From Ranitomeya imitator (taxonomy: Eukaryota), in the NCBI RefSeq assembly GCF_032444005.1, contig NC_091287.1:575608001-575672000 (forward strand): a DNA stretch of 64,000 bases. The letters run 5' to 3'. The stretch's first letter is position 1. Every line of letters begins with the position of its first letter. The notes under the pieces are model-generated. The model was not told the origin of the DNA. It did not search any database and worked only from the letters and a program-made list of their open reading frames with translations. The translations under genes were made by a program, and so were the position numbers. Of this stretch, positions 1-64,000 are shown piece after piece.

Positions 1-420
1 TCTCTGCTGTTTATGCTCTTTACTCTGCTTCTATCTTCTGTTTCTAGTTAGGAAGGAGGCAGCATATATTTAGTACATTCTTAACCCTTTATTTTGTATT
101 TCGTGGTTTGCTTTACTCACTCTGGGATCTTTCTATTTCAGCACACTTTCCCTTTTGTAGGTAATTCACACTCTGCTCTGCCCTCCGGTTCTTTAGGAGG
201 AACATGACGAGCTCGACGGCCTGTCAGGCAGCTTAGGTTCAAGTTGCCTTCGTCTAATCTGTGGTTAGGGCTATCTCAGCTCATGCAGGAACCACTAGGG
301 ACTGCGGGGTCAGGATTTCTAGTTTGTACAGGACCCGGCAGGGTCAGTTGCAGTTTTTAGTTTTTTTACCCATTTTCCCGAGTGAGTTGCTACATTATCG
401 TAACAATAATCTGAGCTCAC

Positions 421-500
421 CTCATCCGCAAAGATCAGCAGCTTCTCCTCGGCCGCCAGGTGAATGAGCTCCGAGATGTTCTCCAGGGTCAAGACATGTC
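421..500 (-). CDS. GPT: GPT-like exon (80 nt), [27 protein letters not shown]
   Basis: Acceptor cccccag|GA, donor GAG|gtgagc; class I aminotransferase ADE(V) motif. Confidence 0.93.
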
Positions 501-3500
501 CTGGGGGGACAAGAGATAATAAGAGGTGACGTATGATCCGGACCGCAGCTGTCTGATGTAGGGTAACCCCCGTGTTATAGGACCAGTCATCGTGTGTTAT
601 TATAGGACCAGTCATCGTGCTTCGAGTTATTATAGGACCAGTCATCGTGCCCTGTATTATTATAGGATCGGTCATCATGCCCTGTGTTATTATAGGACCA
701 GTCATCGTGCCCTGTATTATTATAGGACCGGTTATCATGCCCCGTGTTATTATAGGACCAGTCATCGCGCCCCGTGTTATTATAGGACCAGTCATCGTGC
801 TCCGAGTTATTATAGGACCAGTCATCGTGCCCTGTATTATTATAGGATCGGTCATCATGCCCTGTGTTATTATAGGACCCGTCATCGTGCCCCGTGTTAT
901 TATAGGACCAGTAATCGTGTCCTGAGTTATTATAGGACCGGTCATCATGCCCCGTGTTATTATAGGATCGGTCATCATGCCCCGTGTTATTATAGGATAA
1001 ATCATTGTGCCCAGTGTTATTATAAGACCGGACATTGTGCCCGTGTTATTGTAGGACTGGTCATCGAGCCCCGTGTTATTATAGGACTGTTCATTGTTTC
1101 CGTGTTATTATAGGACTGTTCATTGTTCCCCGTTGTCATGAACCAGGGTTGTTTCGTTGCTCCTGGTTCTTTTCTGGAGGGGATATATCTATATCCCACT
1201 TCCGGTTTGGAACTTGCAGCTCTCTGGCGCCCCCCTTACCCTCAGGTCAGACAGGGTACTGCACCTAGAATGATTAGTCGCCAGAAAGGCTGCCTGCTAT
1301 GTACTGGCTAATGGGCACACTACAGCGAGGGCGATATAACTACTCCCACTCAGGCAGGAACAATAATTATCAATGTCGGCCATCGCTGCCAGTTTTCCCA
1401 ACGGCTCAGGACACTTCCGCTGCCACCAGCTCCTATTTCTTAATTAATAATGGGTCAGGAGCCAACCCAATTAGTAGCATAATTACTTCAGAGGATGTGA
1501 AAGTACGTTATAGAGCAAGGAGAAACGAAGCTAGTAATTTTATATATTTTACTCCAAAAACTAGGCAGTGTTTACAAAAGTATATAAAAGATATTATAAG
1601 ATGAGACAAGTATCGTATATACAGACAATTACAAAAATAAAAGTGATTAAATATGAAAATAAACTTACAGTTGCTTATGTCCTTTCATATCATGGCTGAC
1701 CATGCGGCTGGGGGGAAGGGGAGAATATGTCCCAATGAATCAGGCAGATTTGCAGAGCCTCTCTCTCAGCTGACTTCCTGGGTGAAAAGCTCCCCCTCCT
1801 AACTCAGCTCCTAAATGTATATGCTCTGCTTGATGACCTCACTGAGTGGGCTGTGCCCTGGAATGCCCTCCCCTTCCTGGAAGTTATGTCAAGTCTTCTA
1901 TTGCTCATATCTCTTGGGGAGAATCTCATAGAAGGACGACGAACGTATTATATGACTTCTCTCAAAATTAGCTTACATATAAGTCTAAACATGGCTTGGC
2001 TATGAGCCCCGGTTAAGCAATAATGTGTTTCTCAAATTCTGACAGGTGCTGAGCTTAGAAAACGCACTGTGTGATGGCCCGGCTGATGCAGAAGCCAAAA
2101 ATGTATTTGTCCTGCTTCCAGACCTAAGCTGCAAGATTATATACCAGCTTAAGAGAACAAAGGGAATGCCCCCCGACCATATGCCTTCTGCAGACGGCTG
2201 AGTAGGCCTGCTCACAGCACACTGGTTTCACATTACAGCTTCATGCAGGGGGAGGGAGAAAGAGTGACTTAGAATTTCACCATGCTGACAGGCAGAGAGG
2301 CATAGCTGCTTGGTGCTGCTGTGGGGAAAAAAAAGAGGGGGGGTCAAATCTGCAGCGTGTGTGTGTGTGCCATGGAACCTTCTAGAACAATACTCCGAAT
2401 ATGGCATATTTATATTATACTAGATGTTGGCCCGATTCTAACGCATCGGGTATTCTAGAATATGCATGTCCCCGTAGTATATGGACAATGATGATTCCAG
2501 AATTCGCGGCAGACTGTGCCCGTCTCTGATTGGTCGAGGCAACCTTTATGACATCATCGTCGCCATGGCAACCATTATGACATCTACGTCGATACTGTGC
2601 CCGTCGCTGATTGGTCAAGGCAAATTCGCGGCAGACTGTGCCCGTCGCTGATTGGTCGAGGCAACCTTTATGACATCATTGTCGCCATGCTGTGCCCATC
2701 GCTGATTGGTCGAGGCCTGACGGCCTCGACCAATCAGAGACGCAGGATTTCCAGGACAGACAGACAGACAGAAAAACCCTTAGACAATTATATATATAGA
2801 CTAGATTGTGGCCCGATTCTAACGCATCGGGTATTCTAGAATATGCATGTCCCCATAGTATATGTAACATAGTAACATAGTTAGTAAGGCCGAAAAAAGA
2901 CATTTGTCCATCCAGTTCAGCCTATATTCCATCATAATAAATATGGACAATGATGATTCCAGAAATCGCAGCAGACTGTGCCCGTCGCTGATTGGTCGAG
3001 GCAACCTTTATGACATCATCATCGCCATGGCAACCATAATGACATCTACGTCGATACTGTGCCCGTCGCTGAATCAGAAACGTGGGATTTCTACGTCCTT
3101 TATGACATCATCGTCGCTGTGTCCGTCGCTGATTGGTCGAGGCCTGGCGGCCTCGACCAATCAGAGACGCGGGATTTCTACGTCGATACTGTGCCCGTCG
3201 CTGATTGGTCTAGGCCGCCAGGCCTCGACCAATCAGAGACGTGGGATTTCCAGGACAGACAGACAGACAGAAAGACAGACAGACAGACGGAAAAACCCTT
3301 AGACAATTATATATATAGATTATTATAGGACAAATCATTGTGCCCAGTGTTATTATAGGACCGGACATTGTGCCCGTGTTATTATAGGACTGTTCATTGT
3401 TCTCCGTGTTATTATAGGACAGGTCCTCATGCTCCATATTATTATAGGACCGGACATTGTGACCCGTGTTATTTTAGGACCGGTCATTGTGCCCTGTGTT

Positions 3501-6500
3501 ATTATAGGACTGTTCATTGTTTCTGTGCTATTATAGGACTGTTCATTGTTCCCCATGTTATTATAGGACAGAACATGGTGTCCCATGTTATTATAGGACA
3601 GGTCATCGTGCCCCGTGTTATTATAGGATGGGTCACTGTGCCCGTGTTATTATAGGATCGGTCATCATGCCCTGTGTTATTATAGGACCGGTCATTGTGC
3701 CGATATTATTATAGGACAGGTCCTCGTGCCCCGTGTTATTATAGGACCGGATATTGTGCCCTGTATTATTATAGGACCGGTCATTGTGATCCGTGTTATT
3801 ATAGGACCGGTCATCGTGCCCGATCTTATTAAAGGACCGGTGACGGCGCCCCATCTTATTATAATACCGGTGACCACGCTCAGTCTTATTATAGGACAGG
3901 TGACCACACCCTGTCTTATTATAATACCGATGACCACACCGTGTCTTATTATAGGACCAGTGACAGCGCCGTGTCTTATTATAGGACCGATGACAGCGCC
4001 CTGTCTTATTATAGGACCGGTGACAGCGCCCTGTCTTATTATAGGACCAATGACAGCGACCTGTCTTATTATAGGACCTGTGACAGCGCCCTGTCTTATT
4101 ATAGGACCAGTGACAGCGCCCTCTCTTATTATAGGACCGATGACAGCGCCCTGTCTTATTATAGGACCAGTGACAGCGCCCTGTCTTATTATAGGACCGG
4201 TGACAGCGCCCTGTCTTATTATGATACTGGTGATCACACCCTGTCTTATTATAGGACCAGTGACAGCACCGTGTTTTATTATAAGACCGGTGACAGCGCC
4301 CTGTCTTATTATAGGACCGGTGACAGCGCCCTGTCTTATTATAGGACCAGTGACAGCGCCCTGTCCTATAATAAGTGCCCTATAATAAGACAGGGTGCTG
4401 TCACCTGTCCTATAATAAGACAGGGCACTGTCACCGGTCCTATAATAAGACAGGGCGCTGTCACCGGTCCTATAATAAGACAGGGCACTGTCACCGGTCC
4501 TATGATAAGCGCTGGAGTCCTGGGTTCAAACCCCACCAAGGACAACATCTGTAAGGAGTTTGTATGTTCTCTCCGTGTTTGCGTGGGTCTCCTCCGGGTT
4601 CTCCGCTTTCCTCCCACATTCCAGAGACATACTGATAGGGAATTTAGATTGTGAGCCCCAACGGGGACAACGATGATAATGTGTGCAAACTGTAAAGCGC
4701 TGCGGAATATGTTAGCGCTATAAAAAATAAAGATTATTATTATTATAGGACTGGTGACAACACCCTGTCTTACTATAATACCGGTGACCACGCCCTGTCT
4801 TATTATAGGACCGGTGACCACGCCTTGTCTTATTATAGGACCAGTGACCACACCCTGTCTTATTATAGGACCGGTGACCACGCCCTGTCTTATTATAGGA
4901 TCGATGACCACTGTTGTGAATTCTGTGGCAGAGCTCCCTCCTGTGGTCACAAGTGGTACTTCGGCTGATTCTCTCTGTGAGCTTCCGTTGGTGGAGGAAA
5001 GTGGTACTGCGGCTTCTGAGTTTCCTTCCTCAGGTGATGTGGTGAAGTCGTTAGGTGCTGCTCTATTTAACTCCACCTAGTGCTTTGATCCTGGCCTTCA
5101 GTCAATGTTCTAGTATTGGACCTGTTTCCTCCTGGATCGTTCCTGTGGCCTGCTGCTCTGCATAGCTAAGTTCTGCTTTGCTATTTTGTTTGCTGTTTTT
5201 TTCTGTCCAGCTTGTCTATTTGTTTTTTCCTGCTTGCTGGAAGCTCTGGGACGCAGAGGGTGTACCTCCGTGCCGTTAGTTCGGTACGGAGGGTCTTTTT
5301 GCCCCCTTTGCGTGGTTTTTGTAGGGTTTTGTGTTGACCGCAAAGTTACCTTTCCTATCCTCGCTCTGTTCAGAAAGTCGGGCCTCACTTTGCTAAATCT
5401 ATTTCATCTCTACATTTGTCTTTTCATCTTAACTCACAGTCATTATATGTGGGGGCTGCCTTTTCCTTTGGGGTATTTCTCTGAGGCAAGGTAGGCTTAT
5501 TTTCTATCTTCAGGCTAGCTAGTTTCTCAGGCTGTGCCGAGTTGCATAGGGAGCGTTAGGCGCAATCCACGGCTGCCTCTAGTGTGGTTGGAGAGGATTA
5601 GGGATTGCGGTCAGCAGAGTTCCCACGTCTCAGAGCTCGTTCAATGTTTTTGGGTTATTGTCAGGTCACTGTATGTGCTCTGACCCCTATGTCCATTGTG
5701 GTACTGAATTACCTTATCATAACAGTACTGGAGGACCAAAGTACTAATGATTCTCAATAGAGGGAAAAAAGAAGTTCTGAGACCATTTTTTTTTCTTTGC
5801 ACTGTGTTTTGCCTTTTTTTTCCCCTAGACATTTGGGTGGTTCAGTACACAGGTGTAGTGATGGACATTAAAGGTCTGTCTTCACGTGTGGATCAGCTCA
5901 CGGCAAGAGTACAAAATATTCAAGACTTTGTGGTTCAGAATTCTATGTTAGAACCGAGAATTCCTATTCCTGATTTGTTGTTTGGAGATAGAACTAAATT
6001 TCTGAGTTTCAAAAATAATTGTAAACTATTTCTGGCTTTGAAACCTCGCTCCTCTGGTGACCCAGTTCAACAAGTTAGGATCATTATTTCTTTTTTACGT
6101 GGCGACCCTCAGGACTGGACATTTTCTCTTGCGTCAGGAGATCCTGCATTAAGTAATATCGATGCGTTTTTCCTGGCTCTCGGATTGCTGTACGATGAGC
6201 CTAATTCAGTGGATCAGGCAGAGAAGAATTTGCTGGCTCTGTGTCAGGGTCAGGATGAGATAGAGGTATATTGTCAGAAATTTAGAAAATGGTCCGTACT
6301 CACTCAATGGAATGAAGGTGCGCTCGCAGCTATTTTCAGAAAGGGTCTCTCTGAAGCCCTTAAGGATGTCATGGTGGGATTTCCTATGCCTGCTGGTCTG
6401 AATTAGTCTATGTCTTTGGCCATTCAGATCGGTCGACGCTTGCGTAAGCGTAAATCTGTGCACCATTTGGCGGTATTACCTGAGCTTAAACCTGAGCCTA

Positions 6501-9500
6501 TGCAGTGCGATAGGACTTTGACCAGAGTTGAACGGCAAGAACACAGACGTCTGAATGGGCTGTGTTTCTACTGTGGTGATTCCACTCATGCTATCTCTGA
6601 TTGTCCTAAGCGCACTAAGCGTTTCGCTAGGTTTGCCACCATTGGTACGGTACAGTCAAAATTTCTTCTGTCCGTTACCTTGATCTGCTCTTTGTCATCG
6701 TATTCTGTCATGGCATTTGTGGATTCAGGCGCTGCCCTGAATTTGATGGACTTGGAGTATGCTAGGCGTTGTGGGTTTTTCTTGGAGCCCTTGCAGTGTC
6801 CTATTCCATTGAGAGGAATTGATGCTACGCCTTTGGCCAAGAATAAGCCTCAGTACTGGACTCAGCTGACCATGTGCATGGCTCCTGCACATCAGGAGGT
6901 TATTCGCTTTCTGGTGTTGCATAATCTGCATGATGTGGTCGTGTTGGGGTTGCCATGGCTACAAGTCCATAATCCAGTATTAGATTGGAAATCCATGTCT
7001 GTGTCCAGCTGGGGTTGTCAGGGGGTACGTGGTGATGTCCCATTTCTGACTATTTCGTCATCCACCCCTTCTGAGGTTCCAGAGTTCTTGTCTGATTACC
7101 GGGATGTATTTGATGAGCCCAAGTCCGATACCCTACCTCCGCATAGGGATTGTGATTGTGCTATCGATTTGATTCCTGGTAGTAAATTCCCTAAAGGTCG
7201 ACTGTTTAATTTATCTGTGCCTGAGCACTCCGCTATGCGGAGTTATGTGAAGGAGTCCTTGGAGAAGGGGCATATTCGCCCGTCATCGTCGCCATTAGGA
7301 GCAGGGTTCTTTTTTGTAGCCAAGAAGGATGGTTCGCTGAGACCTTGTATAGATTACCGCCTTCTCAATAAGATCACGGTTAAATTTCAGTACCCCTTGC
7401 CGTTGTTATCTGATTTGTTTGCTCGGATTAAGGGGGCTAGTTGGTTCACCAAAATAGATCTTCGTGGTGCGTATAATCTTGTGCGTATTAAGCGAGGCGA
7501 TGAATGGAAAACTGCATTTAATACGCCCGAGGGCCATTTTGAGTATCTAGTAATGCCATTCGGACTTGCCAATGCTCCATCAGTGTTTCAGTCCTTTATG
7601 CATGACATCTTCCGAGAGTACCTGGATAAATTCCTGATTGTGTACTTGGATGACATTTTGATCTTCTCGGATGATTGGGAGTCTCATGTGAAGCAGGTCA
7701 GAACGGTGTTTCAGGTCCTGCGTGCTAATTCTTTGTTTGTGAAGGGATCAAAGTGTCTCTTTGGTGTTCAGAAGGTTTCATTTTTGGGGTTCATCTTTTC
7801 CCCTTCTACTATCGAGATGGACCCTGTTAAGGTCCAAGCCATCCATGATTGGACTCAGCTGACATCTCTGAAAAGTCTGCAAAAGTTCCTGGGCTTTGCT
7901 AATTTTTATCGTCGCTTCATCTGCAATTTTTCTAGTATTGCTAAACCATTGACCGATTTGACCAAGAAGGGTGCTGATGTGGTCAATTGGTCTTCTGCTG
8001 CTGTGGAAGCTTTTCAAGAGTTGAAGCGTCGTTTTTCTTCTGCCCCTGTGTTGTGCCAGCCAGATGTTTCGCTTCCATTCCAGGTCGAGGTTGATGCTTC
8101 TGAGATTGGAGCAGGGGCTGTTTTGTCGCAGAGAGGTTCTGATTGCTCAGTGATGAAGCCATGTGCCTTCTTTTCCAGGAAGTTTTCGCCTGCTGAGCGA
8201 AATTATGATGTGGGCAATCGAGAGTTGCTGGCCATGAAGTGGGCATTCGAGGAGTGGCGTCATTGGCTTGAAGGAGCTAAGCATCGCGTGGTGGTCTTGA
8301 CTGATCATAAGAACTTGACTTATCTCGAGTCTGCCAAACGGTTGAATCCTAGACAAGCTCGTTGGTCGCTGTTTTTTGCCCGTTTTGACTTTGTGATTTC
8401 GTACCTTCCGGGCCCTAAAAATGTGAAGGCGGATGCTCTGTCTAGGAGTTTTGTGCCCGACTCTCCGGGTTTATCTGAGCCGGCGGGTATCCTCAAAGAG
8501 GGAGTAATTGTGTCTGCCATCTCCCCTGATTTGCGGCGGGTGCTGCAAAAATTTCAGGCTAATAAACCTGATCGTTGCCCAGCGGAGAAACTGTTTGTCC
8601 CTGATAGGTGGACGAATAAAGTTATCTCTGAGGTTCATTGTTCGGTGTTGGCTGGTCATCCTGGAATCTTTGGTACCAGAGAGTTAGTGGCTAGATCCTT
8701 TTGGTGGCCTTCTCTGTCGCGGGATGTGCGTTCTTTTGTGCAGTCCTGTGGGATTTGTGCTCGGGCTAAGCCCTGCTGTTCTCGTGCCAGTGGGTTGCTT
8801 TTGCCCTTGCCGATCCCGAAGAGGCCTTGGACACATATCTCTATGGATTTTATTTCAGATCTTCCCGTCTCTCAAAAGATGTCAGTCATTTGGGTGGTCT
8901 GTGATCGCTTCTCTAAGATGGTCCATTTGGTACCCTTGTCTAAATTACCTTCCTCCTCTGATTTGGTGCCATTGTTCTTCCAGCATGTGGTTCGTTTACA
9001 TGGCATTCCAGAGAACATCGTTTCTGACAGAGGTTCCCAGTTTGTTTCGAGGTTTTGGCGAGCCTTTTGTGGTAGGATGGGCATTGACTTGTCTTTTTCC
9101 TCGGCTTTCCATCCTCAGACTAATGGCCAGACCGAACGAACCAATCAGACCTTGGAAACATATCTGAGATGCTTTGTTTCTGCTGATCAGGATGACTGGG
9201 TGTCCTTTTTGCCTTTGGCTGAGTTCGCCCTTAATAATCGGGCCAGCTCGGCTACCTTGGTTTCGCTGTTTTTCTGCAACTCTGGGTTCCATCCTCGTTT
9301 CTCTTCAGGGCAGGTTGAGTCTTCGGACTGTCCTGGTGTGGATACTGTGGTGGACAGGTTGCAGCAGATTTGGACTCATGTAGTGGACAATTTGACCTTG
9401 TCCCAGGAGAAGGCTCAACGTTTCGCTAATCGCAGACGCTGTGTGGGTCCCCGACTTCGTGTTGGGGATTTGGTTTGGTTATCTTCTCGTCATATTCCTA

Positions 9501-12500
9501 TGAAGGTTTCCTCTCCTAAGTTTAAACCTCGTTTCATTGGTCCGTATAGGATTTCTGAGGTTCTTAATCCTGTGTCTTTTCGTCTGACCCTTCCAGATTC
9601 TTTTTCCATACATAACGTATTCCATAGGTCATTGTTGCGGAGATACGTGGCACCTATGGTTCCATCTGTTGATCCTCCTGCCCCGGTTTTGGTGGAGGGG
9701 GAGTTGGAGTATATTGTGGAGAAGATTTTGGATTCTCGTGTTTCAAGACGGAAACTCCAGTATCTGGTTAAGTGGAAGGGTTATGCTCAGGAAGATAATT
9801 CCTGGGTCTTTGCCTCTGATGTCCATGCTCCCGATCTTGTTCGTGCCTTTCATATGGCTCATCCTGGTCGTCCTGGGGGCTCTGGTGAGGGTTCGGTGAC
9901 CCCTCCTCAAGGGGGGGGTACTGTTGTGAATTCTGTGGCACAGCTCCCTCCTGTGGTCACAAGTGGTACTTCGGCTGATTCTCTCTGTGAGCTTCCGTTG
10001 GTGGAGGAAAGTGGTACTGCGGCTTCTGAGTTTCCTTCCTCAGGTGATGTGGTGAAGTCGTTAGGTGCTGCTCTATTTAACTCCACCTAGTGCTTTGATC
10101 CTGGCCTCCAGTCAATGTTCTAGTATTGGACCTGTTTCCTCCTGGATCGTTCCTGTGGCCTGCTGCTCTGCATAGCTAAGTTCTGCTTTGCTATTTTGTT
10201 TGCTGTTTTTTTCTGTCCAGCTTGTCTATTTGTTTTTTTCCTGCTTGCTGGAAGCTCTGGGACGCAGAGGGTGTACCTCCGTGCCGTTAGTTCGGTACGG
10301 AGGGTCTTTTTGCCCCCTTTGCGTGGTTTTTGTAGGGTTTTGTGTTGACCGCAAAGTTACCTTTCCTATCCTCGCTCTGTTCAGAAAGTCGGGCCTCACT
10401 TTGCTAAATCTATTTCATCTCTACGTTTGTCTTTTCATCTTAACTCACAGTCATTATATGTGGGGGCTGCCTTTTCCTTTGGGGTATTTCTCTGAGGCAA
10501 GGTAGGCTTATTTTCTATCTTCAGGCTAGCTAGTTTCTCAGGCTGTGCCGAGTTGCATAGGGAGCGTTAGGCGCAATCCACGGCTGCCTCTAGTGTGGTT
10601 GGAGAGGATTAGGGATTGCGGTCAGCAGAGTTCCCACGTCTCAGAGCTCGTTCAATGTTTTTGGGTTATTGTCAGGTCACTGTATGTGCTCTGACCCCTA
10701 TGTCCATTGTGGTACTGAATTACCTTATCATAACAGACCACGCCCTGTCTTATTATAGGACCAGTGACCACGCCCTGTCTTATTGTAGGACCAGTGACCA
10801 CGCCCTGTCTTATTATAGGACCGGTGACCACGCCCTGTCTTATTATAGGACCAGTGACCACGCCCTGTCTTATTATAGGACCAGTGACCACGCCCATCTT
10901 ATTATAGGACCGGTGACCGTGCCCTGTCTTATTATAGGACCGGTGACCACGCCCTGTCTTATTATAGGACCGATGACCACGCCCTGTCTTATTATAGGAT
11001 CGGTGACCACGCCCTGTCTTATTATAGGACCGATGACCACGCCCTGTCTTATTATGACCAGTGACCATGCCCTGTCTTATTATAGGACCAGTGACCACGC
11101 CCTGTCTTATTATAGGACCAGTGACCACGCCCTGTCTTATTATAGGACCAGTAACCACGCCCTGTCTTATTATAGGACCAGTGACCACGCCCATCTTATT
11201 ATAGGACCGGTGACCGTGCCCTGTCTTATTATAGGACCGGTGACCACGCCCTGTGTTATTATAGGACCAGTGACCACGCCCTGTCTTATTATAGGACCGG
11301 TGACCACGCCCTGTCTTATTATAGGATCGGTGACCACGCCCTGTCTTATTATAGGACCAGTGACCACGCCCGTCTTATTATAGGACCATTGACCACGCCC
11401 TGTCTTATTATAGGACCAGTGACCACGCCCTGTCTTATTATAGGACCAGTGACCAAGCCCATCTTATTATAGGACCGGTGACCACGCCCTGTCTTATTAT
11501 AGGACCAGTGACCACGCCCTGTCTTATTATAGGACCGATGACCACGCCCTGTCTTATTATAGGACCAGTGACCATGCCCCATCTTATCATAGGACCAGTG
11601 ACCACGCCCTGTCTTATTATAGGACCGGTGTCCACGCCCTGTCTTATTATAGGACCAGTGACCACGCCCGTCTTATTATAGGACCAGTGACCACGCCCTG
11701 TCTTATTATAGGACCAGTGACCACGCACTGTCTTATTATAGGACCAGTGACCACGCCCATCTTATTATAGGACCGGTGACAACGCACTGTCTTATTATAG
11801 GACCAGTGACTACGCCCATCTTATTATAGGACCGGTGACCACGCCCTGTCTTATTATAGGACCAGTGACCACGCCCCATCTTATTATAGGACCGATGACC
11901 ACGCCCTGTCTTATTATAGGACCAGTGACCACGCCCCATCTTATTATAGGACCAGTGACCACGCCCGTCTTATTATGGGACCAGTGACCGTGCCCCATGT
12001 TCCTCACCTGTGGGGTTCCCCGGGTTGATGACGCAGAGCACGCGGGGGAGACATTGGTTTCTGGCTGCAGAGAGAGATTCTCGAATCCGGCTGACACTGA
12101 CGGCCCAGCCACGCGCCTCATCCAGGGAATATGGAAGCATGACTGCGCCAGACAGCACAATGGCGTCCATGTAAAGCGGATAATAGGGCACCGGGAGCAG
12201 AATCCCCGTCCTCAGCACTGCCTCACCATCCACCACCAGGGACAAGGCACTCTGCGGAAAAAAGAGCGTCAACTGATGGGAGTATTACTCCAAGCACTCA
12301 GTCTCAACCACCTCCAGAGCTGCACTCACTATTCTGCTGTTACATCGTGTCTTATCCTACAGTCACCTCCAGAGCTGCACTCACTATTCTGCTGTTACAT
12401 CGTGTCTTATCCTCCAGTCACCTCCAGAGCTGCACTCACTATTCTGCTGTTACATCGTGTCTTATCCTCCAGTCACCTCCAGAGCTGTAGTCACTATTCT

Positions 12501-15500
12501 GCTGTTACATCTTGTATTTCATTTGATGCTCCACCAAGTCTGGTCAAGGGTTGTGACACCCTACGATGAACGGTCTGGAGTTGTGACGCCCCAATGAGGT
12601 CTGGTACGGGATTGGACACCCCACGAGGTCTCATCCGGAGTTGTGACGCCTTCACGAGGTCTCGTCAGGGGTTGATGCCACACAAGGTCTGGTCAGGGGT
12701 TGTGGCACCCTACAAGGTCTGGTCAGGGGTTGTGGCATCCCATGAGGTACGGTCTGGGGTACTGATGCCCTCCGAGTTCTGGTCAGGGGTTGTGAAACCC
12801 CACGAGGTCTGGTGAGGGATTGTGATGCCCCCCACGAGGTCTGGTCAGGGGTTGTGATGCCCCCACTAGGTCAGGTAAGGGGTTAGGATGCCCCCACTAG
12901 GTCTGGTCAAGGGTTGTGATGCCCCCACAAAGTTTGGACAGGGATTGTGACACCCCACAAGGTCTGGTCTGAGGTGGTGGGGACCCACAAGGTTTGGTCA
13001 GGGGTTGTGATGCCTTCAAAAGGTCTGGTAAAGGGTTGTGATGCTCCCACGAGGTCCAGTCTGGGGTTGTGGCATCCCTTGAGGTCTTGTTCCGGGTACT
13101 GACGCCCTATGAGGTCCGGTCTGGGGTACTGTTGCCCTGAGAGGTCTGGTCAGGGATTGTGACACCCCACGAGGTCTAATAAAGGGTTGTAACGCTCCCA
13201 CGAGGTCCAGTCTGGGGTTGTGATGCCCCCATGAGGTCCAGTCTGGGGTTGTGAAGCCCCCACGAGGTCCAGTCTGGGGTTGTGATGCCCCAGCGAGGTT
13301 CAATCTGGGGTTGTGATGCCCCCACGAGGTCCAACCTGGGGTTGTGAAGCCCCCACGAGGTCCAGTCTGGGGTTGTGAAGCCCCCCCCGAGGTCCAGTCT
13401 GGGGTTGTGAAGCCCCCACGAGGGCCAGCCTGGGGTTGTGAAACCCCCACGAGGTCCAGTCTGGGGTTGTGAAGCCCCCACAAGGTCCAGTCTGGGCTTG
13501 TGAAGCCCCCAGGAGGGCCAGCCTGGGGTTGTGAAACCCCCACAAGGTCCAGTCTGGGGTTGTGAAACACCCACGCGGTCCAGTCTGAGGTTGTGAAGCC
13601 CCCACGAGGTCCAGCCGGGGGTTGTAAAGCCCCCACGAGGTCCAGTCTGGGGTTGTGAAGCACCCACGAGGTCCAGTCTGGGGTTGTGAAGTTCCCCACA
13701 AGGTCCAGTCTGGGGTTGTGAAACCCCCACGAAGTCCAGTCTGGGGTTGTGAAGCCCCCACGAGGTCCAGTCTGGGGTTGTGAAGCCCCCAGGAGGGCCA
13801 GCCTGGGGTTTGTGAAACCCCCACGAGGTCCAGTCTGGGGTTGTGAAGCCCCCACAAGGTCCAGCCTGGGGTTGTAAAGCCCCCACGAGGTCCAGTCTGG
13901 GGTTGTGAAGCCCCCACGAGGTCCAGTCTGGGGTTGTGAAGCCCCCACGAGGTCCAGTCTGGGGTTGTGAAGCCCCCACGAGGTCCAGTCTGGGGTTGTG
14001 AAGCCCCCAGGAGGGCCAGCCTGGGGTTTGTGAAACCCCCACGAGGTCCAGTCTGGGGTTGTGAAGCCCCCACAAGGTCCAGCCTGGGGTTGTAAAGCCC
14101 CCACGAGGTCCAGTCTGGGGTTGTGAAGCCCCACGAGGTCCATTCTGGGGTTGTGAAGCCCCCACGAGGTCCAGTCTGGGGTTGTGAAGCCCTCACGAGG
14201 TCCAGTCTGGAGTTATGAAGCCCCATGTTCCTGTGATTGGGGCTACAGAATTCTTTGGCCACAGGTGGATCCGTCCTTTTGTTGTGTGGCGATGAGAATT
14301 AATCCTTGTTCTAAGCTTTTGTCCTGTCCCCCCACATACAGCCCCCCAGCCGGACATTTGGTGCATATAATTTAGTACACACCATTGGATTTCGCTTTCC
14401 ACAGAGCAGAGAGGTGAAATGTACTAAGTTTTATTCTCGGATTTTCCTTTTGATATTTCTGATGGAGAAGCCCCATGCGCTGTCGGCTGGAGGACCGTCC
14501 GTTATAGTGGACTCACCAGTACGGCCTCGGAGGCTCCGCAGCACACTATGATATTTCGGGGGTCGCTGGGGACACCATTATCTCTCCTCATCATGAAGTT
14601 GGCGATCTTGTGTGGCAGCGTCTGAGTGATGTATCTCGGGTTATAGCTGCCTGTGGATACAGCCAGACCTGGTCAGACTCATGGATCCCATTCTCATGCC
14701 TCCCTGATCCCCCGATCCCTTTGATCTGCTCCCACACTCACCCACAGATCCACTATCCAGGTTCTTCAGGATTTCCCGGGCTCTGGTCTTGGTGTCTTCT
14801 GGGAAGTGATCACTTTCCAGCAGGTCTGGGTAGGTGCACAATGCAGCCACCTGGAGGAACATCCGAAAACTGGGAATAAAGTCGCAGATCATAAACCATG
14901 AAAGATCTCTGCTTGTTGTCAGTGAATAGAGCCCCGGTGTATGTCTTCCTGCACATCATGTGGGCGTCTTACAATAGACCCAATGTAGAGCTGTAGGATC
15001 CATCATCAGCACCATCGGGGGTAGGTCTATAACCAGGTACAGCAACAGACCCAAAGTCAGAGACATCCGATGACTGCCAGCTCATAACCAGAGCCAGCTC
15101 CACTGATCAGCAGCGGTCTGATGTACTGGGCGCCGCTGATCCTCCGCCCATCCTCCACCCATCCATCTGAGGTGGGCTCAGACATGACGCCATCTCTGCT
15201 GGACTCGCACTCACCTGCCTGAAGAAGGTGCATGGCTTATACCCCATCATCTGCATGTCCCCAAAGAAGCAGGGGGTGACCGTGGAGAATGGTTTGTGGA
15301 TCCCCTGCAGCAGAGAATGATGGGAGTTATAGAAGACAAAATGAGGAAACAAGAGGGAGAATAAGATGAACAATCGAGCCGAGGGGCCATGTATAAAGCA
15401 GCGGGAGACCACATGGAGGACAATGGACATACGCGGGGCTCCCCTCTGGCCAGACATAGTGGGAAGGTTACATCTCTGAAGGTTATGGGCACTAATAGTG

Positions 15501-18500
15501 TTGTCAAACCCCCCGAGGAGCCAACTGGGGTCAAGTGATCCTACAACGGGGAACAAACTGGATTTTTTTACCTTTAAAGGGGTTGTCTGAGACTTTAACA
15601 TTGATGGCCTGCCCTACTCACTCTCGAGGCCCCCACCGATCAGCTGCTCCCGCTGCCCCCATCGATCAGCTGCTCCCGGTGTCCCCGTTGATCAGCTGCT
15701 CCCGCTGCCGGCGGCAGACAGAACTGCTCAGTTATAGAGCTGCACTGCACAGCTCCATCTACAGAATGGTGGCCGCGGTCAGGTACTGCACATCCACCCC
15801 CTAAACCGGATATGACGCGAGATCGGCGTTTCACGTGAACGGGAAAATATGTGTTGGGAAAATGGCCGAAGTGATGGCCTCCACGTGAGAGGACACTGTG
15901 CTGCATCCCCTGATGGATCCCAGAGGAGGAAACGTCCTGGGAACACCGGGAGAGCACAAGCACCGGTGCGGGCCACTGTCAGGTCCAGCATTTTATTACT
16001 GTCAAGGATACACAGCTGGGGGGCTGCACAAAACCCACCACTGTCATCAGTTATCAAGATAGCACAACTCCACTGCCATCAATCGTCAGGACAATTACAC
16101 AACTGACTGACGAAAGATGGACGAGGCCGGGGCTGCTCCCAATACTAGGCCGGATATTGGGGGCTCACAGTGAGCGTATGGTATATACAGCTCTGAATCC
16201 AACACATGGAATATATATACAATACAGACCATAAGTTTGGACACACCTTCTCATTTAAAGATTTTTCTGTATTTTCATGACTATGAAAATTGTACATTCA
16301 CACTGAAGGCATCAAAACTATGAATTAACACATGTGGAATTATAGACTTAACAAAAAAGTGTGAAACAACTGAAATTATGTCTTATATTCTAGGTTCTTC
16401 ACAGTAGCCACCTTTTGCTTTGATGACTGCTTTGCACACTCTTGACATTCTCTTGATGAGCTTCAAGAGGTAGTCACCGGGAATGGTCTTCCAACAGTCT
16501 TGAAGGAGTTCCCATGATGCTTAGCACTTGTTGGACCTTTTGCCTTCACTCTGCGGTCCAGCTCACCCCAAACCATCTCGATTGGGTTCAGGTCTGGTGA
16601 CTGTGGAGGCCAGGTCATCTGGTGCAGCCCCCCATCACTCTCCTTCTTGGTCAAATAGCCCTTACACAGCCTGGAGGTGTTTGGGGTCATTGTCCTGTTG
16701 GAAAATAAATGATGGTCCAACTAAACGCAAACCGGATGTAATAGCATGCCGCTGCAAGATGTTGTGGTAGCCATGCTGGTTCAGTATGCCTTCAATTTTG
16801 AATAAATCCCCAACAGTGTCACCAGCAAAGCCCCCCCACACCATCACACCTCCTCCTCCATGCTTCACGGTGGGAACCAGGCATGTAGAGTCCATCCGTT
16901 CACCTTTTCTGCGTCGCACAAAGACACAGTGGTTGGAACCAAAGATCTCAAATTTGGACTCATCAGACCAAAGCACAGATTTCCACTGGTCTAATGTCCA
17001 TTCCTTGTGTTCTTTAGCCCAAACAAGTCTCTTCTGCTTGTTGCCTGTCCTTAGCAGTGGTTTCCTAGCAGCTATTTTACCATGAAGGACTGCTGCACAA
17101 AGTCTCCTCTTAACAGTTGTTGTAGAGATGTGTCTGCTGCTAGATCTCTGTGTGGCATTGACCTCGTCTCTTATCTGAGCTGCTGTTACCCTGCGATTTC
17201 TGAGGCTGGTGACTCGGATAAACTTATCCTCAGAAGCAGAGGTGACTCTTGGTCTTCCTTTCCTGGGGCGGTCCTCATGTGAGCCAGTTTCTTTGTAGCA
17301 CTTGATGGTTTTTGCCACTGCACTTGGGGACACTTTCAAAGTTTTCCCAATTTTTCGGACTGACTGACCTTCATTTCTTAAAGTAATGATGGCCACTCGT
17401 TTTTCATAACTGAGCTGCTTTTTTCTTGCCATAATACAAATTCGAACAGTCTATTCAGTAGGACTATCAGCTGTGTATCCACCAGACTTCTGCTCAACAC
17501 AACTGATGGTCCCAACCCCATTTATAAGGCAAGAAATCCCACTTATTAAACCTGACAGGGCACACCTGTGAAGTTAAAACCATTCCCGGTGACTACCTCT
17601 TGAAGCTCATCAAGAGAATGCCAAGAGTGTGCAAGAAAAATATTTAGAATTGAGAGTCCTCAGTGGTTGATACCTTTTAATGGTTAACTGAAAAGATGGT
17701 AACAAATTGCAGCTTTCGAGACTACATACGTCTCTTCATCAGGCAAAGACTAAAACAAATTCTGAAGAATCACATATTTATGCACAACATGGCATAGAAA
17801 TAAAAAGGGAAAAACCATGGATAAGACAGGTGACATGAAGCAGAATTACCATGAGTGATAAACAGTTATGTCCATAAATATTGGGCCAATTCTTAGATAA
17901 GGATTGTTTTATTGTCCTCTGATTAGGGTCTCTGTTGTGATGACCCCACATGGTCTGATGGGCAAGTTCCTTAGTTGATGTAAAAAGACATAAATCCATG
18001 TGACACATTCATTCCTGCATTAAGAGTGTCAGAGGTCGTCATCAGTTTATATTCCCAGACTCTTCTGTCTCTCTGAGATTTGAAGCTACCTTTTAACACA
18101 AGTAATTTCATGTCCATAATGTTATGATTTGGGAGACAGAAATGTATTGCCACAGGTAGATCCATTCTTTTTTCTCTTATTGTGTGGCGATGTGAGTTCA
18201 TCCTTGTTCTCAGTTTCTGCCCTGTCTCCCCCACATACAGACCCCCAGTTGGACATTTAGTACAAATAATTAAGTACACCACATTAGAAGTGACGCAGCT
18301 GAAAGTACCTGGGATCTTGTAGTCCTGATGTGAATTGGGGATCTTTATCTTGTCCGTGATCATTATAAATGGACGGGTTTTACATTTTTTCTGGTTGCAA
18401 GGAAAGGTACCTGCAGCTGTTGGAGAGGACAGGGAGCTCTTGACAATGATGCTTCTTAGATTTTGGGGGCTGCCTAAAACACAGTAGTGGTGGGGGGTCT

Positions 18501-21500
18501 GCAAAAATGGATTGTAAGGGGCATCTTTTTGCAGTAAAGGTTGTAATTTCCGTGCAGCTCCCCTCAGCACCTCCAGATTTGGATTGTAGGTAACTACTAG
18601 AGGTCCCGGTTATTTTCTTCTTTAGCTTTGTAATGTAGCAGGTGATTCCTTGATATTCTGGTGGCTCTTGTAATCTGGTTTTCAATTGTTCTTGGATGGT
18701 CGCCCTGATTCAAAAAGGTCTTTCTGGGGTGACCAAGTTGTTCATCCCTATCCATTGGGTTAAAACATATGCGATTGTATCTGATGGCTTGGCTGTAGAC
18801 AATGGAGTTTTTTATGTGTTTTGGATGGAAACTGTCCCATTTAAGGTATGTTGGACGGTCGATTGGCTTCTGATACAGGGATGTCTCTATTTTATTGTTC
18901 TGCAGCTTAATGATGGTGTCCAAAAAGTTAATTTCAGTGCAGGAGTAGTTGAGTGTGAAGTTGATGGTGGGATGAAATTGATTAAACTGTTCATGGAACG
19001 TCTTTAGCTGTGGCTCAGACTCCGTCCAGATGGTTAAAATGTCATCAATGTAGCGGTAGTACGCTAGAGGCCTGATGGGACATGAGGACAGAAAGTCGCT
19101 TTCAAGCTTGGCCATGAAAAGATTTGCATACTGTGGGGCCTGTAACATGGTCTACTGTGCTGTAGTACCTCTTTCAGCACCCCCCGTGTTTCAGGAGGTC
19201 CATTCTGCTTTTGCTGGATTCTGAATGAAGGACGCTGGCTAGGATTTCTTGATTACATGGGAGCATATAAAAGCTGACTGCTACTCCAGGTATTTCCAGT
19301 CTAAAAGAACACACTTTATTTTCAGCAGAATATATAACACAGATACACAGGGCAGGCCAATAGGAAGACAGCTGGCCAGACATACATTACAATAGCTGCA
19401 GGGGGCCGGAGCCTGCTGGTATTTACTGTGGGAATTACAAAGGTGGGGGAGGTCAGAAAGAGAATATCTTGTCCAGGGGTGCAGCCTGTGGACTGATGCA
19501 TTTCACATGGAAACTATTATACATACATATACTGCACAACATTCTGGGGGTTCTGTAACACAGCTCCCCTTTTCAGCGACGCGATCGGCATACACAGTCT
19601 GATCCTTAACGGATCGGTTTGGGGATGACCGAAGTTTATGGGGTTGGTACAAGTTCCGTTTGTCGACTTAGTCCATCGGCATTACCGTTTTGTTTGCCGG
19701 GTCTGTAGTGGATGGTGAAGTTCAGAGGTTGTAGGGCTAAACTCCACCGCAGTAATCTGGCGTTGTCTCCGGAGACCCGATTAAGCCAGACTAGGGGATT
19801 ATGGTCCGTTAGGAGGGAAAACTGTCGTCCATACAAATATGGTTGTAACTTTTTGAGTGCCCATACTATTGCCAGGCACTCCTTCTCGATAGCCGCATAG
19901 CTTACTTCACGGGGCAGTAGTTTCCGACTCAGGTAAGCTACCGGGTGTTCTTGGCCGTCCGGCCCGACTTGGCTTAGTACTGCCCCCAATCCAAACATAG
20001 AAGCGTCTGTGTGAACAAGGAAATGTTTAGTTGGATCGGGTGCGGCCAATACAGGGGTATTGGTGAGGGCGTCCTTTAGTTGGCGGATGGCTTCCTCACA
20101 CTCTGGGGTCCAGGTTACCTGGCGGGGTTGGTTCTTACGGGTCAGATCAGTGAGGGGCTTGGCTACGCTGCTGTAATTGGGAACGAATTTCCTGTAATAC
20201 CCCGCTGTCCCTAGAAACGCCATGACCTGGGTTTTAGTGCGTGGGGTGGGCCATTTGGCTATGGCCTCAATCTTGGCTGGTTCTGGTCTCTGTTTCCCAC
20301 TTCCCACCCAATGCCCTAAATACTGAACCTCTGCTTTGCCCACGTGACACTTGTCTGAGTTCAGGGTGATTCCGGCCTTGTGGATCCTGTCCAATACTGT
20401 CTCTAGGTGATTTAGATGCTCTTCCCATGTCACGCTGTAGATGGCTATGTCATCCAGGTAGGCAAACGCATAGTCCTGGAGACCATCCAGAAGCCGGTCA
20501 GCCAGCCTCTGGAAGGTCGCCGGGGCAGTCTTCATCCCGAATGGCATAACTCGAAACTGGAATAAACCGAACGGGGTGACAAATGCCGACATGGGAATAG
20601 CCAGTAGCCTTTGCATAGATCGATGGTGGTCAAATACTTTGCCCCCGCCAGCCGGTCTAACAACTCATCCACATGCGGCATGGGATACGCATCCGTCACT
20701 GTTTTCTCATTGAGCTTACGATAGTCTACACAAAAGCGTGTAGTCCCATCCTTCTTGGGTACTAACACTATGGGGGATGCCCAGGGACTATCTGACGCTT
20801 CAATGACCCCTAAACGCAACATCTCTTGTACCTCTTGTCGCATCCCTTCTCATACAGACTCAGGGACGCGGAAGGGGGGTTGTCGCAGGGGGGTCTGATT
20901 CTGGGTCTCAACCTTGTGTTGTGCCAGGTGAGTGTACCCCGAAAACATCCTCTGTCGCTGCCTCAACAACTCCTCCGCCTGCTGTCTCTCCCGGGGGCCT
21001 AGGTCTTCACCCCAGTGTACCTGGTCCCATGTTTTAGACTGAGTCCTCTCCCCTAAGACATCCGGCAAGGGAAGTCCGGCTGAATCCTCTGCTTCAGGTG
21101 CACAGATGGCCACTACCTCTTCAGGGCGCTCCCGGTAGGGCTTCAGCATATTTACGCGGAACATGTGGATAACCCTGGGGTCGTCACAATTGGCGACATT
21201 ACAGGTGGTGTCGGCTATTTTCCCCACTACCTGGTAGGGCCCCTGCCATGCAGCTTGGAACTTGTTCTGCCTAGTGAGCTCTAACACCAGGACCTTCTGC
21301 CCTATTTCCAAGGTGCGCTCTCTTGCCCTCCGATCGTACCATACGCGCTGGCGCCGCTGGGCCACCTGCATGTTCTCACGTACAGCCTGCGTCAGCTCCT
21401 GTAGGCAGTCCCGGAATTCCAGCACATAGGGTACAATAGGTACCCCTTCTATGATGCCCTCCCCTTCCCAGTGTTCTAGCACTAAGTCTAGGGATCCCCT

Positions 21501-24500
21501 TACCCGTCTCCCGTATACCAGTTTGACTGGGGACAACCCCGTGGATTCTTGGGGCACCTCCCGATAGGCAAACAGGAGGTGAGGCAAGAATTTCTCCCAG
21601 TCCCTGTAGGTCCTGGTAAAAGTCCCAATGAGTTGTTTTAACGTCCCTTTAAAGCGTTCACACAACCCATTGGTTTGCGGGTGGTACGGGGCGCTTCTAA
21701 TGGACTTTACGCCGCACAGCTTCCACAGTTGGTTGGTCACCTCTGCTGTAAACTGGGTACCCTGGTCTGAGATAATCTCCCAGGGAAATCCAAACTGTGA
21801 GAACCTGGAGCAGGGCAGCCGCCACCGTCTCTGCCAGTATGTTAGGTAACGCAACCGCCTCTGGATACCGTGTGGCATAATCTACCACTGTCAATATATA
21901 CCTTTTCCCTGACGGACTGGGTTTGGCTAACGGCCCTATCAGATCGACCGCTGCTCGGCTAAATGGTTCCTCCACAATGGGGAGAGGGCGTAATTTGGCC
22001 GTGCATCAATCTCCCCTCTTGCCAATGCGCTGGCAACTGTCACAGGTCTGGCAGTATTGATGGACATCATAGGTTACCCCTGGCCAAAAGAAGTTTTGTG
22101 TCAGACGATGCCTGGTGCGACTGACACCGAAGTGCCTGGCCAAGGGTATGTCATGAGAGATTCGCAGTAACTCCTGCCTATACTTCTTGGGAGCTACCAG
22201 CTGTCGTTTTATAGTGGGGCTCGTCCCTGTGTGGTGCTGCTCTGTGATCCGGTAGAGGAGTCCCTGCTTCCATACAAACTGTTCCCCTTCCAGTACCCCT
22301 CTCCCCTCCTGTGCCTTCCCACGATATCCCTCCAATGAAGGATCCTCAAGTAACTCCCTCTTAAATTCATCTGGGGTGGCCCAAGAAATGTGTCTGGCTA
22401 TGGGAATACGTGTAGGGCTGGGATGTCTTACCTGGGCCTCCTCTGAGTGCGATTCCGCCTCCGCAGCTCGAGCTTGTCTCCGGGTGGTCACAGGATATGT
22501 CTCAGCCAGAGGGGCATCCGAGAAGGCAGACAACATGGGCCCCAAGTCATTTCCCAGCAAAACGTCTGCAGGCAAATCCTCCATCAAGCCGACCTTAACA
22601 AGGCCATCCCCAACTCCCCAGTTCAGGTGAATCCTGGCAGTGGGCAGTCGATGTATAGCTCCCCCTGCTACACGGACTGCCACTGTCCGGTCCGTCTTCT
22701 CTTGGTCCCGGACGAGATGAGGCTTCACAAGGGTCAAAGTTGCTCCGGAATCTCTTAGTCCCTGCATGCGTTTCCCATTAACCCACACGACCTGTCGATG
22801 CTGTTGTCGATTATCTGCCCGGGCTGCCTGCACGGGGTCTACTTCATGCAGCACTTCCTCCATCTCTTCCACCCCTTGGTTAGTTGTAGTCCCCAATGCC
22901 GGGTCAGCTTCACCTTGGTAGCAGTGTACAGCGGCCCGGTGGAAGGTAGCTGTTCCCGCCTTTGGCCACTGGGTATGCTGAGTCCGGTTGGGACATTGTC
23001 TTTGCAGGTGGCCCATCTGATGGCAGGTGTGGCATCGCGCCCCAGGGAAACTGTGGTAGGCCGGGTTTCTAGCTGGTCCCCCTACAATCTTCGGTGGTTT
23101 GGGGCCCTCCAGGTCCATGGGCGGACCCCTAGTGACCATCTTTGATCCGGACAACTGAGGCCTCCTGGCGTCATGATGTTCATCGGCCAGACGAGCGGCT
23201 TCCTCAAGAGTCGTTGGCCGCCTGTCCCAAAGCCATTCCTGTGTCTGGGGGTTAGTCCATTAAAGAATCGTTCTAACAAGAAGAGCTGGAGGATGTCCTC
23301 CTTAGTGGTTGCTTGGCTCCCTTGTACCCACTGTAGCAGTGACCGCCATAATTTACAGGCCCATTCAGTGTGGGTATCGGTTACTCGTTTTATAAGTCCA
23401 CGGAACTTTTGGCGGTATGCCTCTGGTGTCAGCGCATACCGGGCCAAGATCACTTCTTTGATCCGCTCATAGTCCATACAGTCCTCATCAGGTACCGTGC
23501 GATAGGCGTCCGCTGCCCAGCCTGTCAGCTTGCTGGCCAGAATCTGAACCCGTTCCTCCGGCTTCACTTGATGAAGGGCACACTGCCGCTCAAAGTCCTG
23601 CAGAAAGCCATCAATGTCTTCCTCTGCCTCCCCCAACTGTCGGAAGGCATTAGACTAGATCTTTTTGTGGCTTACTGGTGAAGATACCTGTGCGGAGGTT
23701 AGAGCTCCCCCTGCTCGCTGACTCTCCTCTCTCCGCTCTGCCATCTCCATCTTGGCCAGCTCCACTTTGGTCCGCTCTGCCATCTCCATATTGGTTAGCC
23801 CTATACTGGTCCGCTCGGCCATCTTTTCCTTCAGATCAGTACGCACATCAGCCATCACCTCTCGTATGATCTCTACTGCAGGGTTTGGGCCATAGAACGC
23901 CAGTCTGTTCTTTACCTCCCTCTGGAATTCAGTCTCCTCCACGTTCACATTGGGGGGCGCTGCACGGTCGTGTTCCATGATGGCTGCTATCAAATCCGCT
24001 TTTGTTTTGTTGCTGGCAATTAACCCTCGGGCTTCCACCAGATCTTTTAATGTAGTCCTCTTTAACTTCTGGTAGTTGTCTTCCATTCATTCCTTTCCTC
24101 CTGTAGAAGGGGTATCACATCCCGCTGTCTGCCACCAGTGTAACGGGGTCTACTGTGCTGTAGTACCTCTTTCAGCACCCCCCGTGTTTCAGGAGGTCCA
24201 TTCTGCTTTTGCTGGATTCTGAATGAAGGACGCTGGCTAGGATTTCTTGATTACATGGGAGCATATAAAAGCTGACTGCTACTCCAGGTATTTCCAGTCT
24301 AAAAGAACACACTTTATTTTCAGCACACAGAATATATAACACAGATACACAGGACAGGCCAATAGGAAAACAGCTGGCCAGACATACATTACAATAGCCG
24401 CAGGGGGGCGGAGCCTGCTGATATTTACTGTGGGAATTACAAAGGTGGGGGAGGTCAGAAAGAGAATATCTTGTCCAGGGGCGCAGCCTGTGGACTGATG

Positions 24501-27500
24501 CATTTCACATGGAAACTATTACACATATATATACTGCATAACGTTCTTGGTGCTGGGGGGTTCTGTAACAGGGCCATTTTATTTCCCATCGCTGTGCCAG
24601 TCTCCTGTAGATAGATCATCCTGTCAAACTCAAAGTAATTGTGGGTGAGGATGAATTTTATAAGTTTCACCACAGAATTTTCATCAGTCCCTGCATTTTC
24701 CAGGAAGAATTTGCAGGCATTTAATCCATCCTGGTGTGGGATATTGGAGTACAAAGATTCCACATCCATGGTGGCCAGGATGGTTCCTTCTGGTAGAGGA
24801 CCTATTGCTGATAGTTTATTCAATAGGTCGGTTGTGTCCTGAATGAAGCTGGGTGTATCCTTTACCAGGGGTTTAAGAATACCCTCTACCCACCCAGATA
24901 CCTGCTCAGTAAGGGTGCCCACACATGAAATAATTGGTCTTCCTGGGTTTCCAGATTTGTGGATTTTGGGAAGCATGTAGAATGTCCCTGTTCTTGGACT
25001 TTCAGGTATCAGGTCATTGGTTCTTATGGATTCTTCGGGCAGACAAGATACCAACTTGTTTAGTTCCTTGTAATAATCCTGTGTAGGATCCGACTCCAAT
25101 TTTTTGTAGTAGCGTGTGTCCATAAGTTGTCTGCTTGTTTCCCTCATATAGTCTGATGTGTTCATTGTGTTAATTAGTTTCTCTTTCCCATGCTATAATT
25201 AATCCCAGATGTTCCACGTGTAGACCTATTTCAAAGGAAGTCGAAGTGTCAGCTCTTCCCCAGTTATAGGTAATTTTCCCAATTCTCCATTTGCGCCATG
25301 TGAGGGGGATGTGTCTTACGGGTTTTCATTTTCTATTTGTTTGTTTCACCATGGTGTGTTGTGGAGCCATCAATCCAACAGGACAGGATCCATTGGGTTA
25401 CTTACACTCCTTCCTTTTTTGACTATCTTTGTTTTAACCTTTCATCCTGTGCTGCTTAGTGACGTTAGAGATCCGGTGCCTAATATTCTGGTATGTGATC
25501 CAGGATCTTATATTGTGCAGAGATCCATTATGTTATGTTTAGTTAGGGAATGTGTTAGATCCTTTTAAATAAAATTGGATGATATCGGCAAACCACATGT
25601 AACTAAAAAACCAGCACATTTTGGCCACAAGCCTTGTTCACACCACCTTTGCCAAAATGCCTTTTTTCTTTTTAAAGGAACTAATAAATGTGAAGTGTTA
25701 TCTACTTTTTCATTCTCTTTTTGTATATTGGGTTGCAGCCCTGACCTGGGCGTCTCTGTGCGGTGACCCCTTATTGCGATCCAAGTCCTGCCAGGTCTGG
25801 TGAGCCGACCTCCCTTTACATTCCCCCCCCCTTTCTATATTATGTCATATTGTGGTGGAGATCCAGTATTATTATTATTATTATTATTTATTTATATACA
25901 TCATTGATTCCATGGTGCTGTACATGAGAAGGGGTTACATACAAGTTACAAATATCACATACAGTAAACAAACTAACAATGACGGACTGATACAGAGGGC
26001 GAGGACCCTGCCCTTGCGGGCTTACATTCTACAGGATTATGGGGAAGGAGACAGTAGGTTGAGGGTTGCAGGAGCTCCGGTGTTGGTGAGGCGGTAGCTC
26101 CGGTGTTGGTGAGGCGGTAGCTCCGGTGTTGGTGAGGCAGTAGCTCCGGTGTTGGTGAGGCGGTAGCTTCGGTAGTGGTGAGGAGGCAGCGGGGTCAGTG
26201 CAGGCTGTAGGCTTTCCTGAAGAGATGAGTTTTCAGGTTCCGTCTGAAGGATCCGACTGTGGTTGATAGTCGGACGTGTTGGGGCAGAGAGTTCCAGAGG
26301 ATGGGGGATATTCGGGAGAAGTCTTGGAGGCGATTGGATGAGGAGTGAATAAGTGTGGAGGAGAGGAGGTCTTGGGAGGACCGGAGATCACGTGAGGGAA
26401 GATATCGAGAGATTAGTTCAGAGATATATGGAGGAGACAGGTTGTGGATGGCTTTGTAGGTCAGTATTAGCAATTTGAACTGGATACGCTGAGGGAATGG
26501 GAGCCAGTGAAGAGATTTGCAGAGGGGGGAAGCGGAGGAGTAGCGAGGAGAGAGATGGATTAGTCGGGCAGCAGAGTTAAGGATGGACTGGAGAGGTGCA
26601 AGGGTGTTAGCAGGGAGGCCACAGAAAAGGATATTGCAGTAGTCAAGGCGGGAAATGATGAGGGCGTGCACAAGCATTTTAGTAGATTGGGGGTTGAGGA
26701 AAGGACGGATCCTGGAGATATTTTTGAGCTGGAGGCGACAGGAGGTGGAAAGAGCTTGGATGTGTGGTTTGAAGGACAGGGCAGAGTCGAAGGTTACTCC
26801 GAGGCAGCGGACTTCGGGTACAGGGGAAAGCATGATGTCATTGACTGCGATAGATAGGTCAAGTAAGGAAGATTTATGTGATGGAGTTAAGATGATGAGT
26901 TCAGATTAGTAACAGTATGAGTAACAGTATCTGTTATTTCATGGTTACTGGGGCTGAAAAGTGAAGGGGGTCCATCGAGTTCTCCCTTTCTCCACCAGTT
27001 ATGGTTAGATCATTTATTACCCAAACTGCCGTGTGTTGTGAGACGCCTCCAGGCCTCCAATGAATGCTGATATAGTGTCGACCATCACTACCTCTTGTGG
27101 TCGGGATTCCACAGCCTGACGGCTCTAACTTTCCTATTTAGATACTTGTTGTGAATTCTGTGGTCAAGCTCCCTCCTGTGGTCATGAGTGGTACTTCGGC
27201 TGGTTCTGTCCATGAGCTTCCTCTGGTGGATGTGAGTGGGGCTGCGGCTTCTGAGTTTCCTTCCTCAGGTGACGAGGTTAAGTCGTTAGGTGCTGCAATA
27301 TTTAACTCCACCTAGTTCTTTGTTCCTGGCCTCCAGTCAATATTCCAGTATTGGTCTTGCTCTCTCCTGGATCGTTTTTGTGACCTGTATTCCCTGCATA
27401 AGCAAAGTTCTGCTTGTGTTACTTTTGTTTTTGCTATTTTTTCTGTCCAGCTTGCTATATTGGTTTGTCTTGCTTGCTGGAAGCTCTGGGACGCAGAGGG

Positions 27501-30091
27501 AGCACCTCCGTACCGTTAGTCGGTGCGGAGGGTCTTTTTGCGCCCTCTGTGTGGTTGTCTGTAGGTTTTTGTGCTGACCGCAAAGTTATCTTTCCTATCC
27601 TCGGTCTATTCAGTAAGTCGGGCCTCACTTTGCTAAAATCTATTTCATCTCTGTGTTTGTATTTTCATCTTTACTCACAGTCATTATATGTGGGGGGCTG
27701 CCTTTTCCTTTGGGGAATTTCTCTGAGGCAAGGTAGGCTTATTTTTCTATCTTCAGGGCTAGCTAGTTTCTCAGGCTGTACCCGAGGCGCCTAGGTCTGG
27801 TCAGGAGCGCTATACGGCTACCTCTAGTGTGGTGTGATAGGATTAGGGATTGCGGTCAGCAGAGTTCCCACATCTCAGAGCTCGTCCTATGTTATTAGTA
27901 ACTATCAGGTCATTTTCAGTGCTCAGGTCCATTGTGGTTCTAGATCACCAGTTCATAACAGATACTGGAATCATCATTCCTCCACATGTAATGAATATCT
28001 CCTGATCCTTTGTATTGTGTGTGGAGATTTCTCTTATATTGTTGAGGCGATCCAGTAACTTATATTAGGAGATCCATTACCTATTATTTTGGTGAGAAAT
28101 CCAGTCTCTTGCAATGTTGGAGGAGATCCAGTATCTTATATGGACAGGGCGGCCGATGGAGCGTCCAATGGGAGCTCTGCAAGGAGCGTTACTAAGAGCC
28201 AAGTGATACCATGCCAAACACCTGAGACATGGCGGCCGGTGGAGCATTCAATTGGAGCTCTGCATGGGGCGTTACTGAGAACCAAGAGTTACCATGTCAT
28301 ACCTCTGAGACAGGGCGGCTGGTGGAGCATCCAATGGGAGCTCTGCATGGAGTGTTACTGAGAGCCAAGAGTTACCATGTTTATACCTCTGAGATAGGGC
28401 GGCAGGTGGAGTGTCCAATGGGAACTCTGCAAGGAACATTACTAAGAGCCAAGAGCCACCATGTCATACTCCTGAGAAGGGGCGGCCGGTGGAGCGTCCA
28501 ATGGAACCTCTGTATGGGGCATTACTAAGAGCCAAGAGTCACCATGCCAAACACCAGAGATGGGGTGGCTGGTGGAGCATTCAATGGGAGCTGTGCATGG
28601 GGCGTTACTGAGAGCCAAGAGTTACCATGTCATTCTACTGAGACGGGGCATGCGGTGGAGCGACAGATGGGAGCTTTGCATGGAGCGTTACTGAGCCAAG
28701 AGTCACCATGTCATACTCCTGAGACAAGGCAGCCGGTGGAGTGTCAAACGAGAGCTCTGCATAAAGCGTAACTGAGAGCCAAGAGTTAGCATGTCAAGAC
28801 AGAGAGGCTGGTGGAGCGTCCAATGGGAGCTCTGCAAGGAGCGTTACTGAGAGCCAAGAGCCACCATGCCAAACACCAGAGATGGGGCGGCTGGTGGAGC
28901 GTCCAATGGGAGTTCTGCATGGGGTGTTACTGAGAGCCAAGAGTTACCACGTCATACTACTGAGACGGGGCATCTATTGGAGCGACCGATGGGAGTTCTG
29001 CATGGAGCGTTACTGAGAGCCAAGAGCCACCATGTCATACTCCTGAGATGGTATGTTGTGTTGTGAAGGAGATCCAGTATATTGTATTATGGAGGAGATC
29101 CAGTATATTATATTGTGGAGGAGATCCAGTATGTTATGTTGTGTAGATGATCTAGTATGTTGTGTTGTGGAGGAGATCAAGCATGTTGCGTTGTGTAAAT
29201 GATCTAATATGTTGTATTGTAGAGGAGATCCAGTATGTTGTATTGTGGTGATCCAGTATGTTGTTTTGTGGAAGAGATCCAGTATGTTGTATTGTGGAGG
29301 AGATCCAGTATGTTGTGTTGTGGAGGAGATCCAGTATGTTGTGTTGTGTAGATGATCTAGTATGTTGTGTTGTGGAGGAGATTCTTCATGTTTTGTTGTG
29401 GCGGAGATCCAGTATGTTGTGTTGTGGAGGAGATCCAGTATGTTGTTGTGTTGTGGAGGAGATCCAGTATTTTTTGTTGTGGAGGAGATCCAGTATGTTG
29501 TGTTGTGGAGGAGATCCAGTATGTTGTGTTGTGGAAGAGATCCAGCATGTTGTGCTGTGTTGTGGAGGAGATCCAGTATGTTTTGTTGTGGAGGAGATCC
29601 AGTATGTTGTGTTGTGGAGGAGATCCAGTATGTTTCTTTGTGGAGGAGATCCAGTATGTTGTGTTGTGGAGTGGTGGGGATATTTTCTTATATTGTAAGT
29701 GTTTGTTTTACCTGTACAATTTCCCTCTGGATCTCGGAAGCACGGACCACGAGGGATCCCAGGATCGGGACCTTTGCAGCTCGAATGCTCTGATTAATTG
29801 ACTCCAGAGTCAACAACTTCTTCTTGGGCATCATGTTGTGTCCTGCAAGATCCACAATGGTGAGAAAGAAACAAGATTCCGTACACCACACGCATCACAA
29901 ACATCTGACTCCCCAATATTACCACACACAAAACACCCCAATGTTATCACACACCTGACGGCCCAATATTATCACACTCCTGACGGCCCAATATTATCAC
30001 ATACCAAACACCCCAATGTTATGACACACCTGACGGCCCAATATTATCACATACCTGACGCCTGTCCTGAATCTACACTGAGCTGGTGCAT
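421..30091 (-). CDS. GPT: Alanine aminotransferase (GPT/ALT)-like gene, divergent paralog; 5' part only, continues left of window
   Basis: Exons join in frame through GT-AG sites: (M)[12 protein letters not shown]|[16 protein letters not shown]...EIVQ|GIHKPF...TFFRQ|[11 protein letters not shown]...GSVG|SYNPR...GASEAVL|SALSLVV...PYYPLY...NPGNPTG|HVLTLEN...FADE. Internal exon sizes 90/109/134/244/80 nt and their phases fit the vertebrate GPT layout as I recall it. Confidence 0.92.
568..1133. repeat. 30-bp minisatellite (GGACCRGTCATCGTGCCCYGTRTTATTATA), first block
   Basis: Direct tandem units with TATTATAGGAC core. Confidence 0.95.
1134..2390. mobile_element. LTR-like element family X, copy A (about 1.3 kb)
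   Basis: Starts TGTCATGAACCAGGG; collinear inverted homolog at 30103-31519 (visually about 75-80% identical); right boundary approximate, no TSD found. Confidence 0.55.
2419..3320 (+). mobile_element. Two head-to-tail copies (2419-2799, 2800-3320) of a Helentron/DINE-like non-autonomous element
   Basis: Both start ACTAG plus a stem-loop (CCCGAT...ATCGGG), contain (GACA)n and end CTTAGACAATTATATATATAG; AT-rich flanks, no TSD. Confidence 0.55.
2865..2942 (-). mobile_element. CR1 LINE 3' stub inserted in the second Helentron-like copy
   Basis: Matches 3' end of CR1 at 42174-44051 with (TTACTATG)n tail. Confidence 0.9.
3321..4911. repeat. 30-bp TATTATAGGAC minisatellite, second block, with an inverted segment at about 4371-4505
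   Basis: Tandem units; four to five units in reverse orientation. Confidence 0.95.
4508..4745 (+). mobile_element. V-SINE-like element, 5'-truncated
   Basis: Pol III B box GGTTCAAACC at 4523-4532, V-domain-like core GTTTGTATGTTCTCTCCGTGTTTGCGTGGGT...CTCCCACA, L2-like 3' tail ending in (ATT)n. Confidence 0.75.
5861..6406 (+). pseudogene. Gag N-terminal part of element 1, ended by premature TAG
   Basis: [13 protein letters not shown]... aligns with gag of element at 49120-54103, where the homologous codon is GAC. Confidence 0.85.
6410..10090 (+). CDS. Uninterrupted NC-PR-RT-RNaseH-IN-chromodomain polyprotein (1226 aa)
   Basis: [14 protein letters not shown] zinc knuckle, FVDSGA protease, YLDD RT, DAS/TDH RNase H, HHCC and D-D-E integrase, [10 protein letters not shown]...YLVKWKGY...NSW chromodomain. 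Confidence 0.95.
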   Translation: MSLAIQIGRRLRKRKSVHHLAVLPELKPEPMQCDRTLTRVERQEHRRLNGLCFYCGDSTHAISDCPKRTKRFARFATIGTVQSKFLLSVTLICSLSSYSVMAFVDSGAALNLMDLEYARRCGFFLEPLQCPIPLRGIDATPLAKNKPQYWTQLTMCMAPAHQEVIRFLVLHNLHDVVVLGLPWLQVHNPVLDWKSMSVSSWGCQGVRGDVPFLTISSSTPSEVPEFLSDYRDVFDEPKSDTLPPHRDCDCAIDLIPGSKFPKGRLFNLSVPEHSAMRSYVKESLEKGHIRPSSSPLGAGFFFVAKKDGSLRPCIDYRLLNKITVKFQYPLPLLSDLFARIKGASWFTKIDLRGAYNLVRIKRGDEWKTAFNTPEGHFEYLVMPFGLANAPSVFQSFMHDIFREYLDKFLIVYLDDILIFSDDWESHVKQVRTVFQVLRANSLFVKGSKCLFGVQKVSFLGFIFSPSTIEMDPVKVQAIHDWTQLTSLKSLQKFLGFANFYRRFICNFSSIAKPLTDLTKKGADVVNWSSAAVEAFQELKRRFSSAPVLCQPDVSLPFQVEVDASEIGAGAVLSQRGSDCSVMKPCAFFSRKFSPAERNYDVGNRELLAMKWAFEEWRHWLEGAKHRVVVLTDHKNLTYLESAKRLNPRQARWSLFFARFDFVISYLPGPKNVKADALSRSFVPDSPGLSEPAGILKEGVIVSAISPDLRRVLQKFQANKPDRCPAEKLFVPDRWTNKVISEVHCSVLAGHPGIFGTRELVARSFWWPSLSRDVRSFVQSCGICARAKPCCSRASGLLLPLPIPKRPWTHISMDFISDLPVSQKMSVIWVVCDRFSKMVHLVPLSKLPSSSDLVPLFFQHVVRLHGIPENIVSDRGSQFVSRFWRAFCGRMGIDLSFSSAFHPQTNGQTERTNQTLETYLRCFVSADQDDWVSFLPLAEFALNNRASSATLVSLFFCNSGFHPRFSSGQVESSDCPGVDTVVDRLQQIWTHVVDNLTLSQEKAQRFANRRRCVGPRLRVGDLVWLSSRHIPMKVSSPKFKPRFIGPYRISEVLNPVSFRLTLPDSFSIHNVFHRSLLRRYVAPMVPSVDPPAPVLVEGELEYIVEKILDSRVSRRKLQYLVKWKGYAQEDNSWVFASDVHAPDLVRAFHMAHPGRPGGSGEGSVTPPQGGGTVVNSVAQLPPVVTSGTSADSLCELPLVEESGTAASEFPSSGDVVKSLGAALFNST
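10736..11995. repeat. 30-bp TATTATAGGAC minisatellite, third block
   Basis: Tandem units continue the block interrupted by element 1. Confidence 0.95.
12008..12251 (-). CDS. GPT: GPT-like exon (244 nt) with PYYPLY and NPGNPTG
   Basis: Acceptor ttccgcag|AG, donor CAG|gtgagg; 81 codons +1; strong ALT similarity. Confidence 0.95.
12310..12510. repeat. 55-bp tandem repeat, about 3.7 copies
   Basis: CACCTCCAGAGCTGCACTCACTATTCTGCTGTTACATCGTGTCTTATCCTCCAGT. Confidence 0.9.
12535..14225. repeat. About 31-bp minisatellite (GAGGTCCAGTCTGGGGTTGTGAAGCCCCCAC)
   Basis: Degenerate units 12535-13200, homogeneous units 13200-14225. Confidence 0.95.
14235..14400 (-). mobile_element. Penelope GIY-YIG fragment
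   Basis: [17 protein letters not shown], similar to the Penelope endonuclease at about 18150-18300. Confidence 0.75.
14517..14650 (-). CDS. GPT: GPT-like exon (134 nt), [45 protein letters not shown]
   Basis: Acceptor ccacag|GC, donor CTG|gtgagt; RRD-GVP-DP-NI and GAS motifs; translated by hand (not in ORF track). Confidence 0.93.
14742..14850 (-). CDS. GPT: GPT-like exon (109 nt), [37 protein letters not shown]
   Basis: Acceptor tcctccag|GT, donor TGG|gtgagt; matches ALT VxALCxxPDLL...FPxDxKxRA. Confidence 0.94.
15215..15304 (-). CDS. GPT: GPT-like exon (90 nt), [30 protein letters not shown]
   Basis: Acceptor ctgcag|GG, donor CAG|gtgagt; homologous to ALT GxKKPFxEV...GD..AMGQxPITFxRQ. 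Confidence 0.92.
15578..15805. mobile_element. Possible T2-type (TTAA) MITE, partial
   Basis: TTAA followed by AGGGGTTGTC and internal GATCAGCTGCTCCC repeats; second terminus not clear. Confidence 0.35.
16220..17635 (-). mobile_element. Tc1/mariner DNA transposon; right TIR truncated
   Basis: TA then CAATACAGACCATAAGTTTGGACACACC terminus; 17580-17635 is the inverted copy of about 16430-16485. Confidence 0.93.
16383..17432 (-). pseudogene. Tc1 transposase with two C-terminal frameshifts
   Basis: Paired-like [21 protein letters not shown] (DD34E type) spread over frames. Confidence 0.92.
17636..19140 (-). mobile_element. Penelope-like element, 3' part (RT C-terminus and GIY-YIG endonuclease)
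   Basis: PQYANLFM...YRYIDD RT; [10 protein letters not shown]...[23 protein letters not shown]; frameshifted. Confidence 0.93.
19141..24570 (-). mobile_element. Gmr1-like Gypsy element (gag-PR-IN-RT-RH), degenerate but structurally complete
   Basis: LTRs 24139-24570 and 19141-19560, 5-bp TSD GGGCC, PBS TGGTGGCAG... (degenerate tRNA-Leu-like, from memory), PPT AAAAGGGGAG; domains recovered across several frames. Confidence 0.93.
24571..25170 (-). mobile_element. Penelope-like element, 5' part of RT, 5'-truncated
   Basis: MNTSDY...YMLPKIHK...PGRPII...[12 protein letters not shown]...GTAMG; joins 19140 in frame (GTAMGNKMA|PQYANLF). Confidence 0.93.
25867..26903 (-). mobile_element. L2-clade LINE, 3' fragment
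   Basis: [17 protein letters not shown]...SRLDYCN...[10 protein letters not shown]; (AAT)n tail; 23-bp tandem in 3' UTR. Confidence 0.92.
27147..27960 (+). mobile_element. Solo LTR of the chromovirus family (element 1 type)
   Basis: TGTTGTGAA...CATAACA, 814 bp, TSD GATACT. Confidence 0.95.
28140..29050. repeat. About 84-bp tandem repeat
   Basis: GGGCGGCTGGTGGAGC...GTTACTGAGAGCCAAGAG...CATGTCATAC units. Confidence 0.92.
29055..29670. repeat. 26-bp minisatellite (TATGTTGTGTTGTGGAGGAGATCCAG)
   Basis: Tandem units; degenerate units also at about 25850 and 28020-28140. Confidence 0.93.
29712..29842 (-). CDS. GPT: GPT-like exon (131 nt), (G)[43 protein letters not shown]
   Basis: Acceptor cttgcag|GA, donor CAG|gtaaaa; matches ALT N-terminus xLTLxxxNxxVxxxxYAVRGxIVxRAxExxxEL; phase 0 joins exon at 15304. 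Confidence 0.88.
29905..30060. repeat. CCCAATATTATCACACACCTGACG-type minisatellite (also 31548-31670)
   Basis: Same unit on both sides of the 30103-31519 element. Confidence 0.8.
30055..30091 (-). CDS. GPT: Candidate first coding exon [12 protein letters not shown](G)
   Basis: ATG at 30091, donor CAG|gtatgt, phase 1 matches next exon; but the donor overlaps a minisatellite unit and the ATG pair in the next exon could be the true start. Confidence 0.4.
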
Positions 30092-30102
30092 CTCTCTGCT
30101 AG

Positions 30103-31519
30103 TGTGACACACGCAGCAGATGTGGTTTTCCCCCACAGACACCCCCTCTTCCCACTGCCTAGAAAGCTCTCCTTCGCACTTACCTGCAGGTAATTCTAAA
30201 CCCCTCATTCCCCCCTCCCGCCTGATACCAGCTATAACTGGCACAGAAACTTTCAAACCGCATGGGCCTTCCCTTTGTTCTCTTAAACTGGAATATAATC
30301 GCGCAGCTTAGGTCTGGAAGCAGAACAAATAAATTTTTGGCCCCTGCCATCAGCCAGGCCATCACCCAGTGCGTTTTCCAATTTCCTGTACCCTTGGTAT
30401 CTGAGAAATGAATTACTGCTTAGTCGCGGTTCATAGCCAGGTCATGTTTGGTCTTAATAGAATGCTAGTCGTGATACAAGGTCAATGGTAATTCCATCGT
30501 CGCTATATGAGGTTGCATCCTGGAGCTACGGCGGATATGAATGTTCCATAACTCTGAGTCCCTCTGAGTAAGTAGGAGTGCATAGCTCCGCCCACTCAGT
30601 GATGTCACGACCAGAGGGCATATCTTAACCCTGCTGAGTTATGAGTCAGTCTTTGCCCAGAAAAAGAGCTAACAGCAGCTCAGCAAGCTGCTCCGATGCA
30701 CTCTGATGTTCGGCCCTCCCCCAGCCACATGGTTTGCCATGATCTGAAATTATATAAGAGAACTGTAAGTGTTATTTTCAACTTTAATCCCTTTTTATTT
30801 GTAATTGTTTGTACATGCGATACTTGTCTACTTTTATAATATCTTTATTATTATTATTATTATTATTTATTGTTATAGCGCCATTTATTCCATGGCGCTT
30901 TACATGTGAGGAGGGGTATACATAATAAAAACAAGTACAATAATCTTAAACAATGCAAGTCATAACTGGTACAGGAGGAATGAGGACCCTGCCCGCGAAG
31001 GCTCACAATCTACAAAGGATGGGTGAGAATACAGTAGGTGAGGGTAGAGCTGGTCATTTCATACTTTTGTAAACACTGCCTACCTTTTTAGAGTAAAATA
31101 GATAAAATTACTAGCTTTGTCTCTCATTGCTCTATAAAGTATTGTCACGTCCTCTGAAATGAATTACGCTACTAATTGGTGTTAACTCCGGACCAGTTAT
31201 TAATTATGAAATCGGAGCTGGTAGCCACGGATTTGTCCTGTGCATTTGGGAAACCTGGTAGCAACAGACGGTGTTGATAATTATCGTTCCCGCCTGTGTG
31301 GGAGTAGTTATATCACCCTCGCTGCAGTGTACCAATTAGCCAATACAAAGTAAGGCAGCCTTTCTGGTGACTAATTACCATAGGTGCAGTACCCTGTCTG
31401 ACCTGACGATAAGGGGGGCGCCAGAGAGCTGCAAGCTCCAAACCGGATCTGGGAAGTGGGATATAGATAAATCCCCTTCAGAAAGAATTGGGGCAACCAA
31501 ACAACCCTGGTTCATGACA
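30103..31519. mobile_element. LTR-like element family X, copy B, with L2 3' stub at about 30846-31057
   Basis: TGTGACA...TCATGACA ends; inverted homolog of 1134-2390; L2 tail interrupts the collinearity. Confidence 0.6.
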
Positions 31520-31669
31520 TATTGGTGTGAGTAATGTGATTCGTGACAACGCCCCAATGTGATCACACACCTGACACCCCAATGTTATCACACACCCAAC
31601 GCCCCAATGTTATCACACACCTGATGCCTCAAAATTATCACACCCGATATCCCAATATTATCATACACA

Positions 31670-32435
31670 CGTCACATACATCTACCACCCCCATCATCCC
31701 TACGTCACATACATCTACCACCCCATCATCCCTACGTCACATACATCTACCACCCCCATCATCCCTACGTCACATACATCTACCACCCCCATCATCCCTA
31801 CGTCACATACATCTACCACCATCATCCCTACGTCACATACATCTACCACCCCCATCATCCCTACGTCACATACATCTACCACCCCCATCATCCCTACGTC
31901 ACATACATCTACCACCATCATCCCTACGTCACATACATCTACCACCCCCATCATCCCTACGTCACATACATCTACCACCCCCATCATTCCTACGTCACAT
32001 ACATCTACCACCATCATCCCTACGTCACATACATCTACCACCATCATCCCTACGTCACATACATCTACCACCCCCATCATCCCTACGTCACATACATCTA
32101 CCACCCCCATCATCCCTACGTCACATACATCTACCACCATCATCCCTACGTCACATACATCTACCACCCCCATCATCCCTACGTCACATACATCTACCAC
32201 CCCCATCATTCCTACGTCACATACATCTACCACCATCATCCCTACGTCACATACATCTACCACCATCATCCCTACGTCACATACATCTACCACCCCCATC
32301 ATCCCTACGTCACATACATCTACCACCCCCATCATCCCTACGTCATATACATCTACCACCACCATCATCCCTACGTCACATACATCTACCACCATCATCC
32401 CTACGTCACATACATCTACCACCCCCATCATCCCT
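31670..32435. repeat. 33/30-bp minisatellite (CATCATCCCTACGTCACATACATCTACCACCCC)
   Basis: Two unit lengths, with higher-order duplication. Confidence 0.95.
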
Positions 32436-32680
32436 CCCGCCTGCTGCCCCTTCTTTCCCCTGCATCCCCCCCACATTACCTGGCTTTGGGGGTCTGCTTC
32501 TGGCTGCAAAGTGATTTTTCAGATCCTGGAGGAATCTCTCCCGGAGACGTCTGGGACCCCGTGATCTGGTTATAGTGTAATCAGGGGAGGGGTCACTTAT
32601 TAACTGCACAGGTCAAAGGTCGCTCAATCTTAAACTATACCAGATTTTAGGGAATTTGTCATGTGACCTCAGATGTCACC

Positions 32681-33307
32681 TGTGAGGCAGTGACCGGTGT
32701 TATTTACGAGGGTCGCAATGTGTCCCCCAGGATGCGCACACAAGCATATTGAGGCCGCGGGAGTGCACTGCAGGCCCAGACATAGCTGTGATTGCAATGC
32801 AAAATAAAAGTGAGTGTTGGCTTTGGGCAAGCTATTTGTCCAAGGCAGATTTAGGAAAACATGCCATGGGCTTTTATTTTTGAACCGGACTACAGGATGG
32901 CAGTGGGGCAGTCCGCTTCCTTTCCAAACAGGTCTTCCATGTGGCCGACGGCCATAAGTTCTTTGTAAAAACTCTGCAGCACGGGGTTGGGTGGGTCAGT
33001 TTGGTTTGGAAGCATACAGAGCAGAAAGCTCTCCCGAGCTGTGTGAAGCAACACAGATCCAACAGGCCTGGAACCCCTCAGCGTACACGGTGGTGCAGTT
33101 GCCCACGGCAAACGGTCCTGGTTGAGGATTATCTTGTTTCCTGGCTGCGATCCGGAGGATACTATTTTGCTTTCTGTTTGGGAGTACGCTGACTATTAAA
33201 AGAAACTGTTTTTCAACTTTCCTGGGTCACTGCCTGTGTAAGGACTGGGACTGCGTACCTGTTTTTGTCTGTTCTTGCCCTTAGTTCTGTTGGATTCGGC
33301 CCTTACA
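32681..33307 (+). mobile_element. Possible solo LTR
   Basis: TGTGAGG...CCTTACA terminal repeats and ATTAAA near 3' end; no TSD found. Confidence 0.35.
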
Positions 33308-35957
33308 CAAAATGGAGTGGCTGACCTCATGGGGGCCATCTTGTTTCCTGTCTGCTGCATATATAAAAGAACTTTGCACACTATACCTTGCTTGTGTACC
33401 TTGTACCTCACTTGCTGCCAAGCTCAAGGACTTGCAACCTGCATGTTTCTTCTATTCCTCGGGCTTTACGTACCACCGGAAAGACTCTGTTACTCTACAC
33501 CTGCTCTGCACCCACCTCCGCTACGGTCTGCCCCCCCACTAGGGGCCAGCCCGGGCTCTGACCTCTGGATTCTGCTTTGCTGGACTTGTGCTCGCACCCC
33601 CGGTCTGTACTTCTAATATCTGCATATTCTTGAGAATGTTTATTGCTTGCTTATCTGTACAGCCGCAGTTTACATCAGTCATCTGAAGTTCATCTTCCTA
33701 CTATATATATTTATTTTTTTTGAACTGTGATCTACCGTGTTTGTCGTCATTCTGACCCACATCATCGGTCTCCATAGAACATTAGCATAATCGTATTACA
33801 GCCTGTCTGTCACACCCCGTTGCGCTACATATGGTTAGAGAATTATTATTATTTATTTATTTATATAGCACCATTGATTCCATGGTGCTGTACATGAGAC
33901 GGGGTCACATACAAATAGAATGCGGGCAGTGTGAACTGAGGCATACCCAAAGCCTGCTGCATGTCAGTTATTAGGCCTGCGACACTGCAGCCCAAGCCTG
34001 CCGACAAGATGGAGGAGCTTTTAAAGCAGCTGGTCCTCACTTAGTTGCAATTTCAGCGGCAGCCGGGGCAACTGCAGTTACAGCAGCAGCAAGGGCCACA
34101 GGAGCAGTACAATCATCATCGGCAGCATAAGGCTAATGAGCTGATCCTGCAGCAGGTTGCTGCTATGCGAGGTGCACCCTCAACAGTGACCCCAATCTGT
34201 GCTGAGGCCCGGTACAAAGTCTGCACAGCGCTGAGGAAGAGGAGTCCTGAGGACGATATGGAGGCCTTCCTCACCGTGTTCGAGTGCATATCAGAGCGGG
34301 AGAGCTTGCCGATGTCACAGTGGGCTGAAGTGGTGGCCCCCATCCTGATGGGAGATGCCCAAAAGGCCAACGTGGACCTCAGTCAGGATGATGCACTGGA
34401 CTATGAGAAGCTGAGAGGTGAGATCCTTGCCCAACTGGGGGTTAATACATATGTGCGGGCTCAGTGGGTGTACCAGTGGTTCTTTGCGGAGTCTCATCCT
34501 GCCAGGTCTCAGGCTTATGACTTGCTGCAGCTGGTAAAAAATTGGCTCCAGCCTGAGACCTTAAGCCCATTCCAGATGGTAGAGAGGGTGGTGGTCGACC
34601 GGCTGGTGAGGGACCTGCCAGCAGCCATACAGCATTGGGTGGGGAAAGGGGACCCAGGCACTCTGGACCAGAGGGTTGGACTGATTGGGCGGTATACAGC
34701 CACCCAAGACTTTATTCGGGACACTGCTCCACTTTGGCTGTCACGTCAGGCACCACCAGCCCAGGAGCCATGAGTCCAGGAGTCCATGACCCTCCATAGG
34801 GACCAATCAGGACCAAGCCCGTACTGATGGGGTATCCCGAAGTGCCAGTGACAAGAGACCCAGTATCCCTAAATTGGCCCCAAGGTCTATTCGTACTGCA
34901 GCTATCAAGTGTTGGTGCCAAGGGCCTGGACATGTGGCTGACAACTGCCCCCTGACAGCTTAACCCATGGACTGCGGGTATACTCGCTGAGTATCTATAT
35001 GCCCAGCCAGTCTGCACCGCAACTACAGGCACTGCCGGTAGTGAACCTCAACTGTGCTAGGTACTCATCAATGGGTACCAGATGGACGCTCTCTTGGACT
35101 CGGGGAGCTTAGTAACTCTGGTCCATGGGTCCCTTGTTGCCGGGGAAAACTTCAATGGATGGAAAGTGGGGGTGGTGTGTATCCATGGGGAACTCTGGGA
35201 GTATCTGACTGATTTCCACCCCGTTTGGAGAAATAAAACATGTGGTGGGAGTAGTGAACACCCTTCCATATAGGACTGTGTTGGGAAGAGACTTGCCTCT
35301 GTTCTGGTCTTTGTGGGAGACCAGGGTTGACCCTCCCAAGGTACATGTTACTCTGGGCATGGAACCTGAAGTTACTCTGGGCACTGAACCTGGCCCAGGC
35401 ACGAGAAAGGGTGATAGAGATCAATGGAGTGACCCAGCAGCCATGTGCCGAGGCAGTTTTCCCCCGCATGGCAATCCAACAGGATTTGTTGTACAGGGTA
35501 GATAAAAGTTGGCATGAGGTGGTGGAACAGCTGGTGGTGCCCCAATCTTACCGTCAGGCGGTGCTCGACATGGCTCACACCCACATACTGAGAGGGCACT
35601 TGGGGGCCAAAAAAGATGCAGGAGTGCATTCTGCAGTGTTTTTTTTTGGCCTGGGGTCTATGCAAAGGTCCGGAGGTACAGTGACAAGTCTCCAGAGTGA
35701 CAACTATCCTCACCCACCGCAAACTACCAGAGTCCATTGGTACCTCTGTTCATCATAGAGGTACCATTTGAGCAGATAGCAATGGATCTGATAGGACCCA
35801 TGGTGAAATCCGCCCATCGCCATCAACATATTTTGGTCATAGTGGACTGCGCCACGCGGTACCCTGAAGCGATACCTCTCCGCCACACCTCAGCAAAACG
35901 AATAGCCCGCAAGCTGTTTGCCATGTTTTGTTGCCTTGGACTGCCAAAGGAGATCCT
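33308..35957 (+). mobile_element. Second Gmr1-like Gypsy (SCAN-like gag, PR, IN), 3'-truncated
   Basis: LTR with TATATAAAA ending GCTACA at 33829; split tRNA-Ala-like PBS; gag from 34009 with stops; LLDSGS protease followed directly by integrase (AMDLIGP...VDCATRYPEAIPL). Confidence 0.85.
33844..33916 (-). mobile_element. L2 3' stub inserted in the PBS
   Basis: Matches L2 tail at 25867; flanked by AGAAT duplication. Confidence 0.8.
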
Positions 35958-36631
35958 CATAGTAACATAGTAACATAGTAACATAGTTAGTAAGGCCGAA
36001 AAAAGACATTTGTCCATCCAGTTCAGCCTATATTCCATCATAATAAATACCCAGATCTACGTCCTTCTACAGAACCTAATAATTGTATGATACAATATTG
36101 TTCTGCTCCAGGAAGACATCCAGGCCTCTCTTGAACCCCTCGACTGAGTTCGCCATCACCACCTCCTCAGGCAAGCAATTCCAGATTCTCACTGCCCTAA
36201 CAGTAAAGAATCCTCTTCTATGTTGGTGGAAAAACCTTCTCTCCTCCAGACGCAAAGAATGCCCCCTTGTGCCCGTCACCTTCCTTGGTATAAACAGATC
36301 CTCAGCGAGATATTTGTATTGTCCCCTTATATACTTATACATGGTTATTAGATCGCCCCTCAGTCGTCTTTTTTCTAGACTAAATAATCCTAATTTCGCT
36401 AATCTATCTGGGTATTGTAGTTCTCCCATCCCCTTTATTAATTTTGTTGCCCTCCTTTGTACTCTCTCTAGTTCCATTATATCCTTCCTGAGCACCGGTG
36501 CCCAAAACTGGACACAGTACTCCATGTGCGGTCTAACTAGGGATTTGTACAGAGGCAGTATAATGCTCTCATCATGTGTATCCAGACCTCTTTTAATGCA
36601 CCCCATGATCCTGTTTGCCTTGGCAGCTGCT
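35958..36631 (-). mobile_element. CR1 LINE 3' fragment
   Basis: Encoded protein identical to C-terminus of ORF 42282-44054; (TTACTATG)n tail. Confidence 0.95.
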
Positions 36632-37368
36632 TTTAGGTTACCTTGCCACGTTGGACAGATCTGGCCCTGGTGTAGCTACATAAGAGTGAAGTGGTGAGTC
36701 AGAAGGAGTCAGAAGGAGATGTCTTTATCACCGAAAGAAGGTCGTGGGTTGGACCCTAGCAGTTGCTGTGGGGGACGAAGAGACGCCATTCCCGGAGTGG
36801 AGTGGACGGGTCATCCTTGATCAAATGGAAGTGGATGTGAAGGTTCTGGGCCCCGAGCGTGTGCAAGCAATAGAAACTATGCTGTGGGAAAATCAGGCTG
36901 CATTTGCCTGTCACGCCGAGGATTTCGGCTGTACTGAAGCCATCACGCATGAGATACCGACCGGGGAAGCTCGTCCAATTGGAGAACGATACCGGCAGAT
37001 CCCGCCCAAGATGTACCAAGAGGTGAAAACATTACTGAGGCAGATGCTGGATTCAGGAGTGGTGCAGAGAAGTCAGAGCCCTTGGGCAGCCCCGGAGGTG
37101 CTCGTCAAGAAAAAGGATGGGACCATCCGGTTCTGTGTAGATTACAAGAAACTCAATGCCTGCACTGTTCGAGACTCGGATCCGTTGCCCCGCATCGAGG
37201 AATCCTTGACAGCGTTGGGGAAAGCCAAGTACTTCTCCACCTTGGACCTGGCAAGTGGATACTGGCAAGTAGCCGTGGTAGAGAAAGACAAAGAGAAAAC
37301 TGCCTTCATCCTCCCTATGGGGCTGTTCGAGTTTAACCGGATGCCCTTCGGGCTCTCCAATGCTCCAG

Positions 37369-38989
37369 TGTTATGATCTGTTGGTTTAGGAACAACATGA
37401 GACAAGCTCTAAAGGAGGTGGTATCTGTACTGACCGCAAACCCTGAACCTAGCAGCGCAACTAAAAATAGCCGTGGGGGGTACCTGACGTTCCCTAGACC
37501 CCTCGGCACAGCCTAAGATCTAACTTCCCCTAAAGATGGAAACAGGAAACCTATCTTGCCTCAGAGAAAATCCCCAAAGGAAAGATTGCCCCCCACAAAT
37601 ATTGACGGTGAGAGGAGGGGAAAATAACATACGCAGAAATGAAATCAGATTTTAGCATAGGAGGCCAGTCTAGCTTGATAGATAGGACAGGAAAGGACAC
37701 TGTGCGGTCAGTATAAAAACTACAAAACAATCCACACAGAGTTTACAAAAATCTCCACACCTGACTAAAGGTGTGGAGGGTAAATCTGCTTCCCAGAGCT
37801 TCCAGCTAACAGAAATAATCCATACTGACAAGCTGGACAAATATAGAATGCACAGAACAATAAGTCCACAACATGTGGACTGAAATGAGCAAAGCCAGAA
37901 CTTATCTTTGCAGAACTGGTCAGGAAACCAGGAGAATCCAAGCAGAGATGTGAATCCAGCCAGGAAACATTGACAAGTGGCACAGGCTAAAGAAAGAGCC
38001 AGACTTAAATAGCCGAGCAGAAGAGACAATAAGTGGAGGCAGCTGATGACAGCTAACTCCAAGGAGCAGCCATACCTGTTATGATCAGGTAATTCAGCAC
38101 CACAATGGACATAGAAGTCAGAGCACATACAGTGACCTGACAATAACCCAAAAAACATAGAACGAGCTCTGAGACGTGGGAACTCTGCTGACCGCAATCC
38201 CTAATCCTCTCCAACACACACTAGAGGCAGCCGTGGATTGCGCCTAACGCTCCCTATGCAACTTGGCACAGCCTGAGAAACTAGCTAGCCTGAAGATAGA
38301 AAATAAGCCTACCTTGCCTCAGAGAAATACCCCAAAGGAAAAGGCAGCCCCCCACATATAATGACTGTGAGTTAAGATGAAAAGACAAACGTAGAGATGA
38401 AATAGATTTAGCAAAGTGAGGCCCGACTTTCTGAACAGATCGAGGATAGGAAAGGTAACTTTACGGTCAACACAAAACCCTACAAACAACCACGCAAAGG
38501 GGGCAAAAAGACCCTCCGTACCGACTAACAGCATGGAGGTACACCCTCTGCGTCCCAGAGCTTCCAGCAAGCAAGAAAAACAAATACGCAAGCTGGACAG
38601 AAAAAACAGCAAACAAAAATAACACAAGAGCAACTTAGCTATGCAGAGCAGCAGGCCACAGGAACGATCCAGGAGGAAGCAAGTCCAATACTAGAACATT
38701 GACTGGAGGCCAGGATCAAAGCACCAGGTGGAGTTAAATAGAGCAGCACCTAACGACTTCACCACATCACCTGAGGAAGGAAACTCAGAAGCCGCAGTAC
38801 CACTCTCCTCCACCAATGGAAGCTCACAGAGAGAACCAGCCGAAGTACCACTTGTGACCACAGGAGGGAGCTCTGCCACAGAATTCACAACACATACCAC
38901 TAGAAACCACAAGAGGGAGCCCAAGAGCAGAACTCACAAAAGTGCCACTTACAACTACCGGAGGGAGCCCAAGAGCGGAATTCACAACA
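37369..38989 (-). mobile_element. Chromovirus solo LTR (third subfamily) inserted in Gypsy RT
   Basis: TGTTATG...CACAACA on plus strand; TSD CTCCAG/CCCCAG; about 800 bp after removing the nested LTR. Confidence 0.92.
38077..38892 (-). mobile_element. Chromovirus solo LTR (element 1 type) nested in the previous solo LTR
   Basis: 816 bp, TSD CATACC, reverse-complement homolog of 4912-5724. Confidence 0.95.
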
Positions 38990-40775
38990 CCCCAGGCACA
39001 TTTCAACGGCTGATGGAAAAGTGTTTGGGAGACTTAAATTTTGAGGCTACCCTGATCTATCTGGATGACATCATTGTGTTTTCGGCTTCATTCGAAGAAC
39101 ACCTTGCCCGGCTTGGACAGGTACTCGGAAGACTGCGGGCTCATAACCTGAAGGTGAAGCCAAAGAAGTGCCACCTCTTCAAGAGAGAGATTGAGTACCT
39201 GGGCCACATAGTGTCACAAGATGGAGTTCTACCCTCGCCAGAAAAAGTGGCTGCTATCCAGAAGTGGCCAGTCCTTCAAACAGTGAGAGAACTCCAGGCC
39301 TTCCTGGGACTCACTGGGTACTACCGCCGGTTTGTTAAAGACTTTGCGAAGGTGGCGGGTCCTCTCAATGAGTTGCTGAGGGGGACCGCTGGAGTCGTGA
39401 AGACCCAGCGCATCCCCTGGGCACAGGAACAAGATGAGGCCTTTCAGGCTATAAAGAATGCCCTTACTTCAGCCCCGATTTTGGCCTACGCAGACTTTGA
39501 TCAACCGTTCCTGTTGTACACAAATGGTAGCCTTCATGGACTCGGTGCAGTACTTTCTCAGATACAGGATGGACATGAGAGAGTCATCGGGTATGCCAGT
39601 AGGTCCCTGCGAGACAGCAAAAGAAACCCTCACAATTACAGCTCCTTCCGGTTAGAGCTCCTGGCCCTGGTGTGGGCCATGACAGAAAAGTTTGCAGGCT
39701 TCCTGACAGATTCAAGTTCAAACGGACAATAATCCCCTGGCCCACCTTGAGAATGCTAAATTGGGGGCCTTAGAACAACAGTGGGTGGCTCGCCTAGCCA
39801 AGTTCGACTTTACCATCCATTATCGCCCTGCTACCGAAAACGCAAATGCTGATGGGCTGTCAAGAGTGACTGTGGAGACTCCAGTGGGGGATCTTGATGA
39901 GCAACTCGAAGAGGAGGAAACCCCAGACTTTCGCAAGTTTGAACCCCCAATGGTTGCAGCCCAGTCAAGAAGGGAGGCCTGCGCATTACCCCGCTCCCTG
40001 GGGAGAACCAATGTGGAATGGGGACACGTTCAGAATGAAAATGAAGGGCTGAGACAGATGAAATGGTGGGTAACGCAAAAGCAGAAGCCTGGCAAACAAG
40101 AGAGAAATGATCTGGACTCTGAAATGACGAGTGTGTTACACCAGTGGGATAGACTGGAGGAGCGAGAGTCAGTGCTATATCGTAAGAGGCAACAGCCAAA
40201 AGATATGGAAGTAAGGTGGCAAGTGGTCATCCCAGGAAGAGTGGCTCAAGAAGTAGCTAAAGAAGCCCACGAATTCGGAGCACACTTCGGCCCCACAAAG
40301 ACCTACCAATGGTTACAGCGGTATGTGTATTGCCCCGGGTTGGAGCTTGTGGTGGAAGAGGTTTGCCGGCAATGTCGAGTATGTGACCTCATTAAGAGTA
40401 CTGAACAGAGGGCACCCATCCAGACCATACAAACTAAGGAACCGCTAGAAGTCTTGATGATCAACTATCTCCTCGTGGCACACTCGCCCGGAGGCTAACA
40501 ATACTATTTGGTGATGACCGATCATTTCTCTAAGTTCGCAGTAGTCACTCCAACTAGAGACCAGACTGCGGAATCGGCGGCGCGAGCCATCTGTCAAGAC
40601 TTCATCCGGGTGTATGGGTGCCCAAAGCGCATCCACTCCGACCAAGGCGCATGTTTCCAAGGCAAGGTGATGGAAGAATTGTATCGCATGTATGGCATCG
40701 AGCGGTCCCGGACCACCCCTTACCACCCTCAAGGCAACGGAGCTTGTGAACGCTTCAACAGAACCTTACTTCAAA

Positions 40776-43700
40776 TTATTATTATTTTTATTATTATACA
40801 TTTTTATAGCGCCATTTATTCCATGGCGCTTTACATGTGAATACGGGGCAAATATAGACAAATACATTAAACATGAGCAGATAACAAGGCACACGAGTAC
40901 ATAAGGAGGGAGGACCCTGCCCGCGAGGGCTCACAGTCTGCAGGGGGTGGGTGAGGATACACTAGGAGAGGGAAGAGCTGGCTGTGCGGCTGTTCAGTAG
41001 GTTGAGGATCACTGCAGGCTGTAGGCTTGTCGGAAGAGATGAGTCTTCAGGTTCTTTTTGAAGGTTTCTATGGTAGGCGCAAGTCTGATGTGTTGGGGTA
41101 GAGAGTTCCAGAGTATGGGGGAAGCACGGGAGAAGTCTTGGATGCGGTTATGGGAAGAAGAGATGAGAGGGGAGTAGAGAAGGAGGTCTTGGGAGGATCG
41201 GAGGTCGCGTGTAGGTAGGTACCGGGAGACCATGTCACAGATGTATGGAGGAGACAGGTTGTGGATGGCTTTGTATGTCAGTGTGAGGGTTTTGAACTGG
41301 AGTCTCTGGGCGATAGGAAGCCAGTGAAGGGCTTGACACAGGGGAGAGGCTGGGGAATAGCGGGGGGACAGGTGGATTAGTCGGGCAGCAGAGTGTAGGA
41401 TGGATTGGAGTGGTGCCAGAGTGCTAGAGGGGAGTCCAGAGAGTAGGAGGTTGCAGTAGTCGAGGCGGGAGATGATAAGGGCATGCACTAGCGTTTTTGC
41501 AGTGTTGCGGTCAAGGAAAGCACGGATCCGGGAAATATTTTTGAGTTTGAGACGACAGGAGGAGGCAAGGGCTTGGATATGTGGCTTGAAAGAGAGGGCA
41601 GAGTCGAGGATCACCCCGAGGCACCGGGCGTGTGGGACTGGGGATAGTGAGCAGCCATTGACATTGATGGATAGGTCTGGTGGAGGGGTAGAGTGAGATG
41701 GGGGAAAGATGATGAATTCTGTTTTGTCCATGTTCAGTTGTAGAAAGCGAGCAGAAAAGAAGGCTGAAATGGCAGACAGACAGTGCGGGATTTTGGTAAG
41801 CAAGGAGGAGAGGTCAGGTCCGGAGAGGTAGATCTGCGTGTCGTCAGCGTAGAGATGGTACTGCATACCGTGGGATTCTATGAGCTGTCCCAGGCCGAAA
41901 GTGTAGATGGAGAAGAGTAGGGGTCCTAGAACAGAGCCTTGAGGAACACCGACTGACAAGGGGTGAAGTGAGGAGGTGGTGTGGGGGAGGGAGACACTGA
42001 ATGTTCGGTCTGTCAGATATGACGAGATCCAAGAAAAGGGCCAAGTCTGTGATGCCAAGGGATGAGAGGATTTGTAGCAAAAGGGAGTGGTCTACAGTGT
42101 CAAAGGCAGAAGACAAGTCCAGGAGAAGGAGGACAGAGTAGTGTCGCTTGCTCCTGGCAGTTAGTAGGTCATTACATAACATAGTAACATAGTTAGTAAG
42201 GCCGAAAAAAGACATTTGTCCATCCAGTTCAGCCTATATTCCATCATAATAAATACCCAGATCTACGTCCTTCTACAGAACCTAATAATTGTATGATACA
42301 ATATTGTTCTGCTCCAGGAAGACATCCAGGCCTCTCTTGAACCCCTCGACTGAGTTCGCCATCACCACCTCCTCAGGCAAGCAATTCCAGATTCTCACTG
42401 CCCTAACAGTAAAGAATCCTCTTCTATGTTGGTGGAAAAACCTTCTCTCCTCCAGACGCAAAGAATGCCCCCTTGTGCCCGTCACCTTCCTTGGTATAAA
42501 CAGATCCTCAGCGAGATATTTGTATTGTCCCCTTATATACTTATACATGGTTATTAGATCGCCCCTCAGTCGTCTTTTTTCTAGACTAAATAATCCTAAT
42601 TTCGCTAATCTATCTGGGTATTGTAGTTCTCCCATCCCCTTTATTAATTTTGTTGCCCTCCTTTGTACTCTCTCTAGTTCCATTATATCCTTCCTGAGCA
42701 CCGGTGCCCAAAACTGGACACAGTACTCCATGTGCGGTCTAACTAGGGATTTGTACAGAGGCAGTATAATGCTCTCATCATGTGTATCCAGACCTCTTTT
42801 AATGCACCCCATGATCCTGTTTGCCTTGGCAGCTGCTGCCTGGCACTGGCTGCTCCAGGTAAGTTTATCATTAACTAGGATCCCCAAGTCCTTCTCCCTG
42901 TCAGATTTACCCAGTGGTTTCCCGTTCAGTGTGTAATGGTGATATTGATTCCCTCTTCCCATGTGTATAACCTTACATTTATCATTGTTAAACCTCATCT
43001 GCCACCTTTCAGCCCAAGTTTCCAACTTATCCAGATCCATCTGTAGCAGAATACTATCTTCTCTTGTATTAACTGCTTTACATAGTTTTGTATCATCTGC
43101 AAATATCGATATTTTACTGTGTAAACCTTCTACCAGATCATTAATGAATATGTTGAAGAGAACAGGTCCCAATACTGACCCCTGCGGTACCCCACTGGTC
43201 ACAGCGACCCAGTTAGAGACTATACCATTTATAACCACCCTCTGCTTTCTATCACTAAGCCAGTTACTAACCCATTTACACACATTTTCCCCCAGACCAA
43301 GCATTCTCATTTTGTGTACCAACCTCTTGTGCGGCACGGTATCAAACGCTTTGGAAAAATCGAGATATACCACGTCCAATGACTCACCGTGGTCCAGTCT
43401 ATAGCTTACCTCTTCATAAAAACTGATTAGATTGGTTTGACAGGAGCGATTTCTCATAAACCCATGCTGATATGGAGTTAAACAGTTATTCTCATTGAGA
43501 TAATCCAGAATAACATCCCTCAGAAACCCTTCAAATATTTTACCAACAATAGAGGTTAGACTTACTGGCCTATAATTTCCAGGTTCACTTTTAGAGCCCT
43601 TTTTGAATATTGGCACCACATTTGCTATGCGCCAATCCTGCGGAACAGACCCTGTCGCTATAGAGTCCCTAAAAATAAGAAATAATGGTTTATCTATTAC

Positions 43701-45546
43701 ATTACTTAGTTCTCTTAGTACTCGTGGGTGTATGCCATCCGGACCCGGAGATTTATCTATTTTAATCTTATTTAGCCGGTTTCGCACCTCTTCTTGGGTT
43801 AGATTGGTGACCCTTAATATAGGGTTTTCATTGTTTCTTGGGATTTCACCTAGCATTTCATTTTCCACCGTGAATACCGTGGAGAAGAAGGTGTTTAATA
43901 TGTTAGCTTTTTCCTCGTCATCTACAACCATTCTTTCCTCACTATTTTTTAAGGGGCCTACATTTTCAGTTTTTATTCTTTTACTATTGATATAGTTGAA
44001 GAACAGTTTGGGATTAGTTTTACTCTCCTTAGCAATGTGCTTCTCTGTTTCCATTGGTGACTTTAGTTAGGGCAGTTTCAGTTGAGTGATGGGAACGGAA
44101 GCCTGATTGTAACCGATCAAAGAGGGAGCAGGAGGAGAAGTGGGAGGACAGTTCAAGATGGACGTGTTGCTCCAGCAATTTGGAGGCATAAGGGAGAAGA
44201 GATATTGGGCGATAGCTAGACACAGAGGATGGGTCGAGGGAGGGCTTTTTGAGGATGGGTGTGATCTTGGCATGCTTGAAGGATGAGGGAAAGACACCTG
44301 TTGTGAGTGAGAGGTTGAAGAGGTGTGTTAGGGTTGGGATGAAGACCGTGGAAAGGTTAGGGATGAGGTGGGATGGGAGCGGGTCAAGCGTGCAGGTGGT
44401 GAGGTGTGATCTTGACAGGAGGGTGGAGAGCTGATCTTCTGTCATGGTGGAGAAGCTGGTTTTGGAGGAGCAGGGTTGAGCAGCTAAGAGGGGCAGTGGG
44501 CGCTGTGGGCCAAAGCTTTCTCTGATCGTATCGATCTTCTGTTTAAAGAAAGAGGCGAAGTCATCAGCAGAAATGAGGGGGGAGGGAGGAGGTGCGGGGG
44601 GACGGAGTAGAGAATTGAAAGTGTTGAAAAGCTGTTTAGGGTTGTGGGACAGGGAGGATATGAGGGATGAGAAGTAAGTTTGTTTTGCGGCAGTGAGCGC
44701 AGACTTGAAGCTGGCGAGGGACTGCTTGTATGCAGTGAAGTGGTCGGCAGAGTGGGATCGCTTCCATCTCCGCTCAGCAATCCTGGAAGCCCGTCTCAAT
44801 TCTTTGGTCAGGCTGGTCAGCCAGGGCTGCCTGTTAATTGTACGAGTTTTACTATGCATGAGTGGGGCGGCCGAATCGAGTGTTGTTGTTATTGTGGTGT
44901 TATAAAAAGTGGCAGCAGCATCTGTGTCATGAAGGGAAGCTATGTCTGTGAGAGGGAGAAGGGACTCAGAGAGTGATTGTAAGTTGAGATGTTTGAGATT
45001 TCTGCGAGGGTGAGTGAGTTTGTGGAGAGGGGGTTGCACACTAGGAGAGGAGAGGGACGAGAATGTCAGTAGGTTGTGGTCAGACAGGGGGAGGGGTGTG
45101 TTAGTGAGGTTAGTAAGGGAGCAGAGGCGGGTGAAGATGAGGTCCAGCGTGTGGCCATCTTTGTGAGTGGCCTCAGAGGACCATTGAGTGAGGCCAAAGG
45201 AGGCAGTCAGTGATAAAAGTTTAGAGGTAGCTGAGGTGAAAGTGTCAATGGGGACATTGAAATCACCCATGATGATAGTGGGGATGTCAACAGAGAGGAA
45301 ATGAAGTAGCCAGGTGGTGAAGTGGTCGAGAAAGGTGGAGATGGCTAGTTCTGGGGGGCGGTAGATGACAGCCAGCTGGAGGTTGGAGGGGGAATAGATG
45401 CGGACAGAGTGCACCTCAAACGAGGGAAGAGTAGCGGAGGGTGGTAGCGGGATTGGAGTAAAGGAGCAGGTGTCGGACAGGAGCAAGCCAACTCCTCCAC
45501 CGCGTTTGTTGCTGGGGCGAGGGGTGTGAGAGAGGTGGAATCCGCC
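40776..45546 (-). mobile_element. L2-clade LINE (APE C-terminus and RT), 5'-truncated, split by CR1
   Basis: IIMGDFN...TLDLIFT endonuclease; YRPISLL...GFRSHHSTETAL|DLLT...[11 protein letters not shown]...QGSVLGP...YADD; (AAT)n tail. Confidence 0.95.
42174..44051 (-). mobile_element. CR1 LINE, 5'-truncated, with 590-aa uninterrupted RT frame
   Basis: KSPGPDG, YRPVSLTS, DFSKAFD, QGSVLGP, FADD; (TTACTATG)n tail; CATT at both junctions. Confidence 0.96.
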
Positions 45547-47769
45547 AACGTTGGAGGAGGATAAGAAGGCGTGTTGGCCAGACTGTCTGCCAGAATTGGT
45601 CTGGACCTACAACAATCGGGTCCACTCCACCACGGGTTATACCCCCTATCTACTGTTGTTTGGAAGAGCTGGACGAGAGATCATCAAGCTGAATTTGGAA
45701 CAGCCAGAGGAGCTGATGGAGCGAACTGTCACCTCATGGGTAAAAGAGCATCGGCAACGATTGCAAACGATACGGCGGTTGGCGGGTCAGCAACTGCAAG
45801 AAAAAGAACATACGGGCCGCAAACCGACTCAAGAGTTACCGCTCCAACCTGGAGACCGAGTATTAGTCAGAGAGAAACGCCCTAAGGGAAAACTAAGTGA
45901 GAGATGGGAACTACAGCCATACAAGGTTATCGAGCGAGTGTATGCTAACGGTCCTGTCTGCAAGGTACAGATTGAGAATGGGGCATCCGTCCCTAGAGTA
46001 CTTCACAGAAATATGCTGCGGCCTTGCTGGTCTGAGGTCTCTTCTACGCCATTGTCACCTGAAGGTGCCACTCCACTTCCTGAATCTGTCATGCCTGATG
46101 GTGGAATCGATGATGAGTGGTGGACCGTCCCTGACACAGTAGGGGGTCCTCAGCTGCACGAGATGGTAATCCCATGGATGTACCAGTACCGCCATGCGAG
46201 GACGAGACCAGACAAGAGCTCACAATGTTTCCTGCAACAAGTGTTCCTCTGGAAGATAGTCAAGCCTTGCCTGACAGGCAAGAGCTTCGGAGATCCCAGA
46301 GGTCTAATGCAGGGGTTTCACCAGTCCGATAAATAGAACAGTGTGCTCTGTCTGTTTTTACACCTTTGTTGCCTCCTCTATAGTTGCTGTTCCGCATTGC
46401 ACGTTCCTTCATTACGCTTCCACCTTGATTCTGTGATGGTCGAGAACCACCATCATTAAGAAGGGAGGCATGTAAGAGGGTAGTGCTGTTATGGACAGTA
46501 ACACGCTGCAACTTTCAGAGACAGCACCCCCTTGTCTGGTACGATGGAATGTCCTGCTTCCCCCTGCTAGACGGTGAAGATAAACTGCCCTAGGATGAGG
46601 GGAGGAGTTGAGCCTGAACTGTGCGTGTGAGCTGAAGCTGCAAGAGAGAGAGAACTTTGTGCTGTTTGCTACAAGAAAAGTCCCACAGCTTGGGATGAAG
46701 TTTACTTGTGAAATTTGCAAGACTTTTTTTGGATACAGCAAAGGTGGCTGTCCTGTGCTAGTTTGTGAAGCCACGAAGATACTGAGAAAGGGACTTACAG
46801 TTTCCAGGAGCATACCTAGGATCCAGAAGCTATGAGAAGACCACGTTTCACAGAGCTGACAGAAAGCCGTGCACACCATCATATTGGACTTCTGGGGGCC
46901 CCCTGCGACTGGACCTGATTCTCCAACATCACCGTGAGTCTGTTCCTGTTTGGTGCACCTGTTAGGGCCTAGTGCAGGCTTCAGTAGTCAGTACATGGGA
47001 GCCGTGTGGCCTGCTTAGTAAAGGCCAGGGAGGTTATACATAGAGTAGCATCGTTATTTGTTAATTGTTTAAACTTGCTTGCGAGACATATTCTGGGTCT
47101 GTAATAGTTGTAGCACTGTGCTATTTTACAGGAGAGATTACACATGTACATTGTCTTTTGCCATTGTAAACCCTTGTTTGCATCTTCCTCATTCCCTTCA
47201 TTCCTTGCCTTCTAATAAATCAACCCTTTGTTGTTTGCACCTCATCTTGTGTACAGTAGTCTTCCTGCACAGTGGTGGTCCCCCGGCCATCACTTCACGC
47301 ATATTTCACAGCCAGTGCAGCAATATACTCTGTGCCATATTACAACTCTATCTATTTTTTATTCTAAAAATTATTTTAAAAAATATTTTTTGTGCTATTT
47401 TTTCATTAGTTTAGTGTTACCTAGGTCTGTTTGTGTGTATGGTGCTTGGGTTTTGGTGTGGGTAGATTTAGGGTCCTATCAGGGCCAGAAGGGACAGCAG
47501 ACGTTGAGTGGGGGCGCCACATCGAAATTTAGGGTGCCAACCTCCGCTGTCAGGAAGGTGTGAGTCCATTAGGGATCAAGATAGGGACTTATTCAGGAAT
47601 ATTACTTTTAAGAGTTCCTGCTGCATTCCGGGTATAGCAACACCCCACCCAGGCTATAGGTTTTTGGTGTTGGTAGTTATTCATTTTTTTCTAAAAAATT
47701 TGTTTCAATTTTAATTATATTTACATTAAAGATATTTTTAAGGGCGTTTTTCTTTTGTTTTTTTTATGT

Positions 47770-49000
47770 ATAGACAGCAGTCTCGGTGTCTCCTATGTGA
47801 TGCATGCAACAGTGTCAGTGTCTCCTACGTTATGTATATACAGCTGTTTCAGTGTCTCCTATGTGATGTATACAGCAGTTTCAGTGTCTCCTATGTGATG
47901 TAAATTCCAGTTTCAGTGTCTCCTTTGTGATATAGACAGCTGTCTCGTTACCTCCTATGTGTTGTATATAGAGTAATATCAGTGCCTTCTATGTCATATG
48001 TTTATAGCGGTCGCAGTGAATCTTATATAATGTATAAAGAAGTCTCAGTGTCTCCTATGTGATGTACATATGTCAGTCTAGGTGTCTCCTATGTGATATA
48101 TGCAGCAGTGTTGGTGTCTCCTATGTGATTTATACAGTAGTCTCGGTGCCTCCTATGTAATGTATATACAACAATGTCAGTGTCTCCTATGTGCTGTAAA
48201 TACAGCAGTCTCGATGTCTCTTATGTGATGTATTGGTGTCAGTCTTGGTGTCCCCATGTGATGTATAAACAGCAGTCTCAGTGTCTGCTATGTGATGTAT
48301 ACAACAGTCTCAGTGTCTCCTATGTGATGTATATACAGCAGTCTTGGTGTCTCCTATGTGATTTATACAGCAGTCTCAGTGTCTCCTGTGAGATGTATAT
48401 ACCTCAGTTTCAGTGTCTCCTGTGTGATGTATATAGCAGTCTCATTATCTCCTATGTGACGTATATACAGCAGTCACCATGTCTACTTTGTGATGTGTGT
48501 ACGACAGTCTCAGTGACGTGATGTACAGCAGTATCGGTGTTTCCTATATGATATATACAGCAGTGTCAGTGTCTCTTATTTGATAGATACAGCAGTCTCG
48601 GGGGCTCCTATGTGATCTACATACTGCAGTTTCAGTGTCTCCTATGTGCTGTATATACAGCAGTCTCAGTGTCTCCTATGTGATGTATACAGCAGTCTCA
48701 GTATCACGTGTGTGATGTATACAGCAGTCTTAGTGCCTTCGATGTCATGTATACAGTAGTCTCAGTGTCTCCTATGTGATATATACAACATGTAAAGCGC
48801 CATGGAATAAATGGCAATATAACAATAAATAATAATAATAATTCTCTGTGCCTCGTATGTGTACGGCAGTCTTGGTGTCTTCTATGTGAACTGTACATGT
48901 CAGTCTCTGGGTCTCCTATGTGATGTAGATGTAGACAGCAGTCTTTATGTCTCATATGTAATGTATGCATAAGTCTAGATGTCTCATTTGTGTCTAGGGT
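47770..49000. repeat. 32-34-bp minisatellite (CAGCAGTCTCAGTGTCTCCTATGTGATGTATA) with an L2 tail stub at about 48790-48840
   Basis: Degenerate tandem units. Confidence 0.9.
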
Positions 49001-49119
49001 GCAGTCTTGGAATATACGGTGGGTAGAGCGCGGTCTCAATATATATGGTGTGTAGGGCACGGTCTTGTTATATACAGTGTGCAGGGCACAGTCTCAGTAT
49101 CTACAGTGAGTAGGGCACC

Positions 49120-52100
49120 TGTTATGATCTGGTGGCCTTGGAGCAGCATGAGACGTACTCTGGAGAAGGTGGTCCCTGTACTGACCGCAAACCCTGAACC
49201 TAGCAGCGCAACTAAAAGCAGCCGTGGGGGGTACCTAACTCTCCCTAGACCCCTCGGCACAGCCTAAGATCTAACTACCCCTAAAGACAGAAACAGGAAA
49301 CCTATCTTGCCTCAGAGAAAATCCCCAAAGGATAGATAGCCCCCCACAAATATTGACGGTGAGAGGAGAGGGAAATAACATACGCAGATATGAAATCAGA
49401 TTTTAGCATAGGAGGCCATACTAGCTAAAAAGAAAGAATAGAACAGTGTACTATGCGGTCAGTACAAAAACACTAGAAAATATCCACCGCAGAAAATACG
49501 GATCACCACATCTGACTAAAGACATGGGGGGTATATCTGCATCTCCAGAGAAATAGCTAGGCTGCAAAAAATCCTTCACAGACCAAGCTGGACAAGACAA
49601 AAACATGAAAATGCACAGAACTATAAGGTCCACTGCAGGTGGACAGAAAAAACAAAGCCAGGACTTATCTTTGTAGAAAAACACAGCAAACTGGAGAGAC
49701 CAGCAGGGAAGTGAATCCTTCAAGAACAATGGACAACTGGCACTGATTAAAGGATCCTGCAAAGCTATATACCCCAGTCAGTTTTGCAATTAGTAGATAC
49801 ACCTGTCCACTCCTGCAATCCAGGCACAACTGCATTACCCTCTACAACCACCGGAGGGAGCCCAAAAGCTGAATTCACAACAGTACCCCTTCCTTGAGGA
49901 GGGGTCACCGAACCCTCACCAGAGCCCCCAGGCCGATCAGGATGAGCCCGATGAAAGGCACGAACCAAATCAACGGCATGGACATCAGAGGCAGAAACCC
50001 AAGAATTATCCTCCTGGCCATAACCCTTCCACTTGACAAGGTACTGAAGCTTCCGCCTCGAAAAACGAGAATCCAAATTTCAACAACATATTCCAACTCC
50101 CCATCGACCAATACAGGGGCCGGAGGATCAACAGAGGGAACAACGGGCTCCACATATTTCCGCAACAAAGATCTATGGAAGACATTATGAATAGCAAAAG
50201 AAGCCGGAAGCGCCAGGCGAAAGGACACCGGATTAATAATCTCAGAAATCCTATAAGGACCAATAAATCGAGGCTTAAACTTAGGGGAAGAAACCTTCAT
50301 AGGAACATGACGGGAAGATAACCAAACCAGATCCCCAATCCGAAGGCGGGAACCAAAGACAAAGACAAAGAAGGCCACCAAAAGGACCTACTAACCAAAT
50401 CTCTGGTACCAAAAATCCCAGGATGGCCAGCCAACACAGAACAATGAACCTCAGAAATCACTTTAGTAGTCCATCTATCAGGAACAAACAGCTTCCCCAC
50501 AGGACAGCAGTCAGGCTTATCAGCCTGAAATTCCTGAAGAACCCGTCGCAAATCAGGGGAGATGGCAGAAAGAATCACCCCTTCCTTCAAAATGCCGGAC
50601 CGGCTCAAGAACCCCAGGGGAATCAGGAAAAAAACTCCTAGAGAGGGCATGCGCCTTAGCATTCTTAGTACCAGGAATATACGAGACCACAAAATCAAAA
50701 CGGGAGAAAAACAGGGACCATCGAGCCTGTCTAGGATTCAGCCGTTTGACAGACTCGAGGTAAATCAGATTCTTATGATCAGTCAGGAGCACGATACGGT
50801 GCTTGGCCCCCTCAAGCCAATGTCGCCACTCCTCAAATGCCCACTTCATAGCCAACAACTCCCGATTGCCGACATCATAATTGCGTTCCGCAGGCGAAAA
50901 CTTCAGAGAAAAGAAGGCACACGGTTTCATCAAGGAACCATCAGAATTCCTCTGAGACAAAACGGCCCCTGCCCCAATCTCAGACGCGTCAACCTCAACC
51001 TGAAATGGAAGAGAAACATCTGCCTGACGCAACATAGGGGCAGAAGTAAATCGATGTTTAAGCTCCTGAAAGGCAGAAACAGCCGCGGAGGACCAATTTG
51101 TCACATCAGCGCCTTTCTTGGTCAAATCGGTTAGAGGTTTAACCACACTGGAGAAGTTGGCAATGAAACGATGATAAAAATTAGCAAAGCCCAAGAATTT
51201 CTGAAGGCTCTTCACAGATGTGGGCTGAATCCAATCATGAATGGCCTGAACCTTAACCGGATCCATTTCTATAGATGAGGGAGAAAAAATGAAACCCAAA
51301 AAAGAAACCTTCTGCACTCCAAAGAGGCACTTTGACCCCTTCACAAACAAAGCATTATTACGGAGGATCTGAAATACCATCCTGACCTGTTTCACATGAG
51401 ACTCCCAATCATTGGAAAAAATCAAAATATCATCCAAATATACAACCATGAATTTATCAAGATAACTCCGAAAGATATCATGCATGAAGGATTGGAACAC
51501 AGATGGGGCATTAGAGAGTCCGAATGACATCACAAGGTATTCAAAATGGCCTTCGGGCGTATTAAATGCAGTTTTCCATTCGTCACCCTGCTTGATACGA
51601 ATAAGATTATATGCCCCTCGAAGGTCAATCTTAGTAAACCAGCTAGCCCCCTTAATCCTAGCAAACAAATCAGTAAGCAAAGGCAAGGGGTATTGAAATT
51701 TAACCGTGATCTTATTCAAGAGGCGATAATCAATACAGGGTCTCAAGGAGCCATCCTTCTTGGCAACAAAAAAGAACCCCGCTCCCAACGGTGAAGAAGA
51801 TGGCCGAATATGCCCCTTCTCCAAAGACTCCTTAATATAGCTCAGGCACAGACAGGTTGAAAAGTCGGCCCTTAGGGAACTTACAACCTGGAATCAAGTC
51901 AATAGCACAATCACAGTCCCTATGCGGTGGAAGGGAACTGGACTTGGGCTCATCGAATACATCCTGAAAGTCTGACAAAAACTCAGGAACTTCAGCAGAG
52001 GGGGAAGAGGAAATTGACATCAAAGGAACCTGATCATGAACCCCCTGACAACCCCAACTAGTCACAGACATGGATTTCCAGTCTAACACCGGATTATGTA

Positions 52101-54103
52101 GCTGTAACCATGGAAAACCCAGCACAATATCATCATGCAAATTATGCAACACCAGAAAACGACAATCTTCTTGATGGGCTGGCGCCATGCGCATGGTCAG
52201 CTGTGTCCAAAACTGAGGTTTATTTTTAGCCAACGGTGTAGCATCAATGCCCCTCAAAGGAATAGGGTTCTGCAAAGGCTGCAAGGGAAAACCACAACGT
52301 CTGGCAAATTCTAAGTCCATTAAGTTCAGAGCGGCGCCTGAATTCACAAATGCCATGACAGAAAATGACGATAATGAGCAGATCAAGGTCACAGATAATA
52401 GAAATTTAGGTTGTATAGTACTGATGGCAACAGAACTAGCGATTCTCTTAGTACGCTTAGGGCAATCAAAAATAACATGAGCAGAATCGCCGCAGTAAAA
52501 ACACAACCTATTCTGACGCCGGAATCTTTGACGTTCAGCTCTAGACAAAATCCTATCACACTGCATAGGCTCAGGGCTTCGCTCAGAGGGCAACGCCACA
52601 GTGTGCACAATTCTGCGCTCGCGCAAGCACCGATCAATCTGAATGGCCAGAGACATAGAGTCACTCAGACCAGCAGGCGTGGGGAACCCCACCATAACGT
52701 CTTTAACGGATTCAGAAAGACCCTTTCTGAAAATTGCCGCCAAGGCATCCTCATTCCATTTAGTTAGTACAGACCATTTTCTAAATTTCTGGCAATACGA
52801 TTCTGCCGCTTCTTGACCTTGACACAGGGCCAACAAGATTTTCTCAGCTTGATCCACAGAATTAGGCTCATCATACAACAACCCCAATGCCTGAAAGAAC
52901 GAATCAACATCAAGCAAAGCAGGATTGCCAGTTTCCAGGGAAAATGCCCAATCCTGTGGGTCACCACGCAGCAGAGATATGATGATTTTAACCTGCTGAA
53001 TAGGATCACCAGAAGACCGGGGTCTTAATGCAAAAAACAGTTTACAGTTATTTTTGAAACTCAAAAATTTGGATCTGTCACCAAAGAAGAAATCAGGAGT
53101 GGGAATCTTAGGTTCTAAGGCAGGAGTTTGAACAATATAATCTGAAATACCCTGTACCCTAGCAGCAAGCTGATCCACCCGAGAAACTAATTCCTGAATA
53201 TTCATGTTAATACAAGACTCCGTAGCCACCCAGAGGTAAAGAGGGAGGAACAGACCATACAGGCTAAGGAAAAAAAAATGGCTCAAAATCTTTCCACCCT
53301 TCTTCCGAGATGCAATTAACTCATTGTTGGCCAGTTGTACTGTTATGATCTGGTGGCCTTGGAGCAGCATGAGACGTACTCTGGAGAAGGTGGTCCCTGT
53401 ACTGACCGCAAACCCTGAACCTAGCAGCGCAACTAAAAGCAGCCGTGGAGGGTACCTAACTCTCCCTAGACCCCTCGGCACAGCCTAAGATCTAACTACC
53501 CCTAAAGACAGAAACAGGAAACCTATCTTGCCTCAGAGAAAATCCCCAAAGGATAGACAGCCCCCCAAAAATATTGCCGGTGAGAGGAGAGGGAAATAAC
53601 ATACGCAGATATGAAATCAGATTTCAGCATAGGAGGCCATACTAGCTAAAAAGAAAGAATAGAACAGAGTACTATGCGGTCAGTACAAAAACACTAGAAA
53701 ATATCCACTGCAGAAAATACGGATCACCACATCTGACTAAAGACATGGGGGGTATATCTGCATCTCCAGAGAAATAGCTAGGCTGCAAAAAATCCTTCAC
53801 AGACTAAGCTGGACAAGACAAAAACATGAAAAAGCACAGAACTATAAGGTCCACTGCAGGTGGACAGAAAAAACAAAGCCAGAAATCATCTTTGTAGAAA
53901 AACACAGCAAACTGGAGAGACCAGCAGGGAAGTGAATCCTTCAAGAACAATTGACAACTGGCACTGATTAAAGAGTCCTGCAAGGCTATATACCCCAGTC
54001 AGTCCTGCAATTAGTAGAAACACATGTCCACTCCTGCAATCCAGGCACAACTGCATTACCGTCTACAACCACCGGAGGGAGCCCAAAAGCTGAATTCACA
54101 ACA
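49120..54103 (-). mobile_element. Chromodomain Ty3/Gypsy element 2, defective
   Basis: 763-bp LTRs 53341-54103 and 49120-49882 (about 20 differences), TSD GGCACC, PPT; frameshift at about 51830, integrase-core deletion at about 50350-50380, frameshifts near 50575 and in the chromodomain. Confidence 0.96.
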
Positions 54104-55335
54104 GGCACCATCTTGGTATATACATTAAATAGGGTACGGTCTCAGTATATATGGTGTATACAGTGCTATCTCGGTATATACAAACAGGCTCGGACTGGCC
54201 CACCGGAGAACCGGAGGATTCTCCTGTGGGCCCAGGCACTGACACCTGCTGGCATACTTGCCAACAGCTGCCTAGGGTCCCCACTGCTTCAAGGGCGCCC
54301 ACTGCTCCAGGGGCCCCTAGCCAGTGGCTATGTGGCCCCTGAGTCAAGGGGGCCCGCTCTGTGTCAACCTAGCAGCAGCTGGAGACAGGATCCTGTCCCC
54401 GCTGCTAAAGCTAAATGAATATTCACGCTTCTCCACGCCCCTATGGGCGTGGAGAAGCGTGAATACCATTTCTCTTTAATAGCGGGCAGCGTTAGCCGCA
54501 GGGTGAGGCTAAACGCTGTCTGCATGTAACGCCCCACCACCGCACCACACAAAGCACCGTCAGCACCACATACACAGGCATACAGTCAGACACACAGCAC
54601 AGTTCACCTCCTGGCAGCAGCAGCACATCCCGGCGTCCTGCTTCCCTGTGTGAGACAGCCCAGCTGGATAACGTCATCACCCAGCACGCTGTCTCACACA
54701 GAAAGCTGCCGGCGAGGAAGAGGCTGCAGGGAGGTGAGCTGTGCTGTGTGAGTGTGCCTGTTGGCTACCCAATCACACAGATGGGCACCATGTATCAGCC
54801 TGCAGCTGTACACACCGTTTGCTCCTCCATGCAACATTATGTCTCAATGCATAGTCATGGTGTCTGACATTACTATAGGAGGTTTGAATATATAAGGGGA
54901 ACGGATCTGTGATCTGAGTTGTGTTAGGGGGTCTGGTCTGAGGTCTGATTATACACAGAGGTTTGATCTGGAGTATGAGATTAATATATGGGCCTAATTT
55001 GAGGTCTGACTATATTTAAGGGGCAGTGGTTTGGAGTCTGGCATTTATATATGGGCATAATATGGGGTGTGATAATATGGGGGGGTCTGGTCTATATTAA
55101 TATAGGGGTTTGGTCTAGGGTCTTATAAAACATATGGGCTAAGACTATGATAATATTATAGAGGGTCCAATCTCTGGTATGAAAATATAGGGGGCCTGGA
55201 CCGAGTTCTAAATATATTTAGGGGGCTAGTCTGGGGTTTGCTATTTATATAAGGGTCTGGGCTGAGATCTGAATTACCGTAAAGTGCTCATCTGGGGTCT
55301 GATTACATGACGATGGCCTAGTATAGGGGGTCTGG

Positions 55336-55497
55336 NNNNNNNNNNNNNNNNNNNNNNNNNNNNNNNNNNNNNNNNNNNNNNNNNNNNNNNNNNNNNNNNN
55401 NNNNNNNNNNNNNNNNNNNNNNNNNNNNNNNNNNNNNNNNNNNNNNNNNNNNNNNNNNNNNNNNNNNNNNNNNNNNNNNNNNNNNNNNNNNNNNNNN
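55336..55497. other. Assembly gap (162 N)
   Basis: Run of N. Confidence 1.
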
Positions 55498-56565
55498 AAT
55501 GATATTGGTGGGGGATGCAATAGTGCAGGCAATGATGGCGGTGGGGGGAGACAGTGATGGAGGTGATGGGCAATGATGGCGGTGGGGGGAGACAATGATG
55601 GAGGTGATGGGCAATGATGGAGGGGGGCAATGATGGTGAGGGGAGGCAACGAAGGAAGTGATGGGCAATGTTGGAGGTGATGGGCAATGATCGTGACAGG
55701 AGGCAATGATGGAGGCGATTGGGCAATGATGGTGTGGGAGGCAATGATGGAGGTGATGGGGAGGCAATGATGGAGATGATGGGCAATGATGGTGGTGGGG
55801 GAGACAATGATGTAGGTGATGGGCAATGATGGAGGTGATTAGGCATTGATGGTGGTGGGGGAGGCAATGATGGTGGCGATAAGCAATGATGGTGGGGGAG
55901 GCAATGATGGAGGTGATGGGGAGGCAATGATGGAGATGATGGGCAATGATGGTGGTGGGGGAGACAATGATGGAGGTGATGGGCAATGATGGAGGTGATT
56001 AGGCATTGATGGTGGTGGGGGAGGCAATGATGGTGGCGATAAGCAATGATGGTGGGGGAGGCAATGATGGAGGTGATGGGGAGGCAATGATGGAGATGAT
56101 GGGCAATGATGGTGGTGGGGGAGACAATGATGGAGGTGATGGGCAATGATGGAGGTGATTAGGCATTGATGGTGGTGGGGGAGGCAATGATGGTGGGGGG
56201 AGGCAATGATGGTGGCGATAAGCAATGATGGTGGGGGAGGCAATGATGGAGGTGATGGGCAATGATGGCAGTGGGGGCAGGCAACGATGAAGGTGATGGG
56301 CAATGATGGTGGTGGGGGAGGCAATGATGTTAGGGGGAGGCAATGATGGAGGCAATAGGCAATGATGGTGGCAATAAGCAATGATGGTGGGGGTGGCAAT
56401 GGTGGCGGTGGGGCAGGCAATGATAGAGGTGATGGGCAATGATGGTGGTGGGGGAGGCAATGATGGAGGTGATGGGCAATGATGGTGGTGGGGGAGGCAA
56501 TGATGGAGGTGATGAAATAGGCAATGATGGTGGGGGAGAAAGCAATGATGGAGGTGGTGATGAGG
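55498..56565. repeat. G-rich 18-21-bp minisatellite (GGCAATGATGGAGGTGATG) inside the hAT element
   Basis: Tandem units with larger duplicated blocks. Confidence 0.93.
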
Positions 56566-57064
56566 ACAATGAGGGGGTGGAGAGGGGCTGCATTATACTT
56601 TGTGAGGGGGGCTACATTATATTCTGGGGGGCTCCATATTACTATATGAGGGGTCTACAGTGTACGCTATGGGGGGGGGCTGCATTATATTCTGTGGTGG
56701 GGCTGCCTTATTCTCTCAGGGGGTGACATTATATTCTATGAGGGAGCTACCCCTCTATGATTCTACCCCAACACCTGCTACATAATTAAGATGTGTACTA
56801 CCTTATATTATACCCTGATATTAGCGTGTTTTACCACACAATTGGTGGTCTTGTATTTCTAGGTAGCTGCATAGTGGGCCCCAAGAATGATTTTCTCTGG
56901 TGGGCCCAAGGTGCTCCAGTCCGACGCTGTATACAAACTACAGTTTCTCGGAGCACAGTCTCGGTGTATACCGTGTGGTCTCTCAGGAACAGTCTCGGTG
57001 TGTATGGTGTGTGGTCTATGAGAGCACATTCTCTGTGTATATGAAGTCTCAGTATATATAGCAA

Positions 57065-58380
57065 GTGTTGTCTTGGTATAGATGGAGAGTGGCCTCTGGA
57101 GGCTCAGTCTCGGTGTATACGGAGTGCGGACTTGGTGTATATAGAGAGGGAACTCTGGGGGCACAGTCTCAGTGTATACGGAGTGCGGACTTGGTGTATA
57201 TGGAGAGGGAACTCTGGAGGCTCAGTCTCGGTGTATACGGAGTGTGGACTTGATGTATATGGAGAGTGGACTTTGGAGGCTCAGTCTCAGTGTATACGGA
57301 GTGCGGACTTGGTGTATATGGAGAGCGGCCTCTGAGTCTTGGTGTATACGGAGTGCGGGCTTGGTGTATATAGAGAGGGAACTCTGGGGGCACAGTCTCG
57401 GTGTATACGGAGTGCGGACTTGGTGTATATAGAGAGGGAACTCTGGGGACACAGTCTCAGTGTATATGGAGTAAAGACTTGGTGTATATGGAGAGTGGAC
57501 TCTGGGGACACAGTCTCAGTGTATATGGAGTAAGGACTTGGTGTATATGGAGAGTGGACTCTGGAGGCTCAGTCTCGGTGTATACGGAGTGCGGACTTGG
57601 TGTATATGGAGAGCGGCCTCTGAGTCTTGGTGTATACGGAGTGCGGACTTGGTGTATATAGAGAGGGAACTCTGGGGGCACAGTCTCAGTGTATACGGAG
57701 TGCGGAGTTGGTGTATATAGAGAGGGAACTCTGGGGGTACAGTCTCGGTGTATACGGAGTGCGGACTTGGTGTATATGGAGAGTGGACTCTGGGGACACA
57801 GTCTCAGTGTATATGGAGTAAGGACTTGGTGTATACGGAGTGCGGACTTGGTGTATATAGAGAGGGAACTCTGGGGACACAGTCTCAGTGTATATGGAGT
57901 AAGGACTTGGTGTATATGGAGAGTGGACTCTGGGGACACAGTCTCAGTGTATATGGAGTAAGGACTTGGTGTATATGGAGAGTGGACTCTGGGGACACAG
58001 TCTCAGTGTATATGGAGTAAAGACTTGGTGTATATGGAGAGTGGACTCTGGGGACACAGTCTCAGTGTATATGGAGTAAAGACTTGGTGTATATGGAGAG
58101 TGGACTCTGGGGACACAGTCTCAGTGTATATGGAGTAAAGACTTGGTGTATATGGAGAGTGGACTCTGGGGACACAGTCTCAGTGTATATGGAGTAAAGA
58201 CTTGGTGTATATGGAGAGTGGACTCTGGGGACACAGTCTCAGTGTATATGGAGTAAGGACTTGGTGTATATGGAGAGTGGACTCTGGGGACACAGTCTCA
58301 GTGTATATGGAGTAAGGACTTGGTGTATATGGAGAGTGGACTCTGGGGACACAGTCTCAGTGTATACGGAGTGCAGTCTT
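57065..58380. repeat. 59-bp tandem repeat made of about 37+22-bp subunits
   Basis: GTATATGGAGAGTGGACTCTGGGGACACAGTCTCAGTGTATATGGAGTAAGGACTTGGT; related degenerate units at 49000-49119 and 54104-54184. Confidence 0.95.
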
Positions 58381-58789
58381 GGCATATATGGTGTGTGGAC
58401 TTGGTGTATATGGACTGCGGTCTCTCAGGGCACAGTCTCAGTGCATAGGGAGTGCGGTTTTGGTGAATATGGAGTGTGGTCTCTTGGGGCACTGTCTCGG
58501 TGTACACGGTGTGTGGTCTCTCAGGATACAATCTCGGTATACGGAGTGCTTTCTCTCGGTGTGCGCTTTCTCACAGTTACATGGTTTGTCCTACAGCTTG
58601 AGGACACAGTGGACTTCTGGGCAGCGGATGGAGGGACAATGGTCGCTATTCACTTATCTGAGAGTTCGGACTTCATCACTGGATGAGAACAAAGACCCAC
58701 AGATCTGCAAGACCCCTGGAGTCCAGAGCGTCCCCCACATTAACTCTGTGAGTGTCGGCTCTCTTCAAGGCTGAAATCAAATCACTGGT

Positions 58790-59270
58790 TACAGCATAAC
58801 AGAGCAAAAGAGAGACCGCAGAACAACAGCGTGACCCTGGAGGAAAAAAAAAAGTGTCCCCGAGAATAGAGACCTCGCATGAAAGACCCCAAAACAACAG
58901 CATGACCCGGAGAAAAAAAAAAAGTGTCCCGAGAATAAAGAGTGCCTTGCATCAAAGACCCCGAAACAGCAGCGTGACCAGGAGAAAAAAAAAAGTGACC
59001 CAGAGAATAGTGGCCCCACATGAAAGACTCCAAAACAACAGCGTGATCACGTGAATAGAGAGTGACCCCGAGAATAGTGACCCCACATGAAAGACCCCAA
59101 AACAACAGCGTGACTCCAGAGGGAAAAAAGTGTCCCCGAGAATAAAGAGTGCCTTGCATAAAAGATCCCAAAACAATAGTGTGACCCTGAGAAAAAAAGA
59201 GTGACCTAGAGAATAGTGGCCCACATGAAAGAGCCCAACACAGGGTGATCACACAAATAAAGAGTGCCCC
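58790..59270. repeat. Irregular tandem repeat (GAAAGACCCCAAAACAACAGCGTGACCC...GAGAATA)
   Basis: Repeated about 60-bp blocks. Confidence 0.8.
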
Positions 59271-60430
59271 TGTAACACCCCAGGTTCCTGGTTGTTACAG
59301 TGGCATTGCTTTCCTCATGGGGAGAGTGATGTCACGCTTGGAAGCAAGGAAGGATCTCTTTTATCAGGTATTCACAAGCATGCAACGTGTTCACACTCCA
59401 GGCCAGAATGGGGAGCTCTGATCCAGCTTGTGGGTGGCATCCCTATATATATTCTGGTCTGGAGGGAAAGTTAGTTAGTTGGTGAGAGGAGTTAGTGAGT
59501 GCCAGACAGCAGGCTGGAGCAGTCTGAGGCTGAAAGGAAAGAGAGGGGCCGTGCAGCCACGAGAGATGCTGCAGCTCCTGAAAAGAAAGAGATAGAAAGT
59601 AAAGCAGAACAAGCTGTAGAGAGCATGAAGGGGAAATGAAGTGCAGGAGAGTGAAGAGCTAGTGGGTTAGCTGTGACTGAGCTACCGCCCTACTGAGCGC
59701 AGATACCGGTAGCCGGAAGACCGAGATTGTGAGGGACTCCAAGACTCACAGCAGAAACCGGCAGGACAGCTGGATTGCAAGTCACCTATCCATCAAAGAA
59801 ACCTGAGGACACAGTAGTGCATAGAGCCTGGGTCTTGATAGAGATTCTGTAAAAAGGCTCGAGCTACCTGTTGTACAGGTAGTGTCCTACCTGCAAGGAG
59901 GACAGAGAGAGCACGTGAGGACCTTTTGAGAGGCCTAAGGCAGCAAGGGACTACACCACAGCACTAGAAGGCTTCTAACCCCACCTGGTAAGGGGGACTC
60001 CCAACTTGCTTCCAAGCCAGCTGGACCACACCTGCATCCATGATCTGGTACCCTGGACTGTGGCTGCCTGAATTCATCAGTAAACCAGGTAAAGAGACTG
60101 CAAACCTGTGTCCTCCGATTCTTGCTACACCATCCACCATCTTTATCTATACACCGGGAGCCCTGGGGATCTAGCTTCACCTGTGGGAAGCCATACAATC
60201 CTAGCTGCCATAACATCACCCCAAAGGACCCCTTTAAGCAGCGTCAGTCATCCCTGACCGAATACCACAGGTGGCGTCACAAACAAACTTTATTCACATA
60301 ACCCCTTTAAAAGACATTCCCTTTACATGGGCGCCCAGGGCCACGGACTGGGTCGCCGCCACCATGACATATCCATTTAAGTCCCGGATCCGGTACCGAG
60401 TACTCCACGGCCCTGGTGGGCGTTCCAACT

Positions 60431-60448
60431 TGGCGTCACGAACAGGAT
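60431..60448 (+). promoter_or_regulatory. Primer-binding site TGGCGTCACGAACAGGAT (tRNA-Ser(CGA)-like)
   Basis: 3 nt after LTR end; complementary to a vertebrate tRNA-Ser 3' end ...ATCCTGTTCGTGACGCCA recalled from memory. Confidence 0.75.
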
Positions 60449-61448
60449 GGACCGACCCATTGAAGTGGGTCTTGTGTGCCTAGGAGACTGTGATTTGTTG
60501 AAGGACTGTTGAATTGTTAATTGCCACCATTACAGCGCCACGAGGAGCGCAGGAGAAGGAAAAGTGCGCCATCGTGGGTGGAGACCAGCTGTGCGGCGTG
60601 AAAATAATGGCCGCCCATTCTAAATACTTCTGCACCCTAAGGACATGCCAGTCAGCCAGCGAGATCCGCCTCTTGATCCTACATGGTGGGAGCAAAAAGA
60701 AGAAGAAGCTCTGCCCTAGAAGGAGAGAGTGGGAACCGGATGGAGAGACAGGAAAGGACCTGGAGGACAAGATGACGAGTGGCCAGGACCCGAAGCGTAG
60801 GGTGGAAGCCGAGGACTCCCCCAGCTACCAGGAAGAAAGCCACGGTGAGCAGTCAACGGAGGTCCCAGAGTTCCTTAAAGGGAAAGTGGAGGAGTTCAGC
60901 GACCAACTCCTGCAGATGCAGCTAAGCACAGTGACAAAATAGAAAGTGGCTCTGAAGGTGAAGCTGCTAGAGCAGCGTCCTATCCGGCGGCCCCTGATTC
61001 CAGCGGAGGAGTATTACAGTGAGAGTTTTGTATATTTGTAGAAGAGCTAATGTTTTTACACAGTATTGAAAGAAGTCAAAGAAGTGTTACCAAAGATAGT
61101 ATACCCATAAGGGGTAATCGTTATTTAATAGGTAATATTTTATATTTAGTGTCATAGAAAGTTATTTATACTCTGTATTAAAGTTATGTAACGTTTAAGC
61201 ATAATTACCTCCCATAAAGGGAAGAAAAGTTTTCAGAACCTGTTACATGCATATCAATAATGTTTTGCATATATCTAACCTGTACTGTTGTTTGTTTTCC
61301 CAGTTCGGGAGTACTGGATTTAACGGGCGGGAAGTGTAACACCTTAGGTTCCTGGTTGTTACAGTGGCATTGCTTTCCTCACGGGGAGAGTGATGTCATG
61401 CTTGGAAGTGAGGAAGGATCTCTTTTATCAGGTATTCACAAGCATGCA

Positions 61449-61738
61449 TCTTGCGTCTGGAGGAGAGAAGGTTTTTCCACCAACATAGAAGAGGATTCTT
61501 TACTGTTAGGGCGGTGAGAATCTGGAATTGCTTGCCTGAGGAGGTGGTGATGGCGAACTCAGTCGAGGGGTTCAAGAGAGGCCTGGATGTCTTCCTGGAG
61601 CAGAACAATATTGTATCATACAATTATTAGGTTCTGTAGAAGGACGTAGATCTGGGGATTTATTATGATGGAATATAGGCTGAACTGGATGGACAAATGT
61701 CTTTTTTCGGCCTTACTAACTATATTACTATGTTACTA
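61449..61738 (+). mobile_element. CR1 LINE 3' fragment in the second LTR
   Basis: Near-identical to 42174-42470 (reverse complement); ATGCA duplicated at the junctions. Confidence 0.93.
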
Positions 61739-62775
61739 TGCAACATGTTCATACTCCAGGCCAGAGTGTGGAGCTCTGATCCAGCTTGTGGGTGGCTCCC
61801 CTATATATATTCTGGTCTGGAGGGAAAGTTAGTTGGTGAGAGGATTTACTGCCAAACAGCAGACTGGAGCAGTCTGAGGCTGAAAGGAAAGAGAGGGGCC
61901 GTGCAGCCACGAGAGATGCTGCAGCTCCTGAAAAGAAAGAGATAGAAAGTAAAAAGCAGAACAAGCTGTAGAGAGCATGAAGGGGAAATGACGCGCAGGA
62001 GAGTGAAGAGTTAGGGGGTTAGCTGCGACTGAGGTACCACCCTACTGAATGCAGATACCGGTAGCCGGAAGACCGGGGCTGTGAACTACTCTATGTCTCA
62101 CAGTAGAAATCGGCAGGACAGCTGGATTACAAATCACCTGTCCACCATAGAAACCTGAGGACATGGTAGCGCATAGAGCCTGGGTCATGATAGAGATCCT
62201 GTAAAAAGGCTTGAGCTACCTGTCGTATGGGTAGTGTCCTACCTGCAAGGAGGACAGAGAGAACACGTGAGGACCATGTGAGAGGCCTAAGGCAGCAAGA
62301 GACTACACCACAGCACTAGAAGGCTTCTAACCCCACCTGGTAAGGGGGACTCCCAACTTGCTTCCAAGCCAGCCGGACCACACCTGCACCCGTGATTTGG
62401 TGCCATGGACAGTGGCTGCCTGAATTCATCAGTAAACCAGGTAAAGAGACTACAACCCTGTGTCCTCCGTTTCTTGCTACACCATCCACCATCCTTATCT
62501 ATACTCTGGGAGCCCTGGGGACCCAGCTTCACCTGTGGGAAGTTATCCCATCCCTGCTGCCACAACATCACCCCAGATGACCCCTTTAAGCAGGGTCGGT
62601 CATCTCTGACCGAATACCACAGGTGGTGTCATGAACAAAATTTATTCACATAACCCCTTTAAAAGACATTCCCTTTAACATGGGCACCCAGGGCCGCAGA
62701 TTGGGTCGCCGCTGCTGTGACACATCCCTTTAAGTACTGGACCCGGTACCAAGTACCCCACGGACCTGGCGGGCT

Positions 62776-63780
62776 CACTACTGCCCCCGCAGTACAGGAG
62801 GATCACTACTGCCCCCGCAGTACAGGAGGATCACTACTGCCCCCGCAGTACAGGAGGATCACTACTGCCCCCGCAGTACAGGAGGATCACTACTGCCCCC
62901 GCAGTACAGGAGGATCACTACTGCCCCCGCAGTACAGGAGGATCACTACTGCCTCCGCAGTACAGGAGGATCACTACTGCCCCCCGCAGTACAGGAGGAT
63001 CACTACTGCCCCCGCAGTACAGGAGGATCACTACTGCCCCCGCAGTACAGGAGGATCACAACTGCCCCGCAGTACAGGAGGATCACTACTGCCCCCACAG
63101 TACAGGAGGATCACTACTGCCCCCACAGTACAGGAGGATCACTACTGCCCCCGCAGTACAGGAGGATCACTACTGCCCCCGCAGTACAGGAGGATCACTA
63201 CTGCCCCCGCAGTACAGGAGGATCATTGCTGCCCTTGCCGTACAGGAGGATCATTATTGCCCGCGCAGTACAGGAGGATCACTACTGCCCCCCGCAGTAC
63301 AGGAGGATCACTACTACCCCCCGCAGTACAGGAGGATCACTACTGCCCCCGCAGTACAGGAGGATCACTACTGCCCCCAGCAGTACAGGAGGATCACTAC
63401 TGCCCCCCGCAGTACAGGAGGATCACTACTGCCCCCGCAGTACAGGAGGATCACTACTGCCCCCCGCAGTACAGGAGGATCACTACTGTCCCCGCAGTAC
63501 AGGAGAATCACTACTGCCCCCGCAGTACAGGAGGATCACTACTGCCCCCGCAGTACAGGAGGATCACTACTGCCCCCCGCAGTACAGGAGGATCACTACT
63601 GCCCCCCGCAGTACAGGAGGATCACTACTGCCCCCGCAGTACAGGAGGATCACAACTGCCCCGCAGTACAGGAGGATCACTACTGCCCCCACAGTACAGG
63701 AGGATCACTACTGCCCCCGCAGTACAGGAGGATCACAACTGCCCCGCAGTACAGGAGGATCACTACTGCCCCCACAGTAC
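62776..63780. repeat. 28/29-bp minisatellite (CACTACTGCCCCCGCAGTACAGGAGGAT)
   Basis: Highly homogeneous tandem units. Confidence 0.96.
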
Positions 63781-63872
63781 GTAGCAATGGAAAAATTCCT
63801 CCATCTTCTTCCCCCATACATCGGCCGGTAAATTGCCCACATAAATGTGCCCATCTCCAGAGCACTGACCCC
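63781..63872 (-). pseudogene. SRSF9: SR-protein RRM fragment, SRSF9/SRSF1-like
   Basis: GQCSGDGHIYVGNLPADVWGKKMEEFFHCY resembles SRSF9 GDGRIYVGNLPxDVREKxLEDLFxxY; cut off by the minisatellite. Confidence 0.6.
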
Positions 63873-64000
63873 CAGCCAGGAAGATGGTCACTTGGTGGCT
63901 TGGTAAATGGTGTTCTGGGGGGACAATATTTGGGCTGACCAGGGTTATGGAATACATAGTGTCCCGAAATCCCTGGTCTCCTCTCTGATGTCATTTTTCT

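Follow-up and report, generated by a model that had tools for sequence, protein, structure and literature searches.

Chromoviruses of the frog Ranitomeya imitator carry primer-binding sites matched to their own LTRs, pointing to Tf1-like self-priming

The window analyzed in this work is a 64-kb stretch of the Ranitomeya imitator genome (64,000 nucleotides of contig NC_091287.1). It contains two LTR retrotransposons with internal regions, referred to as element 1 and element 2, together with several solo LTRs (Table 1). The two elements are flanked by 6-bp target duplications, GACCAC for element 1 and GGTGCC for element 2, and a 6-bp duplication was found in 27/34 cases overall. What had been read from the sequence alone as a solo LTR at 37369 is indeed a third-subfamily LTR with its motif, but it extends to 38989 and is split by a family-1 LTR. 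The motif GCCTCCAGT occurs in three further family-1 LTRs of the window (at 10104, 27329, and 38710).

Table 1. Features of the chromovirus elements in the 64-kb window
Feature	Position	Strand	Remarks
Element 1 5' LTR (TG...CA, 813 bp)	4912..5724	+	3 mismatches and 1 gap versus 3' LTR
TATA-like box TATTTAA, element 1 5' LTR	5064..5070	+	identified by sequence; putative function
Element 1 putative self-primer GCCTTCAGT (predicted RNA nt 1-9)	5094..5102	+	1 base different from 3' LTR copy
GT spacer, element 1	5725..5726	+	mirrored by AC at 9920-9921 before 3' LTR; sets priming register; integrase trimming presumed
Element 1 PBS	5727..5735	+	complementary 8/9 to 3' LTR motif
Element 1 PBS positions 10-12	5736..5738	+	near-invariant C, then hotspot as found in relatives
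Element 1 gag-pol	5861..10090	+	Retrotrans_gag, CCHC motif, RT, RNase H, integrase, SH3, chromodomain ~9710-9853
Element 1 polypurine tract	9909..9918	+	
Element 1 3' LTR	9922..10735	+	motif GCCTCCAGT at 10104-10112
Solo LTR	27147..27960	+	85% to family 1; motif GCCTCCAGT at 27329-27337
Third-subfamily solo LTR, split by family-1 LTR	37369..38989	-	motif GCCACTTGT at 37981-37973
Family-1 solo LTR inside third-subfamily LTR	38077..38892	-	motif at 38710-38702
Element 2 3' LTR	49120..49882	-	motif GCCAGTTGT at 49741-49733, then CCAT
Element 2 gag-pol, 3 ORF pieces	49905..53484	-	~790 bp shorter than element 1
Element 2 PBS ACAACTGGC	53330..53338	-	9/9 complementary to own LTR motif
Element 2 5' LTR	53341..54103	-	motif GCCAGTTGT at 53962-53954; 21 mismatches versus 3' LTR

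Both elements are Ty3/gypsy chromoviruses. TG...CA LTRs, a target duplication, and a polypurine tract (PPT) are all present, and the Pfam domains follow the order gag-PR-RT-RNase H-IN, the protease match being weak and below the cut-off. A chromodomain (PF00385) lies at the integrase C terminus and scores 50.1 bits against a cut-off of 25.1. Among solved structures, the closest relative is Ty3 Gag-Pol (E value of 2e-137), and a search with Gag gave no significant match (best PEG10, E value of 0.46). The gag-pol of element 1 is interrupted by a stop at 6404-6406, and the domain search gave no match to the integrase core in that of element 2; relatives of the window elements have single frames of up to ~1,460 amino acids. 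Their chromodomain, host type, and PBS would place these elements in the Tf1/sushi group, within the fungi/vertebrate chromovirus clade (V-clade, Amn-san). They lack a PBS that starts with TGG, the complement of a tRNA 3' end, by which tRNA-primed LTR elements are recognized.

Instead, the PBS is complementary to a 9-mer in the LTR of the same element. The sequence-only reading had located this relationship correctly at five places, namely, the four motifs GCCTTCAGT, GCCAGTTGT, GCCACTTGT, and ACAACTGGC at the positions in Table 1 and ACTGGAGG at 5727-5734. The 30-nt spacing it gave between the first T of the TATA-like box and the LTR motif was also borne out, since 193/206 anchored copies have this spacing and the remaining 13/206 have 31 nt (permitted range, 29 to 31 nt). 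In contrast, CAAT does not follow the motif in every LTR, as had been claimed; it is found in 156/206 copies and is replaced by CCAT in the 3' LTR of element 2. The 8/8 match reported for element 1 reads as described, yet it is a decayed case, since its relatives have another base at position 9 of the PBS and at one site of the 5' LTR. In these relatives, LTR and PBS pair over 9 to 11 nt. Four RNA runs, available as contigs only, gave cover but no starts and have no bearing either way on the start site.

The sequence-only reading also predicted that the unseen parents of the third subfamily should carry ACAAGTGGC as their PBS. We found that an LTR end followed by GT and ACAAGTGGC occurs 3,662 times in the genome as an exact junction, against 0 for the control. 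At all 30 of the 30 loci fetched, the third-subfamily LTR was the best of four references, and these LTRs carry GCCACTTGT. Pairing was complete (9/9) in 21/25 anchored distinct copies of this subfamily and showed one mismatch in the other 4/25; four more copies had no anchor.

Genome-wide, 62,114 LTR-PBS junctions were counted (control, 41), and 15 matched pairs of LTR and PBS 9-mers were recovered. When the LTR site was located without use of the PBS, 158/175 copies of the common PBS types paired 9/9, whereas shuffled pairing, in which kinship is ignored, gave a mean of 24 and a maximum of 42 in 10,000 shuffles. For lack of an LTR anchor, 23 of 259 junctions were left out. Two junction-like matches, L256 and L073, proved not to be 5' LTR-PBS junctions. 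These junction counts and shuffles indicated that the match between LTR and PBS is beyond chance. Fourteen matched types require at least 14 paired substitutions. The common types vary at five positions, mostly in single steps, and not at four positions that all change together, as first supposed; the fifteenth family varies at more, with the otherwise fixed end of the 9-mer also altered, and pairs in 13/13 copies. Rare PBS variants, a set that was sought deliberately, behave differently: only 4/61 pair, which, set against 158/175 for the common types, means that matching is a property of the amplified types and not of sporadic mutants. Seven copies have a mismatched motif in the 5' LTR but one in the downstream LTR that fits the PBS, fully or, for element 1 of the window, at 8/9, and in a few copies (L254, L310, L315, and L318) the PBS is mismatched to both LTRs. 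By eye, no "healed chimera" (a type A PBS within type B flanks) could be established on three trees.

The anatomy, the register with its 2-nt extensions at both ends, and the matched pairing in 15 variants are all direct observations. Taken together with the complementarity, they suggest that these chromoviruses very probably take the 5' end of their own transcript, once cleaved off, as primer for reverse transcription, in the manner of Tf1. Tf1-type priming had been put forward in the sequence-only reading; the predicted PBS, the 15 pairs, and the lack of a CCA-type tRNA site in register uphold it, while the start and the cleavage remain predictions. Transcription would start at a G 30 nt past the TATA box, and RNA nucleotides 1 to 9 would pair with the PBS ~620 nt downstream. 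RNase H would then cleave after nucleotide 9, and the 3' end of the cleaved 9-mer would prime minus-strand DNA. Less firmly, plus-strand synthesis may copy the capped primer into the PBS and add a C plus one or two non-templated bases. Such copying would account for an invariant C, a hotspot behind it, and the single-step co-change of both sides.

A C is indeed almost fixed immediately 3' of the PBS: PBS10 is C in 148/150 copies, and it persists even in copies whose LTR does not allow pairing, the opposing LTR base being T in 103. The adjacent position, PBS11, takes 31 to 35 parsimony steps, the highest of all sites; in a further count, it takes 12 steps versus at most 9 in 1,629 other columns. 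In a young subfamily, a hand count found PBS10/11/12/13/14 to be variable in 0/36/8/0/0 of 100 rows; in another subfamily the figures were 1/5/4/1/0 of 100 rows. The hotspot is much weaker in this second subfamily, where 0/30 fetched loci varied. The LTR showed no matching hotspot at the predicted cleavage site. A CAGT duplication seen there at three loci was considered as a strand-transfer scar and rejected, since it has shared flanks and is confined to the 5' LTR, as expected of one event followed by segmental duplication.

We lean towards reading the C and the hotspot as the footprint of a reverse transcriptase (RT) running off a capped 9-nt self-primer, such that the PBS is rewritten from the primer in each cycle. 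The hotspot beside the PBS likely marks where the element RNA begins. For Tf1, the cDNA is reported to end frequently in PBS DNA, which is copied at the cDNA 3' end and retained, and the RT to add non-templated bases (PMC11042837); additions by the MMLV RT favor C, less so with distance (PMC3877366). If the PBS is re-copied from a capped primer with non-templated additions, two independent mutations are not needed. The covariation had been termed compensatory, and the two sides do match, but this may be the wrong picture, the PBS being probably copied from the primer. Alternatively, self-priming holds and the match is kept by two independent mutations and selection, with the PBS10 C as a cis element and the PBS11 hotspot due to some other cause, such as slippage. 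We regard this explanation as possible but somewhat doubtful. Selection alone could explain why sporadic PBS variants are mostly unmatched (57/61), and the hotspot, besides being weak in one subfamily, sits at a homopolymer boundary between C and A runs. Slippage there could account for the A alleles but not for G and T (19/36), and all three alternative bases plus indels fall exactly at the expected end of a 9-nt capped primer in four separate groups, with a steep fall-off from 36 to 8 to 0 of 100.

Another proposal of the sequence-only reading was that the primer-PBS pair may serve as a subfamily-specific replication barcode. Such a barcode would block priming or recombination between subfamilies. 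In favor of it, a match is found in each of the amplified types, and within large clades a single type mostly prevails. However, identical 9-mers turn up in clades that are separate from each other (19 to 20 PBS changes for 14 states), sister types are mixed within clades (CAGTT/CAGTA and CACCT/CAGCT), and 12/13 links between types are single changes; a barcode would also be unnecessary if priming stays within one molecule, as it presumably does. We therefore consider this role improbable.

It is still less probable that the role of the pairing is confined to RNA folding, packaging, or end-to-end joining and that priming takes another route. A further copy of the 9-mer lies in the 3' R of the transcript, and priming is here a prediction; on the other hand, the helix begins at the TATA-predicted start and ends at the exact base for the start of DNA synthesis, 2 nt from the LTR and symmetric with the PPT end.

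In folded leaders, the probability of the primer-PBS duplex was at least 0.89 in 20/23, with no shuffled control, which favors self-priming, and below 0.5 in 3/23, which speaks against it. A short helix involving the LTR end, whose letters are invariant, appeared in 10/23 MFE folds. The third helix of the Tf1 "pretzel," formed with the PBS 3' flank, was indistinguishable from controls (own, -7.5 kcal/mol; cross, -7.0 kcal/mol). A 10-bp complement to the PBS 3' flank, located upstream of the primer, reaches -13 kcal/mol in 2/23 and about -12 in two more, yet it is not general and was rejected as a shared feature.

The claim that no TGG-type tRNA PBS exists held for the priming register, where TGG was found in 0/14 PBS types, although the two elements of the window do have a TGG, 4 and 7 nt past the LTR. 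A family search gave 63 scored tRNA matches, whose loci yielded nine distinct tRNAs (eight Lys and one Pro), and the best PBS match to these Lys and Pro tRNAs was 7/9. Priming by a host tRNA or a fragment of one, which would make the LTR match a structural helix or coincidence, is most improbable: TGG lies a few bases into 8/14 PBS types and the comparison covered Lys and Pro tRNAs, but a CCA end would not fit this register, 6/14 types have no TGG, and each of the 15 PBS types would call for a host RNA of its own, none tied to the LTR.

Self-priming as such is not new, having been published for the Tf1/sushi group, including its vertebrate members. Tf1 and Tf2 of Schizosaccharomyces pombe and Tj1 of S. 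japonicus are likewise chromodomain Ty3/gypsy elements whose PBS is the complement of the 5' end of their RNA. In Tf1, pairing involves the first 11 nt and cleavage is by RNase H (PMC7175516; PMC4600332), whereas the duplex here is 9 nt, or 10 to 11 in some copies. Tf1 also forms a three-duplex "pretzel," while here, where structure is predicted from sequence, the central duplex is present and the third helix is at control level. Gag carries a CCHC motif here, unlike that of the fission-yeast elements as described in bioRxiv 10.1101/2022.12.06.519325. According to the same source, non-yeast Tf1/sushi members mostly use a -1 frameshift, whereas the elements here appear to be one-frame. Vertebrate Tf1/sushi chromoviruses have been described as self-priming (bioRxiv 10.1101/2022.12.06.519325; PMC6317226; both with reference to Butler et al. 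2001). Amn-san, a chromodomain element of ~5 kb, is reported to outnumber all other LTR elements in frogs (PMC4131045); likened to Amn-san and sushi by description rather than by sequence comparison, the present elements have 62,114 junctions versus ~780 Amn-san copies in Silurana. Self-priming has been predicted from LTR-PBS complementarity for Tcn1-clade chromoviruses and plant TAR elements as well (PMC6317226). These differ in their hosts, TAR is Ty1/copia, and the parts of PMC6317226 available to us report no within-genome covariation series.

In the portions of this literature available to us, self-priming of vertebrate chromoviruses has so far been deduced from complementarity, and experiments concern yeast Tf1. 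Fifteen matched variants among ~62,000 copies in one genome are unusually strong comparative support for it. What is added here is the near-invariant C after the PBS with its adjacent hotspot, which we interpret as a cap plus non-templated additions. If the hotspot is such a run-off footprint, the primer 5' end would be mapped from DNA, without RNA data, and the evolution of a two-site interaction in single steps would be explained. The priming sequence could then drift base by base, mending its own match, and self-priming would be diagnosable in any high-copy LTR family.

Elements 1 and 2 are Ty3/gypsy chromoviruses and, together with three solo LTRs, make up the LTR complement analyzed here (table below). 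In element 1, gag, RT, RNase H, integrase and chromodomain exceed the Pfam cut-offs and a CCHC motif was read off the translation; its coding region is interrupted by a stop at 6404-6406, and that of element 2, which is shorter, consists of three ORF pieces. Nested insertions are present at 37369-38989, where an LTR of the element 1 family (family 1) lies inside the third-subfamily LTR, which in turn adjoins an RT fragment from another LTR element (36690-37376). The sequence-only reading had proposed Tf1-type self-priming, in which a 9-mer in the LTR, 30 nt past the TATA box and predicted to form the RNA 5′ end (the primer), pairs with the primer binding site (PBS) behind the 5′ LTR; the motifs that it named were found at the positions it gave, with small corrections only.

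Features of the window, with the target duplications and repeats around them
Feature	Positions	Strand
Element 1, both LTRs present	4912-10735	+
Element 2, both LTRs present	54103-49120	-
Solo LTR	27147-27960	
Solo LTR	38892-38077	
Solo LTR, third subfamily, split by the 38892-38077 LTR	38989-37369	
Target duplication sites	4906-4911/10736-10741; 54104-54109/49114-49119; 27141-27146/27961-27966	
30-bp minisatellite flanking element 1	473-4910; 10696-11860	
Short inverted block of that minisatellite	4379-4509	
Other minisatellites	about 12.5-14.2, 28-32.5, 47.7-48.9, 55.5-58.5, 62.7-63.8 kb	
Mobile-element remains	16662-26905; 34045-34773; 38695-45606	
Repeat of ~290 bp	35966-36255; 42177-42461; 61451-61740	

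A search for the LTR end followed by GT, AC, any five bases and GC yielded 62,114 matches in the 5.96-Gb genome versus 41 for the control, and at least 12 PBS types, i.e., variants of the 9-mer, were counted by hand among the first 100 matches listed. LTR sites were located by weight matrices blind to the PBS and to the five variable bases, which anchored 236 of 259 junctions (23 dropped) in a non-random sample mixing unbiased rows and targeted searches. For the 12 common PBS types, 158 of 175 copies pair 9/9, versus a mean of 24 and a maximum of 42 after shuffling that ignored kinship. Sixteen of the 17 copies short of 9/9 carry a single mismatch, and the remaining one has a family-1 motif in its 5′ LTR, yet its downstream LTR matches the PBS. 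Since the shuffle ignores kinship, events are a better measure than copies: at least 14 substitutions link 14 matched types, each mirrored on the opposite side. In a fifteenth family (gag ~71% to element 1), GCCTGGCAA is paired with the PBS TTGCCAGGC in 13/13 loci. Full pairing was found in only 4 of 61 rare PBS variants that were deliberately sought; the match is present in amplified types and mostly missing in sporadic mutants.

The PBS predicted for the third subfamily, ACAAGTGGC, was recovered as well. LTR end plus GT plus ACAAGTGGC gave 3,662 matches (reversed control, 0), and the third-subfamily LTR was the best of four window references at all 30 fetched loci, two of them with 98% identity. 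The promoter site could be located in 25 of 29 distinct junctions, of which 21 pair 9/9 and four have one mismatch.

When 23 5′ regions, hand-picked to span the types and without a shuffled control, were folded, the primer-PBS duplex reached a probability of 0.89 or higher in 20. Some copies (L080, L241, L246, L192), unlike most, show complementarity of about -12 to -13 kcal/mol between the TATA-to-primer stretch and the PBS 3′ flank, and some (L244, L067) have a short duplicate of the LTR end and spacer ahead of the PBS. Loci L061, L063 and L064 each have four nucleotides duplicated at the predicted 3′ end of the primer, confined to the 5′ LTR; they share flanks and thus represent one event.

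Integrases trim 2 nt. The order before the 3′ LTR is G-run, T, AC, and GT directly follows the 5′ LTR; because this AC mirrors the GT, we infer that the primer 3′ end must pair with 5727. The sequence starting there is ACT or ACA rather than TGG, which is in register in none of 14 PBS types and absent from the first 12 nt in six. The best PBS match to recovered tRNAs, with Lys and Pro tRNAs compared, was 7/9. A tRNA fragment could still match better, but host RNAs would hardly account for fifteen PBS types that track the LTR. A large tRNA gene array with ~1,008-bp spacing lies at G000:C4:660779745-661262960; its fetched loci are tRNA-Lys(TTT).

Trees of 150 copies, built from gag, R-U5 and U3, require 19-20 PBS changes for 14 states, 21-26 primer changes for 17, and 26-27 changes when both are taken jointly. 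Identical PBS types occur in separate clades, sister types intermix, and most neighbouring types are one base apart. The suggested subfamily-specific barcode therefore did not hold: types mark lineages only loosely, and nothing here shows isolation between them.

Target duplications, read in the window and at loci L220-L328, are 6 bp and exact in 27 of 34 elements (a few loci being duplicates), 5 bp in one and lacking in six; chromoviruses usually make 5 bp. In plants, 6 bp is given for 0.4% of LTR elements (PMC6317226). At least 16 LTR-PBS junctions spaced by ~3,970 bp form a tandem array of one element at G000:C1:24173238-24232789, and shorter runs with ~5-kb spacing occur elsewhere (L187-L189); the array may stem from tandem insertion without integrase, which has been described for Tf1, or from later duplication. 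The mobile-element remains in the window include a Tc1-like transposase, a GIY-YIG/RT (Penelope-like) piece, a SCAN-domain ORF, a LINE with endonuclease and RT, and a gypsy-type element whose integrase zinc-finger ORF lies upstream of RT, presumably the Gmr1-like order. The three copies of the ~290-bp repeat are 99% identical, probably a young SINE or MITE.

The first 11 nt of Tf1 RNA pair with the PBS and RNase H cuts (PMC7175516), and self-priming is described as a common trait of the Tf1/sushi group, vertebrate elements included, with a three-duplex "pretzel" (bioRxiv 10.1101/2022.12.06.519325; PMC6317226; PMC4600332). Among the LTR elements of frogs, Amn-san chromoviruses rank first in abundance (PMC4131045). 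Further context is given in PMC2864245, PMC3601003 and PMC5006619. Tf1-type self-priming is well supported by the covariation and the predicted PBS, but the kind of mechanism was already known. The elements form a real, very large vertebrate chromovirus radiation that would prime in the manner of Tf1 and probably belongs to the Tf1/sushi group. Our search, mostly of literature outside subscription journals, found no within-genome covariation series and no hotspot behind a self-primed PBS; Butler 2001 may already contain covariation across vertebrate elements. New are the covariation scale, the 6-bp target duplication and, probably, a primer-end footprint.

This probable footprint lies directly behind the PBS. 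The base after the 9-mer is C in 148 of 150 copies, even though in 103 of them the LTR base preceding the primer is T, which cannot pair with C. PBS position 11 required 31-35 parsimony steps on three trees, above every other site examined, and 27-31 within the aligned leader versus a median of 6. In a young family-1 subfamily (1,620 matches), hand counting of the first 100 listed, some of them tandem duplicates, gave 0, 36, 8, 0 and 0 variable copies at positions 10 to 14; the alternative bases at position 11 were A (17), G (12) and T (7). A tree built from 30 of these copies needs 12 steps for position 11, near the shuffled 14.6, and at most 9 for any of 1,629 other columns. In a subfamily whose primer is preceded by T (4,333 matches), hand counts over 100 listed matches were 1, 5, 4, 1 and 0, a weaker hotspot at the same place (Fisher p 3e-4, hand counts); the variation was absent from its 30 fetched loci. 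A TCCTT cluster shows 8 variants in 13 copies, indels included, and the hotspot is variable in 4/13 copies of the fifteenth family, where position 10 was preset by the search pattern.

We reasoned that the C and the hotspot could be the run-off footprint of the primer end. Plus-strand synthesis would read through the self-primer; RT, which adds C when reading a cap, would then add C opposite the cap and one or two non-templated bases, occasionally fixed during second strand transfer. Without primer copying, slippage at the C/A boundary could yield the A alleles, and the C might be conserved as an element. The predicted cleavage site in the LTR showed no matching hotspot, which counts against a footprint, and no clear case of a healed chimera was established. 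Run-off from the primer end is supported by reports that about half of Tf1 cDNA retains PBS DNA at its 3′ end and that Tf1 RT adds non-templated bases (PMC11042837; PMC3185545), and that MMLV RT additions prefer C (94, 83 and 57% across three positions; PMC3877366). If true, the primer would serve as the template from which the PBS is renewed, and a "compensatory" change would take just one mutation and one mismatched generation.
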